Notes under the pieces: generated by a model
Databases searched by the model: none
Told to the model about the DNA's origin: nothing
What the model saw: the letters and a program-made list of their open reading frames with translations, nothing else
Program-made: the position numbers and the translations under genes
In this document: in pieces, positions 1 to 64,000 of the stretch
How the letters are laid out: every line of letters begins with the position of its first letter
Position numbering within the stretch: position 1 is the stretch's first letter
Assembly (NCBI GenBank): GCA_963790025.1
Contig: CAWBMP010000004.1
Location: 224,001-288,000, forward strand
DNA length: 64,000 nt
Source: Nitrospirota bacterium
GTDB taxonomy: Bacteria; Nitrospirota; Thermodesulfovibrionia; Thermodesulfovibrionales; Dissulfurispiraceae
Reading direction: 5' to 3'

Positions 1-2438
1 TGTCTTATCGTCCCGCTGCTCAACGCTATCCAGCCTTCCGCTCAAATTAAAGGAACCAACATTTACCCGTATCGGCTCCTCGCTTTGCAAAACAGTCACT
101 TTTTTTTCTTTCACAAGAGGAAGATAGTAATATTTAAGAACGTCAGCCATGTGTCTCTTGACCTGCCTCTTTAGAAAATAGAGAGCTCCAGAAGGGTCTT
201 TGCCATATTTTTGCTCAAAGAGCCCTTCCACAATAGAATCCATTTGCCTGATGATTATGTCTGTTTCCTCTAAAGGCCTGCCTTTCTTGTCGAAGAAATA
301 TCGCATCAAGACAGCATGGACGAAATTTCCCAAATCATCTCGTTCGATGTCTCCTGTCATCTCTTCCTTACGGCTGAGTCCGAGTACAGAGGCGTAGTAG
401 AACTGAAGCGGGCACTTGAGATACCTGTTCAGCGCGGTCGCACTGTAGCAGAAGTCTCTTAGGAAGGCTACCATCCCATCGGTCTTTGCAATCGGGCCGG
501 GAGCGCTGTTTATTAGTTTCACCTGATACTGGACAGGTCTGATGTAGGACATTACATCGGTTATCTTGTCTTTTTTCTGTCTGTCCCAGAGAAGCTTCTC
601 AACGAACCTCGACCGCTCTGTTTTGTCGTTTTCGATGAAAAAGAGATGGACCTTTTTTGCCCCTTTAAGGAGTGCATCGAAATAGTATGCGGTGAGCTTG
701 TCCCTGTCCATATAAGTGGGAAGCCCCAGTATCTCCCGGGCCTTGAAGGGGAGGAGAGTTTCTTCTTTCCTCGTATCGGGCAGGATGTCCTCATTCGCGT
801 CCAGGACAAAGACTGTCTCGAACTTCAGGTTCCTCGTCTCGAGGGACCCCAGCACCTGCAGTCCCTTGACAGGCGTGCCTGAAAAAGGGGTATGGACGGT
901 CATTATGTATTTCCTTAAGAATACGAAATAGCTGGACCTTTCCGAAAAGGCGATGTCTTTCATCATAGATCTCAGAAGTACATCAAGAGATGCTATAAAG
1001 GACTCGGAGAATGGATGAAAAAGGGGGTGAAGTCTTGCCGTGCTGTTATTGAAGATAAACAGTAGCGCCTCGATGCATTTACTCGCAAAGTCTCTGATGT
1101 TTTGGAAGGAAATGAATCTTTCTATTGTATTTTTGTGAATGACTTTCAGATGCTCCCTAAGGTGTTCTTCCCTGGTCCCCTTTTCGTATTCCGGGAGCTT
1201 TTTCAGAATGTCCCCAAAAAGAGTTTCGTTCCTCTCGATCTCTTTTATAGTGGTAAAGGTCCTGGCCTTGTGCTTGAGAAGCTCCTCCTCGATAGTATGG
1301 AACATCACTCGTGTCGTCTCGGACTTACCGTTGAAATAAATATTCTTTGTGTAGGGATGAAGAATGAATTTCAAGTAATCGGGGATATAAATCCTGTCGC
1401 CATCCATCGAATTCACCAGTTCCATCAGGTTATTGAGAAAACCGAAGACAGGGGTACGATGTAATGGATACCCTAACGACACGTTGTATTCATCCTCGTG
1501 CATGTCCGAGATCCCTGGCGCAAGAGAGGGAAAAGGGTCTCTGACGAAGGCAGGACAATGACTGTGTTCTCGTCAGGATTATTAACCGCGTCGCCGTTTG
1601 TCCCAAGGATTTTCCCAAGCGCCAGAACCTGGCCATGAGTGTCGGGACTGCTGTAAAAGTGCACCTCCGGTCCCGTGTCCACGCTTTCCATTATCTCGTG
1701 GGTGATGCCAAGCTCCTTGAGTTTCTCATTCAATCCCATACCATCCTGGAAGATAAGGACTGTATTGTCGTATAAGAGCAGCTTTCGAAACAGGGCCTTT
1801 TCTGCATTAGTGAGAGCAAAGAAGCCCGCGAAGATTATACTTTCAAAGCTGCTGAGCACGGCTTTGTATATCTTCTCAGCAGCAATCTGATATCTCCTTG
1901 ACCTGGTCGAAAACCCCAATGCATCTATTTCTCTATAGAACTGCTCATAGAAATAAGACAGGGACTGTAACCCGATGATCGTCTGCTCAGGCATACCCTC
2001 TGTAATGAAGGATTCGATTCCCTTGACCATCTGGGGCTTGATGCCTTCAATAGTCAACTCCTCGATGTCACGATATATTTTGAGCCCAAGGGGGAAAAAA
2101 CTATCAGGAGTCATGAACCCTTTTCCGCCAAGCGGCGTCGCGGCCTTCCTGTGTATATCGTAAAGCAGGGCAACAGCATCTATGGTCTCAATCTTCTTTC
2201 CAGGGCTTAACTCATAGAATAGCGAATCCATAAACTCATCCATCGAAAAGACCATAGGCGGGATGAAGCTTGCATTGACCTTCGCGGCCAGCGCCTTTCT
2301 AAGAAAGTGGGACGGCCTTTTGCCGGGAAAAACCACAAGGGATGAAGAGTAATCCCTTTCAGTTCCAGTCAAGTGGGCCAGCACTTCTTCTATCAAGCTT
2401 TTGCCGGGTGGAATGATAACCGTGTTCAGTGTATTCAT
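1..2438 (-). pseudogene. addB: AddB/RexB-like PD-(D/E)XK nuclease subunit, interrupted by a 1-nt frameshift at ~1513-1515; 3' end runs off the window
   Basis: ORF 1473..2438 (VFPGKRP motif) goes out of frame at CAG GGA TC. Adding one G restores a frame open down to position 1, with GLQVLGSLETRNL, SATALNRYLKCPLQFYY and SGRLD motifs. It overlaps the addA stop by 4 nt. Could be a sequencing error. Confidence 0.8.
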
Positions 2439-5400
2439 CCGGCCTTCTCCACTTCGCCGAGGTCGACGAAGGCAATAATACCCTTGACGGTTTTTCCGGT
2501 ATAGACATCACCCAGTATGTTCATGTAATTCTTCAACTGGGCCCTGTATTTTTCTATCGCTTCCTTGTCCTTTCCTGTCTTATAGTCGATCACAATAACG
2601 CTGTCATTGTCTATTACGACCCTGTCCATCCTGAAAAGCCTGCCGGCATTGTCAGAATACTCCTGCTCTTTCCTGGTCACCATCCCCGGCACTGCACTGA
2701 AATACCTTTCTATCTCTTTGTTCCTTACTAATGCAATGACGATAGCTTTGATCTCTTTGTCGGAATAATCCGATCCGGTCTCATCCTTTACACGACTTAT
2801 GATCTCTTGCAGTTCGGTTTCAAAATTGTCCTTCACGCAGTCAACAAAGAACAGTACTCTGTGGATGAACTCACCCCTCCTTTTTTCATCTAATGTCAGG
2901 AACTTTTCGGGACCGGCCCGGAATTCAAGCTGCCTGTGGCGGTACAGGAGCTGACATGAAGAAGGAGTCCCTTGTGCTTCCGCCGGCGGGACCTCAGGAC
3001 TATATTCAGGTTTGGCCGAAGGAGAAAAGTCGCCTGCCGGGAGTAAAACGAACGGATAACCCTTGTCATTGCTTTTGACCCCGATCACGTAAAGCTCACT
3101 CTTGGGACGGGTGAACCCCACATAGAGGCTGTTAAGCCTGTTCACCATCTCACTCATCCTCTCTTTATCATAGAGAATCCGGAGGGTCTCGTCACAGGCT
3201 GCAGTAGTCTTGTTGATCTTGAGGAGGCAGACCGTCTCACCCTTGTCCTCGATAATATATTCAAAGCCCCTGTTTCTTACTTCATAGAGGAGGACAATAA
3301 CAACGGGGAACCCCAGCCCTTTGGATTTGTGTATGGTCATGACCTGAACAGCATTAATGTTCCTGGGGACGGCCATGTCCCATTCAGACTCGCCCTTTTC
3401 ATCGTCCGTTGCGGTCTCCAGAAAATCCTTGAGGCTGTTGAATCCTCCTCCTTCAAAGTCTTTGACCACCTCAAGTATCTTAACGAGTGCCGCCTCCTCA
3501 GACGGCATGTTCTCAAAAACACTGAATACGGCAAAAACCTCTGTGACCAGGTCGTAAAGCGGCAGGAACCCGGTTGCCCTGAAAAGACCGTCGAAATACT
3601 GTTCCCAAAGGCCGCTGAACTTCTTTTGAAACGCCTTATATAAAGGAGGCTTCTTTCTATGCGTGAAGCAGAATTCCCTCAGCCCCTCGATACCGTCCCC
3701 AGGATGGTCCTTCGCAATCGTACTCGTGAAAACATCGCCCAGAATGAAGACGCCGAATGAAAAGTCGTCAGTAGGAGAGTCGAGGAAGTTCATGAGCGCG
3801 ATAATCTCTCCGGTTATCTTGCGCCTCCTCACATCCAGGCTGCTGTATGATATAAAGGGGATTTCCTTCTCGTTCAGCCATGTCGTGGCACTGACTGCAT
3901 ATTCGTTCGTCTGAGTAAGCACGGCAATATCACCGTACCGGTAACCGCGTGTGTGCAGTTCTTTTATGATTTCCTGGATCTTTTCCCGCTCAGCAGGTTC
4001 TTCGTCGTTCCGTTCGTGAAGGGAGACCTCTACATACCCATCGTCGCCTTTATCTTCTTTCGGCTTTTGTATGTATTCGGTAAGACCACTTCTGCGTCCG
4101 GCCTCTCTGTATTCATCGTTCCCGGGAAGTTTCTCTTTGAAAACTCTTTCGTTGAACTGAAGTATCCTCTTTCTGCTCCTGTAGTTAGTGTCAAGCTCCC
4201 TGACGGCATGTTCGGCTGAAGGAAATGGATTTGTCTCTTCGAGTCCTTTCATGATGGTGTAGTCTGCGTTCCGGAAGCCGTATATAGCCTGCTTTGTGTC
4301 CCCAACCGCAAAGAGGCTTCCTCCCTGGGAAAGCGAGTTCTCGATGAGGGGCAAAAGATTCTCCCACTGTATGGGCGAGGTGTCTTGAAACTCATCGATG
4401 AGGAAATGGAAAATAGTGTCGCCGAGCCTGAAATAGACATCGGGGACCATTGAACTGTTGAGATACTCGGCAAGCTGCATGTTGATGTCCTCGATGAATA
4501 CCTTGCCTTGCTGCCTCTTCACCAAATCCACAGTCCCGCTGAAGGCCTGATAGGCCTTCACGTACGGCACACAGCGAGTGCGGACGAAACAAATGGTGTA
4601 CTGCCGGGTCAATTCCCCGACATCAGACCACAAATTTAATATCCTGTCATATGCAGCCTGCTCCCTGCCTTCACCTTTTTTCGGCTTGTTAACTGGAGGA
4701 TTGGCAAATCCCTTTCCTATAAGATCTGGAAATCTTTTCTCCCTAACCAGAGACAAGATAGTCTTGTAAGAGGAATTGCCGCGTTCCTTTAGGCCCGAGA
4801 CCCCGATCTCTTTTTCAATGTCGTTAACAAGCGCAATTATTTTGTCTTTAACTTTGTTAAGGTCTTCACCGTAATCCTCAATCGCAGCCAATTTCCCCTT
4901 GGATGAAAGTTTCCTGTAAATTTTCTTTATCTCGTCAAGAAGCACCGTTGATGGGTCCCATAAATAGGCTTCAGTGACCCTCTTCTGCTCCAGCAGCAGG
5001 TCCACGATCTCTTCGATGCAGACCGCCTCGGTCGTCCCATGCCTGACATTTCGCATAAAAAGATTGAAGGAGTAGCCCATCAGCAAATCGTTGTTTATTA
5101 AGATATCAAAGTCCGGGTTATACCCAAAATCGATAGCCGAGGCCTTAAAAACGGTCGCCATGAAACTGTCGATCGTCTTCACCTGGAAATCCGAGTAGCT
5201 GTCAAGTATCTCTCCTATCAGGAGGCCGGCCTGTTCTCGCATGCCTCCAACATCGAGCGAGGTTATCTTTGAGAGTTCCCGTACCTTTGCCTCGTCCCCG
5301 AAATAGACCTCCTTCAGCCACGAGAGCGTCCTCTCCTTCATTTCTTTTGCGGCATTGTTAGAAAAGGTTATTGCAAGCATGTTCCTGAGACTGTTTCTCG

Positions 5401-5536
5401 GGACCCTGGCGGAAAGAAGAAATTGGACGAACCTCTCTGTGAGGGCATAAGTTTTCCCGGAGCCGGCCGATGCCTTAAGGACCGTGAAGTGGGGAAACTT
5501 CAAATCTGTATCTTTTATTAAAAACGGTTCTCCCAT
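2435..5536 (-). CDS. addA: AddA/RecB-like UvrD helicase-nuclease
   Basis: Walker A ASAGSGKT, IDEFQDT, VGDTKQAIYGFR, TIHKSKGL and C-terminal nuclease MDR..IDYKTG. Start placed at the ATG after a GAGGAG RBS. Confidence 0.9.
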   Translation of the reverse strand: MGEPFLIKDTDLKFPHFTVLKASAGSGKTYALTERFVQFLLSARVPRNSLRNMLAITFSNNAAKEMKERTLSWLKEVYFGDEAKVRELSKITSLDVGGMREQAGLLIGEILDSYSDFQVKTIDSFMATVFKASAIDFGYNPDFDILINNDLLMGYSFNLFMRNVRHGTTEAVCIEEIVDLLLEQKRVTEAYLWDPSTVLLDEIKKIYRKLSSKGKLAAIEDYGEDLNKVKDKIIALVNDIEKEIGVSGLKERGNSSYKTILSLVREKRFPDLIGKGFANPPVNKPKKGEGREQAAYDRILNLWSDVGELTRQYTICFVRTRCVPYVKAYQAFSGTVDLVKRQQGKVFIEDINMQLAEYLNSSMVPDVYFRLGDTIFHFLIDEFQDTSPIQWENLLPLIENSLSQGGSLFAVGDTKQAIYGFRNADYTIMKGLEETNPFPSAEHAVRELDTNYRSRKRILQFNERVFKEKLPGNDEYREAGRRSGLTEYIQKPKEDKGDDGYVEVSLHERNDEEPAEREKIQEIIKELHTRGYRYGDIAVLTQTNEYAVSATTWLNEKEIPFISYSSLDVRRRKITGEIIALMNFLDSPTDDFSFGVFILGDVFTSTIAKDHPGDGIEGLREFCFTHRKKPPLYKAFQKKFSGLWEQYFDGLFRATGFLPLYDLVTEVFAVFSVFENMPSEEAALVKILEVVKDFEGGGFNSLKDFLETATDDEKGESEWDMAVPRNINAVQVMTIHKSKGLGFPVVIVLLYEVRNRGFEYIIEDKGETVCLLKINKTTAACDETLRILYDKERMSEMVNRLNSLYVGFTRPKSELYVIGVKSNDKGYPFVLLPAGDFSPSAKPEYSPEVPPAEAQGTPSSCQLLYRHRQLEFRAGPEKFLTLDEKRRGEFIHRVLFFVDCVKDNFETELQEIISRVKDETGSDYSDKEIKAIVIALVRNKEIERYFSAVPGMVTRKEQEYSDNAGRLFRMDRVVIDNDSVIVIDYKTGKDKEAIEKYRAQLKNYMNILGDVYTGKTVKGIIAFVDLGEVEKAG

Positions 5537-5713
5537 ATGCTCCTCACCCAATATTATAGAACAATAAACACATATCGATTATGCAGGCTTCCGGCAAGAG
5601 TTGTATACTATTAACGGTACTGAGTATCGGTCCAGGATAATATTAATTTGTTTTCTTGACGCAGAACCACAAGCAGGCGCCTTAGGCAAGCCGTGTGGAG
5701 AGAAGGAGGTTTT

Positions 5714-6511
5714 ATGGGAACACCCGGATTTCAAATATCGCTGAGTCTGATTTTTTCTGTCGTACTTGCTCTCTATATACTTGGGAGCGCAATAAGAATA
5801 CTTAAAGAATATGAGCGCGGTGTGGTATTCAGGCTCGGAAGGATAATACCCCTTAAGGGCCCGGGCCTTGTTCTGATATTTCCTGTCATTGATAAGTTGG
5901 TGAAAGTGAGCCTGCGGACGGTGACAATGGACGTTCCACCGCAGGACATCATCACAAAAGACAATATTACGGTTAAAGTCAACGCCGTGATCTATTTCAG
6001 GCCGGTAGACCCTATACGGGCAATCACTGAAGTCGAGGATTTCATTTATGCCACCTCTCAAATAGCGCAGACCACTCTGAGAAGCATTCTTGGCCAGAGC
6101 CAGCTCGATGATCTTCTCGCAAAACGTGACGAGCTTAATGTGGAACTGCAGCGCGTGATTGATCAGCAGACGGAACCCTGGGGGGTTAAAGTCAGCGCCG
6201 TTGAAGTAAAAAATGTCGATCTGCCAAGTGAGATGCTGCGGGCAATAGCGCGGCAGGCCGAAGCCGAAAGGGAACGGAGGGCAAAGATAATACATGCTGA
6301 AGGAGAATTCCAGGCATCTCAAAAGCTTGCGGATGCCGCAAAGATCATTTCATCCGAGCCCGCTACACTGCAGCTCAGGTACCTTCAGACGCTCACGGAA
6401 ATAGCGACCGAGAAAAATTCAACGATCATATTTCCGCTACCCATAGATCTTCTGAGTCTCTTTCTCGACAAGATCGGGAAGAAGACGCGCTCCGAGCTAC
6501 CATCTGATTAA
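5714..6511 (+). CDS. SPFH/band 7 (stomatin/slipin) membrane protein
   Basis: N-terminal TM, then [32 protein letters not shown] and [18 protein letters not shown]. The 3' end overlaps convergent fabH by 15 nt. Confidence 0.93.
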
Positions 6512-7477
6512 CGCTGAAGCCCATGTCAGTCCGCCGCCAAAGGCCTCAAGGAGCACATAGTCGTCACTTCTGATCCTTCCGCTCCTTACTGCCTCATCGA
6601 GCGCTATGGGTATTGAAGCCGCCGAAGTATTGCCGTAATGGTCTAAATTGATGATGACCTTATCCATCGGCAGGCCGAGCCGCTTTGCTGTGGCCTGAAT
6701 AATCCGCAGATTGGCCTGATGTGGTACCAGACATGAAAGCTGAGAGATTTTCAGATTGTTCTGCCTCAACGTGTCGGTGACAAGACTTTCGAGTACCTTC
6801 ACCGCAACTTTGAAGGTCTCATTGCCTTTCATCTTTATAAAGTGCATTCCTTTGCCGATTGTCTCTTTTGAGGAAGGATGTCTCGAGCCACCGGCGGGAA
6901 GGGTCAATAAATCGCCTAAACTGCCGTCGGCATGGAGGTCTGCAGAAAGAATCCCGTTATCTCCGGTAGTGGCCTCTAGGACCGCCGCGCCTGCACCGTC
7001 GCCGAAAAGAACGCAGGTATTCCTGTCTTCCCAATCAGTGAAACGGGAAAGCGTTTCAGAGCCCACAAGGAGTATTTTCTTGTACTGTCCTGACCTTATG
7101 AAGCTGTTTGCAATGGATAGGCCGTAGATGAAACCTGAACACGCGGCATTTATATCAAAAGCAGCGGCTTTTTTAGCATCGAGACAGTGTTGAAGCAGAC
7201 AGGCCGTCGAAGGCAGTGGAGAATCGCCCGTCAAAGTCGCCATAATGATCAGGTCCAGCTCTTTTGCCTTAAGGCCCGCGTATTTCAGGGCATTTTTGGC
7301 GGCATTCAGGGCCAAGTCTGATGTTGCCTGTTTCGCCCCCGCTATACGTCGTTCCTTTATTCCTGTACGCTCGATAATCCATTCATCTGAAGTCGTAACA
7401 ATTTTTTCAAGATCGGAATTTGTGACCACCCTTTCAGGAACATACGAACCGGTCGCTATTATTCGCGCTCTAAGCAT
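6497..7477 (-). CDS. fabH: 3-oxoacyl-ACP synthase III
   Basis: Catalytic motifs AACSGF, PHQAN and GNTSAAS; C-terminal FGGGLTW; directly downstream of plsX. Confidence 0.96.
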
Positions 7478-7480
7478 GCC

Positions 7481-8497
7481 CTATACGCCTTCCGCTGTCT
7501 TTCTGTTTGCATAATCGGCAAGTGTTTGCGCAATCGTTTCGTGCACTTTTTTCTCCGCCATCTCGGCAGACACCCGTATGGCATTTTTTATGGCCTTGGA
7601 TGATGAACGCCCGTGGCTTATGATACACGTACCGTTAATTCCGAGCAGCGGGGCACCGCCATATTCAGAATAATCGGTCCTCTTTCTGAAGTTCCGGATC
7701 GCAGGTTTGATCATAAGGTAACCGAGCTTGCCGGTCGTGACATTGATGATTTCCCTTTTAAGCATCTTTAAAATGGCTTCGGCAAGCCCCTCGCTGACTT
7801 TCAGGACAATATTACCGATAAATCCGTCGCACACAATTACATCGGCTTTTCCTGCGAAGATATCTTTCCCCTCTATGTTGCCGGTAAAATTCATGCCTGC
7901 GTGCCTGAGGAGTTTAAAAGCCTCTTTTGTGAGTTCGTTTCCCTTGGTATCTTCCTCGCCTATGCCCAGAAGAGAGACTGACGGCTCCGGGACACCAAAA
8001 ATCTCCCTGTAATAAGCGTTCCCCATTTGGGCAAATTGCAGAAGATTATCGGGTTTGCAGTCGACGTTGGCGCCGGCATCGATCAGCACGAAGAAACCGG
8101 TAAGTGAGGGCATGATAGTGGCGATAGCAGGCCTGTCCACATTGGGCAGCTTTCCAAGCAGGAAAAGTGCGGTTGCCATGGCGACACCCGAATGACCTGC
8201 ACTGACCGCGGCATCTGCGAGATTGCTTTTGACGAGTTCGACTGCCACCCGGATCGAGGAATCCTTTTTTTTCCTGAGCGCAACAGCAGGCGCTTCCTGC
8301 ATCGCGACAACTTCAGATGCATGGACTATGGATATTTTATGGGACGGATAACGCCTTGTGCTGAGAGAATCAGCCAGCTGTTGGCGGTCACCGACCAGAA
8401 TTACCTCAACATCATACTCGTTGACCGCCTCCACTGCTCCAGCTATGGTTAGTTCAGGAGCAAAATCGCCCCCCATAGCATCGAGGGCAACCTTCAT
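7481..8497 (-). CDS. plsX: Phosphate acyltransferase PlsX
   Basis: MKVALDAMGGDFAP N-terminus, DAGAN, VCDGFIGN and GGAPLLG. The ATG overlaps the rpmF stop (ATGA). Confidence 0.96.
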   Translation of the reverse strand: MKVALDAMGGDFAPELTIAGAVEAVNEYDVEVILVGDRQQLADSLSTRRYPSHKISIVHASEVVAMQEAPAVALRKKKDSSIRVAVELVKSNLADAAVSAGHSGVAMATALFLLGKLPNVDRPAIATIMPSLTGFFVLIDAGANVDCKPDNLLQFAQMGNAYYREIFGVPEPSVSLLGIGEEDTKGNELTKEAFKLLRHAGMNFTGNIEGKDIFAGKADVIVCDGFIGNIVLKVSEGLAEAILKMLKREIINVTTGKLGYLMIKPAIRNFRKRTDYSEYGGAPLLGINGTCIISHGRSSSKAIKNAIRVSAEMAEKKVHETIAQTLADYANRKTAEGV

Positions 8498-8682
8498 GAC
8501 TCTTTGGAGACGACCTCTAATATCTTCTTGCCGTTGTAAGTCCCGCATTGGGAACATACCCGGTGCGGCTGCTTCATTTCCTTGCAATCAGGACAGGCAA
8601 CAAGGCTGGGAGTTTGTCCCTTCCAGTTAGCCCTTCTTTTGTCCCTTCTTGTACGTGTATGCCGATGTGTTGGATTTGCCAT
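8494..8682 (-). CDS. rpmF: 50S ribosomal protein L32 (zinc-ribbon form)
   Basis: Basic N-terminus, CPDC...HRVCSQCGTY, canonical yceD-rpmF-plsX context. Confidence 0.96.
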   Translation of the reverse strand: MANPTHRHTRTRRDKRRANWKGQTPSLVACPDCKEMKQPHRVCSQCGTYNGKKILEVVSKES

Positions 8683-8685
8683 AGA

Positions 8686-9195
8686 TTACTCCTTTCTCTT
8701 TAATAATTGTTCCAATACCTTTAAACGCGAATCTATTTCAGAAGTACTGCATTTGCAGTCCGAAACATTCAAATCTGCCCCGCACTTTGGGCATAGGCCC
8801 TTACACTCAGGTGAACAGAGCGGCTTCATAGGCATATTCAGCAGCAGCTGCTCCGTCAGCACTTCATCTGTATCAAGCGTGTCCTCTTTGTAAAAGCCTA
8901 TGTCAAGCTCATCGCTCTTCAATTTGTGGCGCTCTTCTTTATTAATCCTCTCTGAAGGCTCATACACAACATCGATCTGTGACAGCACCCCCATGGTATA
9001 CGCATTGAGGCACCTGCTGCACAACAACTCGACATCTCCTTCGATCATGCCGTTCACCAGCACTTCAGAACCTAATGTCCGCAGCTTCAAAGAGGCATGC
9101 AGCGGCGACACCGTTCTTACAGACTCCACCGTAATAGCCTCATTGAGTTCTATATCTATTCCCTCTTCAGGAATTTCAGAAACAATAATCTTCAT
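8686..9195 (-). CDS. yceD: YceD/DUF177 family protein
   Basis: CSRCL and PMKPLCSPECKGLCPKCG...DSRL motifs; upstream of rpmF. Confidence 0.92.
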   Translation of the reverse strand: MKIIVSEIPEEGIDIELNEAITVESVRTVSPLHASLKLRTLGSEVLVNGMIEGDVELLCSRCLNAYTMGVLSQIDVVYEPSERINKEERHKLKSDELDIGFYKEDTLDTDEVLTEQLLLNMPMKPLCSPECKGLCPKCGADLNVSDCKCSTSEIDSRLKVLEQLLKRKE

Positions 9196-9236
9196 AGAAT
9201 TAATTCACATACTTATAAATGAGTGTCGAATTGAAT

Positions 9237-9265
9237 ATTCTAAGTTTATCAGGCTGTTTTGTCAA
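9237..9265 (-). promoter_or_regulatory. Sigma70 promoter of the yceD-rpmF-plsX-fabH operon
   Basis: TTGACA-17 nt-TAGAAT on the minus strand. Confidence 0.7.
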
Positions 9266-9284
9266 GTGCGGTAGAAAATTATCC

Positions 9285-10487
9285 TTAAAGTTTAGCGGCT
9301 TTCAATTCAGCCATGATCGCTTCGGAAAGTCTCTTCAGGGATTGTCCCGTTTTCTTCGAAAGCGCTTTCAGGTCGGCATATTCGGGAGAAATATTGACAA
9401 TAGCACCTTCACTCCTTGCTATTTTCACCCTAACTTCGCCGAATCCGGTCTTGACTTTCCTGACCTCCCTTCCGAGCACCTGACGCCCGGCCTTATAGAA
9501 CCTGAGGCCGATGGTAGTAGTTTCGTTAAATATCAAAGAAGTAAGACGCTCCAGTTTGTGCTCGTCGGTAATTACAGTCAGCTTTATTGCAGGCCTCCCC
9601 TTTTTCATAATTATATTCTCCAAAAACACATCAAGAGCACCGGCTTTAAAGAGCTTATCGATAATATCCTCGTAGAATTGCGGATTCATATCATCTATAT
9701 TGGTCTCGATAACAACTACCTCTGTATCAGACGATCTTCTATCAGCCGCACTACTGTCTGTTCCGGCTGTTTTTCCGACAAATAGCCTGAGAACGTTTGG
9801 AACATGCTCTAAATCCCTGTTGCCGGCCCCATAGCCTATGACCTCCCTCCGCATAGCCGGTACAGGGAGCATTACAGCCTCCAACCCTGCTATAAGCACA
9901 GCACCTGTAGGAGTCGTCAACTCAAACGGGATACCGGATACATACGTCGTATACCCCTTCAAAAGCTCGGCGGTTGCCGGGGCCGGCACCGGCAATGTTC
10001 CATGTGCGCATTTTACCGTGCCGCTGCCCAGGTTAATGGGTGATGTATATACTTTCTCCACTCCGAGGAGATCGAGAGCGATGAGTGTTCCAAAGATGTC
10101 GACCATGCAATCTATTCCGCCAAGCTCGTGCAGATGCACCCGTTCGAGACTGTGGCCGTGCACTTTTGCCTCTGCCTCAAAAAGCCTTTTGAAAACCTTG
10201 AGCCCCTGATGTTGTATTTTCGCAGACAGTTTGGCCTTATTAATAACGGCCCTGAGATCTTTCCACCGCAAGGGCGAAGCATTATATCCCTTGTCGAGTA
10301 CGACATCCACCTTGGTCGCTGCGACACCCAAACGTAAAACCTTTTTTGACGTGAGATGGTACTGCCTGACAGGTAGCTTCCTGAGCAATGACCCGAGTTT
10401 TTCTATGCTGACACCGGCATCCACCAGGGCCCCGAGGCACATATCGCCGCTTATGCCGGCAAAACAGTCAAAATAGGCTATCTTCAT
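9285..10487 (-). CDS. larC: Nickel pincer cofactor biosynthesis protein LarC
   Basis: MKIAYFDCFAGISGDM, AEAKVHG..VHLHE, CAHGTLPVPAPAT, ETNIDDMNP and MKKGRP in one uninterrupted ORF. Confidence 0.93.
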   Translation of the reverse strand: MKIAYFDCFAGISGDMCLGALVDAGVSIEKLGSLLRKLPVRQYHLTSKKVLRLGVAATKVDVVLDKGYNASPLRWKDLRAVINKAKLSAKIQHQGLKVFKRLFEAEAKVHGHSLERVHLHELGGIDCMVDIFGTLIALDLLGVEKVYTSPINLGSGTVKCAHGTLPVPAPATAELLKGYTTYVSGIPFELTTPTGAVLIAGLEAVMLPVPAMRREVIGYGAGNRDLEHVPNVLRLFVGKTAGTDSSAADRRSSDTEVVVIETNIDDMNPQFYEDIIDKLFKAGALDVFLENIIMKKGRPAIKLTVITDEHKLERLTSLIFNETTTIGLRFYKAGRQVLGREVRKVKTGFGEVRVKIARSEGAIVNISPEYADLKALSKKTGQSLKRLSEAIMAELKAAKL

Positions 10488-10542
10488 CACAGTATTGTAC
10501 AATATAATCAGAAGTATAATCACATCTAAAGAGTGAAGGGTC

Positions 10543-11082
10543 ATGAAAATAATTGCTGAGCGCTCAATTGCTGGTAAGTCGTTAAGACTGGTTATGGGAG
10601 ACATCACGGAACGTGACGTCGATGCAATTGTCAATGCCGCCAACTCGCGCCTTCAGCACGGTGGTGGCGTCGCCGGCGCCATAGTCAGGAAAGGCGGGAT
10701 GGTCATTCAGGAAGAAAGCGACGCAATCGGCTTTGTCCCTGTAGGCCAGGCTGCGATCACAACGGCAGGCAAATTACCGTCGAAGTTCGTTATTCACGCA
10801 GTGGGTCCAAGGATGGGGGAAGGCGACGAAGACAACAAGCTTCAAAGCGCCGTGGCAAGCTCTTTTGCCCTGGCGTCGGGCAACGGTCTGGCTTCCATTG
10901 CGATGCCTGCCATCAGCTCCGGCATTTTCGGATTTCCCAAAGAGCGGTGTGCAAAGATACTCGTCAGAACGGCAAAAGATTTCCTTGCCGAAAATACGGG
11001 GTCATCTCTTAAGGTTGTCGAGTTCTGCATTTTTGATGAAACTACTCTTGGTTTTTTTAAGCAGGAATTTGATAAACTATAG
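10543..11082 (+). CDS. Macro-domain protein (O-acetyl-ADP-ribose deacetylase, YmdB-like)
   Basis: GDIT, AIVNAAN, GGGVAGAI, VIHAVGP and PAISSGIFGFP motifs. Confidence 0.93.
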   Translation: MKIIAERSIAGKSLRLVMGDITERDVDAIVNAANSRLQHGGGVAGAIVRKGGMVIQEESDAIGFVPVGQAAITTAGKLPSKFVIHAVGPRMGEGDEDNKLQSAVASSFALASGNGLASIAMPAISSGIFGFPKERCAKILVRTAKDFLAENTGSSLKVVEFCIFDETTLGFFKQEFDKL

Positions 11083-11108
11083 CTTCTGTTTTTTGGCGTC
11101 CTTTCAGT

Positions 11109-11180
11109 GCCGGGATAGCACAGTGGTAGTGCAGCTGATTCGTAATCAGCAGGTCGTCGGTTCAAATCCGATTCCCGGCT
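11109..11180 (+). tRNA. tRNA-Thr (anticodon CGT), CCA not encoded
   Basis: Acceptor stem GCCGGGA/TCCCGGC, D arm GCAC/GTGC, anticodon stem GCTGA/TCAGC with loop TTCGTAA, T loop TTCAAAT. Confidence 0.96.
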
Positions 11181-11407
11181 TTTCTTTTTCAACGACTTAC
11201 GCCCAACATGGGCAACTGATTTTATTGTAGAACAAGTTTAGAACAGTTTTCCTGTGCTCATTTGATCTATCTCAGCAGTTATTTAAAGTAATAGATTATC
11301 GAGATAGCTTTAACATCATCCTCCCTTTCACTTTGCCTATTATTGCGCTGAATGAACATGGCTATCCTCATTTTACGAATGAAGGGGAGAATAGTGAAAC
11401 GCTTATT

Positions 11408-11572
11408 TCAGGATTTATCATTCATTGTCTCTGCTTTATTCGATGGTGATACTGCACGGGCAGTATCACCATCCTCTGAAAGTACCGCCTTGCTTTTCAT
11501 ATTCCCTGTAAACGAGAGCATCAGAAATAAAGACAGTATAAGAAATGCAACCCTTTCCGAATCGGGTCTCAT
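11408..11572 (-). CDS. Putative 54-aa small membrane or exported protein
   Basis: The ATG lies 1 nt after the degQ stop. Translation MRPDSERVAFLILSLFLMLSFTG... has a hydrophobic N-terminus. It is below the ORF-track length cut-off. Confidence 0.35.
   Translation of the reverse strand: MRPDSERVAFLILSLFLMLSFTGNMKSKAVLSEDGDTARAVSPSNKAETMNDKS
11442..11473. repeat. Perfect 14-bp inverted repeat (hairpin)
   Basis: GATGGTGATACTGC-acgg-GCAGTATCACCATC. Confidence 0.85.
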
Positions 11573-11573
11573 T

Positions 11574-13055
11574 TCAATGTCCGGATCCCTCTGATTGTTT
11601 TATCGCAACGTATATAGATCCTCCGTTCCGATACAGCAACAGAAGCACGGTATCAGAAGGCCCGATCTTCGATACGATCTGCTCGTACTCCTTCAATCCT
11701 TTTACTGCCTTATGATCTATCTCCTCAATGACGTCTTTTTTTGCAACCAGACCACTGGCCGGGCTGTCTTCACCAACGTCCACTACGAGTACCCCTTCAA
11801 CAGACGCCGGAATGTTCAGGCTCTCCCTCATATCAGCAGTGAGTTCCCGGACCTCTACTCTGTCCAGTACGTTATTGTTCTTTAGCTTCTTCTCCCTCTT
11901 CGCCATCATTTTTTGAGGTAGCTCTTCAAGAGTCACAGTAAGGATCTCCTCTTTGCCCTGCCTTATCACTTTTACTTTCACTGTTTTGCCCGGAGCTGTA
12001 TTGCCCACCATGTTTCTGAGGCTCGTTGTATTATCCACTGGTTTGCCGTCGAATTCCACAATCATATCGCCACGCTTAAGTCCTGCTTTCCCGGCAGGGC
12101 TGTTTTTCATCACTTCTGTTACAAGGGCGCCTTTTTCTGTCTTCACCCCAAAGGATTTTGCAAGGTCCGATGTCAGGTCCTGTATTTCCACTCCGAGCCA
12201 GCCGCGAATGACCTTGCCGTACTTGAGAATGCTTTGTACCACCGAGTCCGCCAAATTGGAGGGTATGGCAAATCCTACACCCATGTAGCCACCACTGGTC
12301 GAAAATATTGCCGAATTAATGCCCACGAGTTCACCATTTGCATTGACGAGGGCTCCTCCGGAATTCCCCGGGTTAATTGCCGCGTCAGTTTGAATATAGT
12401 CCTCATAAGCAGAAATGCCCATATTGGTCCTTCCGACCGCACTCACTATTCCCATGGTTACTGTCTGGTTCAGGCCAAAAGGGTTTCCTATCGCGAGCAC
12501 CACATCGCCTGCCTTCAGTTTGCCGGAATCTCCCATCTTGATGGCGGGGAGGTCCTTGGCATCAATCTTTATTACGGCAATATCTGTCAGAGGATCATAG
12601 CCTACGACCTTTCCTTTAAATTCCCTTTTGTCATAGAGTCTTACCTTTATCTCGTCGGCATTCTTGATAACGTGGTAATTCGTAAGGATATAGCCGTCCT
12701 TTGACACTATCACACCGGAGCCAAGTGCGGAAGACTTGTACTTTTTGGGTAAATCCGGATGATCGAAGTTGTCGCCGAAAAATTTCCTGAAAAAAGGATC
12801 ATTAAACAATTGGCCCATGGGATTATCCTTAACACTCATAGTCGTAGTAGTCGATATGTTAACAACAGAGGGCCTTGTCACTTCCGCAACCTCGGATAAA
12901 TAGTCGCTCATTTTGTTGAGGAAAACCCTTGCATCAGGTGAAACCTCTTTGGCAAAGGCGGTAGCCTGAAAGTGAAGAGATACTGAGAGAAACAGACTGA
13001 TGAAAATAATAAGAGGTAACCTCAAACCGTTCCTTCTTAAGTTAAGAGTCTTCAT
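11574..13055 (-). CDS. DegQ/HtrA periplasmic serine protease with two PDZ domains
   Basis: Signal peptide, TNYHV, TDIAV, TDAAINPGNSGG and two PDZ repeats. GAAAGGAG RBS. Confidence 0.95.
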   Translation of the reverse strand: MKTLNLRRNGLRLPLIIFISLFLSVSLHFQATAFAKEVSPDARVFLNKMSDYLSEVAEVTRPSVVNISTTTTMSVKDNPMGQLFNDPFFRKFFGDNFDHPDLPKKYKSSALGSGVIVSKDGYILTNYHVIKNADEIKVRLYDKREFKGKVVGYDPLTDIAVIKIDAKDLPAIKMGDSGKLKAGDVVLAIGNPFGLNQTVTMGIVSAVGRTNMGISAYEDYIQTDAAINPGNSGGALVNANGELVGINSAIFSTSGGYMGVGFAIPSNLADSVVQSILKYGKVIRGWLGVEIQDLTSDLAKSFGVKTEKGALVTEVMKNSPAGKAGLKRGDMIVEFDGKPVDNTTSLRNMVGNTAPGKTVKVKVIRQGKEEILTVTLEELPQKMMAKREKKLKNNNVLDRVEVRELTADMRESLNIPASVEGVLVVDVGEDSPASGLVAKKDVIEEIDHKAVKGLKEYEQIVSKIGPSDTVLLLLYRNGGSIYVAIKQSEGSGH

Positions 13056-13096
13056 TATTGCACTCCTTTCATGTTTATTGTTTACGATACTCGGGC

Positions 13097-13720
13097 TCAT
13101 TTTGCCTCTTTCAGTGCCTTTCTCTTCATCCGGCTGACAAGTTCCCCATATGAACTGGAATCTATTATTTCCGCGAATTGTGACCTGTAGTTATCTACCA
13201 AACTTACTCCTTCAATCACCACGTCGTATACAATCCATTTAGCACCTTCTTTCAAAAGCATATAGTCTACCGGTATGTCCCTTTCTCTGTTAGTATTATC
13301 AATGATTTTAGTCTGGACCTCCGCATAGTCGCCATCGATGGATTCACGGCCGTACTGGACTGTCTCCCCATTATATCTTTCTATTTTTGCCGCGTACGCA
13401 TCTTCGATCAGGTCCTCAAAAAGAGGAACGAATTCGTTTTTTTCTTCCGGAGTCCTTTTCCTCCAGTTAAGTCCCATTGCACGTCTGGACATCTCTTTGA
13501 AATCGAATATGCCGTCAACTACCTTCCGTATTTCCGCTCTTCTTTCAGCCTTTTTCTCAGGTCCTTTCAGTGCGCCGTTGCTTACGATTGCTATTACGGA
13601 ATCTATTGACTGTCTTATACGGTCAGTTGGTTCGCCTGCATATGCAACCTGCGAGCAGCTCAGAACAACCAGACAAATAACAAGTGAAAAGAACTTTTCA
13701 CGAGACCCTGATCGAAACAT
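13097..13720 (-). CDS. MlaC/Ttg2D family periplasmic lipid-binding protein
   Basis: Signal peptide, FDFKEMSRRAMG..W and WIVYDVVIEGVSLVDNYRSQF. Start uncertain (13720 or 13744). Confidence 0.9.
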   Translation of the reverse strand: MFRSGSREKFFSLVICLVVLSCSQVAYAGEPTDRIRQSIDSVIAIVSNGALKGPEKKAERRAEIRKVVDGIFDFKEMSRRAMGLNWRKRTPEEKNEFVPLFEDLIEDAYAAKIERYNGETVQYGRESIDGDYAEVQTKIIDNTNRERDIPVDYMLLKEGAKWIVYDVVIEGVSLVDNYRSQFAEIIDSSSYGELVSRMKRKALKEAK

Positions 13721-13792
13721 AAAAATTCTGTCCCCCTCTTTCAATTAGTAAAAGGTTATCTATAACTTTTCAAAAAAATTCGAAACAACTGA

Positions 13793-14257
13793 CTACGGTT
13801 TAAACTGCTGGTGACATCTGGCACAGTTATTAATGATTCCTGCGGTCCGTCTCACCATTAATTCCCAATTATTGTTTGCTGCAGCATCCTTAATATTTGC
13901 AAGCCTGCCCTGAAACTCTTTCTCAAGCTTATTGAAGTCTTCCTGTTTTTCAGCATTTTTCTTCAGTTTGGCTGCACCGGACTTGACCGCCGAGTAAATT
14001 ATATCCATAGCGCCGTTAACAGGCTCAATAGCCTTGAGTACGCTTTTGCCGTCACCAACTATTGAGGCAGAAACTATTTGTCGAATGGAAATATCAAGGC
14101 TATCCATCACGGTAGCTATGGGGAACCCAACTTCAACCGATTTTTCCTGTTCTTTACCGGTTGCGTTTTCAGATGCTGCAAAAGACAATACTGCCATCAT
14201 TAGAATAAAAATTGAAGATAGAAGACATAGTGTTATCAGCCGTGAGTCCTTTCTCAT
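13793..14257 (-). CDS. Periplasmic monoheme cytochrome c (class II / cytochrome c'-like helical bundle)
   Basis: Signal peptide, helical body and a single C-terminal CARCH motif. GAGGAGG RBS. Confidence 0.75.
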   Translation of the reverse strand: MRKDSRLITLCLLSSIFILMMAVLSFAASENATGKEQEKSVEVGFPIATVMDSLDISIRQIVSASIVGDGKSVLKAIEPVNGAMDIIYSAVKSGAAKLKKNAEKQEDFNKLEKEFQGRLANIKDAAANNNWELMVRRTAGIINNCARCHQQFKP

Positions 14258-14406
14258 GTTGACCTCCTCAATTCCAAATTAATAGGCTCATTATTAAACA
14301 TATAGCACTTACCCGAAAGATTATCAACTGCGTGAAGAATTTGCAGGCCGGAAACTCCAGGATGCATATGTGTCCGTTGTATGTTGTCAGTTGTTGTCCA
14401 GTTGGA

Positions 14407-14434
14407 TTGACAAGCAAATAGGGTATGATAAAAT
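14407..14434 (+). promoter_or_regulatory. Sigma70 promoter for the multiheme cytochrome gene
   Basis: TTGACA-16 nt-TAAAAT with an extended -10 TG. Confidence 0.6.
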
Positions 14435-14479
14435 CTAATAGGCCGCTACGCAGAATGGACACATGAATTCACTAAGTCT

Positions 14480-15985
14480 ATGAAAACAAAATTGCCGCCA
14501 TTATTACATAACTGGATAAGTGTCGCCGGGTTTGTTATGGCGATTGTTTCATCTCTTGTCGTTTTATTTCTGCTTGGCATAAATTTCATTGTTGGCATGA
14601 GGAACCCCTATATCGGGATTCTTCTTTATATGGTCTTACCGGCCTTTCTGGTACTGGGCCTTTCTCTAATCCCCTTAGGCATGTATATAAGGTGGCGTTT
14701 ACTCGTGAAAACAGGCGATCTGCCTTTCAAGTGGCCTCACGTTGACCTTAATGATAAACGGCACAGGCTGGCCGCCTTGATATTCTTTGTTGGCACATTG
14801 CTTTTCGTCTTTATGAGCTCGGTGGGAATTTACCAGGCTTATCATTTTACTGATTCGGTTGCCTTTTGCGGCAGGACTTGTCACGCCGTAATGAAGCCTG
14901 AGTATACAGCTTACCAGGGCTCGCCCCATGCCCGGGTGGAATGTGTTGAATGCCATATAGGGCCCGGAGTAGGCTGGTATGCCAAATCCAAACTCTCCGG
15001 TCTGTATCAGGTATATGCTACGATCGCCGGCAAATATCCCCGACCTATTCCGACACCTGTGACCGATTTGAGGCCGGCCAGGGAGACCTGCGAACAGTGC
15101 CACTGGCCAAAACAGTTCTACGGAGCCTTGCAGCGCCGGTTTGATCATTATGAATACGATAAAAACAACAGCCACTGGCCGATAACTATGCTCATCAAGG
15201 TTGGCAGCGGCACCCCGCTGACCTCGACTATGTCAGGAATCCACTGGCATGTAAATCCGGAAGTTACAGTTGAATATGCGGCCAGGGACAGACAAAGGCA
15301 GGACATCGCGTGGGTGAGGGTAACCGATAAAGCAACCGGAAGAACAACGTTTTTTCAGGATTCCTCCAACTCAGTTCCAAGCAACACAATAAGATCAGCG
15401 GTCCCTCGGGTCATGGACTGCGTTGATTGCCATAATCGCCCGAGCCACAACCTGCATTCTCCGGACTATGTAATCGATCTCGAAATCTCTTCGGGCTGGA
15501 TAGCGTCATCCATCCCGGAAATCAAACAGGTAGCCGTAACATCGATGTCAAACAAATATGATTCTGACGCCGTTGCAATGAGCGGCATTGCTGCATCTAT
15601 AAACGATTTCTACCGCACTAACTATCCCCAGTTTTATATAACTGGAAAGACGGCAATCAACAATGCAGTGCAGGCAACACAGAAGGCATTTCAGGAAAAT
15701 ATTTTCCCTGCCATGAAGTCAAGATGGTCGGACTACCCGAACAACATCGGACATTTTATTTTCCCTGGCTGCATGAGGTGCCATGACGGAAAGCACAAGA
15801 GCACTGACGGACTGATTATCCCGTCGGATTGTCATACATGCCATATAATCCTGGAACAGGGTAAAAATGGTCCGGCGGAAACCGTGAATATGGAAACCGG
15901 CGAGGAATTCAGACACCCTGTTGACATCGGAAACACCTGGCAGGAGACGGGCTGCTACGAATGTCATAGTGGCATACGCCCTTAA
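14480..15985 (+). CDS. Membrane-anchored multiheme cytochrome c, NapC/NirT-related (7 predicted hemes)
   Basis: Three N-terminal TM segments, one CX3CH (CGRTCH) and six CXXCH (CVECH, CEQCH, CVDCH, CMRCH, CHTCH, CYECH). Confidence 0.88.
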   Translation: MKTKLPPLLHNWISVAGFVMAIVSSLVVLFLLGINFIVGMRNPYIGILLYMVLPAFLVLGLSLIPLGMYIRWRLLVKTGDLPFKWPHVDLNDKRHRLAALIFFVGTLLFVFMSSVGIYQAYHFTDSVAFCGRTCHAVMKPEYTAYQGSPHARVECVECHIGPGVGWYAKSKLSGLYQVYATIAGKYPRPIPTPVTDLRPARETCEQCHWPKQFYGALQRRFDHYEYDKNNSHWPITMLIKVGSGTPLTSTMSGIHWHVNPEVTVEYAARDRQRQDIAWVRVTDKATGRTTFFQDSSNSVPSNTIRSAVPRVMDCVDCHNRPSHNLHSPDYVIDLEISSGWIASSIPEIKQVAVTSMSNKYDSDAVAMSGIAASINDFYRTNYPQFYITGKTAINNAVQATQKAFQENIFPAMKSRWSDYPNNIGHFIFPGCMRCHDGKHKSTDGLIIPSDCHTCHIILEQGKNGPAETVNMETGEEFRHPVDIGNTWQETGCYECHSGIRP

Positions 15986-16094
15986 GGCCAAGAACTCAAT
16001 TTTGCGCATGCCGACCTGAATTCAGCCTGCGCTGTTCGGCTTAAACGTGATAGTCATTGATTCCTTGATATAAAGGCAATAGGGGAGAATGAAT

Positions 16095-17597
16095 ATGAAA
16101 ATTAAACAAAGATTAAGAATAAGCTTTACTGGTTCGGCAATAACTGTTTTTATAGTTATTTTGATACTATCCGTAACAATGTTTAACGTCAAGAGTGCAT
16201 TCGAGGAAAAAAAAATTGCCGACGAAATAATAAGGGGCTCACTGGAAAGAAGCATATTAGCAAGTGACTATTTGGCGACCGACAATGTAATGTCAAAAAA
16301 ACAGTGGCTTGTAGTTGGTGATCATATCGGCAAAATTCTGAAATTGGCATCTGAAGAGTTCAAGGACAAGCAAGACAAAATAATAGTTAAAGCATTGCTG
16401 GAAAATCATGAGTCAAGCGGCAACCTCTTTTTAAAAATAGAGGAAGCAAGGGAAAAAGCGAGTTCGGACCCACGCCATACCGTGCTTTATCATCATGACG
16501 CAGCCAAATTGTCAAGCCAATTGGCCACGAAACGATACGCTACAATGGAGTATGCGAGCAACTTACAAAGGGCAGGCAACCAGTATCTTTTGTCCACTCT
16601 GCAAATAGCGGGATGGAGCATCCTTTTTGTAATCATAGTAGTGACAGCTACCATAATAATTAATTTATGGTCAATGGGTCGGACAATAACTCATCGCATA
16701 AATCATCTCAGCAACAGCGCTATAGTTATTGGACAGGGAGACCTGGATCACAGAATTCAAATTAACGGTGATGACGAGTTGACGGAGTTCGCACATGTTT
16801 TTAATACAATGACGGAAAAATTACATAAGTCTTATCTTGACATTGAAAACGAAATTTCCGAGCGGAAACTTGCAGAAGAGAAATTGAAACAGGCAAATGA
16901 GCATCTTGAAGCTGTTAACAAAGAGCTTGACGCATTTAGCTATTCCGTCGCCCACGACCTTCGTGCGCCACTTGTGCATATGTCGGGCTTTGCCGGACTT
17001 TTGCAAAAAAAGCTGAGTGAACACCAGGATGAAAAAATTCGTACTTATGCGGCTGCAATCGTCAGTGCCGCAAAAAGGATGGGAATGCTTATTGATGATC
17101 TGTTGGCTTTTTCACATATCGAACGTTCAGCTATGCATAAAGAAGAAATCGGACTTAAGTCCCTTGTAATGGATGTAGCTCAGGAAATTCAGTCTGAAAC
17201 AAGGGGACAGGACATTCTCTGGCAAGTCGACGAACTTCCCCAAGTACACGGCGATCAATCTTTGCTTAGGCTTGTTCTCGTTAATCTGTTGTCTAACTCG
17301 GTTAAGTATACAAGAACGCGTCCCCGCTCAGAAATCACGGTCGGGTACAAAGATGAGGAACTCGAATTGATTTTTTTTGTCAAAGATAATGGCGTGGGAT
17401 TTGACATGAAATGTGTGGATAAACTCTTTGGAGTATTTCAACGGCTCCATACGCAGGATGAATTTGAAGGCACAGGCATAGGACTTGCCAGTGTCCGGCG
17501 TATCATTTCGCGCCACGGAGGAAGGACGTGGGCCGAAGGCGCTGTGGGAAAGGGTGCCACATTTTACTTTACCCTTCCGAAGGCAAAGGAGATATGA
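16095..17597 (+). CDS. Membrane sensor histidine kinase (HAMP-HisKA-HATPase)
   Basis: Two TM, HAMP, H-box FSYSVAHDLRAPL, NLLSNSVKY, DNGVGF and FEGTGIGL. Confidence 0.92.
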   Translation: MKIKQRLRISFTGSAITVFIVILILSVTMFNVKSAFEEKKIADEIIRGSLERSILASDYLATDNVMSKKQWLVVGDHIGKILKLASEEFKDKQDKIIVKALLENHESSGNLFLKIEEAREKASSDPRHTVLYHHDAAKLSSQLATKRYATMEYASNLQRAGNQYLLSTLQIAGWSILFVIIVVTATIIINLWSMGRTITHRINHLSNSAIVIGQGDLDHRIQINGDDELTEFAHVFNTMTEKLHKSYLDIENEISERKLAEEKLKQANEHLEAVNKELDAFSYSVAHDLRAPLVHMSGFAGLLQKKLSEHQDEKIRTYAAAIVSAAKRMGMLIDDLLAFSHIERSAMHKEEIGLKSLVMDVAQEIQSETRGQDILWQVDELPQVHGDQSLLRLVLVNLLSNSVKYTRTRPRSEITVGYKDEELELIFFVKDNGVGFDMKCVDKLFGVFQRLHTQDEFEGTGIGLASVRRIISRHGGRTWAEGAVGKGATFYFTLPKAKEI

Positions 17598-17829
17598 AAC
17601 ACGTTCGAAGCTTGTGCGGCACACCTTATCTATCGAAATATGTGATATCATTGACTGAATTTCGCAAGTCAGAACATTGAGGCTTATTATGGCAATAAAA
17701 CGTTTCGCAGCAAAACTTGAAGGGTCTCTTGAAAGCAAATCCATATCCGCTCTTCTATTGACGGCTTTAATTCTGGATTTTCTAATTAGATAAAAAGAAG
17801 AAAGATACATAGGGTATTCTCGTTGATCA

Positions 17830-18438
17830 TTGATAAGTACAGAAAATTTTAATATGTACCTTTCATCAATTGCAGGTCATTTCCCCTATTTGGGACTGTT
17901 TATTCTCCTGATTCTGCGAGGCATTGGCTTGCCATTTCCTGAAGGTGGCACGCTTATGCTATGCGGATTTTTAATTTCTACAAAAGTTATAAAACCTGTT
18001 TACTCTCTCGTAATGGTATATTCGGGAGTTCTAATCGGAGATTCCCTATTTTATTCCATTGGAAGGAAGTATGGTCGCATGATTATCAAGCACAAAGTCT
18101 TTCGCAAGGTGCTGCCTCCGCGACGACTTGAAATGCTGGAAAATAAATTCAACCAATGGGGAATTCTCTTCATAATGATCGGTGGCCGCCTCATTGGTGA
18201 AATATTCCTGGTCGCCGGCATTCTCAAGATGTCACGAACCAAATTTCTTGCAATTGATGTATTTTCAGCCCTATTAACCGTTGCAATATGGGTTGGATTG
18301 GGCTATTTGGGAGGACATACTCTTCAAAAAGTAATAAAACAAGATATTGTACGTATTGAGCATATTTTAGTATTCTTAATAGTATCAATTGCAAGCTATT
18401 TGTTTTTTCGACACATTTTTTGGTCTCGAAAGCATTAA
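17830..18438 (+). CDS. DedA family membrane protein (divergent paralog)
   Basis: GIGLPFPE..L..GF and GDS..Y.IGR; clearly similar to 63212..63817. Start uncertain. Confidence 0.85.
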   Translation: MISTENFNMYLSSIAGHFPYLGLFILLILRGIGLPFPEGGTLMLCGFLISTKVIKPVYSLVMVYSGVLIGDSLFYSIGRKYGRMIIKHKVFRKVLPPRRLEMLENKFNQWGILFIMIGGRLIGEIFLVAGILKMSRTKFLAIDVFSALLTVAIWVGLGYLGGHTLQKVIKQDIVRIEHILVFLIVSIASYLFFRHIFWSRKH

Positions 18439-18709
18439 CCTGCATGGCGTCTATCACCTTTAATGGCATGCAACTAAAGCTCTCCCGCGGAAGGAGCGCC
18501 TTAACAGCAAGGGTCTTTTATAAGCCGCCTCCGACAAGACTATGATAGAGAACATTTCGCTATGGCCGGTGGTTCAAGGCCAATAGGGGTTCAGTCGCCA
18601 CGTGATGTCCAAAGAAAATAAGCCGAAGTTTTCAATTTCCAGCTCCGGTATGGGTTATAATATGTCAGCGATGCTCTTAATCCAGTGGAACTTACGGAAA
18701 GAGGCTGCT

Positions 18710-19222
18710 TTGGTTACGACTGCAAATGGTGCTATCAGATGCTCCAGAGTTGAAATATCCGAAACCGGGATCAGTGAACTTGACGGTGAGAAGGTGCTGG
18801 CAACTTTTCGGAGAGATCAGATTCGACGAATTCAGCTCTGTTACGCTACAAACGCCAAGTATCCGTTTTTTCAATACTTCCTCGGTTTTACCCTGCTTTC
18901 TTTTGCTTTGATAGGGCTGCTGGTTACATTTCTTGGAAGTGCGGGAGGCAGATTGATAATTCGGCCTGAATCAGTCGGTTTTCCGCTTCCCATAGTCCCA
19001 ACCCTACAGTGGCTCATGGCCGGAATTGGTTTCTGGCTCCTGGTCGGGATATTCAGTGGCAGGTATCTTTTTTTGATCGACACCGGAAATCAAACACATA
19101 AGATCTTTTTTGAAAAATCGGTGGACATCGATGAAATTCGGCAAATTATAAGGAAGGCACAGTTGAAGTTTGGATATGCTATAGATGATTCCATCCTGCA
19201 AAAAAAAATGTTATCCTCCTGA
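18710..19222 (+). CDS. Hypothetical membrane protein (2 TM)
   Basis: Open frame with two hydrophobic segments. TTG start follows AAGAGG, with a TATAAT upstream at 18656. Confidence 0.6.
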   Translation: MVTTANGAIRCSRVEISETGISELDGEKVLATFRRDQIRRIQLCYATNAKYPFFQYFLGFTLLSFALIGLLVTFLGSAGGRLIIRPESVGFPLPIVPTLQWLMAGIGFWLLVGIFSGRYLFLIDTGNQTHKIFFEKSVDIDEIRQIIRKAQLKFGYAIDDSILQKKMLSS

Positions 19223-19224
19223 AG

Positions 19225-20640
19225 TCAGGAAGTGCTATTTTTTTCTGCGTCTTTCCGGAATTCACCGGAAGATATGCCATATTTTTTCATTATGTGCTGA
19301 AGGGATTGTCGCTCCAAGCCGGCGGTTTGGGCCGCCAGGGAAACATTCCCCCCGGTGCGGCGCAGCAAATGTGTTATATATTCAACATTGAACGTCAAGA
19401 GGATTTTTTTCCGTGCTTCCCTGTAATCGAACTCATATATTTCAGGGGCTTCTTCGGCCCCGCTGATAAGCGATCTACCATTTCTGAAATCCTCAGCCTC
19501 AAGAAAGTCGTTCTTCGAAAAAATAACCGCCCGCTTTATCTCGTTCTGCAGTTCACGAGCGTTCCCCTTCCACTGTCTGGAAACAAGAAGCTTTATTGCA
19601 TCTTCTGTAATCGTCTTTGGGTCCAGTCCCAGCTCGGCACAAAATAATGATAGGAAGTGGAAGGCTATAAGGGGTATATCCTCGGGTATCTCCCGGAGCG
19701 GAGGCGTATGAACTAAAACTACATTCAGCCTGTAATAGAGATCCGACCTGAAAAGCCCCGCTGCAACGCTCGCTTCGAGGTCCCGGTTTGTGGCAGCGAT
19801 GACCCGTACGTCAACTCTGTGGCTTATGGTATCTCCAAGAGGTTTTAGTTCCCTCTCCTGGAGTACCCTCAGCAGTTTTGCCTGCAATGGGTAGGATATG
19901 TCCCCAATCTCGTCCAGGAACAAGGTACCTTCCCGGGCAGCCTGGAAAAGCCCTTCCCTGTCAGAGTTGGCCCCGGTAAAAGCGCCTTTGCGATACCCGA
20001 AAAGTTCGCTCTCCAATATGTTTTCAGGGATAGCGGGGCAGTTTACTCCCACGAATGGTTTGCCGGCCCTGCTGCTGAGGTTGTGAATCATGCGGGCAGC
20101 CAGCTCCTTGCCTGTACCGGTCTCACCGGTAATTAGGACCGGCACTTCCGTCCTTGCTACCAGCTTCAGGGTGTCGATGAGTTCTTTAATGCGGGGAGAC
20201 TTCCCGACAAAGAAAGTTTTCTCTTCTTTTTCCAGCAGCCTTTTTTCAAGATTCAGATTTTTTTTCAGGAGTCCTCGATGTTCCAGTGCCCGCTGTATCG
20301 TGTGCAGAAGTCGCTCCTCTTCAAAGGGCTTGGTAATAAAGTCATATGCCCCTTGTTTTATGGACTGCACGGCGGTTTCGATAGCTCCATATGCGGTCAT
20401 TATGATTACAGGCAGTAAAGAGTCTCTCTCTTTGATGGCCTGCAGAAGCTCCATACCGCCCATGCCGGGCATCTTCATATCGGCGAGAACGCAATGGACG
20501 CTGCTTTTCTCAAGAATCAGCAGGGCCGATTCCGCGCCGGCAGCGCCGCGGGTCTCAATATGCAGTTCTCTTTCGATGAGCCTTGCAAGGAAACGGATCA
20601 CATCAGGGTTGTCGTCAACAATGAGAATGACCTGTTTCAT
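19225..20640 (-). CDS. Sigma54-dependent response regulator (NtrC family; REC-AAA-HTH)
   Basis: Receiver DD..D(MKMP), GETGTGKE, ESELFG, GAFTGA, LFLDEIGD, WKGNARELQN and a Fis-type HTH. Confidence 0.95.
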   Translation of the reverse strand: MKQVILIVDDNPDVIRFLARLIERELHIETRGAAGAESALLILEKSSVHCVLADMKMPGMGGMELLQAIKERDSLLPVIIMTAYGAIETAVQSIKQGAYDFITKPFEEERLLHTIQRALEHRGLLKKNLNLEKRLLEKEEKTFFVGKSPRIKELIDTLKLVARTEVPVLITGETGTGKELAARMIHNLSSRAGKPFVGVNCPAIPENILESELFGYRKGAFTGANSDREGLFQAAREGTLFLDEIGDISYPLQAKLLRVLQERELKPLGDTISHRVDVRVIAATNRDLEASVAAGLFRSDLYYRLNVVLVHTPPLREIPEDIPLIAFHFLSLFCAELGLDPKTITEDAIKLLVSRQWKGNARELQNEIKRAVIFSKNDFLEAEDFRNGRSLISGAEEAPEIYEFDYREARKKILLTFNVEYITHLLRRTGGNVSLAAQTAGLERQSLQHIMKKYGISSGEFRKDAEKNSTS

Positions 20641-22262
20641 GTCTTATCTCCGTTAAAAGGGAACCAGAGAGTAAATGCAGTTCCACACCCCTCTTCGCTT
20701 TGCACAGAAATCTTTCCTTTGTGGTCCTTTACGATGCCATAGCTCACCGCAAGACCGAGGCCCGTACCCTGCCCGGCAGGCTTTGTTGTGAAAAAAGGTT
20801 CGAATATCTCATCCCTGATCTTTTCCGGCATGCCGCAGCCTGTGTCGGAAAATATGATCTTTGCGCCGTTGCCCTCCTTGTCGTATTCAGTCTTGACAGT
20901 AATGCAGCCGCCCGGCTTCATGGCCTGAAAAGAGTTGACCAGAAGATTAGTAAAAATAATTTTCATCTTGTCTTCGTCCGCCTGCAGATGAGGAAGCAAG
21001 GCGTCATAATACCGCACTATACTGATCCCGCCCTCTTTGAATGTTTCCTCCAATGAAGCCGCCGTCGTTTCTATAGCCATATTTATGTCCGTGGGGACAA
21101 GATTGACCTTGGTCTGACGCGAGAAATTCAGGAGGTCCTCGACAATTTTCTTGCAGAGACGTGCGTTGTTATAGATTACATCCAGGTCTTCATTAGCCTG
21201 TCGTCCCTCGCCCTGGTATTCTTTGCGCAGCAAATTTGTATATCCCAGGATAAGGCTAAGCGGATTATTGATCTCATGAGCCACACCTGCGGCCAGCCGG
21301 CCGATTGAAGCAAGTTTGTCCGCCTGGCGTAACTGTTCCCACATCTTATTTCTTTCCTGGTCGGATATCTTGAGGTACTCCATCATCCGGTTGAAGGATT
21401 CAGCGAGTTCCGACACTTCATAATAGTCCCGTGCGTCAAAATAGAGATCCAGCCCCCTGTGTCCGTTTACCACATCCTTGAAAAAGGAACTCATCCGTTT
21501 CATGGGGAGCACTGCCACCCGGTAATGGAAGTAGTTGAGAACGCCAAAAAGCACCGTCATGCCGGCGACGCCGATCAGGAAAATGGAAAAGGCCACATGC
21601 CGCAACTTCCGGAAGGTACCGCTCACCGGCGCGGCAATTGATTCCAGACCAATTATATCACCCACTTTCCGGCGGCGACCGTGCACTTTTCCGTACTGCA
21701 GGGTAATGGCCTCCGGTGAAGCAGCAGGATCTCCATGGCAGAGGAGGCACTCTTCTTCCATGACAATCGCCTTAAGATGGACAAAGTAATCCTCGCCGTT
21801 CTTGGTGATAAGGCCCCTCCATTCTTTCTTCGAATAGGGGACATTCCTGAACTGTCTTATATACCCTTCTTCAAAGGCATCAGCCTTGTTGGCGGGATTC
21901 ATGGGATCAATGGCGACCCTGCGGTAGATATAGCGTGGAAACTTTTCTTTGAACGTTTTCATGATCTCCATATTCATAAAGGAACTGGACATGACCTGGC
22001 GTATAAAGAGACTGCTGGGCAGTAAATGGAAGATCTGAGGTCTCAATTTATCTCGGGCATACGCCATGGTAGCGTCAATATGCCCCAGTACCATATCTGT
22101 CTTCTCGTAGGCCTCACTGATATACATTTCTTTCAGATAATCATAGATCAGCAAGGAAAAAATAGCGATGACACACAGAAGTATAATGCCTAGTCCTAAC
22201 ATGAATTTTGCTGTCAGCGTTGATCCGCCCAGCTTTGTTGAATTGCTCAAAGTTGTCACCAA
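20637..22262 (-). CDS. Sensor histidine kinase with periplasmic heme-c domain (DUF3365/Tll0287-like)
   Basis: TM-[P.NPAN..D.FE...CLLCHGDP]-TM-HAMP, then AHEINNPL and [18 protein letters not shown]. 4-nt overlap with the regulator. Start uncertain. Confidence 0.9.
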   Translation of the reverse strand: MVTTLSNSTKLGGSTLTAKFMLGLGIILLCVIAIFSLLIYDYLKEMYISEAYEKTDMVLGHIDATMAYARDKLRPQIFHLLPSSLFIRQVMSSSFMNMEIMKTFKEKFPRYIYRRVAIDPMNPANKADAFEEGYIRQFRNVPYSKKEWRGLITKNGEDYFVHLKAIVMEEECLLCHGDPAASPEAITLQYGKVHGRRRKVGDIIGLESIAAPVSGTFRKLRHVAFSIFLIGVAGMTVLFGVLNYFHYRVAVLPMKRMSSFFKDVVNGHRGLDLYFDARDYYEVSELAESFNRMMEYLKISDQERNKMWEQLRQADKLASIGRLAAGVAHEINNPLSLILGYTNLLRKEYQGEGRQANEDLDVIYNNARLCKKIVEDLLNFSRQTKVNLVPTDINMAIETTAASLEETFKEGGISIVRYYDALLPHLQADEDKMKIIFTNLLVNSFQAMKPGGCITVKTEYDKEGNGAKIIFSDTGCGMPEKIRDEIFEPFFTTKPAGQGTGLGLAVSYGIVKDHKGKISVQSEEGCGTAFTLWFPFNGDKT

Positions 22263-22302
22263 CGTTTCTAAAGATACCTTTTATATTATACTCTAAAATT
22301 AA

Positions 22303-22326
22303 AGAGGGCTGTTTTATCAGCCCTCT
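22303..22326 (-). terminator. Probable intrinsic terminator after the MFS pair
   Basis: AGAGGGCTG-6 nt-CAGCCCTCT hairpin followed on the minus strand by TTAATTTT. Confidence 0.6.
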
Positions 22327-22360
22327 CTGTAAGGTATAAATCAGCTTGATTCACAGAGGC

Positions 22361-23872
22361 CTAAGCCGCATCAACAAATTCCCTGGCAGCTTCAATCACT
22401 TCAGCATCAATTTCGATCTTGTTCGAAGCCGAAAAAAATGCAGCGAGGAGATTCAGAAAAAGAAGGACGCCCATTACAGCGAAGAAACCATGCATAAAAG
22501 CATTCGTCTTTACCGGAACAGGAATGATCGAGTTGCTTAACACATGTTGAACGCTCGGATATCCGTTTTCGGACAGGTACCGGTGCTCCAGAGTGGTGAA
22601 TATGACGCCGGATATATCGACCCCTAATATCAGACCCAGGGACCGCATCATGTTCAGGACGCCTCCGGCAACGCCCAGTTTCTCTTTCGGCGCTGAACCC
22701 ATGATCGAGCTGTTGTTCGGCGGGGTGAACAATCCCATGCCAACTCCGAGGAGTATCAACACTGCCACAAGGAGCGGTAGTTGCGCAGAAGCCCCCATCA
22801 ACATGAGGGCAAAGCAGGCAAGGGCGGAAATAAGCATCCCGGACGTGGTCATTATTCTCGGGCCGTGTTTATCCGAAATATGCCCGGCGAATGGGGCTAC
22901 TGCAGCCATAGCGAGAGGGACGGGTGTTAACAAAGAGCCGGTAAGGGCAACGCTGCATCCCAATATATGCTGAAGATAAAATGGCATCAGAAACATGACC
23001 GCAAACAGGACGTAATAGGAGAGCATGCCTGTCAGGTTTCCAAAAAAGAAGGCGGCATTCCTGAAAAGCTTGAGGTCTATCAAAGGGTGCTCAACCTTCA
23101 ACTCCGTGATAATAAAAAGGGTCAGCAGAAGTGTGCCGGACAGAAAGTACGTCATAATGGTATTTGAGCTCCAACCCAATTTTACTCCCTCATTGAAAGC
23201 CAGCACAATAAAAGCGAGACCGGATGCAAAGAAGGCCGTTCCGATATAATCGACTTTTTCCTTTTTTTCCTTTTTTTCATCGGGCGGCAGGATAAAAAGA
23301 GCGGCCAGGGTGCCCGCTATGCCGATGGGGATATTAATATAGAAGATGGCCCTCCAGCCTACAGTGGCTATAAGAATCCCCCCGACAAACGGACCTACCG
23401 ACATCGATATCGCCTGTACGGCACCCTGGATCCCGATTGCCTTGCCTCTCTCATTCGCCGGGAAAGCATGCGTAATCAAAGCGACAGAATTTGCCTGTAA
23501 TAGCCCGGCCCCTATGGCCTGAATTATGCGGGAAATTATCATGAAGGAAGCTGTGGATGACATCCCGCAAAGTACCGAACCCACGGAAAAGACCACAAAG
23601 CCGATATTATAAAGCTTCGATCTGCCGTAAATATCAGCGAGTCTACCGAATAGCGGGAGAAAAATGGTCAGAGTGAGCATATATGCCATTGCTATCCACT
23701 CGATAACCGCCATCGAGACACCAAAGGTGTGCTGGAGGGTCGGCATAGCTACGTTGACGATGCTTACGTCAAGGGCAGACATTGTGGCTCCAAGAAGAAC
23801 GGTGGAAAGAATGAACCACTTCCATCCCGGATGTGATGAAAAGCGAGGATGAGGAGACTGTAGCCTAATCAT
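22361..23872 (-). CDS. MFS transporter, DHA2 (EmrB/QacA, 14-TM) family
   Basis: LDVSIVNVAMP, GRLADIYGR, RIIQAIG, GWRAIFYINIPIG and FTPPNN. AAGGAG RBS. Confidence 0.93.
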   Translation of the reverse strand: MIRLQSPHPRFSSHPGWKWFILSTVLLGATMSALDVSIVNVAMPTLQHTFGVSMAVIEWIAMAYMLTLTIFLPLFGRLADIYGRSKLYNIGFVVFSVGSVLCGMSSTASFMIISRIIQAIGAGLLQANSVALITHAFPANERGKAIGIQGAVQAISMSVGPFVGGILIATVGWRAIFYINIPIGIAGTLAALFILPPDEKKEKKEKVDYIGTAFFASGLAFIVLAFNEGVKLGWSSNTIMTYFLSGTLLLTLFIITELKVEHPLIDLKLFRNAAFFFGNLTGMLSYYVLFAVMFLMPFYLQHILGCSVALTGSLLTPVPLAMAAVAPFAGHISDKHGPRIMTTSGMLISALACFALMLMGASAQLPLLVAVLILLGVGMGLFTPPNNSSIMGSAPKEKLGVAGGVLNMMRSLGLILGVDISGVIFTTLEHRYLSENGYPSVQHVLSNSIIPVPVKTNAFMHGFFAVMGVLLFLNLLAAFFSASNKIEIDAEVIEAAREFVDAA

Positions 23873-23988
23873 TTTTGACGACTCCTTTTCTAAAAATTTC
23901 TTTAGTGATCTAAAAGATCCTTTTTGCCTGACTTGCATTGGTCAATTCCTGTTTTCAGTGACTGAATAACCCCGGACAGAAAGATTTT

Positions 23989-25791
23989 TTAAAAAAATGT
24001 CAGACTCAATAGCTCAATATCAGCCTCTTTTTCAGTGATTGGACCCCGGACAGAGAGCTTTTTCATGACCGGATCATTTTTTCCGGCATCAGGCCCCAGG
24101 ACTATTTTTTCGTGCCCGGTCGTATAACGGGCTGTGGCCGCGTCAGCTTCATGAGCAATAAAATTGCCGCTCACCGACCGGAAGGAGGCAAAAGAAAAGA
24201 CGATGACTGTAAAGAGGAGGAGAATGACAAATAAAGCCATCCCCCTGACCTCCCGGCTGAAGCCATTAAAGAATCCGGAAGAAACAACCGCTGTCCCAGT
24301 CGCCTGATGATCTATAATTGCCGATGTTTTGACTTTTCTGACAGACGAAAGGAACGCCGATAGAACAGTAACAGCCATAAGTACCATAATTACCATGATG
24401 AAGCCGTGCATAAAGGCGTTGGCTTTAACATGCATTGGAATGCTGCTGTTACTGAATACATTTTGAACATTCATATATCCTTTTTCAACCAGATAGCGGT
24501 GCTCCAGAGTAGAAAATATAACACCTGATATGTTCACACCGAATATAAGGCCCAGAGACCGCGTCATGTTCAGGACACCTCCGGCAACTCCCAATTTCTC
24601 ACTCGGAGCTGAGCCCATTATCGCACTATTGTTGGGCGCAATGAACAGTCCCATGCCGACTCCGAGGGAGATTAACGCAACCACTATTGCCGGCAGCCGC
24701 GCAGCCTCACCTAAAAACAAGAGTGAAAAACACGCCATGGCGGAGACGAGCATGCCGGAGGTGGTCATTATCCTCGCACCGTACTTGTCCGAGACATGTC
24801 CCGACAATGGGGCTGCTGCCGCCATGGCAAGGAGAAGGGGCGTCAGCAGAGAGCCGGTGAGCGCAACGCTATAGCCCAACACCTTTTCGAAATAAAAAGG
24901 CATAAGGAACATGATTGCAAACAACACATAATAAGACAGCATGCCGGTGAGGTTCCCTAACAGGAAGGTCGCATTTTTGAAGAGCTTGAGGTCTATCAGG
25001 GGACGCTCAACCTTCAACTCTGCAACGATAAAAAAAGTCAGCAAAACGATACCGGACAGGAAATAGGTTATGACGGTGCCTGAACCCCACCCAAGTCTCA
25101 TTCCTTTGTTGAAAGCCAGCAAAATCAGAGCAAGCCCTGATGCGAAAAATGCTGCTCCAAAATAATCAATCTTTTTCTCCTCTTTCGTCTTCCGGTCAGG
25201 AGGAAGCATGAACAAGGCAGCCAGTATGCCTAAAACGCCAATCGGGACATTCATATAAAAAATAGCCCTCCAGCCTACAGTGACTATAAGGACGCCCCCG
25301 ACAAATGGCCCCACGGCCATCGCTATCGCCTGCACTGCACCCTGAATGCCTATTGCCTTACCCCGCTCTCCTGTGGGAAACGCACCGGTAATGAGAGCGA
25401 CTGAGTTCGCCTGGAGAAGTCCCGCTCCTATGGCCTGCACTACGCGGGATACTATCAAGAAATTAGCTGTGTTTGACATCCCGCAAAGAAGCGAACCCGC
25501 CGAAAAAACAACAAACCCGCTATTATAAAGCTTCGATCTGCCGTATACGTCCGCTAACCTGCCAAACAGCGGAAGCAAGACCGTTAACGAAAGCATATAT
25601 GCCATCGATATCCACTCGATTACTGCCAAAGAGACGCCGAAGTTACTACTCAATGTCGGCATCGCAACGTTGACAATGCTTACGTCCAGCGCAGACATTG
25701 TGGCCCCGATCAAAACAGTGGTAAGAATAAACCACTTGCGGGCCGGATGCAGGGAAAGGTTGGCTCGTAAAATTTGTAACTCAGCATTCAT
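23989..25791 (-). CDS. MFS transporter, DHA2 family, with C-terminal extension (tandem paralog)
   Basis: Same motifs as the neighbour, plus about 100 extra C-terminal residues including one more TM. GAGGTG RBS. Confidence 0.92.
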   Translation of the reverse strand: MNAELQILRANLSLHPARKWFILTTVLIGATMSALDVSIVNVAMPTLSSNFGVSLAVIEWISMAYMLSLTVLLPLFGRLADVYGRSKLYNSGFVVFSAGSLLCGMSNTANFLIVSRVVQAIGAGLLQANSVALITGAFPTGERGKAIGIQGAVQAIAMAVGPFVGGVLIVTVGWRAIFYMNVPIGVLGILAALFMLPPDRKTKEEKKIDYFGAAFFASGLALILLAFNKGMRLGWGSGTVITYFLSGIVLLTFFIVAELKVERPLIDLKLFKNATFLLGNLTGMLSYYVLFAIMFLMPFYFEKVLGYSVALTGSLLTPLLLAMAAAAPLSGHVSDKYGARIMTTSGMLVSAMACFSLLFLGEAARLPAIVVALISLGVGMGLFIAPNNSAIMGSAPSEKLGVAGGVLNMTRSLGLIFGVNISGVIFSTLEHRYLVEKGYMNVQNVFSNSSIPMHVKANAFMHGFIMVIMVLMAVTVLSAFLSSVRKVKTSAIIDHQATGTAVVSSGFFNGFSREVRGMALFVILLLFTVIVFSFASFRSVSGNFIAHEADAATARYTTGHEKIVLGPDAGKNDPVMKKLSVRGPITEKEADIELLSLTFF

Positions 25792-25917
25792 GTTTGTTTC
25801 ACCTCTCATGCAGTAACAAAGTTTAATTTCTCTCACTTCTTCCCATTTTTCAGAATCGTAATGATGAAGCGGTCCCTTTTTTTATAGTTTCCTTATTTAT
25901 GAGTCTATTGAGCATTT

Positions 25918-25934
25918 TGCAAGTATTATGCCGA
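25918..25934 (-). promoter_or_regulatory. Sigma54 -24/-12 promoter of the MFS pair
   Basis: TCGGCATAATACTTGCA = GG-N10-GC with a TTGCA -12 element. Confidence 0.75.
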
Positions 25935-25949
25935 AGGATCAGGTTTAGA

Positions 25950-25962
25950 CAACTCTTTGATA
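25950..25962 (-). promoter_or_regulatory. IHF binding site
   Basis: TATCAA-AGAG-TTG matches WATCAANNNNTTR exactly, just upstream of the -24 box. Confidence 0.65.
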
Positions 25963-26009
25963 AATATTAATTTTAGCCCGCTGGCAAATATAACATTTAC
26001 TGTTTTGGA

Positions 26010-26050
26010 TGCAAAAAAAATATTGCAGTGCATTATTTTTTTTATTGTGA
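26010..26050. promoter_or_regulatory. Candidate enhancer (UAS) for the sigma54 activator
   Basis: TGCA-N10(A/T-rich)-TGCA followed by a second TGCA + T-tract half-site, about 80-120 bp upstream of the -24 box. Confidence 0.45.
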
Positions 26051-26322
26051 CGAAAGAAATTTTCCCGAAAGAATTGTCAATGTCCAGGATATCCATATGC
26101 GAAATCGCAAACTCCTTGGCCTATCAGAATTCAAAAGTTGAATTGCCTTTTGTGGAGCTTATCTTTTATCGCTCAACCGGGATCCAAGTTATATACTTTT
26201 TAAAGAACGAGTAAGTATAATTATTTATCTATAAATCTATTTAATAAGTTTTTAGTATGGTTGAAAGATGAAAGATCCAGTTAAATAGTTTTACCACTAT
26301 AAATTTTTAAAAGGAGCGGGCA

Positions 26323-28032
26323 ATGACAAACTCGGGCATTATGACTGACAGGAAATTTTCAAAATTTACGTTGCGGCTAGTTATCGCTGCATCTCTTCTC
26401 ATGTTATTTCTGACAGTCGTATTTTCGATCTTTTCCACCTTCCAGAAAACTACGGATTATTTAGTACTATTTGCTCTGCCGCTCCTTGCCATAGTATCTG
26501 CCTTTGCCTTTCTCTACTTGTCAATTGTAAAACCGGCGAATCAGGTCGTAGAAATGGTCAATGCCTTTTCATCTGACGGAGGACCCCTGTCGGAGGGAGA
26601 GCGTGCAGCATTAAACTCTGATGTCATAAATCTGGCAGACACTTTAAGCGAAGCTGTCGTAAAACCAAAAAATTCGATAGCTACCAATCTGAACAAGTCG
26701 ATGAAAGTTGCCAACAAATCTGCTAATGCGATAAAGCGCGTTAAGGAGACGGCAAACAGTGCCAACAAGCAAAGTGAGTTAACAGATGTGATATTCAATT
26801 TGAGCAATGTTTCAAGCTCCGCCATTACTGATATGGCCAAGAATGCCCAGTCAATTTCCACCTCGACCTCGCAGAATCTTTCGACCGCAAAATCCTCTCT
26901 TGAGGAATTGATTAATGTTACGGAGGAAGTGAATATGATAGACACCAAACTATCGACATTCACCGAGACCGTTATGATGTTGAGCAAGAATTCGGACAGC
27001 ATCAGAGATATCGTATCAATGATAAAGGACATTTCTGACCAGACCAATCTGTTGGCGCTGAATGCGGCCATTGAGGCCGCCCGCGCCGGTGAACAGGGCA
27101 GGGGATTTGCGGTTGTGGCTGATGAAGTCAGGAAACTCGCGGAGAGGGTCAATTCGGCAACTGGAGATATATCAGGCAATATAGATGAAATGAGAGACCA
27201 GGTGTCAAGTACGCTTTCTGAAATAAAGGAAATCAACGAATTCACTTCACATCTGAAAAATGTAGTAGGCAAGACGTCGGATAATTTCAAGGGAATGCTC
27301 TCAGACTTTGAGAATAACAGCCATCAAATTAACGGAATAGCCCAAACAATTGAAAACCTGTCACAAACCAATGAAGATATTCATGAGAAAGTCTCTGATA
27401 TACGCACACTGAGCATCCAGACGAGCCGGCAAATGCAGGAAACGGAAGCTTACACTTCGGATCTGTTCGACATTGCCGAGGAGATGCAGGAGGACATGTC
27501 AACATTTATGGTCGGCACAGGTCTTGTACTTGAGGTCATCAGGAAGACAGCAGGATATAAGGATATCTTTGAGGGAAAACTCAGGGAGTATCATCACAAG
27601 GGCATAAATGTATTTGATAAAAATTACAAGGAAATACCCGGCAGTAACCCGAAGCGTTACAAAACTGCATACGATGAGCTATTTGAAAAGGAGTTGCAAC
27701 CTGTTTACGATAAAGCACTGCTTGATATCCAGGGGGCGATTTATGTGCTTTGCGTTGACGAAGGCGGGTATGCACCCAGTCATAACAGTAAGTTCTCAAA
27801 ACCACCTACGGGAAAGTATGAGATAGACCTTTTAAACTGTCGCGACAAAAGGATTTTCAATGACAAGGTCGGCATGGCATTGGCAAGAAATACCAGGCCG
27901 TTTCTGCTCCAGACATATATGCGGGATACCGGAGAAACAATCAATGATTTTTCAATGCCTATCTTTGTGGAGGGTAAGCATTGGGGCGCTCTCAGAATAG
28001 GCGTGCCGGCATCAGTGTTGGGGACGGAATAA
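26323..28032 (+). CDS. Methyl-accepting chemotaxis protein with extra C-terminal domain
   Basis: Two closely spaced TM, hairpin [36 protein letters not shown], and a ~170-aa C-terminal domain ([10 protein letters not shown]...GKHWG). Confidence 0.93.
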
Positions 28033-28076
28033 TTAAAGGGCTTCTGATATAACGGATATGCTTTCATGGAGATCCT

Positions 28077-28937
28077 ATGGAAAAAATGATATTGAGCTAT
28101 GAAAATTTTTTCAGCATACTCGATACCATTCTTTCCACTCTGAATATTGATGAATTGCTGACGATCGTTGTCAGTAAAATACAGTCGATCGTCGGCGCCG
28201 ACCGGTGCACGCTGTATCTGTTTAGCGCTGAGACCAATGAATTATATTCCAAAGTCCTGCAGGCGGATAACCTTGTCGAGATACGGGTCCCCATCACGAA
28301 AACCAGTCTTGCAGGTTTTACCGCTGCAACCGGCAGGCTCCTAAATATAAAAGACGCCTATGACGATACCGAACTCGCGGGGATCGACCCGGAATTATCA
28401 TTCGACAGGACATGGGACCGGAAAAGCGGCTATTGGACAAAGAGCGTGCTTGTCGTTCCCATTCCCATGAAAGGAAGCGAGGAGTCGGGTGTTTTCGAGG
28501 CAATTAACAAAGCCGGCGGGTTTACTGACGACGATGTTGATACCGTGAAGCAGCTTGCCTATATACTCAGCATTGCCGTCAACAATGCGCTTCTCTATCA
28601 GATCGCGGAAGATGAGGCGCGGCTCAGGGAATATATAATCGATGACATTGAAGAAGGCATCTGCATCCTCGACACAAAAAAACGGATTATTTCAGCGAGC
28701 AGGTTCATGGAAGTAATGAGCGGCATGCGCTATACTGCTGCTGAGATGCGGGGCGAGGACATCTTCGATTTGTTCCCGAGCCTCGCCGGCACGGAACTGG
28801 AAGAAAAAATGAGCGAAGTGTTACGGGATGGTTTCAAGAAAGTAGCTCAGCTCGAGGTGCTTCAGATAAAGATTGTTCCTTATCTGAATGATAAAGGCTT
28901 AACGACGAAACTGATACTGATATTAACGAGAATGTAA
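28077..28937 (+). CDS. GAF + PAS-like domain protein without output domain
   Basis: NKxxxxFxxxD-type GAF (ADRCTLY, LNIKDAY, AINKAGGFTDDD) followed by a PAS-like segment (IIDDIEEGICILD). Confidence 0.8.
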   Translation: MEKMILSYENFFSILDTILSTLNIDELLTIVVSKIQSIVGADRCTLYLFSAETNELYSKVLQADNLVEIRVPITKTSLAGFTAATGRLLNIKDAYDDTELAGIDPELSFDRTWDRKSGYWTKSVLVVPIPMKGSEESGVFEAINKAGGFTDDDVDTVKQLAYILSIAVNNALLYQIAEDEARLREYIIDDIEEGICILDTKKRIISASRFMEVMSGMRYTAAEMRGEDIFDLFPSLAGTELEEKMSEVLRDGFKKVAQLEVLQIKIVPYLNDKGLTTKLILILTRM

Positions 28938-30718
28938 TGACGGAACCGGTCAGGACTCTGGACATTTGCGGCCCACGCGAAATAAGGAAACCCTCGAGTA
29001 AGAGCTTTGAGGAACTGCTGATCGAAAAAGGATTCGTTACAAAAGAACGACTGCAGGAATACCTCGCAAGGGCCACAAAAGAGAAGAAAAATCTTGAAAA
29101 GATCCTCGTTGAAATAGGATTGGCCGAAGAGAAGTTGGCTATTGTAAAAGCCGAATATCTCGGCTACGAGTTCATCGACATATCCCGATATCCGCTGCAG
29201 TCCGATTTGTTGAAATATATAAAACCGGCCTACGCTAGAAATTACAGAGTGCTGCCTTTGAGATACGATGACGAAACTCTTACCGTTGCCATGGTCGAAC
29301 CGAGAGATTTTATGGCAATAGATGAGGTCCTCCGCATATACAAGGATGCCCGTTTCAGGATAAAGGATGTGAAGGTGGTGATGACCACATCGACGCATCT
29401 CTTCGATCTTATTAAAAATTTTTTTGCAATCCCCAGGGAGACGGAAAAGGAAAAAGTCCACCTCGGCAGCATTATGACCCAGCTTGCCGAAAGCTACAAA
29501 CCTGCCGTCAAGGTTGCTGATGTTGCGAAAGAGGAGGCTACTGAAAACAGCGCACCCATCGTGATGCTGGCAAACAAGGTGGTCGAAGACGCCTTTTATA
29601 AGAGATCGAGCGATATTCACCTTGAGCCCAGCACAGACTATTTGCGCGTAAGATACCGCATTGACGGTTATCTCCAGGAAGTAATGCGCATTCCCAAATA
29701 TGCACAGGACGCGGTCACAACAAGATTCAAGATAATGGCCGATCTGAGGATCGATGAGCGGAGGGTGCCTCAGGATGGGAGAGTGGATTTTACAAAATAT
29801 AATCCTTCTTTTCAAATAGACCTCCGTGTTTCCACAGTGCCTTCCTTTTATGGAGAGGATGTTGTAATGAGGATACTTGACAAGTCGAGCAACATTCTGA
29901 CGCTTGACAGGCTCGGATTTAACGACCACTGCATGAAGCTTTACAAAGAAGCTATCCGGTCGCCATACGGGATAATGCTCCATGTAGGCCCCACGGGCAG
30001 CGGTAAATCAACCGCCCTCTTCGCTGCCTTAAAAACGCTCGATACTGTTGATGTAAAGATAGTGACGGCGGAAGACCCGGTAGAGAGTACACTTGGAGGA
30101 CGGATTATTCAAAGCAGTATCAACCCCGTTACCGGTTATACCTTTGCCAAGGCACTGAAGTCCTTTATGAGGCATGATCCGGATATCATGCTGATAGGAG
30201 AAATAAGAGACCTGGAAACAGCAAAGGCCACGGTTGAGGCGTCCCTCACCGGACACATGGTTTTTTCCACTCTCCATACAAACGATGCAGTGGGAACGGT
30301 GACAAGGCTCATCGAAATGGGTATGGAAACGTACCTTATCGCGGACTCCCTTATTTTAGTGTGCGCGCAAAGGCTTGTCAGAAGGATTTGCATGAAATGC
30401 AAAGAGCCGTACATTGCCACAAAGGAAGAAGAGGAGTTGTCAAAAGGCAACGTAAAGGCGGGCGTGACTCTTTACAGGGGACTGGGTTGCGACGAGTGCG
30501 ACGGCAAAGGTGAAAAAGGCCGCACTGGAATTTTTGAAGTGCTTTTGGTAAACAGGGAATTCAGAAATCTCCTCATAAAAAAGGCCGACACTGAAGAATT
30601 AAGGAGGGCAGCTCTCGAAAGTGGCATGATGACACTCAGGCAGGAGGCCATTGACAAAGCGTTAAAGGGTATCATTTCACTTGAGCAAGTCCTTGAAAAT
30701 ACTCTCCCGGACACTTGA
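28937..30718 (+). CDS. GspE/PilB family secretion/pilus ATPase (orphan)
   Basis: SDIHLEP, PQDGR, GPTGSGKS, TAEDPVE, DPDIMLIGEIRD, GHMVFSTLHTN and Zn motif CMKC..CDEC. TAATG coupling to the upstream gene. Confidence 0.94.
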   Translation: MTEPVRTLDICGPREIRKPSSKSFEELLIEKGFVTKERLQEYLARATKEKKNLEKILVEIGLAEEKLAIVKAEYLGYEFIDISRYPLQSDLLKYIKPAYARNYRVLPLRYDDETLTVAMVEPRDFMAIDEVLRIYKDARFRIKDVKVVMTTSTHLFDLIKNFFAIPRETEKEKVHLGSIMTQLAESYKPAVKVADVAKEEATENSAPIVMLANKVVEDAFYKRSSDIHLEPSTDYLRVRYRIDGYLQEVMRIPKYAQDAVTTRFKIMADLRIDERRVPQDGRVDFTKYNPSFQIDLRVSTVPSFYGEDVVMRILDKSSNILTLDRLGFNDHCMKLYKEAIRSPYGIMLHVGPTGSGKSTALFAALKTLDTVDVKIVTAEDPVESTLGGRIIQSSINPVTGYTFAKALKSFMRHDPDIMLIGEIRDLETAKATVEASLTGHMVFSTLHTNDAVGTVTRLIEMGMETYLIADSLILVCAQRLVRRICMKCKEPYIATKEEEELSKGNVKAGVTLYRGLGCDECDGKGEKGRTGIFEVLLVNREFRNLLIKKADTEELRRAALESGMMTLRQEAIDKALKGIISLEQVLENTLPDT

Positions 30719-30766
30719 GGGAGAAGAATTCATTTTTTTCGTTAAAGACAATTATACCCCCGTTCT

Positions 30767-32410
30767 TCAGCAGTCGACCTGCCAGGAATCAAGCTCCCCT
30801 TGGGCATATTCCAGGTAAATTTTTTCCTGCATGAACAACTCAAGTATGTCCCCGTCTATCTTACCGTCTTCCTTCATAGATCCAAGAATATTTAGGGCCT
30901 GTGAAACATGCATTGGTTTTCTGTAAGGGCGGTCACTTGCCGTTAATGCCTCGAATATGTCGGCAATAGCGATGATCCTGGAAGGTATGGGCAATCCTTC
31001 GGCCTTTAAGCCGAACGGATAGCCGGTGCCATCAAGTTTTTCATGATGTGCCGCGGCATACACCGGAACGTTTTTAAGTTTCTTGGGTAATGGCAGACTT
31101 TCCAGCATTTTGAATGTCACAAGGGCATGATTTTCAATCACTTTTCTTTCTTCGGCAGTCAGCGAGCCTTGCCTGATCGAGAGGTTTGACACTTCATCTT
31201 CAGTAAGATACGGCACATCCCGGCCATTGCAATTCCAATTATTGGAGGCGATCTTTTTGAGCCTGTCGATTTTCGCATCATCCATAAACTCGCCCGGTTG
31301 ATTGCAGTTCAGAACAAACTTCTCCTCTTCAACGAGAGAATTGCACTCCTGTTCGCATCTCCCGTCTATCTCCTCAAATTCTTTTACATGCGCTCCCGCG
31401 GCTTTGTAAACTTTGAGTTTGTCTTCAAGCGCCCTGATTCTAGCATCTCTTTTGAAGACTTCATATTTTAAGGTTATCATGTGCGCCATATCGAATATCT
31501 TCTCAAGTTTGGTGGACTTATCTGCCACATGCTCGGGCGTGACGATCTTTCCAATATCATGCAGCCATGAAGCAATGCTCAGTTCTTTAAGCTCTTCTTT
31601 ATTCATTGAGAAGTCTTTGAACGGTCCCTCGGTCTTTTTACTCATGCACACGGCAATGCTCATGGCAAGTTTCTGCACTCTCTCAATATGGCCCGCCGTA
31701 TAATGCGATTTCTCATCTATTGCAAGAGCAATAGTCCTTATAAAAGAATCGAAAAGGTTCTCCATGTCTCTATACAGTTTTACATTAGATATTGCGACAG
31801 CAGCCTGTGAAGAGAGGGATGCTATCAGATCAATATGGTCCTTTAAAAAGGGGACTGCCCTGTGCGTTGCGGGATCAATGGCGTTGATTAGCTGCAAGAC
31901 ACCGATAATCTCATCTTCCTTGTTTTTCATCGGGATTACGAGCATGGATTCCGAGCGGTAGCCCGTGACTGAATCATATTTTCGGGTACCCGAAAAATCG
32001 AAACCATCCGCCGCATAGACATCGGGGATGTTGACCGTCTTGCCGGTGATCGCCACGTAGGATGAGACATTGGAAAAATTTGGGCCATCTTCTTTTTGCA
32101 AAGGCACAGGCGGCCATGTGATCGGTCCCGCGGTACCGCCCATTCTTGTTTTCAATGTGTCGTTCTGGATTATTGTAAACTCGAGGCAGTGATTTTCTTC
32201 GTTCATAATGTAGAGCGTACCTGCATCCGCTCCTGAAAATAGCCGCGCATAGCTTATTATGGCCTCGAGAAGGTGTTCAAGATTTTTTTCAGCTGAAAGG
32301 GCGATACCGATCTCGGAAAGTTTCCTCACAAGAGATTCATTGTCCGAATACTTCACTCCCGGTCCTTCCCTGTTTGAGGTAGTGTCAATTTCTTTTTTAT
32401 GAATTCCCAT
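30767..32410 (-). CDS. GAF + HD-GYP cyclic nucleotide phosphodiesterase
   Basis: GAF (ADAGTLY, VNIPDVY, GVLQLIN), TAGHIERV, WLHDIGK, a long insertion, then HHEKLDGTGYP and ADIFEALTASDRPY. Confidence 0.92.
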   Translation of the reverse strand: MGIHKKEIDTTSNREGPGVKYSDNESLVRKLSEIGIALSAEKNLEHLLEAIISYARLFSGADAGTLYIMNEENHCLEFTIIQNDTLKTRMGGTAGPITWPPVPLQKEDGPNFSNVSSYVAITGKTVNIPDVYAADGFDFSGTRKYDSVTGYRSESMLVIPMKNKEDEIIGVLQLINAIDPATHRAVPFLKDHIDLIASLSSQAAVAISNVKLYRDMENLFDSFIRTIALAIDEKSHYTAGHIERVQKLAMSIAVCMSKKTEGPFKDFSMNKEELKELSIASWLHDIGKIVTPEHVADKSTKLEKIFDMAHMITLKYEVFKRDARIRALEDKLKVYKAAGAHVKEFEEIDGRCEQECNSLVEEEKFVLNCNQPGEFMDDAKIDRLKKIASNNWNCNGRDVPYLTEDEVSNLSIRQGSLTAEERKVIENHALVTFKMLESLPLPKKLKNVPVYAAAHHEKLDGTGYPFGLKAEGLPIPSRIIAIADIFEALTASDRPYRKPMHVSQALNILGSMKEDGKIDGDILELFMQEKIYLEYAQGELDSWQVDC

Positions 32411-32630
32411 AATCCTCCCCCGATGCGGTTATTTTACGAGGATACCGGAAAAATGTCCAGCGTCTGATGGCGAAGCATTTTGCCGGCTATGTAATATTAA
32501 AATTCTTCCCCGCTCGGCAAGAATGCCCGTCCATAAGACTGGTGTGCCTGACAATATTCTTCTCAAAATAACAGGGAATTGTGGTAAAATCCGCGCATAT
32601 AATAAGATTTTTCCCGGGGGAAGGAGTTTT

Positions 32631-34727
32631 ATGGGGATTTATAAGCGAGCGCTGCCCATTGGAATCTGCATTGCTGCAACGTTATTTTTTTCGTTGCATG
32701 CCGCCCGTCTCGTTAATGTCGATTTCATGGACCGGCTGGAAGCTTTGAGTTACGACCTCCGGCTCAATCTTACCCTGCCCCATTCACATAATTCCAAAAT
32801 CGTCATAGTCGACATAGATGAAAAAAGCCTTTCCGAAGAAGGGCGCTGGCCCTGGAGCCGCAACAAATTGGCATTGCTGGTGGCCAATTTGTTGCGCCAT
32901 AATGCGGCAGTCATCGGCTTAGACGTTGTTTTTGCGGAAAAGGATGAAAGTTCAGGGTTAAAAACATTGGAGCAGTTGGGCAAAAAAGAACTGCACGGTG
33001 ACGAGGCGTTCCAGAACAACTTGAGGAGAATCAGGGACCGGATGGACTATGATAATGTTTTTGCCCGCCTGATTAAGGGCAAGCCCGTAGTGCTTGGCTA
33101 CTATTTCACGCATTACGCGGATAAAAGCAGGGAGCGTGTCAGCGGGCAATTGCCTCCAACGGTTTTCCCTTCCGGGGCATTTGAGGGGATGAACATCCCT
33201 TTTGTGAAAATGACCGGATACGGAGCAAACCTGCCAAAACTGCAGGACAATGCGATGAGCGCCGGACATTTCAATCAATTGCCCGATGCCGATGGCGTTG
33301 TAAGGCGCATCCCGATGATTATCGAATACAACGGCTCTTATTACGAATCCCTCTCGCTGGCTGTTGTTCGCGCCCTCTTCGGCAGTCCTTCTCTAAAGCC
33401 GGGGCTCGTTTCTTCGGGTGGGGGCGGTTCCGCTTATAAGAGGATTGAATGGCTGCAAACGAGTGATCTCAGGATCCCGGTGGATGAGCGTATTACTTCT
33501 TTGATTCCATATGCCGGAGGACAGGGAAGTTTCCCGTATATATCCGCCGCGGACGTTTTGCGTGACAGCATAAAAACAGATGTCCTTGAAGGGGCCATAG
33601 TTTTGGTCGGCACCACCTCCCCGGGATTAATGGACCTGCGCTCCACTCCGGTGCAGGCCGTTTATCCTGGTGTGGAGGTGCAAGCCAACATGATCGCAGG
33701 AATCCTCGATCAAAATATCAGGAAGAAGCCTGCCTATACTATGGGAGCAGAGCTATTGGCGCTGCTGTCGACAGGCTTGTTGCTCTCTTTCTTGTTGCCC
33801 TATCTCAGTCCGTTAAAAGCGACCCTGGTCGGCTTTCTCGCGGCGGCGTGTGTAATAGCGATAAACATGTGGGCATGGAAGAACAACCTGGTGTTGCCGC
33901 TTGCGTCCTCGGTTATCAATATATCGTTTATCTTTATTCTTAATATGTCGTATGGCTTTTTTATCGAGACCGGAGCAAAGCGCAGGATCAAGGCGATGTT
34001 CTCAAGCTATGTTACCGAACGGATAGTTAACGAGCTGATCAAAAATCCTGATATGGCGAAACTGGGGGGAGAGCGAAGGGAAATAACGATTCTGTTCTCC
34101 GATGTAAAAGGGTTTACCAGTTTTTCTGAAAAGCATACGCCTGAGGAAGTCGTTTCCATACTGAATGAATACCTGGGAGCCATGACAGGCGTCGTGTTCA
34201 AATGGGAGGGCACGCTCGACAAGTTTATCGGAGACGCTATCCTCGTATTCTGGAGCGCGCCGATGCACCAGGAAAACCATGCTGAACTGGCGGTGAAATG
34301 CGCTCTCGACATGGTCGGGACGCTGGGACAGCTCAGGCAAAAATGGCTTTCCGAAGGGAAAGCGTCCCTTGATTGCGGAATTGGCATCAATACAGGAGAG
34401 GTCATTGTCGGCAATATAGGAGCCGAAGGGAAGAAAATGGATTACACTATTATCGGCGACCACGTAAACCTGAGTTCACGTGTCGAATCCCTCACCAGGA
34501 AATATAACGTGGATATCCTGATCACAGAATTCACCCTTCAGAAAATCAGGGAAAAAATAGAAAGCAAGTCCCTCGCCCATGTATCGGTAAAGGGCATTGA
34601 AAAGGTTGTAGTAAAAGGGAAAGAAAAACCTGTGGAGATTTACGAGCTGACCTCGCTCGAAGGTGGGAAAGACTCGGTCATTACCAGTCCCGTCGAAAAA
34701 ACGGTCGTTGTGCTGAAAGATAAATAG
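32631..34727 (+). CDS. CHASE2-domain class III adenylate cyclase
   Basis: TM-CHASE2 (IVDIDEKS, GRWPWSR, D.DGVVRR, PGVEV)-3TM-cyclase (FSDVKGFT, DKFIGDA, DYTIIGDHVNLSSR). The Lys/Thr specificity pair points to ATP. AAGGAG RBS. Confidence 0.94.
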   Translation: MGIYKRALPIGICIAATLFFSLHAARLVNVDFMDRLEALSYDLRLNLTLPHSHNSKIVIVDIDEKSLSEEGRWPWSRNKLALLVANLLRHNAAVIGLDVVFAEKDESSGLKTLEQLGKKELHGDEAFQNNLRRIRDRMDYDNVFARLIKGKPVVLGYYFTHYADKSRERVSGQLPPTVFPSGAFEGMNIPFVKMTGYGANLPKLQDNAMSAGHFNQLPDADGVVRRIPMIIEYNGSYYESLSLAVVRALFGSPSLKPGLVSSGGGGSAYKRIEWLQTSDLRIPVDERITSLIPYAGGQGSFPYISAADVLRDSIKTDVLEGAIVLVGTTSPGLMDLRSTPVQAVYPGVEVQANMIAGILDQNIRKKPAYTMGAELLALLSTGLLLSFLLPYLSPLKATLVGFLAAACVIAINMWAWKNNLVLPLASSVINISFIFILNMSYGFFIETGAKRRIKAMFSSYVTERIVNELIKNPDMAKLGGERREITILFSDVKGFTSFSEKHTPEEVVSILNEYLGAMTGVVFKWEGTLDKFIGDAILVFWSAPMHQENHAELAVKCALDMVGTLGQLRQKWLSEGKASLDCGIGINTGEVIVGNIGAEGKKMDYTIIGDHVNLSSRVESLTRKYNVDILITEFTLQKIREKIESKSLAHVSVKGIEKVVVKGKEKPVEIYELTSLEGGKDSVITSPVEKTVVVLKDK

Positions 34728-34739
34728 CCGGAAATTGAG

Positions 34740-37535
34740 TCACCAGGCAATAAAAAGCAGGACATATAACGATGCCAGAAACAATGCGGGACAACGCTGC
34801 AAAATGCTTATTTTTACCGGGCCGGACACCGGGGCATTCTTCCGAATAAGCCTTTTCAGTACAGCAAAAGAACCTATCAGCCCTGCCAAAACGAAGCTTA
34901 ACTGGAAGAATCTTGTCAACTGGGAAGATACTATCGGTCCTGACAGACCGGAAGAGAAACCTGTCTGGTGACCAAGTACATTAATAAACTGGGGGCCCAG
35001 GCTGAGCATCCTATGCAGATGAAAGCCCGTCTCAAAAGCGACAGCGAGAGGCAGCAGGGCGTAGACAAGAAGATGCGCCTGTGATTCTCCGCTTTCAGGT
35101 TTTACAGGAATGATCTTTTTACCGGCGGCTTCGATCAAAAACCAAAGCAGCACGCATTCGAATGCAAGAAAGAGAAAAGAGAAAAACCACCATTGCGACC
35201 TCGGGATTTCAATAACCGAGAAAGCCCCTGCATGTTCAAGACCGCGAAAGATCTGAGTGCTTATCAGCACAAGGCCAAGCACAACAGTGCTTCTGTCCGT
35301 TTTACCGATTGTCCAGAGTTCCTGGCCGGGAGGCCGCAGGTTCAACACCGGTGAATTGTTAGGACAGATTTTAAAACAATTGCCGCAAAGCACGCAATTC
35401 TGATTGGATCGAAGAGAGAAAGGCGCCTCGAATACAGGACATCCCTGCTTTGTCTGTCCGCCGGCATAACAATCGAGTTTTGTACAGCTGTTTGTACAGA
35501 TATGATAATTGGAGCGGAGTTCCACAACTGAGCAGGAAGACAGGACTCCGACCATCCCTCCCAGCGGACAAAGATAGCGGCACCACGCCCGCCTCTGGAA
35601 CAGCAGGCCGGTCAAAACAGCGAGCAGTATGATTACAGATAAAAATATAGAGGTTGCAATCGGCGAAGATATCATGCCCGAGGCTGACTCTGACCAGAAG
35701 ATCAATGCAAGGCCGCCAGAGCTGAAATAATAACCATGCTTACGAATGAAAAGCGGGACCCGCTTTTTCAAGCCTGTTAACTTCGAGAGCAGGCCGCTGA
35801 GAGCTCCTACCGGACAGACAGCGCACCATATCCTTGCGGCAAACAAACTGCTCACTACCACGAGCGGCTCCCAGAATCCCCAAACAAGGATCAAAATAAT
35901 GTTTTTCGTGGAAGACTGGCTGCCGAGAAAGCCCAGCGCAATAATCAAAGCGATAAAGGGGGCAATAGATAATTGTACAGCCGTTGGGAATGCCTTGCTC
36001 TTCAGCATCCCGCCGACTTCGGAGACCTGCATCAGGTTAAAGGATAGCTGTCCCGTTACAGGAGGGGGGCCGATAAAAATATGCTCAACCGCCAGGGTGC
36101 TGTCTTTTGCAATACTGACCGCCCTCCTGATTACGACATTCAGCTCCTCCATATTGCCTGGCCAATCATAGGCCATGATCGCCTGATATGCCTCTTCATC
36201 GATTTCCCTGATTATCTTGCCTGATAGTCCGGCATTGAGGTCCAGAAGACCACGTATGATATCCTTCATGTCTTTTTTTCTCTTTCTGAGAGGAGGGACC
36301 TCGAGTATACGGCCGGAGAGAATATCATAGAGCCCCTCATCAAAGACGCCTGTATTCACCGCATCCGCAAGATCGATATGCGAGGTCGCGATAATACGGG
36401 CGTTGGACGAATAGCTGGAAGTTTCCCCGAGGGGGTGAAACCGGCCGGTTTCAACAAATATTCTTATCGCTGCTTGTGCCCCCGGTGAAAGATAATCTAT
36501 GTTCTCAATAATCACAGTGCCGTCTTCTACAAGCTGAAGCAAGCCAAGGCGCTTCCCCGTAGAAAATGGAAAAAAGCCTTCTGCCCTTCCAAACAGGACC
36601 GTAAGCTGTGCCAGTTCAAGCCGGCTGCTCTCTCCGCCGGCATCTGAAATCAATTCTTCAGATGCCCGGACAGTCTTGGCATCCATGCTGAGAAGCGGTT
36701 TCCCTGAGCCTTTGCCCATGTTATGCAAGAGTCTTGCTGCATCCCATAGCTCCGTCCCCGGCTCACCCGTGATCAGGGCCGGCTGCTTGCTTCCCGCAGC
36801 AGACTTAATCCCGGCTACCAGCTTCCTTATGAGCGGACTGTTCCCGGCAATCTTTCGTTCGTCCCTTGCCATCTGCTCTGTAATGAACCGCCTGTATGCC
36901 TTCTCGTCAGAGTAGGTTTCGACGGCCTTCGTATTACCGAGGGATATACGTTCTGAAAGCACACGTATAAATGCCCGTGAAGCAGCGGGACAGGATACAA
37001 GCAACTCATTAAAGAGTTCTCTGTGAATGGCTATAAGTGACGTTCTTTCAATTGTCATGACTGAGGCTGATCTGGGTTCACCGGTCAGAAGGGCCATTTC
37101 ACCAAACCCTTCAGCCGTGCCAAGGGTTGCAAGAGGCACGACCGCGTCAGAACCTGATTTTGTGCTCACAAGAACTTTGCCTGAAACAACAATGTAATAG
37201 TTATCGGCCTCGTCAAACTGCTCAAATATAGCTGTGTTTTCAGGGTAGATCAGATGCCGCGAGTTGAAAGCTATCCATGCAATGGTTTCTGGAGGCATCG
37301 ATTCAAAGAGTTCCATAGCTGCAAGCAGGGCCTCTCTCTGTTTCTGCAGGCAGGCTGCAAGGTCGTCTTCCCCTATCCATCCCTGCTCCAGGCATATTTC
37401 GCCAACTGTCTTGTGTATCCCCTGGGTTATCAAGTCGGACTGGATTTCAAGCGCCTTCTTCAGGCTTTCATGGCGGCCACTCAGTTTTTCGACAAGATAA
37501 TAGCCGATATTTTTTACAGGTCTATTTCTTTCCAT
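34740..37535 (-). CDS. Multidomain membrane protein: MshEN-like, cNMP-binding, degenerate sigma54-type AAA+, 4Fe-4S membrane (NapH/YccM-like) domain
   Basis: VGEICLEQGWI..DDL...L..Q; FGEMALLTGEPRSASV; GEPGTEL, VPPLRKRKKD, YDWPGNMEEL; RIWCAVCP, RAWCRYLCP and CVLCGNCFKICP; many TM. Confidence 0.85.
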   Translation of the reverse strand: MERNRPVKNIGYYLVEKLSGRHESLKKALEIQSDLITQGIHKTVGEICLEQGWIGEDDLAACLQKQREALLAAMELFESMPPETIAWIAFNSRHLIYPENTAIFEQFDEADNYYIVVSGKVLVSTKSGSDAVVPLATLGTAEGFGEMALLTGEPRSASVMTIERTSLIAIHRELFNELLVSCPAASRAFIRVLSERISLGNTKAVETYSDEKAYRRFITEQMARDERKIAGNSPLIRKLVAGIKSAAGSKQPALITGEPGTELWDAARLLHNMGKGSGKPLLSMDAKTVRASEELISDAGGESSRLELAQLTVLFGRAEGFFPFSTGKRLGLLQLVEDGTVIIENIDYLSPGAQAAIRIFVETGRFHPLGETSSYSSNARIIATSHIDLADAVNTGVFDEGLYDILSGRILEVPPLRKRKKDMKDIIRGLLDLNAGLSGKIIREIDEEAYQAIMAYDWPGNMEELNVVIRRAVSIAKDSTLAVEHIFIGPPPVTGQLSFNLMQVSEVGGMLKSKAFPTAVQLSIAPFIALIIALGFLGSQSSTKNIILILVWGFWEPLVVVSSLFAARIWCAVCPVGALSGLLSKLTGLKKRVPLFIRKHGYYFSSGGLALIFWSESASGMISSPIATSIFLSVIILLAVLTGLLFQRRAWCRYLCPLGGMVGVLSSCSVVELRSNYHICTNSCTKLDCYAGGQTKQGCPVFEAPFSLRSNQNCVLCGNCFKICPNNSPVLNLRPPGQELWTIGKTDRSTVVLGLVLISTQIFRGLEHAGAFSVIEIPRSQWWFFSFLFLAFECVLLWFLIEAAGKKIIPVKPESGESQAHLLVYALLPLAVAFETGFHLHRMLSLGPQFINVLGHQTGFSSGLSGPIVSSQLTRFFQLSFVLAGLIGSFAVLKRLIRKNAPVSGPVKISILQRCPALFLASLYVLLFIAW

Positions 37536-37705
37536 ATTGATTTCCTGTTTATAATGAAAAAACTTCGACCCTGACAGCCCAAATCTTGCCATAACGACCC
37601 AGTGGTTTGCAACATTATAACGCATTACCCGATTTAAATAAAAAGGCCGGACGGGGTCCGGCTTGTCTATGGAGCAAGTTGGTAAATTTGACAATGCGAT
37701 AATTT

Positions 37706-37724
37706 TGGTATGACCTGGTATGAC
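37706..37724. promoter_or_regulatory. Direct repeat TGGTATGAC x2, candidate operator in a divergent promoter region
   Basis: TGGTATGAC-c-TGGTATGAC with 10-bp period, 12 nt downstream of TTGACA (37688). Confidence 0.4.
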
Positions 37725-37806
37725 ATAGGAAAGTTATTAGGTGTATTAAATGGTTGTATTTTTTATTTTAATTTGCTATTTTATATTGTTCTTAAAGGGG
37801 CAAAAA

Positions 37807-39654
37807 ATGGCGCTCGATTTAGGGTTTTATTCAGGTAAATTATGTACCGCACAGGAAGCAGTTGCCACGATAAAGCCGGGCAGTCAGATATTTGTGGGGA
37901 CTGCATGCGCTACACCCCGCGCGCTTCTCAGTGCACTGGAATCCCTTGAAAATGCTCCTGACGATGTTACTATTTTTTCTTTCCTGACAAATGGAGCTGT
38001 CCCCATTGAGAATGGCCGGCCCTTATCCAAATACAAGCATAAATGTTTTTTTGTCGGGAGCGATCACAGGGAGGCAATTCAGGAGGGATTCGCCGAGTAC
38101 ATACCCATCTCGCTTGCACAAGTGCCCTCATTGATCGAAAACGGTCGTTTTCGTATAGATACAGCTTTTATTCAGGTCTCGGCTCCGGACCGTAATGGTT
38201 ATGTAAGCTTGGGCGTATCTGTGGACATAACTCTTTCAGCCGTCCGGAACGCGAAGCGCGTTATCGCTGAAGTGAACCCCGGCATGCCCTTCACGTTCGG
38301 CGATTCGATGATTCACCTCGACCAAATTGAACGTCTTGTAGTTCAGGACGCTCCCATGATTGAATATGTCCATCCGCCTATCAATGCAGTTGCTCGGCAA
38401 GTGGCATCCTATATAGCCGGCATTATAGAGGATGAATCTACGCTGCAAATCGGACTTGGCAGAATACCCAACGAAGCGCTTCGTTATCTCACAAAGCGTC
38501 GCGATCTCGGTATCCATTCGGACGTGATTACTCATGTTCTGTCTGATCTCATCGAACAGGGTATTGTTACCGGGCGTAAAAAAACACTTCATCGTGACAA
38601 GGTTGTCACAAGCTATTGCCTGGGAACAAAGCAGTTCTATGACCTCATACATATGAACCCGATGTTCGAGTTCCGCCCCATAGAGTATGTTTGCGATCCG
38701 CTTATAATTGCCCGCAACCGTCGCATGGTATCGGTCACCCAGGCATTTGCAATTGACCTTACCGGCCAGATATGTACTGATCAGTTGGGAGGGAGGTTTT
38801 ATGGCGGAGTCTCGACGCAGCCTGATTTTCTCCGTGGGGCAGCCAGGTCAAAGGGAGGCAAACCGATTGTCTGTATGTGCTCCACTGACGATAGCGGCGC
38901 GTCCAACATTCGCCCGCAGTTGTTTCCGGAAGAAGGAGCAGGTGTCTCCAGGTCCGATATCCATTATGTGATTACCGAATACGGCGTAACGTATCTTTTC
39001 GGCAAGTCCGTCCGGGAACGGGCACTGTCACTCATCGAAATTGCACATCCCGATCATCGTCCCATGTTACTGGAAGAAGCCAAACGCCTCGGATACATAC
39101 CTGTTTCTCAGACCCTCAAATCGCACTACGCGTACGAAATAGAGGTTGAACGCACTGTAACGCTTAAAAATGGCAAAGAAGTTCTGATCCGTCCGGCACG
39201 TGCAAGCGACAGCAGCAACATCACAAAGTTATTCCATGCGCTTACTGAAGATGACATTTACACCCGTTTTTTCAGCAGACTTAAGACCCTTTCATTCATG
39301 CAGACACAGCAGCTTTGCAATGTCAATTTTGAGGACGAGGCGGCTTTTATTGCAGCTTTTGGAGAGCGTGAGAACGAAGAGATTGCAGGAAGTTCCTGCT
39401 ACTTCCTGAATCCTTCGACAAACATTGCCGAAGTGGGATACATGGTTGCCAGGGAATGGCAGGGCAGCGGGCTGGGGACTGCTCTGCAAAATCATATGAG
39501 GGATTACGCTATTAAAAAGGGCATCCGGGGTTTTAAGGCTGAAGTCCTGAGCTCAAACACCAGGATGATAGCGCTGGCCCAGCGCGTCGGTGAAAATGTT
39601 AAGATAACTCGTGCTTACGATACCCATGAGATCACCGTCTATTTCGACAAGTGA
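37807..39654 (+). CDS. Acetyl-CoA hydrolase/transferase-family domain fused to a GNAT acetyltransferase
   Basis: TLQIGLGRIP, DLGIHSD, IDLTGQ and DFLRGAARSKGG; C-terminal GNAT (YTRFF, AEVGYMV..WQGSGLGTAL). Confidence 0.9.
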   Translation: MALDLGFYSGKLCTAQEAVATIKPGSQIFVGTACATPRALLSALESLENAPDDVTIFSFLTNGAVPIENGRPLSKYKHKCFFVGSDHREAIQEGFAEYIPISLAQVPSLIENGRFRIDTAFIQVSAPDRNGYVSLGVSVDITLSAVRNAKRVIAEVNPGMPFTFGDSMIHLDQIERLVVQDAPMIEYVHPPINAVARQVASYIAGIIEDESTLQIGLGRIPNEALRYLTKRRDLGIHSDVITHVLSDLIEQGIVTGRKKTLHRDKVVTSYCLGTKQFYDLIHMNPMFEFRPIEYVCDPLIIARNRRMVSVTQAFAIDLTGQICTDQLGGRFYGGVSTQPDFLRGAARSKGGKPIVCMCSTDDSGASNIRPQLFPEEGAGVSRSDIHYVITEYGVTYLFGKSVRERALSLIEIAHPDHRPMLLEEAKRLGYIPVSQTLKSHYAYEIEVERTVTLKNGKEVLIRPARASDSSNITKLFHALTEDDIYTRFFSRLKTLSFMQTQQLCNVNFEDEAAFIAAFGERENEEIAGSSCYFLNPSTNIAEVGYMVAREWQGSGLGTALQNHMRDYAIKKGIRGFKAEVLSSNTRMIALAQRVGENVKITRAYDTHEITVYFDK

Positions 39655-39658
39655 ATAA

Positions 39659-41248
39659 ATGCTGACCCGGGCCGTAGTGATCTTATCTATCCTGTTGACC
39701 GCTTTCAGTTCCTTTGCCGCTGACGATAACAAATATGCAATCCCACACTTTGAGATCAGGGAATACATTGTCGAAGGCAGCACTCTTATTTCCAAAGACA
39801 AACTTAAGGCCATCCTTCAGCCGTTTACCGGCAAAGACAAGGATTTTGGGACTGTGCAGCAAGCCATTGAAGCGGTTGAACAGGCTTACCATGACCTCGG
39901 CTTTACGACAGTGACGGCAGTATTGCCTGAACAGGAACTGGAAAACGGCACAGTCCGGATCAGAGTAATCGAAGGCCGCATAGGGCGCATCAAAATAGAA
40001 GGGAACAAGTACTTCGATGAGGCCAATATTCGGAACAGCCTGCAGCCGCTGCTTGAGGGTGAACCACCGAACATCGCTGCCGTATCCAAAAGACTGGCCC
40101 TTGCCAACGAAAACCCCGCGAAGAAGGTCGCTATGCAGTTGAAGAACACTGATAAAGAAGACGAACTTGACGCGATAATTCCCGTGAAAGACGAAAGGCC
40201 CTGGAAAGTGGGCATCTCGTCGGACAACACAGGAACCAGGCAAACCGGCGAGACGCGAAGCGGAGTTATCTTCCAGCATGCCAACTTGTTCAATATGGAC
40301 CATGTCATGACTCTGCAATATACCACGTCCCTTGAGAAGGTCAGCGATGTCAAGATATATGGCCTGGGGTACCATGTGCCTATCTATTCGCTGGCTTCAT
40401 CCGTTGACCTGCTAGCGGCTTATTCAGATGTAAATTCAGGCACCATATCAGTCGGATCACTGCCGCTACAGGTGAGCGGAAAGGGTACAGTCCTCGGACT
40501 GCATTATAATCAGAACCTTGCAAGGATAGGGAGCTACGAACACAAGCTTACACTAGGCCTGGACTACCGGGCGTATGAAAGCAATGTAAGCTCAGAGGGG
40601 TTTCCGCTCGGCAACAAGGTAACTGTCCATCCTCTGAGCCTGACATACAGCGGAACATTCACAATGGAAAAGGGCACTTTGGGTTTTTATCTGACCGGCA
40701 TGCGGAATCTGCCCGGCCAATGGGATGCTAATGACGACAAGGCGAGCTTTGGTGCGGCGCGCAACGAAGCTCCGAGAGAGTATATGATGGGCCGCTTTGG
40801 GGCGAATCTGTCGTATATGCCATATGGCGACTGGCAGGCGCGGCTGGTTGGCAACGCACAATATACAGAGGACCCGCTTGTTCCGGGAGAGCAGTTTGGG
40901 ATCGGGGGGGCAACATCTGTCAGAGGTTTTCCTGACAGGGACATCAGCAATGACAAGGGATTTTCAGGGAGCCTGGAGATATATAGCCCGGACCTCTGCA
41001 AGATTGCCGGGTCCGAAAGTTTTCAGTGCCGTTCACTGGCATTCTATGACATGGGATACGCTTCCCGCAATAATCCGCTGCCCGGGGAAGTACACAGCAA
41101 CACAATTGCGAGTGTCGGGCCCGGCATACGGATAACCGATGGCAAGCACCTGACGTTATCGACCGATTATGGTTTTGTGGTAAAAGGCGGAGGCGACAGG
41201 ACGAACGGAGGGGGACGGTGGCATTTTGCAGCGACTCTAATGTATTAA
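39659..41248 (+). CDS. TpsB outer-membrane transporter (ShlB/FhaC/HecB family)
   Basis: Signal peptide, two POTRA domains (LPEQELENGTVRIRVIEG), barrel with IGGATSVRGF and an aromatic terminal residue. Confidence 0.93.
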   Translation: MLTRAVVILSILLTAFSSFAADDNKYAIPHFEIREYIVEGSTLISKDKLKAILQPFTGKDKDFGTVQQAIEAVEQAYHDLGFTTVTAVLPEQELENGTVRIRVIEGRIGRIKIEGNKYFDEANIRNSLQPLLEGEPPNIAAVSKRLALANENPAKKVAMQLKNTDKEDELDAIIPVKDERPWKVGISSDNTGTRQTGETRSGVIFQHANLFNMDHVMTLQYTTSLEKVSDVKIYGLGYHVPIYSLASSVDLLAAYSDVNSGTISVGSLPLQVSGKGTVLGLHYNQNLARIGSYEHKLTLGLDYRAYESNVSSEGFPLGNKVTVHPLSLTYSGTFTMEKGTLGFYLTGMRNLPGQWDANDDKASFGAARNEAPREYMMGRFGANLSYMPYGDWQARLVGNAQYTEDPLVPGEQFGIGGATSVRGFPDRDISNDKGFSGSLEIYSPDLCKIAGSESFQCRSLAFYDMGYASRNNPLPGEVHSNTIASVGPGIRITDGKHLTLSTDYGFVVKGGGDRTNGGGRWHFAATLMY

Positions 41249-41329
41249 TGCGTTATATTGAACCGCATAACAGGCCAGACACCATCACAGGCCTTTTTTG
41301 CGAGTAATCATTTCAGGAGGAATTGTGGG

Positions 41330-42196
41330 ATGAGGCAGGACGCAGGCAATGAACGGGTAGAGCGGCTGTCGGTCCGTGTAAGTCACGAGGAATTTGAAAT
41401 GATCAGGGATAATGCTGCATTATACGGCCTGCCCGTAGCAACGTTTATAAGAGCAGCAGGTATAGGAGAGCTGCCGAAGAAGAAAAAATCGGAATGCGGA
41501 ATAAATCGTCCCGTCAAGAGTACTGTGGAGCTTCTCAGGAATTTCAGCCTTTTCGCCGGCCTTGACGAGGAAGAACTTCTGAAGACTCTGCACTGTATCA
41601 CAGTAGAAAAATTCAAGAAGAACGATATTATTCTCGTAGAGGGGGACTCGAATCGTTTCATGTACTATATCCTCACTGGCAGAGTAAAAGTTTTACAGGT
41701 CAGCGAAGAGGGAAAGGAACTCATTCTTGCTATGCATAGTGCCGGTGATTTTTTCGGAGAGATGTCCCTGATCGACGGCAGTACGGCATGCGCCACAGTG
41801 GCTGCAGCTGATCATTGCACAATTGCACTCATCTCGAAAGCAAATTTCTTTTCCTTGATTTATACTCAAAAAAAGATCCTACGCAATGTTCTCCAGACCT
41901 TCTGTCGCCGGATACGCGCCTCGAACAGGACAGTAGCAATGATGACCCAAATGAGCGCGGCCCATCGTGTACGAATGCTTTTGCTCATGCTTTCCGAAAA
42001 GCACGGGAAAATGCTGGACGACACTGTTGTGCTGTCGATCCTTGTAACCCATCAGGATATCGCCGATATGACGAGCCTTACACGCCAGACAGTAACAAAG
42101 ATCATGAACGAACTGAAAGAGGAAGGCGTAATTACAGTGCAGGAAAACAAGCAAATAAGGCTGAATAAATCTTTCTTCATCGTGGGCGCCGGTTAA
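41330..42196 (+). CDS. Crp/Fnr family regulator with N-terminal MobC-like ribbon-helix-helix extension
   Basis: N-terminal RLSVRVSHEEFEMIRDNAALYGLPVATFIRAA, cNMP fold GDFFGEMSLIDG and HTH THQDIADMTSLTRQTVTKIM. AGGAGG RBS. Confidence 0.9.
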   Translation: MRQDAGNERVERLSVRVSHEEFEMIRDNAALYGLPVATFIRAAGIGELPKKKKSECGINRPVKSTVELLRNFSLFAGLDEEELLKTLHCITVEKFKKNDIILVEGDSNRFMYYILTGRVKVLQVSEEGKELILAMHSAGDFFGEMSLIDGSTACATVAAADHCTIALISKANFFSLIYTQKKILRNVLQTFCRRIRASNRTVAMMTQMSAAHRVRMLLLMLSEKHGKMLDDTVVLSILVTHQDIADMTSLTRQTVTKIMNELKEEGVITVQENKQIRLNKSFFIVGAG

Positions 42197-42239
42197 TGTA
42201 ATACTGCTTACACACTTTTTTTTACGGCCGGCATATAAT
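42197..42239 (+). promoter_or_regulatory. Class II Crp-family-activated promoter of tpsA1
   Basis: TGTAA-TACTGC-TTACA (42197-42212) and TATAAT (42234-42239); GTA-N8-TAC-N22-TAN3T geometry. Confidence 0.7.
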
Positions 42240-42359
42240 AATGGAAGCTAGGCCGCAGGACTTGACCTTAGTGTGGCTAAACGATGCCTTTTAATACAGA
42301 CATGGTATATAATTAGCGACCAGGGAAACAATGTAGCATCAAGTCGAGGGGGAGCAGTT

Positions 42360-45300
42360 ATGTCAGGACCGCTTCAAAGATATGCGGTTATTTTTGTCCT
42401 TCTCGTATTCAGTACAAACGTCGCCTTTGCCCTTCCCTCCGGGCCGCAGATTGCAAACGGGCAGGTCAGCTTCAACACCCTGGGCAATAATCTTACTGTC
42501 ACCAACAGCCCCAATTCGATAATCAACTGGCTGAGCTTTTCGATTGGCGGCAATGAGGCGGTGCGCTTTATACAGCAAAACAGCGCAAGCGCTGTCCTGA
42601 ACCGCATCACCGGGCAGTCTCCTTCGCAGATATTCGGTCTTCTGCAGTCCAACGGAAGAGTTTTCCTTGTCAACCCAAACGGCATACTCTTCGGTCAGGG
42701 CTCACAGATCAACGTGGCAGGGCTGGTCGCATCCACCCTGAACATCAACGATCAGGACTTCCTGGCAGGGAAGTATAACTTTACCGCAGGCGCTGTCGCC
42801 GGGAGCATCCAGCACCAGGGGACCATAACGACACCCTCCGGCGGCTCGGTATACCTGATAGCGCCCAACATAGAGAACAGCGGAATAATCACATCTCCTC
42901 AGGGCACAGTGCTGCTGGCAGCGGGGCACAGCGTGCAACTGGTGGATTCATCCAATCCTGACATAGCAGTTGTAGTGAGTTCTCCAACCGATCAGGCTGT
43001 GAACCTTGGGCAGATAATAGCGCAGAGCGGGACAGTGGGGATATACGGGGCTCTCATATCGCAGAAAGGGCTGGTGAGCGCAGACAGCGCGACAGTGGGG
43101 GCCAACGGCAAGATAATATTCAAGGCAAGCAAAAGTGTAACACTCGATGAAGGCAGCGTAACCAGCGCACAAGGCGGGGGGACCATCAGCGTTCTTGCAG
43201 ATATGCAGAATGGGACAGTGAATGTAGCGGGCACGCTTGATGCTTCAGCGCCGAATGGCGGCAATGGGGGTTTCATAGAGACCTCTGCGGCGAGTGTGAA
43301 GATAGCGGATACAGCCTATGTAACCACACTTGCGCCATACGGCAAGACAGGGACGTGGCTGATCGACCCGCCTGATTTCACTATTGACGCAAACCCGACA
43401 GTCGGAGATATCTCAGGTGCTGCTCTGGGCCAGGAACTTGATCTAACCAGCATTATCATACATAGCGCTGACGGCCTGAAAAACACAAGCGGCAACGGGG
43501 ACATTTTCGTCAATGACAGCATCTCCTGGAGCCACCCCACCACGCTCAGCCTGCTGGCAGACAGAAACATAAATATCAATCAAGCTATACAGGGCTCTAA
43601 CAGCGGTTCTGGAGTCGTACTTACCGCTTCCACCGGCTCCATCAGCGGCACAGGTGTCATAACTGCAGGCAGTCTCACAGCTAATGCAGCGACCGGAATT
43701 GGCAACAGTCAGGCACTGAACACAAAGGTCTCTACCCTGAGTGTCAGCAATTCCACTTCAGGGGACATCAACATTTCTAATAACGCAAGCGGCGGCATTC
43801 TTTACGTCAGCGGCACTAACTCTGCTTCGGGCGGGGACTTCAAAGTTGCAGAGAACTCCGGCTATATCTATGCCTACTCTATTACCGCCGGGAGGGATAT
43901 CACTCTGTCTAACAATACCGGATGGATTGAAACTGCCGGCACTATAACATCCGGGAGGGATATCACTCTGACCGACACCGGAAACAGTATTTACATTTGC
44001 GGCAATACTGTCAGCGCAATACGTAATATCAATTTGACCGCTGACTATATCGAAATATGTTCAAACGTAACGGCAAGCGGAGACTTGTCAGCTGTCACCC
44101 TAAACGGCGGTCTTGGTTTCTATAACGGGGGAAGCATCGACCTGACCGGTTCCGCTCCAACGCTCTCCATTAACAGCAAACCCTATACAGTTATTAACAG
44201 TCACAACTATTCGACTCTGCCGAATATAATTAACGTAAACCCGGCATCATACTATGCCCTCGGGCAAAATATGGACGCTTCGACATGGAGTTCGGGAATA
44301 AGCAGTTTCTCAGGTGTCTTTGAAGGCCTGGGACATACCATCAGCAATCTCAATATAAACAAAACCGGGGACTCTAATTACATCGGCCTGTTCGGAAACA
44401 ACAGCGGGACAATTCAGAATGTCGGGTTGACAAATGTGAATATAAATGTCACGGGCAACAGCAATTACGTGGGCGGACTGGTAGGGTATAACAGTGGAAC
44501 TGTCAGTAATGCATTCGTCACAGGTCAGTCTACCGGTTCAGCCATTACAGTAACCGGCAATAACAATTTTGTCGGTGGACTGGTAGGTTACAACTCCACC
44601 GCCGGCACTATCAACAATAATTCTTATAACTCCGGCTGTGTGACGGTACTGGGAGATAACAACAAAGTGGGAGGGTTGGCCGGGTCTAACATGGGAAGCA
44701 TCGACAGTTCCGGTAACACGGGCGGAATGTCCGTAACCGGCACTTCATCCGATGGCAATTTTGTCGGAGGTCTGGTCGGATACAACGATAGCGGCGGCGG
44801 TATTTGCTGGTCTTATAATAGCGGCGGGATAAATGTCAATGGGCAAGGCAATACTAATACCGTCGGAGGACTGGTTGGTGCCAACCAGTCCGGAAATACA
44901 ATCACCGGCAGCTATAACTCCGGACCGGTCGCGGCATACGGAAATAATAGTATCATAGGCGGCCTGGTAGGACAGAACAGCGGCAACATCACTTCTTCTT
45001 ATAACACCGCTACCGTGACCGAACACGGAGACACCGGCAAAACAGGCGGGCTGGCAGGATATAACAATGCAGGCACTATCGACAGTTCATACAACAACGG
45101 GGATGTGGCCGTAACAAGCAATTTATCGGACGGCAATGCGGTCGGAGGTCTCGTGGGATATAGTGACGGGACCATCCGGAATGCTTCCTACAACAGCGGT
45201 GCTGTGAGCGTCACGGGGATGGACTCCATAAATTACAATTATGTCGGCGGACTTGTAGGGCAAAACGCCGGCAGTATCGATTCAACATACAACAACGGCA

Positions 45301-48300
45301 TTGTGACTACAAGTGGCGATTATAACAAAGTCGGAGGATTGGTGGGCTCGAATGGCTCGAATGTCCCGGGCAACGCCGCAATAACTAATTCTTACAATAC
45401 AGGCACTGTAAACGACAGCAACGGCAGCAACAATTTAGTCGGTGGGCTTGTAGGATATAACTGTTTCGGGAACAGCATAAGCTATTCATACAGCAGCGGG
45501 CTTGTGAGCGGGACCAGCGCCTCCGGCACCCAAAAAGGCGGCATGGTCGGGCAGAATGACGGCACGATCACCAGCAGTTACTGGGATATGTATACTTCAG
45601 GCCTGACAAGCGGCGTAGGCTTGGACAATAACAGTGGGGCTACCACTTTGACCGGCCTGAGCAGTCAGTCCGGCAGCGCATTTGTGCAGAACAATTACGC
45701 GGGTTTTGATTTTACCAGCGGTTCTCCTGTTTGGTATATGGTCCCGGGATCTACAAGGCCTTTTCTTACCTCCGAATACAGCACTACCATAAGTAATGCG
45801 CACCAGCTGCAGTTAATCGGCATGAACGCTACCACCTTGAGTGCTAGTTACACACTCGCCAAAAATATCGACATGAACGAGCTGAAGAATTCATCGGGAA
45901 TGTGGAATTCTTCCTACAATTCGAGTACCCAAACATGGTCGGGAACAGGCTTTGTACCTGTTGGCAGCAATGCTAACACGGCATTTACCGGCAGCTTTTA
46001 CGGAAACGGTTATTTTATCGACGGGCTGTATATCAACACTACGGCTAATAATGTCGGCCTGTTCGGATATTCCAGCGGATACATTTATAATGTCCCTCTG
46101 AAAGATGTGAACATAAATGGCGGCAGCGGTAGTTACATTGGCGCCCTGGTGGGACATAACACCGGCAGCATCTACTATTCCTACAGCACAGGCACGGTAA
46201 GCACCAACGGTAGTTGCAGCGGTGGCGGCACCGTAGGCGGACTGGTCGGATATAATGACAGCAGTGGCACTATCACCAATTCATACAGCTCGACTAATGT
46301 AAGCACCATCAATAGCGGCGGTAGCGACAGCGTAGGCGGGCTGGTTGGTTCTAACTATGGCAGCATCGACTATTATTCCTACAGCACAGGCACGGTAACC
46401 ACCAACGGCAGCAACGGCAGAGACAGCGTAGGCGGCCTGGTTGGATATAATGACAGCAGGGGCACTATCACCAATTCATACAGTTCGGCCAATGTGAGCG
46501 CCAACAGCAGCCTGGGTGGTGACAGCGTCGGCGGCCTGGTGGGGTCTAACTATGGCAGCATCGGATATTATTCTTACAGCACAGGCACGGTAAACACCAA
46601 CGGCAGCAACGGCAGAGACAGCGTAGGCGGACTGGTCGGATATAATGACAGCAGGGGCACTATCACCAATTCCTACAGCTCGGCCAATGTGAGCGCCAAC
46701 AGCAGCCTGGGTGGTGACAGCGTAGGTGGACTGGTTGGGTCTAACTATGGCAGTGGCAGCAATGGCATCAGCAATTCTTACAGCACAGGCACGGTAACCA
46801 CCAACGGCAGCCTGGACAGCAACAGCGGCAACGCCAACAACACCAACCACAATAATAACGGTAACGACAATGTAGGCGGCCTTGTCGGATATAATTTTGG
46901 CAGCATCAACAATTCATACAGCTCGGCTGTAGTAAGCACAAACTACAGTTCTTGTCTCGACAGCGTAGGCGGACTGGTGGGATTTAATGACATCATTGGC
47001 TCTATCACCACTTCCTACAGCTCGGGTTCTGTAACCACCACTAACAGCAGCGGTGGCGAGAGTGTTGGCGGCTTGGTGGGGTCTAACTATGGCAGTGGCA
47101 GCAATGGCATCATCAATTCCTACAGCACAAGCATAGTAAGCATCAACGGCAGCTCAGACAGCGGCTACAGGAACGTCAACAACAGCAACAACAATAACAA
47201 CGGTAACGACAATATAGGCGGCCTGGCGGGATATAACAATGGCAGCATCAACAATTCATACAGCATTGGCTCAGTAAGCACCAACGGCAGCAACGGCGGA
47301 GACAGCATAGGCGGTCTGGTGGGATTTAATGACATCAGTGGCTCTATCACCACTTCCTTCAGCACGGCTAATGTAAGCACCATTAATAGCGGCGGTGGCG
47401 ACAGCGTAGGCGGACTGGTGGGGTCTAACTATGGCGGTGGCAGCAATGGCATCAGCAATTCTTACAGCACAGGCACGGTAACCGACAACAGCAGCGGCTC
47501 ATACGGCGTCAACCCCAACACTCCTTTAGCTAATTCCGGCAACGACTATGTAGGCGGATTGGCTGGATATAATAATGGCAACATCAACAATTCATACAGC
47601 ATTGGCTCAGTAAGCAGCAACGGCGGAGACAGCATAGGCGGTCTGGTGGGATCAAATAGCGGCAACATCGCCAACAGTTACTGGGATGCCACAATTAATC
47701 AAGGCCTGGATAACGGAATCGGCACGCCTCTGACCACGAATCAAATGATGAGTTACAACACTTTTCAAAATGTATGGAGCATTTCACAAAGTGGGACAAC
47801 AACACCTTCAGGGAATACACCATGGGTGATTTACGATGGTCTGACCTACCCGCTCTTAAAAAGTTTTCTGACTCCTTTGACAATTACCGCAAGTAGTATT
47901 ACGAAAACTTACGATGGCACACCATATTCCGGCGGCAATGGCGTCACATACTCTGTGCCGAATGCGTATAACTACCTTCAGGGAACTCTTGGCTATACAG
48001 GGACCGCCCAAGGGGCAATCGATCCCAATCCTACTTATACTATCATTCCTACCGGACTTTACTCGAACAACCAGCAGGGATACGATATCACTTATGTTCA
48101 AGGCACATTAACCATCACTGGCGGTACAACAACAACTGCGACTACTACAACTACTACTCAAGGTAGTACAACAACTGCGACTGATACAACAACGACTAAT
48201 ACGACTACGTCGCCCGCGACCACTGCCTTATCAACTCAAGGTAGTACAACAACTGCGACCACTACAACGCCTGCTCAAACTGCTGCAACAACTGCTTCGA

Positions 48301-48806
48301 CAGAGGCCAACACAACTGTCGTGAACTCGACCCAAACAGCCACGACGACAACCACTGTTACGCCTTCATTGCCTACAACAAGCAATCAGAACATTACAGC
48401 GTCTTTAGTTGATACATCAGCGCCTTCAACAACAGCTACATTATCTTCAGCAGACACAGCGAGTGCCTTTAATACGACAGTCTCTTCGGGGTCTTCTTTG
48501 AGTGGTCCACAGGGATACGGATATTCTTCGCCAACTGATCCGACAGTTCTGGCGACGTTCTCCGGGAAGGACGGTGCAGCAACGGCCTCGACAGGCTCTT
48601 TTGGGTTCGCCTACACAGGGCCATCAGCCGCAGAGATAGCTATATTCTCAGGAACAAGAGGTGGCACACAGGGATCTTCTTCGACAACGTCGTCGTCCGG
48701 AAGCGGAGCTGCGGGAAGTTCGGGAGGACGCTCAGGGAAACATGATACAGGAAGCACAGCAAGTGACAAGGGCAATCAGAAACCCAAGAAAACTTTTTGT
48801 AATTAG
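42360..48806 (+). CDS. TpsA filamentous-haemagglutinin-family exoprotein with GLUG repeats, MBG domain and Thr-rich tail (2148 aa)
   Basis: Signal peptide, TPS domain (IINWLSFSIG, LNRITG, NPNGI, GGFIETS, WLIDP), many VGGLVGYN repeats, TKTYDG..GYDITYVQGTLTI; ends KTFCN. Confidence 0.93.
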   Translation: MSGPLQRYAVIFVLLVFSTNVAFALPSGPQIANGQVSFNTLGNNLTVTNSPNSIINWLSFSIGGNEAVRFIQQNSASAVLNRITGQSPSQIFGLLQSNGRVFLVNPNGILFGQGSQINVAGLVASTLNINDQDFLAGKYNFTAGAVAGSIQHQGTITTPSGGSVYLIAPNIENSGIITSPQGTVLLAAGHSVQLVDSSNPDIAVVVSSPTDQAVNLGQIIAQSGTVGIYGALISQKGLVSADSATVGANGKIIFKASKSVTLDEGSVTSAQGGGTISVLADMQNGTVNVAGTLDASAPNGGNGGFIETSAASVKIADTAYVTTLAPYGKTGTWLIDPPDFTIDANPTVGDISGAALGQELDLTSIIIHSADGLKNTSGNGDIFVNDSISWSHPTTLSLLADRNININQAIQGSNSGSGVVLTASTGSISGTGVITAGSLTANAATGIGNSQALNTKVSTLSVSNSTSGDINISNNASGGILYVSGTNSASGGDFKVAENSGYIYAYSITAGRDITLSNNTGWIETAGTITSGRDITLTDTGNSIYICGNTVSAIRNINLTADYIEICSNVTASGDLSAVTLNGGLGFYNGGSIDLTGSAPTLSINSKPYTVINSHNYSTLPNIINVNPASYYALGQNMDASTWSSGISSFSGVFEGLGHTISNLNINKTGDSNYIGLFGNNSGTIQNVGLTNVNINVTGNSNYVGGLVGYNSGTVSNAFVTGQSTGSAITVTGNNNFVGGLVGYNSTAGTINNNSYNSGCVTVLGDNNKVGGLAGSNMGSIDSSGNTGGMSVTGTSSDGNFVGGLVGYNDSGGGICWSYNSGGINVNGQGNTNTVGGLVGANQSGNTITGSYNSGPVAAYGNNSIIGGLVGQNSGNITSSYNTATVTEHGDTGKTGGLAGYNNAGTIDSSYNNGDVAVTSNLSDGNAVGGLVGYSDGTIRNASYNSGAVSVTGMDSINYNYVGGLVGQNAGSIDSTYNNGIVTTSGDYNKVGGLVGSNGSNVPGNAAITNSYNTGTVNDSNGSNNLVGGLVGYNCFGNSISYSYSSGLVSGTSASGTQKGGMVGQNDGTITSSYWDMYTSGLTSGVGLDNNSGATTLTGLSSQSGSAFVQNNYAGFDFTSGSPVWYMVPGSTRPFLTSEYSTTISNAHQLQLIGMNATTLSASYTLAKNIDMNELKNSSGMWNSSYNSSTQTWSGTGFVPVGSNANTAFTGSFYGNGYFIDGLYINTTANNVGLFGYSSGYIYNVPLKDVNINGGSGSYIGALVGHNTGSIYYSYSTGTVSTNGSCSGGGTVGGLVGYNDSSGTITNSYSSTNVSTINSGGSDSVGGLVGSNYGSIDYYSYSTGTVTTNGSNGRDSVGGLVGYNDSRGTITNSYSSANVSANSSLGGDSVGGLVGSNYGSIGYYSYSTGTVNTNGSNGRDSVGGLVGYNDSRGTITNSYSSANVSANSSLGGDSVGGLVGSNYGSGSNGISNSYSTGTVTTNGSLDSNSGNANNTNHNNNGNDNVGGLVGYNFGSINNSYSSAVVSTNYSSCLDSVGGLVGFNDIIGSITTSYSSGSVTTTNSSGGESVGGLVGSNYGSGSNGIINSYSTSIVSINGSSDSGYRNVNNSNNNNNGNDNIGGLAGYNNGSINNSYSIGSVSTNGSNGGDSIGGLVGFNDISGSITTSFSTANVSTINSGGGDSVGGLVGSNYGGGSNGISNSYSTGTVTDNSSGSYGVNPNTPLANSGNDYVGGLAGYNNGNINNSYSIGSVSSNGGDSIGGLVGSNSGNIANSYWDATINQGLDNGIGTPLTTNQMMSYNTFQNVWSISQSGTTTPSGNTPWVIYDGLTYPLLKSFLTPLTITASSITKTYDGTPYSGGNGVTYSVPNAYNYLQGTLGYTGTAQGAIDPNPTYTIIPTGLYSNNQQGYDITYVQGTLTITGGTTTTATTTTTTQGSTTTATDTTTTNTTTSPATTALSTQGSTTTATTTTPAQTAATTASTEANTTVVNSTQTATTTTTVTPSLPTTSNQNITASLVDTSAPSTTATLSSADTASAFNTTVSSGSSLSGPQGYGYSSPTDPTVLATFSGKDGAATASTGSFGFAYTGPSAAEIAIFSGTRGGTQGSSSTTSSSGSGAAGSSGGRSGKHDTGSTASDKGNQKPKKTFCN
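46182..46770 (+). repeat. Intragenic tandem repeats of 195-198 bp (double-GLUG units)
   Basis: Units start TACAGCACAGGCACGGTAA at 46182, 46380 and 46575; units 2 and 3 are nearly identical. Confidence 0.85.
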
Positions 48807-48871
48807 CCTCCCGCCAGGAAAACAAGCATATAAGGCTGAATAAATCTTTCTTTACAATGGGTGCCGTTTAA

Positions 48872-48914
48872 TGTAATCCTGCTTACACACCCTTTTTTAC
48901 GGCTGGCATAAAAT
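48872..48914 (+). promoter_or_regulatory. Class II Crp-family-activated promoter of tpsA2
   Basis: TGTAA-TCCTGC-TTACA (48872-48887) and TAAAAT (48909-48914), same spacing as copy 1. Confidence 0.7.
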
Positions 48915-49017
48915 AATGTCAGATAGGCCGCAGGACATGACCTGGGCAAGGGGAAGTTGGCATGGTATATAATAGGAACCAGGGAAACAATATAGCATCA
49001 AGTCGAGGGGGGGAGTT

Positions 49018-51939
49018 ATGTCAGGACCGCGTCTAAGATATGCGATAATTTTTGTCCTTCTCGTATTCAGTACAAACGTCGCCTTTGCCCTTCCCTCCGG
49101 GCCGCAGGTTGCAAACGGGCAGGTCAGCTTCAAAACTCTGGGCAATAATCTTACTGTCACCAACAGCCCCAATTCGATAATCAACTGGCTGAGCTTTTCG
49201 ATTGGCGGCAATGAGGCGGTGCGCTTTATACAGCAAAACAGCGCAAGCGCTGTCCTGAACCGCATCACCGGGCAGTCTCCTTCGCAGATATTCGGTCTTC
49301 TGCAGTCAAATGGCAGGGTCTTTCTCATCAACCCAAACGGCATACTGTTTGGTAAGGGTTCACAGGTCAACGTAGCCGGACTGGTGGCATCCACACTGAA
49401 CATCAACGATCAGGATTTCCTGGCAGGGAAGTATAACTTTACTGCCGGCGCTGTTGCTGGGAGCATCCAGCACCAGGGGACGATAACGACGCCTTCCGGC
49501 GGCTCGGTATACCTGATAGCGCCAAATATAGAAAACAGCGGAATCATCACATCTCCGCAGGGCACAGTGCTGCTGGCGGCGGGACACAGCGTGCAACTGG
49601 TGGATTCATCCAATCCTGACATAGCAGTTGTAGTGAGTTCTCCAACCGATCAGGCTGTGAACCTTGGACAGATAATAGCGCAGAGCGGGACAGTGGGTAT
49701 ATACGGGGCTCTCATATCGCAGAAAGGGCTGGTGAGCGCAGACAGCGCAACAGTGGGGGCCAACGGCAAGATAATATTCAAGGCAACGGAAAGTGTAACG
49801 CTCGATGAAGGCAGTGTGACCAGCGCACAAGGCGGCGGGACCATCAGTGTTCTGGCAGATATGCAGAATGGGACAGTGAATGTAGCGGGCACGCTTGATG
49901 CTTCAGCGCCGAATGGCGGCAATGGGGGTTTCATAGAGACCTCGGCGGCAAATGTGAAGATAGCGGATACAGCCTATGTTACCACACTTGCGCCATACGG
50001 GAAGGCGGGAACGTGGCTGATCGATCCGACTGATTTTACCATCTCTTCGGGTAACGCATCGCAAACAACCAGTGGTATCGGTGCGAACACGTTGATGAAG
50101 GATCTCTCACTCGGCAATATGGCCATCCAAACCGATAATTCGACCGGCAGCAACCCCGGCGATATTTATGTTAATGGCCCTGTGAATTGGAGCAGCGCTT
50201 ACAGCCTGACTTTAACCGCCTATCATGATATATACATCAACTCTCACATTAATGCGGTTGGCGGTGCAGGACTTATACTCTCTTCGGGCACGAGCGGCAA
50301 CGGTGCCATAAGCGGCACGGGTAATATAACTGCCGGCACGCTTACAGCGACCGCAGCTACCGGCATCAGCCTTACAGGCAGTAACGTAGTTCCGATTGTA
50401 AGTCTCACAAACAATACCAGCGGCGATATCATTTACAATAGCGCCGTAGGCAGCGGGCAGACTCTTTACATATCAGGCAGGAACTCTGCGTCAAACGGGG
50501 CGTTCACCGTTACCGAGAACAGCGGCAATCTCAATGTATACAACAATGGTACCATTAATGGCATCACCAGTAATGGCGGTCTGGTGACCCTCACTGCCAA
50601 TACGGGCTCCATAAACGGCACAGGTGTTATAACTGCAAACAGCCTTACAGCGACTGCGGCTACCGGCATTAACCTGACCGGCAATAACATAGTGCCTGCT
50701 GTTAGCCTCACAAACAATACCAGCGGCGATATCAACTACGACAGCAGCGTAGGCAGCGGGCAGACTCTTAACGTTAGCGGCACTAACTATGCTTCCGGCG
50801 GTCTCTTCAATGTCACTGAGAAATCCGGCACTCTCAATGTGATCGACTCCTGTATCATTACTAATTCCGGAGCGGTAACCCTCACTACTTCTCCCGGGGC
50901 GGGCAACATCACCCTTACAAGCTATATAGACACGACAAACGGAAATACGGCCAGCGGGGCTGCCGTTTATCTTAATTCAGCAGGCAGCATAACAGGCGGC
51001 GTCTCCGGTACCCCCGGGATAATAACTGCAAACAGTCTCACAGCTACCGCGGCAAACGGCATTACCCTCGGCTCAGCAAACTACTATAATGACGTGCAGA
51101 ACGTAAGCCTCACAAACAATACCAGCGGCGATATCATTTACAATAGCGCCGTAGGCAGCGGGCAGACTCTTAACGTTAGCGGCACTAACTATGCTTCCGG
51201 CGGTCTCTTCAATGCCACAGAAAAATCCGGCACTCTCAATGTGGCAAACGCCGGTATTAAGACCACGGGCGGGCCGGTAACTCTCACCACAAATGCCGGT
51301 CCAATTACCGTTACAGGCCCTATAGATACGACCAATAGTAATACTGCTCCCCCTAACATCGTCACTCTTAATTCAGCGGGCGGCACAAGCGGCTCCGGGA
51401 AAATAACGGCCAAACAAAACACAACTACTGCGACCGATACAACGACGACTGATACCGCAACAACTACACCTGCTACTCAAACTGCTGCAACAGCGGCGAC
51501 TGATACAACGACGACTGATACCGCGACCACCGACCCATCAACCACTGCTGCACTTAATGCGTCGACAGAAGCCACTGCAACTGTTGTCAGCACGACCCAA
51601 TCAGTCACCACAACAATAGCCGTTACGCCTGCATTGCCTACAACCAGCAATCAAAGCGTTACGGCATCATTGGTGGATTCATCGCCGGCGACATCTCCTG
51701 AAACTGCAGGGCAGGATCCCCTGTCATTTGCTTTCGCAACAACAGTTAGTCCGGACTTGGGCACGGGCGCCTTACCCATCGGCACAGGCTCTCAAAGCCT
51801 CGCCCAGGGTCCGTCCTCCTCAGGCAATGGAGGTTCAGGGAGTTCAAAGGATTTTGACAGCGGTAAAGGAAAACATGATACAGGAGGCACAACAAGTGAC
51901 AAAGGCAATCATAAATCCAACAAAACTTTTTGTAATTAG
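49018..51939 (+). CDS. Second TpsA exoprotein (973 aa), beta-helical repeats and Thr-rich tail
   Basis: TPS domain nearly identical to tpsA1, three LTATAA.GI.L..N...VSLTNNTSGDI repeats; ends KTFCN. Confidence 0.92.
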   Translation: MSGPRLRYAIIFVLLVFSTNVAFALPSGPQVANGQVSFKTLGNNLTVTNSPNSIINWLSFSIGGNEAVRFIQQNSASAVLNRITGQSPSQIFGLLQSNGRVFLINPNGILFGKGSQVNVAGLVASTLNINDQDFLAGKYNFTAGAVAGSIQHQGTITTPSGGSVYLIAPNIENSGIITSPQGTVLLAAGHSVQLVDSSNPDIAVVVSSPTDQAVNLGQIIAQSGTVGIYGALISQKGLVSADSATVGANGKIIFKATESVTLDEGSVTSAQGGGTISVLADMQNGTVNVAGTLDASAPNGGNGGFIETSAANVKIADTAYVTTLAPYGKAGTWLIDPTDFTISSGNASQTTSGIGANTLMKDLSLGNMAIQTDNSTGSNPGDIYVNGPVNWSSAYSLTLTAYHDIYINSHINAVGGAGLILSSGTSGNGAISGTGNITAGTLTATAATGISLTGSNVVPIVSLTNNTSGDIIYNSAVGSGQTLYISGRNSASNGAFTVTENSGNLNVYNNGTINGITSNGGLVTLTANTGSINGTGVITANSLTATAATGINLTGNNIVPAVSLTNNTSGDINYDSSVGSGQTLNVSGTNYASGGLFNVTEKSGTLNVIDSCIITNSGAVTLTTSPGAGNITLTSYIDTTNGNTASGAAVYLNSAGSITGGVSGTPGIITANSLTATAANGITLGSANYYNDVQNVSLTNNTSGDIIYNSAVGSGQTLNVSGTNYASGGLFNATEKSGTLNVANAGIKTTGGPVTLTTNAGPITVTGPIDTTNSNTAPPNIVTLNSAGGTSGSGKITAKQNTTTATDTTTTDTATTTPATQTAATAATDTTTTDTATTDPSTTAALNASTEATATVVSTTQSVTTTIAVTPALPTTSNQSVTASLVDSSPATSPETAGQDPLSFAFATTVSPDLGTGALPIGTGSQSLAQGPSSSGNGGSGSSKDFDSGKGKHDTGGTTSDKGNHKSNKTFCN

Positions 51940-52618
51940 CCTCCTGGCCCTGTTGTTTATACTGGTTGCGTATGCAGCGTCATTTGCCGGAGAAGCTGCA
52001 GGGACGGTCACGCACATTAGCGGTCCCCTGTTTGCAAAGAAGGCCGATGGTACGACCAGGGTCCTGTCCAAAGACTCTACAGTGGAATCAGGGGACGTTA
52101 TTGTGTCGGAGAAAAGCACGTATGCCCGTATAAAGTTCACTGACGGCAGCGAGATGACTCTGCGTCCGGACACCCAGATCAAAATAACAAACTACAGCTA
52201 TGATCAGGCCAAGCCCCAGGAAGATGCTGCTGTTTACGATTTGGCGAAAGGAGGACTTCGAGCTATTACAGGGGCCGTAGGGAAACGCGGCAATAAGGAC
52301 AGCTATAAAATGAATACGCCCACGGCAACAGTTGGGATCAGAGGGACAGTTTATGAGTGCCGGCTGTGCGAAGGCAACTGCGGGCAGGTCCCCAACGGTT
52401 TATATCTGTTTGTCGCAACAGGAGCAATCGCAGCTACGAACAGCGGCGGCTCGCAGCATATCAATGCAGGCCAGTATGCGTATGTTGCATCCCCGAGCGC
52501 CAAGCCTGTAATCCTGCCGGGGAATCCCGGTATAAATTTCACCTTGCCCCCGTCCATGACGTCAGCCTCCGGCCAATCCAAGGGCGGAAACAAGTCAGGC
52601 GACTGTACGGTTCGTTGA
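51896..52618 (+). CDS. Periplasmic FecR-domain protein
   Basis: Signal peptide (..AASFA), GDVI, ARIKFTDGSEMTLRPDT, KGGLRAITG and TPTATVGIRGT. GTG start 8 nt after AGGAGG, inside tpsA2 (alternative ATG at 51875). Confidence 0.88.
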   Translation: MTKAIINPTKLFVISLLALLFILVAYAASFAGEAAGTVTHISGPLFAKKADGTTRVLSKDSTVESGDVIVSEKSTYARIKFTDGSEMTLRPDTQIKITNYSYDQAKPQEDAAVYDLAKGGLRAITGAVGKRGNKDSYKMNTPTATVGIRGTVYECRLCEGNCGQVPNGLYLFVATGAIAATNSGGSQHINAGQYAYVASPSAKPVILPGNPGINFTLPPSMTSASGQSKGGNKSGDCTVR

Positions 52619-52629
52619 GCATATCTCCC

Positions 52630-54099
52630 ATGACCATGGATGGAATTACTGTGCATATACTGGGTGACTCCAGTTCTTTCTCAAGAGTGGGAAAAAGTAT
52701 CGGCTATAAGGTAACCGTTGGCGGGCAAGTCTACCTGATTGACTGCGGCACGCCTCTTTTTCAGCAGATAGGAGGGCATGGACTGAAAGAGCTAAAGGGG
52801 CTTATAATCACGCACTGTCATGACGACCATAAAAGGTGGTTCAGCGACCTTGCGTTATTCCATATGTATGCCCCGGACTTCCATAATAAGGTTTCCCTGA
52901 TAACTTCCGAATCGGTCCACGAGGATTTAATTGAATCGTCAATGCCGGTGATTGGAAAGAGCCTGTCCAAAGATTCAAAGAATATTGTAGACATGGCATT
53001 CCAGGATTACATAGATTACAGGATGATAGGACCGGAAGCCGGATATAAGATTACTGCAACTCATAGGAGAGGGAAAACCCTTCTCTGCGTAACAGACAGG
53101 CAGGACAGTGTTCTTCCGCCGGATATGGCAAAAATCGTAGTCAGCAATAAGACGGGAAAGCCCCGCATGCTTTTTAAAGACCCGGATTACGGGGAGTGGA
53201 TAGAACCGGAAAGTTTTTATTCATTCTCGTCATCGGTATTCTACGGGAAAGACAGGAACGTTCTTCTGGAAAGGGACGGCTGTACTATTGAAGCGATAAA
53301 ATCCCCGGTATGGCATGGAGTTCCCGCCATAGGAATCAAGATCAAATATGGCGCTGATACATTGATATTCAGCTCCGACACTGTGCATGACAGGAAGCTC
53401 TGGAAGCAGTTATGCTCTGAAAAAAGACCGCAGATGCTTCGCATGTCGAAGAAAGAATTCGAATCCGCATCGGTGATTTACGGCGACATAAACGATTACA
53501 TTGAACGGACCTGGAGCGAAGAACGTTACAGGGACGCTATTAATGCTTTTAGCGGTGCGGCGGTGATACACGATATATCGGTCAGGAACAGTGTAGTCCA
53601 TACAGACTATGAAAAACTCGATAATACGACTTTGAGGAAAGATCGGGTGCTCCTGACACACGGCCCCGACAGGTTTACTTCCGAATGGGCCCTGAGCAAC
53701 GCAGGCAAGACATTCGTGGTCAGGGGATGCAGATTTCTTGAAATGGTCGACGGCGAACTTTTTCCTCTTGATGCGGACATTTATCACAAGGAGGAGGGCA
53801 AGTTCTATGTAGGGTACAGGAATAAGCATGGCAAATACCCCGTATATGAAAAAAAGGGGCTTTTGCAGTTTGCTTCTTACGACGGGTCCGAAGTCGGACG
53901 CCACTTGTTCAACGTCGATTTATATGAGGACATCGGCGGGAAATACTTTCCGAAACTCGAAAACGGGAAATGTATCTATCTTGAACGCAGCGATGGCCGG
54001 GTCGAGCTGTTGAAATTCACTGAAGAAGGCAGCAGAGGGAAGATAGCAGAAGACCAGAGAGTTGTTTTCGCAAAGAAAAGAAACAAACAAAAAAGCTGA
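52630..54099 (+). CDS. MBL-fold metallohydrolase (RNase Z/cyclic nucleotide phosphodiesterase-like)
   Basis: LIDCG, THCHDDH (HxHxDH), WHG, FSSDT, IHD and THG motifs; 11 nt after the fecR stop. Confidence 0.85.
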   Translation: MTMDGITVHILGDSSSFSRVGKSIGYKVTVGGQVYLIDCGTPLFQQIGGHGLKELKGLIITHCHDDHKRWFSDLALFHMYAPDFHNKVSLITSESVHEDLIESSMPVIGKSLSKDSKNIVDMAFQDYIDYRMIGPEAGYKITATHRRGKTLLCVTDRQDSVLPPDMAKIVVSNKTGKPRMLFKDPDYGEWIEPESFYSFSSSVFYGKDRNVLLERDGCTIEAIKSPVWHGVPAIGIKIKYGADTLIFSSDTVHDRKLWKQLCSEKRPQMLRMSKKEFESASVIYGDINDYIERTWSEERYRDAINAFSGAAVIHDISVRNSVVHTDYEKLDNTTLRKDRVLLTHGPDRFTSEWALSNAGKTFVVRGCRFLEMVDGELFPLDADIYHKEEGKFYVGYRNKHGKYPVYEKKGLLQFASYDGSEVGRHLFNVDLYEDIGGKYFPKLENGKCIYLERSDGRVELLKFTEEGSRGKIAEDQRVVFAKKRNKQKS

Positions 54100-54155
54100 C
54101 TAAGTTGCAGGTTCTCCCCACAGTTATAGCTTAAACATGGTAAAATGACTATAAC

Positions 54156-54659
54156 ATGATCGCAAAGATTTCCATGACTGTGCTTTTTTTTCTTGCGGCT
54201 TTGTTGCCCGCACTGATCACGGTTGAAAACGTTTCGGCTGATGAGACGATTCCGTTTACTGCGCGGGCCGGTATCAAATTTGTCACCGTGCTGATAAATG
54301 GTGTGCCTATTGAACTCATCTTTGATACCGGGGCTGATAACATTGTTCTCAATAAGGACACATTACAGCGCCTCGGGATCACAACTTATAGCACTACACG
54401 GAAGCTCCAGGTGCAAACTGCCGGATGTGTCATAGACGGCTATGTGCTCACACTTGGTTCCATCAAGGTTGGAAATATCGAAAGATACAATTATGATATT
54501 GCCTACATCCCCTCATCCACTAAAAACCTTCTGGGGTCATCTTTCTTCACCAACTACAATTATTACATCGACGAGGATTACAAAGTGATAAGGCTGATTC
54601 CAAAGGGCAGGTTTCTTTTCGAAAACCCGGCAGGAAGTCTGGGACTAGCTCCTAACTAG
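54156..54659 (+). CDS. Exported retropepsin-like (clan AA) aspartic protease
   Basis: Signal peptide, LIFDTGAD catalytic motif, TAG flap and NLLGSSFF. Confidence 0.85.
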   Translation: MIAKISMTVLFFLAALLPALITVENVSADETIPFTARAGIKFVTVLINGVPIELIFDTGADNIVLNKDTLQRLGITTYSTTRKLQVQTAGCVIDGYVLTLGSIKVGNIERYNYDIAYIPSSTKNLLGSSFFTNYNYYIDEDYKVIRLIPKGRFLFENPAGSLGLAPN

Positions 54660-55672
54660 CTTTCCGGATTGCTCATGACAACAACCCTGTTCCTTCCCGC
54701 CCCCTTGGCCTGGTATAAGGCTTCATCCGCCTTGCTTATAAGTACCCCCCTATTCTGCATTTCCTTATCGTAGTTAGAAACCCCGAGACTCACGGTAATC
54801 TCCCCTTTTGCCTCAACATCTTTTCGTATCCTCTCGGCCACCTCCAGGGCACTTTGCAGTTCTGTCTGAGGAAGCAATATAAGGAATTCCTCACCCCCGT
54901 ATCTTATCAAAAGGTCTGTCTCCCTTATGTCCTGGGAGATTATTGCTGCGAGGCTGACAAGTAAATTGTCCCCTGCAATGTGGCCGTACGTGTCATTATA
55001 TTTTTTGAAATAATCTATATCGAGCATGATGGCGGACAGATGCCTGTGATATCTCCTTGCCTCGGCGAATATCTTTTTAAACATGATTTCCATATAGCGC
55101 CTGTTGCCGCAGCCTGTAAGAGAGTCATGAAGTGAAAGCGCCTTTGCCTCTTCATAGAGTCTTGCATTTTCCATGCTTATTGTTTCAAGCTCACTCTTTT
55201 GCTTTATAATCTGCTCTTCAGCCTTCTTGCGCTCCGTGATGTCTGCTATGAGGCCGTCATAAGCGACAAGCTGCTTATTTTCATACCGCGGCACCGTTGT
55301 ATTTCTTACCCATCGAACTGAACCGTCTTTATGAGTGATTCGGTGTTCGAGAGGCTGAACAGTTTTCCCTGAAAGCACCATGTTCGCCTGAGAGATTACT
55401 GCATCCCTGTCTTTTTCATAAACCATGTCTATCCATAGGATAGGGTCAGCCTCGTATTCCTCTGAAGTATAACCTGTAACTGAAAAACAACCAGGACCAT
55501 GTATTGTTTTAACCGGGCGGCCATTCTCCACTTGAACTATATAAATATAGTCCGTAACTGCACCAACAAGCTTTCTGTAACGTTCCTCCTGAGTTTCAAG
55601 TTCGGCGATTTGTTTCCGCAACTCGATTAATTCACTCAAGAGTTGCTCTTTGGATTTTTCTTCATCTTTCAT
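54656..55672 (-). CDS. PAS-GGDEF diguanylate cyclase
   Basis: PAS/PAC, HDSLTG, DIDYFKKYND.YGH, RETD I-site and RYGGEEF. Confidence 0.94.
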   Translation of the reverse strand: MKDEEKSKEQLLSELIELRKQIAELETQEERYRKLVGAVTDYIYIVQVENGRPVKTIHGPGCFSVTGYTSEEYEADPILWIDMVYEKDRDAVISQANMVLSGKTVQPLEHRITHKDGSVRWVRNTTVPRYENKQLVAYDGLIADITERKKAEEQIIKQKSELETISMENARLYEEAKALSLHDSLTGCGNRRYMEIMFKKIFAEARRYHRHLSAIMLDIDYFKKYNDTYGHIAGDNLLVSLAAIISQDIRETDLLIRYGGEEFLILLPQTELQSALEVAERIRKDVEAKGEITVSLGVSNYDKEMQNRGVLISKADEALYQAKGAGRNRVVVMSNPES

Positions 55673-55878
55673 AGTTCATACCTAACAAAAAATCCCTGTT
55701 GAATATGGCGCCATTTTTATGGGACCGGTTGAAGTCCATGCTTTTTATAACAATTTTCTTGCAATTTATCAAGAAAATAATGATTTTCTTTCATTATCGA
55801 CAAAAACAGCGAATGCTGTAGCGGGGAGTTTCCTTAAGACAGATCAATGAAACTATAAACGGCGGCTGGAATGAAACC

Positions 55879-56718
55879 TCATGGTTTTTTATCAAGGAGC
55901 CGCATGAGTCCGATGAAGTCATCATCCGCCCAACCGGCGGACATTCCCTGATCGTAGATTTTTTTAAGATGTTCTGTCTGTTCGAGTGACAGTGAGAAAT
56001 CGGCAGCGGTCTCCAATGCCAGGCGTAGATCTTTCTCCATATTCTTGAGTGAAAACTGGGGGGAGTAATCGCGCTGACGCAGCTTGGGTTCTTTAAGGTC
56101 CGAAACTCCCGAACGGGAAGCATTTCGAGCGAGCGCATTGAAATAGACTTCATCCGGGATTCCCGCCGCACGGCACAAAGTCAGGCTCTCGCATAATATT
56201 TGGGCGACGCCGGCAATGTTCAAATTCATCGCGAGTTTCAACGAAGAGGCTGAACCCAGCGGCCCGATATGGATGACAGCACTGGATATAGGTTCCAGGA
56301 TTGGGCGTGCCTTTTCGACCACTCCCGGTTCCCCACCCAGATAATAAACTGTTTGCCGCTGCTCCGCCGCAATTTTGCTTCCTGTAAAGGGCGCTTCCAA
56401 AAACAATGCACCGGTCCGCTGCACCTGTTCAGCAAAGAGTCGCGTCCATTTGGCTGAAATTGTGCTCGATTGGATCACCAATACTCCCGCGCTAAGCCTG
56501 GGGTTAATCTTGTCCAGAACAGACTGCACCGCAGAAGGGTCGGCCACGATGATGAAGATAACCTCGGCTCCTTCTACCGCCTCCTGAATGGATGCGTGAA
56601 AGTTGGGAAAATCTTTGGGCGTCCGGTTCCAGCATCGCACGGCATGTCCATCAGAGATCAGATTTTTCGCCCAGGCGCTCCCGATAATGCCTAACCCTAA
56701 CACTGAAATTTTCATCAT
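55879..56718 (-). CDS. NAD(P)-dependent beta-hydroxyacid dehydrogenase (3-hydroxyisobutyrate/tartronate semialdehyde reductase family)
   Basis: GLGIIG, WNRT, EAPFTGS, catalytic KLAMN and FSLKNMEKDL. Confidence 0.9.
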   Translation of the reverse strand: MMKISVLGLGIIGSAWAKNLISDGHAVRCWNRTPKDFPNFHASIQEAVEGAEVIFIIVADPSAVQSVLDKINPRLSAGVLVIQSSTISAKWTRLFAEQVQRTGALFLEAPFTGSKIAAEQRQTVYYLGGEPGVVEKARPILEPISSAVIHIGPLGSASSLKLAMNLNIAGVAQILCESLTLCRAAGIPDEVYFNALARNASRSGVSDLKEPKLRQRDYSPQFSLKNMEKDLRLALETAADFSLSLEQTEHLKKIYDQGMSAGWADDDFIGLMRLLDKKP

Positions 56719-56731
56719 TAGCTGTCCTTTC

Positions 56732-56745
56732 TTGATCGCGATCAA
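56732..56745. promoter_or_regulatory. Perfect FNR/DNR-type box
   Basis: TTGAT-CGCG-ATCAA between an extended -10 (TGGTATAAT, minus strand 56769-56777) and the RBS. Confidence 0.6.
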
Positions 56746-56851
56746 ATATTATGCACGGAGTGTGTTTCATTATACCAGTTTTCGCATACTCGTACCAGCA
56801 GAGAAAGCTTCTCCCATATAGTCGCCGTCTTCGGCAATTGCAGGACCAATT

Positions 56852-58753
56852 TCAGCTTGTTCCATCCAGAACTTCCCGCACCACTGTTGCCAGTCTTTTT
56901 GGCGTAACGGGTTTCTGCAGGAATACAATACGGTTCTCCCCCAGGCCTTCATGAAAAACAGGTTTGTCTCCATATCCGGACATGAGAATAACCTTTATCC
57001 CGGGCCATTTTTCAATAAATAATTTCCCAAGTTCGCTCCCCTTCATCCCGGGCATCACCAGGTCCGTCATTAAAAGGTCTATCTTTCCTTCAGCCTGGCT
57101 TCCTATCTTCAACGCTTCCTCTGCACTATCTGCTTCTGTTACCCGGTACCCCAACGGCTGAAACACATCGATGACAAACTGTCTGATGAGGGGTTCATCA
57201 TCAACCACCAGTATTCTTTCCGTTCCGTTAAATGTTGCAGGCGCCTCATCTTTTTTTATCTTTTTTGCCTCTTCCGTGATCGCCGGCAAATAGACCTTGA
57301 AAGTCGTTCCTTTACCCTGCTCGCTATATATCCATATATATCCGTTGTGCTGCCTGACGATGCCATGAGTGGTTGACAAGCCGAGCCCCGTGCCTTTTCC
57401 CGCTTCCTTGGTTGTAAAAAAAGGCTCGAAGATCCTATCCTGCACTTCACGGCTCATCCCGATGCCGTTGTCAGCTACCGAAAGCATCACATAAGGTCCC
57501 GGTTTTACCAACTGACTGTGCATAAGCGAGTACGTCTCATCAAGATATACATCATCAGTTTCGACAGTCAGCCGTCCTCCGTCAGGCATGGCATCGCGGG
57601 CGTTTATAACAAGATTCATTAATATCTGCTCTATCTGCCCGGCGTCAGCCAATATATTCCTGACAGGCCGTAAGGTATTCAGTTCCAGCTCTATGTCCTC
57701 TCCTATAGTCCTCGCAAATATCTTGCCCATGTTCCAAACAATTTCGTTTATATTGAGAGGTCTCATTTCCAGCATCTGCTTCCTGCTGAAAGCCAAAAGC
57801 TGCTTCACTAAATCTCCCGCCCTTTCTCCGGCATCCCTGATGACCTTGAGTTTCTCTTTCGCAAAGTGATCGTCGGGAAGTTGGGTCAGTATCAAATCGC
57901 TGTAGCCTATAATAGATGTCAGCAAATTATTAAAATCATGGGCCACTCCGCCGGCAAGCTGTCCTATGGCATCCATTCTAAGTGATTGCTGGAGCTGCGC
58001 CTCAAGATTTCTCTTTTCCTCGTCTATCCTCTTTCGTTCGGTGATGTCATACATAGTCGAGCGGCTCATCACAAAATTACCGTCAGCATCGTTTATTGCT
58101 GTTGCACTGAGAAGTACCTGCAAGGTCGTGCCGTCTTTACGCAGCATTTCGACTTCAATATCCTTCACCCATCCCCTTTCCTTGAAAACAGGGAAACTCT
58201 CATTAAAAGTCTTTATACTCCCGGGCGTGATGAGATCGGAAAACTTTTTCTTTCTTATGATTTCACTACGGCTGTATCCCAGCCATGAAAGTTCTGTATC
58301 ATTGATAAGAACATATAAGCCGTCTTTATCCAGCGAGTGATATCCACATGGGGCGTTGTTGTACAAATCCAGCATGTCCTCAAAGAGCTTCTGGCGCTCC
58401 TCTGCCGCTTTCCGGAATTTTGCCTCGGATTCGCGCCAACCATCCTCAGAGCGTTTTATCGACAGGAAAATGGGGGCAATCCATGCTATGCCGAGGACCA
58501 TGCATATCGAGGTCAGCAAGGAGAACAATTCATTTGTCATGTAGGGCCGGCCTGTATTCATATATCCGAATCTGAACAGCTCAGCCCCTCTCCTAAGGGC
58601 ACCGACAATAATTGCCAGAGAAATAAGTATCCAGGCACCCCTTTTACCTGTAATGCGAATCATTCTGACAGACAGGTATGCCGCCGAAAATTGAAGGAAT
58701 GTGGACAACGCCATAACTATGAGCAGGATCATATTTGTCCTCGTGAGTTCCAA
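56852..58753 (-). CDS. Hybrid sensor kinase (TM-PAS-HisKA-HATPase-REC, CckA-like)
   Basis: Three [31 protein letters not shown] and receiver VVDDE..TDLVMP..KP. Confidence 0.93.
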
Positions 58754-58818
58754 AAAAATGCCGCTTAGTCTAAAATCTCTCTTGGTTTTACAAGAAGGTC
58801 ATAAGACGTAACGGTCTT

Positions 58819-59841
58819 TTACGGTCTTCTGCTTAATTCATGCACTGCATCAACCAGCGCAATCGCATTTTCGACCGGTGTTTCGGGGAGTATCCCATGA
58901 CCCAGATTAAAGATATGCCCTTTTGCTCCCCGCACACCGTTCAGTATCTGCGCAACCCTGTCTTTAATCAATTCCCTGGTCCCAAAAAGGGTGCAAGGAT
59001 CGAGGTTGCCCTGGACTACCACATTCTTGCCCAATGCGCTGACCGCATCTTGCATATCTATCCGCCAGTCAAGCCCGAGTATGTCGGCCCCTGAATTCTC
59101 AACCCTCTTGAGCATGGCGCTTCCGTTGAAGGCAAAATAAATGACCGGAATTTCTCCTTTGAATGTCGAGATAATCCGCTGCACATACGGCAATGCGTAA
59201 CGCTCAAAATCTGCAGGTGAGAGCACGCCCGCCCAGGAATCGAATAAGTTGATAGCGTGGACCCCGGCGCCTTTCTGGGCCTGAAGGTAATTGATTACCG
59301 TGGAGGTGATCTTGTCCATCAATGACGCATAAAGCTCCGGGGCCTGGTACATCATTTTCTTCGTATTAATGAAGTTCTTCGAGCTGCCGCCTTCGATCAT
59401 ATAAGTGGCCAGTGTAAAAGGCGCCCCGGAAAAACCGATCAAAGGGACTTGCAGCCTGTTTATCAATATCCTTATCGCATCAGTAACAAAAGGGACATCC
59501 TCTTCGGCCCTGATGCTCCTGAGCCGCGAAACGGCGGCAGCGCTCCTTATGGGATCGGACAACACAGGGCCCTTTGATTCTGAAAATTCGAGTTTCATGC
59601 CCATAGGCTCAAGCGGTATAAGAATATCGGAAAAAAGGATGGCAACATCAACATGAAGAATATCCACGGGCTGTATGGTCACTTCAGCTGCAAGTTCAGG
59701 GGTCTTGCAGAGGGTCAGAAAGTCAACCCTGGACCGCACCTTTTGATATTGTGGGAGGTACCTCCCGGCCTGTCTCATAAGCCACACGGGAGTATAGGCC
59801 GTCTTTTCGCCCCGGCAAGCTTTCAGAAAGGTATCATTCAT
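58819..59841 (-). CDS. hemE: Uroporphyrinogen decarboxylase
   Basis: PVWLMRQAGRYLP, ILFSDIL, GAPFTLATY, FDSWAG, QGNLDP and FNLGHGI. Confidence 0.97.
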   Translation of the reverse strand: MNDTFLKACRGEKTAYTPVWLMRQAGRYLPQYQKVRSRVDFLTLCKTPELAAEVTIQPVDILHVDVAILFSDILIPLEPMGMKLEFSESKGPVLSDPIRSAAAVSRLRSIRAEEDVPFVTDAIRILINRLQVPLIGFSGAPFTLATYMIEGGSSKNFINTKKMMYQAPELYASLMDKITSTVINYLQAQKGAGVHAINLFDSWAGVLSPADFERYALPYVQRIISTFKGEIPVIYFAFNGSAMLKRVENSGADILGLDWRIDMQDAVSALGKNVVVQGNLDPCTLFGTRELIKDRVAQILNGVRGAKGHIFNLGHGILPETPVENAIALVDAVHELSRRP

Positions 59842-59855
59842 AAAATCTCCTAAAA

Positions 59856-59951
59856 AGTAAGTAGTACGCAGTACGCAGCAGGCAGCAAAAGATTAAAAAC
59901 AGAGACTTGACCAATATCTTTTTCTTTACTGATTACCGCCTACTGCTTACT
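59856..59951. repeat. Intergenic inverted-repeat element with heptamer-repeat arms (copy 1)
   Basis: AGTAAGTAGTACGCAGTACGCAGCA ... TACTGATTACCGCCTACTGCTTACT. Confidence 0.7.
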
Positions 59952-61011
59952 TCTTAGCTGTCTTTAGAGGTATATAGCTGCAAAACGGTTCTTCGGCAAG
60001 GTAGTCTCCGTGCACCGAATAAGCCCGGGCCCTGCATCCGCCGCATACGTTGATGTATTCGCAGGAACCGCATTTCCCCTTGTATCTTTTGAAATCCCTC
60101 ATATCCTTAAACAGCTCAGAGTTTTCCCATATATCCTTGAAGGACTGCTCTTTCAAGTTCCCTGCAGGTTTTGGAAAGTAGCTGCATGGAAGGACGTTGC
60201 CGTCAACATCGATGAGGCATATTAGCTGTCCTGCCAGGCATCCCTTGGAACCGCCTGTCGAAAACTTGAGCGTGCGCCGTTGAACTTTTGTCCCGGCTTC
60301 CTTCGATTTCTGCAGTGCCACCCTGTAGTAGTGAGGAGCGCAGGTGGGCCTTACCAGGATATCATGCTCATCCTTTTCCATCTCGAAATGCCAATCGAGG
60401 ATTTTTTCGTAGTCCTCTTTGGAGATGAGTTCGGCCATGATGTCCTCACCCCTCCCGGTAGGAACAATCATAAACATGTACCATGCGGTCGCCCCCAGCT
60501 CTTTTGCGAGCCTGTAGACTTGGGGGATATCCTCCTGGTTGCGTCCGGTAAAGGATGAATTGATGATAAATTCAATGCCGTTTTTCTTAAAAAGCCTTGC
60601 GGCATTCAACGTTCCGTCAAAGGCGCCCTTTTCATTCCTGAAGTTGTCATGTACAGCGGCAGTGGAACCGTCCAGGCTCATGGATACGATCCTGATGCCG
60701 GCGGCCTTTATTTTTTGGCATACTTCGTCGGTAACAAGCGTGCCGTTGGTTGCAAGGCACATCCTGAGCCCTTTGTCGCTGCCATATCTCGCTATATCAA
60801 ACACGTCTTTTCTGATAAGCGGCTCTCCGCCCGACAAAACGACCACGGGACTGGCATACCCTGCAATGTCATCCAGTATTCGGTGGGCCTCACCGATAGG
60901 AAAATCCGGGTGTCCGCTGATCTCCATTTCCGATGAGGAACGGCAGTGAACACATTTGAGATTGCAGCGCCGGGTGATTTCCCAGGCTATCCATTTAGGT
61001 GTAAATTCCAC
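59947..61011 (-). CDS. ahbD: Radical SAM/SPASM protein, AhbD/NirJ-like (heme b synthase family)
   Basis: [36 protein letters not shown] and [19 protein letters not shown]; adjacent to hemE. Confidence 0.75.
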
Positions 61012-61075
61012 AGTACTCTTATAATACCTTGTATAACCAGGAAATGAAAGTATCGGTAGTGGTCGATACTTTCCT

Positions 61076-62701
61076 CTACGCTACGGCATGCGCTTCCCAG
61101 ATGCTTTGCTCAATCGTCTTTAGTAAAGGGGCAAGGGTTTCAGGCCGCTTTGCCGATATGGCAACCGCATTATATCGTGCCTCCATGTATGCCGCTTCCT
61201 CTTTTGACATCATGTCAAGTTTATTGAAAACAAGCAGCCTCGGCTTGTTGTCCAGCTCGAGGTCTTTCAAAATCTTTTCGACTGACGCTATCTGCTGCTC
61301 ATACCGCGGGCTGGCCATATCGACAAGATGGATAAGCAGGTCGGCATCTTCGAGCTCTTCGAGAGTCGCTTTAAAAGCGGCAAAGAGGTCTGCGGGAAGG
61401 TCTCTAATGAAACCGACCGTGTCGGTTATAATAATCTCTCTCTCCCGGGGGAACCTCAGTCTCCTGCTTGCTGTGTCGAGCGTAGCAAACATCTTGTCCT
61501 CGACAATAGTGGAACTAAGAGTCATCGCATTCAGCAGTGTGGACTTGCCGGCGTTGGTGTATCCTATTATCGAGACAATCGGTATCCTGTTTTCAACCCT
61601 CCGCTGCTTGCGCTGTCTCCGCGCCTCGCTCAGTACCTTAAGCTCCTTTTCAAGCCTCACTATCCTGTCACGAATACGCCGCCTGTCGATTTCGAGCTTC
61701 ATTTCTCCCGGTCCCCTGCCCCCAATGCCACCCATCAGCCTCGACATTGCGGTCCCTTTCCCGGTCAGCCGCGGCAACATATATTTGAGCTGAGCAAGCT
61801 CAACCTGCGCCTTACCGTCACGGCTGTGCGCCCTTCTGGCGAATATGTCCAGAATCAGCTGGGCCCGGTCTATGACCTTGAGCTCCGTGGTCTCGGCAAT
61901 CGCCCTAATCTGGGACGGCGCAAGGTCCTGATCGAAAACAAGCAGCGTCGCACCTTTATCCATAGCATTGATAACAATTTCCCTGAGTTTTCCTTCTCCC
62001 AGCACGTATTTAGGATTTGCCTCTCTCAGCCGCTGTACCACAGTATCCAGAACAACCACATCACTGGAATGGGCCAGCTCTTTTAATTCCTCCATGGTAT
62101 CTTCCATCCCTGAGCGCGTTCCCACCGATGCGGAGACCAGGATTGCCCGCTCACGTGGATCCTTTTGGTCGATGACCCTGGACCTCTCCATTTCATCTTC
62201 CAGGGCGCTGACAAAACCTTTGAAATCGAGGTCAAACCGGTAAAAGTCCGCAGTTATTGTTTCGTATTTTTTCCCGGAACCGTAGGGCATAAGATGGGCG
62301 GCATAAATAGTATGAGGGAGGCTGTCTTTTATGCTTATTGCCGCGATCATATCGAACCTGAGAAGGGCAAGATCGGAGAGGTCCTCATTGTTAAGAGGTT
62401 CATCCCTGAGATGAGTGTGGATATATCTTAGACCTCTCAAGGCCTTTTTCCCGAGGGGATAAGCGTCGAGTTCAGGGATAAAAACACCATTCGCGGTACC
62501 GACTATCACATGAGTTATGGAACCGTTTCTCGCTGCCAATATGCCTATCTGCCTGCCAAGATCATGAGAGAGAGCGGTAAGGTATCGGGTCAGCTCGGGC
62601 GTAATTAAAGGACCGGCCGGTATTTTCCTGCGATATATCCTCTCAAGAGACGAAAGGGAATGTTTCTTTAAACCTGTTATATTTCCGTAAACAGTCGCGA
62701 T
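61076..62701 (-). CDS. hflX: GTPase HflX (long form), probable ATC start codon
   Basis: [38 protein letters not shown] and NKLD. The N-terminal YGN..GLK begins just after GGAGG-5 nt-ATC. Confidence 0.92.
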
Positions 62702-62739
62702 AGCATCCTCCGTCTTTATTTTATCAGACAAAAACCTCC

Positions 62740-62768
62740 TTGACAACAGATCACATTTTCTATACAGT
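62740..62768 (+). promoter_or_regulatory. Sigma70 promoter for the small gene at 62909
   Basis: TTGACA-17 nt-TACAGT. Confidence 0.55.
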
Positions 62769-62787
62769 TTACTTAAAGAGCAAAAGA

Positions 62788-62886
62788 AGTAAGCAGTAGG
62801 GAGTAAGCAGCTAAGGACAAGTAGGAAAGACCTATAAGTCATTTTTTTATTCTTTATATTTTGCTACTTGCTGCCTACTGCTTACT
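62788..62886. repeat. Intergenic inverted-repeat element with heptamer-repeat arms (copy 2)
   Basis: AGTAAGCAGTAGGGAGTAAGCAGC ... GCTACTTGCTGCCTACTGCTTACT. Confidence 0.7.
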
Positions 62887-62908
62887 ATTAACTATACGGG
62901 GAGGCACT

Positions 62909-63166
62909 ATGGGCTACTCACAAGTCGCTTTGGAGAACAAGATACTGGAAATGTACCCGGAGATAGCAAAAAACGGCCTGTCAATCGGACTCAGCTATAA
63001 CACGGACAAAGATGCCTGGATTGTGAAACTCAGCAAAGGCCCCAAAGAATTAACGACCCATCTCGATAAAAAAGATGCTGATGACTGCATGAACAACATA
63101 AAATGTGTATATCTGGGTATACAGGTAGAACAGTTTATAAAAAATTTCGAGGAAAGGAAACCATAG
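62909..63166 (+). CDS. Small hypothetical protein (85 aa)
   Basis: GGAGG RBS, globular-looking sequence with C-x5-C (DCMNNIKC), own promoter and terminator. Confidence 0.8.
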   Translation: MGYSQVALENKILEMYPEIAKNGLSIGLSYNTDKDAWIVKLSKGPKELTTHLDKKDADDCMNNIKCVYLGIQVEQFIKNFEERKP

Positions 63167-63171
63167 AAAAA

Positions 63172-63210
63172 AAGTGAGAGGTTGGACCTCCAGCCTCCAA
63201 CCTTTCACTT
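63172..63210. terminator. Hairpin between convergent genes (probable terminator)
   Basis: AAGTGAGAGGTTGGA-loop-TCCAACCTTTCACTT, with an A-tract on the left side. Confidence 0.6.
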
Positions 63211-63211
63211 C

Positions 63212-63817
63212 TCACCTTTTTATGGATTTTACGTACCTGTAAGTCAGGTAGACTGCAAGCGAAATCGTGAGCAATACGACGGCTGCATGCTCTGCTCTGT
63301 GCAGGTTTTTTGTGATAATTTCAAGGCTGTTTCCACCCATATAACCTGCCCCGATCATCAGCGTCATAGTGAAAAGAGAGGAGAAGGCGTCGGCGGCGAG
63401 AAATTTAAGGGGAGACATCTTCATGACGCCTGCGGCAAGGAATATCTGTGCCCTTAACCCGATCAGATGTCTTCCTAAAATAATCAGCATGACACCTCTT
63501 TTGACAAATTGTTGCTCAAGGTCCAGGAGTCTTTGCAGAGATATGAATTTACGGAATGCCGGATGGTAGATAACCATTCGGCCGTATTTGTTGCCTGCCA
63601 AAAAAATAAAGAAGTCGGCGATAAGCAAACCGGCATAAACAACCAGTATGGCAGGGACGGGTTTTACCACTTCAGCAGATATAAGAAAACCGCAGAGAAT
63701 AAGTGTAGCGTCCTCGGGGAAAGGCAGGCCGATGCCTCCAAGAATAAGAAGCACGAATAATCCCATATAGGGGAATTGCTCTAAAATTCCCGAAACCCAG
63801 GACATTCGGTCGAACAC
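63212..63817 (-). CDS. DedA family membrane protein
   Basis: GGIGLPFPEDATL, AD..F..G..YG and GRHLIGLR....AG. Confidence 0.9.
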   Translation of the reverse strand: MFDRMSWVSGILEQFPYMGLFVLLILGGIGLPFPEDATLILCGFLISAEVVKPVPAILVVYAGLLIADFFIFLAGNKYGRMVIYHPAFRKFISLQRLLDLEQQFVKRGVMLIILGRHLIGLRAQIFLAAGVMKMSPLKFLAADAFSSLFTMTLMIGAGYMGGNSLEIITKNLHRAEHAAVVLLTISLAVYLTYRYVKSIKR

Positions 63818-63820
63818 CTA

Positions 63821-64000
63821 TTACAGGAGAAAGGTGAAGACTTTCTCCACTTCACCCGACAGAAAGCCCTTCCTGAGTACCTTCACCTTCAGGGGATCAC
63901 CCTTCTTTTTAAAAACAAGATGTATCCGTATATCATCGCTGGTTGAAACGGGGACATCGTCAACTGAGAGAATGACATCTCCCTTCCTAAGCCCCGCCTG
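63821..64000 (-). CDS. C-terminal PDZ domain of a protein extending beyond the window (partial)
   Basis: Manual translation QAGLRKGDVILSVDDVPV...GDPLKVKVLR..., stop at 63821. Confidence 0.8.
   Translation of the reverse strand, partial: QAGLRKGDVILSVDDVPVSTSDDIRIHLVFKKKGDPLKVKVLRKGFLSGEVEKVFTFLL

Follow-up and report, generated by a model that had tools for sequence, protein, structure and literature searches.

What joins a TPS adhesin locus, a FecR-like periplasmic protein, a CHASE2 receptor cyclase and a group of cyclic-nucleotide and c-di-GMP genes within 29 kb of a Nitrospirota genome? The first-pass annotation of the window (the whole 64,000-nucleotide stretch of DNA analysed here) had read them as one signalling system across the cell envelope, and all of the genes it had listed were recovered in place by Pfam and NCBIfam scans (Table 1). 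Its remark that an ECF sigma factor and a TonB receptor are missing was also upheld, since neither domain was found in any ORF scanned from 1 to 64 kb. Sensory genes are frequent in the window: the parts at 16-22 kb and 56-59 kb contain histidine kinases and sigma54 regulators.

Table 1. Features of the 29-kb region, with positions in the window
Position	Strand	Feature	Evidence
26323..28032	+	MCP-signalling protein, N-terminal membrane hairpin	MCPsignal 4.7e-38
28077..28937	+	GAF-PAS protein	Pfam
28937..30718	+	PilB/GspE-type ATPase with MshEN	Pfam; TIGR02538 2.1e-163
30767..32410	-	GAF-HD-GYP protein	HD_5 4.8e-38, GAF 7.1e-13
32523..34727 (likely start 32631)	+	CHASE2 receptor adenylate cyclase, class III	CHASE2 3.2e-60, Guanylate_cyc 9.2e-27
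34740..37694	-	984-aa membrane protein: cNMP-binding, sigma54-type AAA+ and NapH-like Fer4 membrane segments	cNMP_binding 3e-17, Sigma54_activat 5.3e-19, Fer4_5
37750..39654	+	Acetyl-CoA hydrolase/transferase fused to GNAT acetyltransferase	Pfam
39659..41248	+	TpsB, outer-membrane transporter: signal peptide, ShlB-type POTRA, ShlB/FhaC barrel	Pfam ShlB 5.5e-28, POTRA_2 6.7e-21
41258..42196	+	Crp/Fnr-family regulator, N-terminal NikA-like ribbon-helix-helix extension	cNMP_binding 5.6e-22, HTH_Crp_2 3.4e-13, NikA-like 2.1e-7
42197..42212	.	Palindrome TGTAATACTGCTTACA upstream of tpsA1	Exact TGTAA-N6-TTACA
42360..48806	+	TpsA1, 2148-aa secreted beta-helical filament	TPS domain 1.6e-33, Glug 7.5e-44, TIGR01901
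49018..51939	+	TpsA2, 973-aa TpsA1 paralogue	TPS domain 3.8e-33
51896..52618 (full ORF 51728-52618)	+	FecR-like periplasmic protein, 240 aa	Pfam FecR 7.3e-10
52630..54099 (likely start 52630; ORF from 52357)	+	Cytoplasmic MBL-fold hydrolase, 489 aa, HCHDDH motif	Homologues carry PF23023
54156..54659	+	Retropepsin-like aspartic protease, signal peptide, 167 aa	Asp_protease_2 2.9e-17, TIGR02281
54656..55672	-	PAS-GGDEF diguanylate cyclase	GGDEF 2.4e-43; GGEEF259, RxxD site RETD250

A scan centred on the FecR-like protein yielded 551 relatives; one was encoded in 342 of 598 stretches, and the best 80 of these 342 gave 78 loci, from Nitrospirota, Desulfobacterota, Beta- and Gammaproteobacteria and one Spirochaetota MAG. 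The gene immediately before fecR is tpsA in 50 of the 78 loci, in 48 of the 59 with at least 3 kb of upstream sequence and in 40 of the 44 with at least 9 kb, and most of the apparent misses have a giant upstream ORF whose N-terminus is off the contig end. TpsB is present in 39 of the same 44 loci, and its orthologues (E-value = 1e-120 to 1e-209) stand ahead of TpsA-FecR in 45 of the 78. The tpsB-tpsA-fecR trio is the invariant core of the module, kept across several phyla. Subsets of the loci add the CHASE2 cyclase, together with MBL phosphodiesterases, cNMP-binding proteins, GAF-HD-GYP and a GAF/MshEN PilB-like ATPase, so that the predicted co-occurrence was found; the recurrence of the genes in other phyla shows that their clustering is not due to chance.

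In the FecR-like protein a signal peptide is followed by an all-beta core, and the tail, which is disordered, has a C-T-V-R end. Its most likely start codon, judged from the sequence, is the GTG at 51896, which is preceded by AGGAGG and lies 44 nt within tpsA2. The overlap of the two genes, pointed out earlier, therefore stands, and it is conserved across phyla: the conserved SGP motif of mature FecR follows the tpsA stop codon by 70-79 nt in 46 of 57 pairs (79 nt in the window), and with this spacing fixed the coding of the FecR signal peptide must begin within tpsA. The two proteins also have paired terminal cysteines. TpsA1, with GLUG repeats and a Thr/Ser-rich tail, and TpsA2, nearly identical to it over the first ~400 aa, both end in KTFCN. 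Elsewhere, a cysteine is found within the last six residues of 64 of the 68 ORFs upstream of fecR, 59 of these 64 ending in [YF]-C-N, and in 14 of 57 TpsA ORFs it is the sole cysteine. On the FecR side, every one of the 80 ORFs has a cysteine among its last five residues, and 72 of them finish with C-x-[VILMA]-[RK]. Deviant ends tend to occur in pairs (both deviant in three pairs, one only in two plus two, both canonical in 57; Fisher p=0.002, uncorrected for relatedness), and L070 and L077 are likewise deviant in both proteins; at one locus, L020, TpsA has no terminal cysteine. The two cysteines probably form a disulfide, and single conserved cysteines could alternatively serve another modification.

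An AF2 model of the FecR-like protein (pLDDT 81, residues 220-240 disordered) was matched by Foldseek to 6ovk, the PupR CCSSD (E-value = 1.1e-5), to 4m0h and to 5ix9, a "cell surface anchoring domain" (TM 0.81 by target, rmsd 0.9, E-value = 1.4e-3). The resemblance to a retention module is partial, the modelled match covering 65 columns and the score against NF033682 (retention_LapA; 1.9e-10) being under the curated NCBIfam cut-off. Taken together, the cysteine pair at the C-termini and the similarity to the retention-module fold point to the FecR-like protein as first of all a periplasmic anchor of TpsA.

By hydropathy, the cyclase of the window has one transmembrane segment before a CHASE2 domain that lies in the periplasm (roughly aa 67-405 in the numbering of the ORF), then three further transmembrane segments and a class III cyclase domain, whose FSD/KFIGD/DYT motifs we take to fit an adenylate cyclase. 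With 10-kb flanks a CHASE2 cyclase is seen in 16 of the 78 loci (10 of the 37 whose flanks are complete; 13 of the 44 that extend 9 kb or more upstream). It takes three arrangements: nine loci have it immediately before tpsB, six in a cNMP/PilB/PDE/HD-GYP block that follows fecR, and one 1.5 kb beyond fecR. The nine are orthologues (E-value down to 1e-229) on the same strand as tpsB, from three lineages; the cyclase of the window lies 5 kb away from tpsB and 17 kb away from fecR. Five loci (L003, L007, L017, L025 and L049) were scanned with Pfam to see what surrounds the trio, and there it lies among unrelated housekeeping genes. Such neighbours, and the presence of CHASE2 in only 16 of 78 loci, indicate that in most lineages FecR functions with no cyclase beside it. 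CHASE2 is a rare domain, found in 14,763 of 1.84 billion representative proteins. In all three alphaproteobacterial loci inspected, on plasmids of Ensifer, Ruegeria and S. meliloti, a FecR-domain gene adjoins a CHASE2 cyclase without TPS genes, which suggests that the two domains are partners in their own right. By this analogy the FecR-like protein is likely a co-sensor for the CHASE2 cyclase. The earlier cascade from adhesin through FecR to CHASE2 is thus partly supported, by co-occurrence and by the pairing elsewhere, but the constant partner of FecR is the TPS pair and not the cyclase.

Among the other nucleotide genes, the MBL hydrolase, in which no signal peptide was found, is a candidate Apyc1-type phosphodiesterase for cyclic nucleotides: its PDB sequence matches were 7t28 (1.5e-5) and 7u2r (7.9e-4), and its best Foldseek matches the Apyc1 structures 7u2r, 7u2s and 7t28 (E-value about 1e-8). 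Apyc1-like hydrolases occur in the window, after fecR in L030 and L041, and in L054, and class-II-PDE-like ones in seven betaproteobacterial loci, so two unrelated MBL families fill the phosphodiesterase slot. Both of the cNMP-fold proteins reported in the window have a detectable domain, but the phosphate-binding cassette of the Crp-like one is degenerate. The 984-aa membrane protein carries the canonical cassette GEPRSAS, and is the sole canonical cNMP receptor in the cluster; motif inspection found neither the Walker A GK nor the GAFTGA loop in its degenerate AAA+ domain. An intact PRSA cassette was present in cNMP-binding proteins of eight loci. The GAF-HD-GYP protein, with HD284, HHE455 and GYP463 motifs, is a probable c-di-GMP phosphodiesterase, and its orthologues (about 1e-134) adjoin the CHASE2 cyclase in eight loci. 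The GAF-PAS stop codon overlaps the PilB start codon, and the two are a single protein in betaproteobacterial clusters (GAF+MshEN+T2SSE in L035; eight loci in total). Of the two MshEN-like domains proposed earlier, one was found by Pfam (PilB residues 75-165); beyond it there is only a weak match to the c-di-GMP motif NF053729 (residues 26-65, E-value = 8.6e-6), below threshold, so that the proposal is half confirmed.

The reading that we prefer, and to which we would give an even chance, is that FecR tethers TpsA through the TpsB pore and that a cyclic-AMP set is coupled to it by CHASE2 reading the state of FecR. TpsB would export the beta-helical TpsA filament, the last residues of which ([YF]-C-N-COOH) would remain periplasmic. 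Since its start codon falls inside the 3' end of tpsA, the FecR-like protein would be produced alongside TpsA; it would be exported by Sec and fold into a beta-sandwich too big to pass TpsB. The cysteine of its flexible C-terminus (C-x-V-R-COOH) would bond to that of TpsA, and FecR would thereby act as a stopper in trans. In the loci with the additional genes, the periplasmic CHASE2 domain may read whether FecR is free, loaded or pulled, as suggested by published FecR-domain/CHASE2 pairs, so that the state of the adhesin would set the level of the cAMP made by the cyclase, probably degraded by the MBL hydrolase and read by the cNMP-binding proteins. GAF-HD-GYP and the GAF/MshEN ATPase may tie the signal to c-di-GMP, the outputs, like the substrates of the MBL and GAF proteins, being provisional assignments.

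The first-pass annotation itself had favoured a relay, as in FecA-FecR, from a contact-sensing adhesin through FecR to CHASE2, with cAMP-Crp feedback on tpsA and no covalent tether. The conserved gene set, the match of the FecR model to the PupR cell-surface signalling domain and the NsrA-CyaK-Clr precedent (in the available text of PMC7529298 and PMC13001267) all agree with it, as do the exact Crp-type palindromes before both tpsA genes, each at -41.5 relative to a TATAAT box; the first has its centre 41.5 nt before the +1 expected from TATAAT at 42234-42239, and the copy ahead of tpsA2 lies at 48872-48887. However, both lie within a 1.24-kb tandem duplication (42140-43378 to 48815-50036, 91.5% identity) and therefore represent one evolutionary instance. 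With at most one mismatch, TGTAA-N6-TTACA has four matches in the window against 1.36 expected (5 of 100 shuffles reach four), and a looser CRP consensus is not enriched (27 against 25.6). Upstream of tpsA in related loci the palindrome is neither conserved nor enriched, with two matches in 24.6 kb. Moreover, at the positions of R82 and S83 of CAP, where CAP and S. meliloti Clr (7pza) have the phosphate-binding Arg-Ser, the aligned Crp-like protein has Ala-Cys, whereas all eight cluster-linked cNMP-binding proteins elsewhere have PRSA. For want of this contact and of a conserved palindrome, the case for a cAMP/Crp feedback loop is weak. Nor does the relay account for the terminal cysteines, which are universal, or for the fixed overlap of the genes, and most trio loci have no cyclase nearby; we consider it improbable.

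FecR might, on the other hand, be only an accessory for secretion or retention of TpsA, with the cyclase and nucleotide genes regulating the adhesin through another periplasmic cue and no contact of FecR with CHASE2. The trio is indeed much better conserved than its link to the cyclase (40 against 13 of 44 loci); of 183 longer relatives, the best 120 included no fusion of this FecR domain to CHASE2, TPS or ShlB domains; and control of adhesin retention by c-di-GMP is established for CdrA and LapA (available text of PMC4694147 and 10.1101/198937). This account is nevertheless rather doubtful in view of the FecR-domain genes beside CHASE2 cyclases or kinases in lineages without TPS genes and of the same-strand cyclases directly ahead of tpsB. 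As for a chance pile-up of signalling genes beside an ordinary TPS locus, the window is sensory-rich in general, and several genes are rarely or variably linked elsewhere. MCP genes occur in two of the 78 loci (after fecR in L023, another in L013) and GGDEF proteins, of varied architecture and position, in 17, both being peripheral; a relative of the retropepsin-like protease occurs in one (L051), and its membership is uncertain. Conserved synteny, the same components being grouped in other phyla with their order changed, contradicts such an origin, which we regard as hardly credible. The acetyl-CoA hydrolase/transferase has a GNAT part that resembles mycobacterial Pat (9.7e-15); in L015 an orthologue of the whole protein (3e-241) is the next gene after fecR, and L023 has a partial orthologue.

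The pairing of FecR and CHASE2 genes has already been published (available text of PMC5192318 and PMC9239204), and a Campylobacterota cluster of cyclase, PDE, FecR-OMP and TPR genes is likewise in print. Literature searches found no report of a TpsA/TpsB pair within a FecR/CHASE2-type system, in agreement with the first-pass annotation, which knew of no characterised system with such a pair as receptor. The module thus suggests an undescribed bacterial way to anchor an adhesin and sense its state. In its modelled fold, the FecR-like protein resembles both the PupR/FecR periplasmic domains and the LapA/MpIBP anchoring domain 5ix9, the template on which the LapA retention module was modelled (available text of the preprint 10.1101/198937).

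The FecR-like protein encoded in the window belongs to a tight family of about 240-residue proteins (551 matches). When one genome per species was scanned with the alignment of this family (A1), 598 stretches matched, and 342 of them encode a FecR relative. The best 80 of these 342 relatives yielded 78 related loci (1.2 Mb in all), which include as much as 10 kb of flanking sequence on either side; ORFs were called in all 78 and searched with the window proteins. The loci are derived from Nitrospirota, Syntrophales/Smithellaceae, Geobacteraceae/Desulfuromonadales, many Betaproteobacteria (including Undibacterium, Noviherbaspirillum, Herbaspirillum, Sulfuricella and Azonexus), and one MAG each of Thiotrichales and Spirochaetota. 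The window FecR and MBL proteins have their closest relatives in MAGs of Nitrospirota/Thermodesulfovibrionales and Syntrophales. A tpsA gene was recognized directly 5' of fecR in 50 of the 78 loci, in 48 of the 59 having at least 3 kb of upstream sequence, and in 40 of the 44 having at least 9 kb; the corresponding figures for TpsB, at any position, are 45 of 78 and 39 of 44 (at least 9 kb upstream). Most of the apparent misses of TpsA (L002, L039, L041, L044 and L077) have a giant upstream ORF of which the N-terminus is off the contig or the repeats are too divergent for phmmer. The order differs in L051 and L067, where tpsB, not tpsA, is directly 5' of fecR, and in L033, where tpsB is 3' of fecR. 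The first-pass annotation of this region had proposed co-occurrence of its gene set across genomes as a check, and the 78-locus scan agrees with such co-occurrence: the trio tpsB-tpsA-fecR and, in a minority of loci, the cyclic-nucleotide genes are found across phyla.

In the window, fecR most likely starts from the GTG codon at 51896, 8 nt behind an AGGAGG sequence and 44 nt inside tpsA2, and the MBL gene most likely starts just past fecR, at 52630. Between the tpsA stop codon and the conserved SGP motif of the mature FecR protein there are 70-79 nt in 46 of 57 pairs, the window pair having 79 nt; this is too short for a signal peptide, and the tpsA/fecR overlap itself is thus conserved across phyla. 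The two tpsA genes of the window are a tandem duplication. The duplicated segment (91.5% identity between its copies) takes in ~57 nt at the end of the crp-like gene together with the leader and the TPS domain. The two genes also match at 91% in their 3' ends, including the first bases of fecR, and both proteins end in KTFCN. Because the 3' ends are duplicated, a remnant of the fecR start closes tpsA1, which lacks a fecR gene of its own. In L047, L071 and L026, by contrast, fecR is present in more than one copy, and L047 contains two complete TpsA-FecR pairs in tandem.

Both partners carry a cysteine at the C-terminus. Among the 68 FecR genes having a large upstream ORF, 64 are preceded by a protein with a cysteine in its last six residues, and 59 of those 64 proteins have the exact end [YF]-C-N. 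This cysteine is the sole one, as far as the sequence extends, in 14 of 57 TpsA ORFs of hundreds to thousands of residues. On the side of FecR, all 80 ORFs have a cysteine within the last five residues and 72 end in C-x-[VILMA]-[RK], whereas an internal CxxxC pair exists in only 36 of the 80. Deviant ends tend to coincide: both proteins deviate in three pairs, only one of them in 2 + 2 pairs, and both are canonical in 57 (Fisher p = 0.002, uncorrected for relatedness). In L070 and L077 a crp-like gene stands between tpsA and fecR, and both ends deviate; L020 is the one clear exception to the paired terminal cysteines. Judged from their sequences, FecR and TpsA are a matched pair.

The genes listed in the first-pass annotation between 26323 and 55672 were all recovered by ORF listing and Pfam/NCBIfam scans (see the table), and the remainder of the window consists of housekeeping and other sensory genes according to the domain scans. 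Of the two MshEN-like domains that had been counted, Pfam and NCBIfam recognize one clearly, in the PilB/GspE-type ATPase. The reported lack of any ECF sigma factor or TonB receptor holds for every ORF scanned in the whole window, none of which contains a Sigma70_r2 or r4 domain. The TpsA proteins match the adhesin model TIGR01901 (adhes_NPXG), and an NPNGILF motif can be read in the sequence. The crp-like gene is the sole gene between tpsB and tpsA1; in the related loci tpsB and tpsA are directly adjacent. With a ShlB-type POTRA/barrel TpsB, a TPS-domain TpsA and their joint encoding, the window has the features of type Vb two-partner secretion. The possibility that TpsA is a contact-dependent toxin was considered and rejected, as Pfam and NCBIfam find no toxin domain and both tails are of low complexity.

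Features of the window and their positions (window coordinates)
Feature	Position	Strand	Evidence or remark
MFS transporter gene	23989-25836
GG-N10-GC element, CGGCATAATACTTGC	25919-25933	-	gap upstream of the MFS transporter gene
MCP-signalling protein	within 26323-55672		Pfam/NCBIfam
GAF-PAS protein and PilB/GspE-type ATPase	28077-30718		GAF-PAS stop overlaps ATPase start
GAF-HD-GYP protein			motifs HD, HHE and GYP present
CHASE2 class III cyclase			order TM1, periplasmic CHASE2 domain, three TM segments, cyclase
984-aa protein	34740-37694	-	cNMP-binding, sigma54-type AAA+, NapH-like membrane segments
Acetyl-CoA hydrolase/transferase-GNAT fusion	37750-39654
TpsB			POTRA_2 6.7e-21, ShlB 5.5e-28 (Pfam)
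Crp/Fnr-family regulator (Crp-like protein)	41258-42196	+	N-terminal NikA-like ribbon-helix-helix, 41258-41500
Duplicated segment, two copies	42140-43378; 48815-50036
TGTAA-N6-TTACA palindromes	42197; 48872		exact
TATAAT	42234-42239
TpsA1; TpsA2	42360-48806; 49018-51939		TPS domain 1.6e-33 and 3.8e-33
Duplicated tpsA 3' ends	48734-48811; 51867-51944
FecR-domain protein, 240 aa	51896-52618		PF04773 7.3e-10
MBL hydrolase	52630-54099	+
Retropepsin-like (clan AA) protease, small	54156-54659	+	secreted
PAS-GGDEF protein	within 26323-55672		Pfam/NCBIfam

Apart from its periplasmic part, the FecR-like protein has only an N-terminal signal peptide. Its AlphaFold model (pLDDT 81) has an all-beta core (residues 34-207) and a disordered tail (220-240) with the terminal cysteine. 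In Foldseek searches of the PDB this model matched the C-terminal cell-surface signalling domain of PupR (6ovk, E-value = 1.1e-5) and the anti-sigma factor BDI_1681 (4m0h, E-value about 1.5e-4), and its first beta-sandwich matched the 'cell surface anchoring domain' 5ix9 (TM 0.81 by target, rmsd 0.9 Å over 65 columns, E-value = 1.4e-3). The A1 profile also matches 5ix9 by sequence (E-value = 0.013), and the LapA retention-module model NF033682 matches the protein with an E-value of 1.9e-10 and 41 bits, below the cut-off of 50. No fusion of the FecR domain to other domains was found among the best 120 of 183 longer relatives, which have PF04773 alone. Sulfotransferase genes follow fecR in L002 (7133-9205; Nitrospirae) and in L039 (8236-9177), L041 (10712-11713) and L054 (13051-17730), which belong to Geobacteraceae, Desulfuromonadaceae and delta-proteobacterial MAGs; L054 also contains APS kinase/CysN and PAPS reductase genes. 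This gene content suggests that in the sulfotransferase-bearing loci the filament or its tail is sulfated.

A CHASE2 cyclase gene was found in 16 of the 78 loci; 13 of the 44 loci having at least 9 kb of upstream sequence carry it, as do 10 of the 37 with full flanks. In nine loci it is directly 5' of tpsB and in the same orientation, namely in L001 (Nitrospirota), L023 (Smithellaceae), L067 and six loci of the Geobacter group (L030, L036, L040, L042, L045 and L057), and these tpsB-adjoining cyclases are the nearest relatives of the window cyclase, with E-values down to 1e-229. In another six loci (L035, L055, L059, L062, L063 and L065) it closes a block in the order tpsB, tpsA, fecR, cNMP-binding protein, PilB-like ATPase, MBL hydrolase, GAF-HD-GYP protein and CHASE2 cyclase, in which the ATPase is on the opposite strand and has GAF and MshEN domains fused on; in L028 it is 1.5 kb 3' of fecR. 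The CHASE2 cyclase and fecR, 17 kb apart in the window, belong to one contiguous block in 9 + 6 + 1 related loci, and they are adjacent, where no TPS genes are present, on three plasmids. On the Ensifer plasmid, genes for a TPR protein and a FecR protein run divergently from that of the cyclase, and an MBL hydrolase gene comes next. On a Ruegeria plasmid a FecR-domain gene is directly upstream of a CHASE2 cyclase, and on the S. meliloti replicon labelled pSymB a FecR-domain gene adjoins a CHASE2 cyclase homologue. CHASE2 domains are rare (14,763 of 1.84 billion representative proteins), and by a rough estimate about 0.01 of them would be expected by chance in the 1.2 Mb of loci. The trio is situated amid housekeeping genes in L003, L007, L017, L025 and L049 (Pfam), and therefore the link to the cyclase, at the level of adjacency, is frequent but not obligatory. 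A complex prediction for FecR residues 33-240 (with A1) and residues 31-369 of the periplasmic CHASE2 domain (with A3, its alignment) gave a score of 0.01, set against a mark of 0.32; obtained without controls, this score speaks neither for nor against binding.

The MBL hydrolase of the window carries the MBL motif HxHxDH as HCHDDH at residue 62, and its homologues match PF23023. The top three Foldseek matches are Apyc1, and RNase Z is also among the nearest folds; the protein, of 489 residues, is twice as long as Apyc1 and has an extra C-terminal beta domain. By its modelled fold it is a candidate Apyc1-like cyclic-nucleotide phosphodiesterase. A function as a periplasmic sulfatase, to which the sulfotransferase genes 3' of fecR in some loci might have pointed, was rejected: the protein has no signal peptide and is cytoplasmic, and Apyc1 and RNase Z are its nearest folds. 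An Apyc1-like MBL gene is 3' of fecR in L030 and L041 too, and is present in L054. All seven betaproteobacterial block-type loci, as well as L033, carry an MBL gene resembling class II cAMP phosphodiesterases (PDEase_II 3.4e-14 in L035, 13775-14626). The two MBL families show no phmmer similarity at E-values up to 10. That the slot is occupied by unrelated families in different lineages speaks for a need of the module for a cyclic-nucleotide hydrolase.

In L035 (11229-13601), as in the Noviherbaspirillum-type loci, the GAF-PAS protein and the PilB-like ATPase are a single protein of ~790 residues; in the window they are separate, with overlapping genes. No PilC/GspF platform or pilin gene was found near the PilB-like ATPase in the window or in the Noviherbaspirillum-type loci. 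By their families, cAMP could be a ligand of the GAF domains in the HD-GYP and PilB-like proteins, and c-di-GMP one of the MshEN domain. The acetyl-CoA hydrolase/transferase-GNAT fusion recurs next to fecR in L015 (10722-12587, E-value = 3e-241) and L023 (19959-20669); by NCBIfam, its GNAT part is similar to Pat, a mycobacterial acetyltransferase under cAMP control, and the fusion could serve the messenger system as one more output. We regard the MCP, the GGDEF protein and the Asp (retropepsin-like) protease as peripheral, since they are rarely or variably linked in other loci. The Asp protease gene runs 4 nt into the end of the convergent GGDEF gene, and a relative was found in one of the 78 loci only (L051, 4 kb from fecR); the enzyme could be a release protease for a tethered filament.

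Feedback of cAMP and Crp on the tpsA promoters, which the first-pass annotation had also proposed, did not hold up as well as the gene set. In alignments of the Crp-like protein with CAP and with its best solved relative, Clr (7pza), Ala-Cys stands at the place of the phosphate-binding Arg-Ser, whereas the PRSA cassette is intact in all eight cluster-linked cNMP-binding proteins of other loci and in the 984-aa protein of the window. The N-terminal extension of the Crp-like protein, of ~75 residues, a NikA/MobA-like ribbon-helix-helix, is absent from the cluster-linked cNMP proteins of other loci (177-236 residues). The centre of the palindrome before tpsA1 is 41.5 nt 5' of the +1 implied by the TATAAT sequence, a spacing that on paper is class II promoter geometry. 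Both palindromes are inside the tandem duplication and so count as one instance. The classical pattern TGTGA-N6-TCACA, with up to two mismatches, gave 27 matches in the whole window against 25.6 expected, and TGT[GA]A-N6-T[CT]ACA occurs upstream of tpsA in the related loci only twice in 24.6 kb (background 0.05 per kb), that is, it is not conserved. With a degenerate Crp-like cassette and an unconserved palindrome, the feedback is the weakest link of the scheme.

The 984-aa gene is convergent with the CHASE2 cyclase gene, 13 nt apart. Its product has an intact cNMP-binding domain and a C-terminal NapH-like polyferredoxin membrane domain, and lacks a DNA-binding domain; neither the Walker A Gly-Lys nor the GAFTGA loop is present in its AAA+ domain, and the protein is probably not a sigma54 activator. 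The sigma54 promoter pattern gave 59 matches in the window against 58 expected, none of them convincingly placed in the cluster. Outside the cluster, the CGGCATAATACTTGC element could be a sigma54 promoter served by an NtrC-type regulator of the window. A sigma70 scan called no promoter at the tpsA leaders, as expected for leaders lacking a -35 element.

The conserved synteny, the gene overlap, the paired terminal cysteines and the fold resemblances are established by these comparisons, and beside them we would set the following mechanism. The FecR-like protein would be a periplasmic stopper, which a disulfide between the two flexible tails would join to the C-terminus of TpsA, and, once joined, it would keep the filament threaded through TpsB. 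The CHASE2 domain would read the state of the FecR-like protein, as FecR-domain genes adjoin CHASE2 sensors even where TPS genes are absent. In the full form of this proposal, type Vb adhesins of several phyla would be covalently tethered, C-terminus to C-terminus, to a FecR/retention-module protein that is itself the ligand of a CHASE2 adenylate cyclase, and pull on the filament, its loss or its cleavage would be converted to cAMP and then, via the GAF-HD-GYP protein and the MshEN ATPase, to c-di-GMP; taken as a whole, we regard this chain as rather unlikely. If true, it would be a mechanosensory or surface-sensing device made from a secretion system.

The first-pass annotation knew of no characterised system with a TpsA/TpsB pair as the receptor, and none of the papers retrieved, from a body of literature short of most subscription journals, has such a pair in a system of this kind. 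In the same literature no paper was found for CHASE2 with two-partner secretion and nothing relevant for CHASE2 with hemagglutinin. The retrieved passages on FecR and two-partner secretion concern classical FecIR systems or a TPS regulon and make no such link, the retention-module/LapA literature does not mention FecR among the matches listed, and a survey of Omp85/TpsB proteins (PMC4104836) mentions neither FecR nor CHASE2 nor cyclases. The FecR-CHASE2 pairing and the NsrA cascade are already published; the link to TPS suggests an apparently new combination of tethered adhesins with FecR/CHASE2 trans-envelope sensing. According to PMC5192318, the cue to which CHASE2 domains respond is largely unknown; FecR-domain partners recur beside them, and the module offers a concrete, testable input in the state of a surface filament that a FecR-like protein holds. 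It also suggests a new way for TPS adhesins to stay on the cell, by a stopper acting in trans and not by a built-in hook. As the module exists in harmless cultured isolates (Undibacterium and Noviherbaspirillum), the disulfide, the retention and the cAMP response are open to ordinary genetics.

Of the known systems, FecA-FecR-FecI shares the periplasmic FecR fold (6ovk, 4m0h and PF04773). However, the window has no ECF sigma factor or TonB-dependent transducer, and its FecR-like protein has neither a cytoplasmic anti-sigma domain nor a membrane anchor, but a cleavable signal peptide only. In S. meliloti, the outer-membrane beta-barrel NsrA is needed to activate inner-membrane CHASE2 adenylate cyclases, and the Crp-family protein Clr reads the cAMP from CyaK, CyaD1 and CyaD2 (PMC7529298, PMC13001267). 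The CHASE2 cyclase and the Crp-like protein of the window, with Clr (7pza) as its best solved relative, recall this cascade. The situation differs in that the available passages of these papers describe no TpsA filament, NsrA being one large protein with its barrel at residues 600-1200 (PMC7529298, PMC13001267), and in that Clr has the Arg-Ser contact to cAMP, which the Crp-like protein lacks. A secreted FecR-domain protein beside a CHASE2 sensor is likewise found in the biofilm-linked Burkholderia 'BiofilmReg' operon (response regulator, LysM-FecR, CHASE2 histidine kinase and DUF4136) and in a pair of P. aeruginosa PAO1 (PMC5192318); there, however, the output is a histidine kinase, FecR carries LysM, and the passages seen report neither TPS genes nor terminal-Cys motifs (PMC5192318). 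In L007 (10981-15750), the genes directly after the trio encode a TPR protein and a protein of 1039 residues that has a FecR domain at its N-terminus, the latter without a match in the plasmid collection (tblastn). These two genes recall the CHASE2 cyclase cluster of Campylobacterota, with its FecR outer-membrane protein and TPR protein, and possibly NsrA. In the excerpt available on the Campylobacterota cluster, however, FecR is part of an outer-membrane protein, and no TpsA/TpsB pair is mentioned (PMC9239204).

The nearest parallels for retention are two adhesins. CdrA of P. aeruginosa, which is secreted by the two-partner route, is retained in CdrB through an intramolecular 'cysteine hook' (10.1101/198937), a periplasmic C-terminal Cys structure that keeps this TPS adhesin in its TpsB pore under second-messenger control (10.1101/198937, PMC4694147). 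In the present module, in contrast, each partner has a single terminal cysteine and the bulky part would be the separate FecR-like protein; no LapG, LapD or type 1 secretion system was found among the window ORFs (Pfam/NCBIfam), and whereas CdrA/CdrB works with LapG/LapD, the messenger set here is centred on cAMP. The N-terminal retention module of LapA, for which 5ix9 served as template, plugs the outer-membrane pore from the periplasm (preprint 10.1101/198937). Over 65 columns, 5ix9 can be superposed on the first beta-sandwich of the FecR-like protein, which also matches NF033682 below its cut-off; but in LapA the module is built into the type 1 secreted adhesin, whereas in the window a gene of its own, next to a type 5b system, encodes the FecR-like protein.
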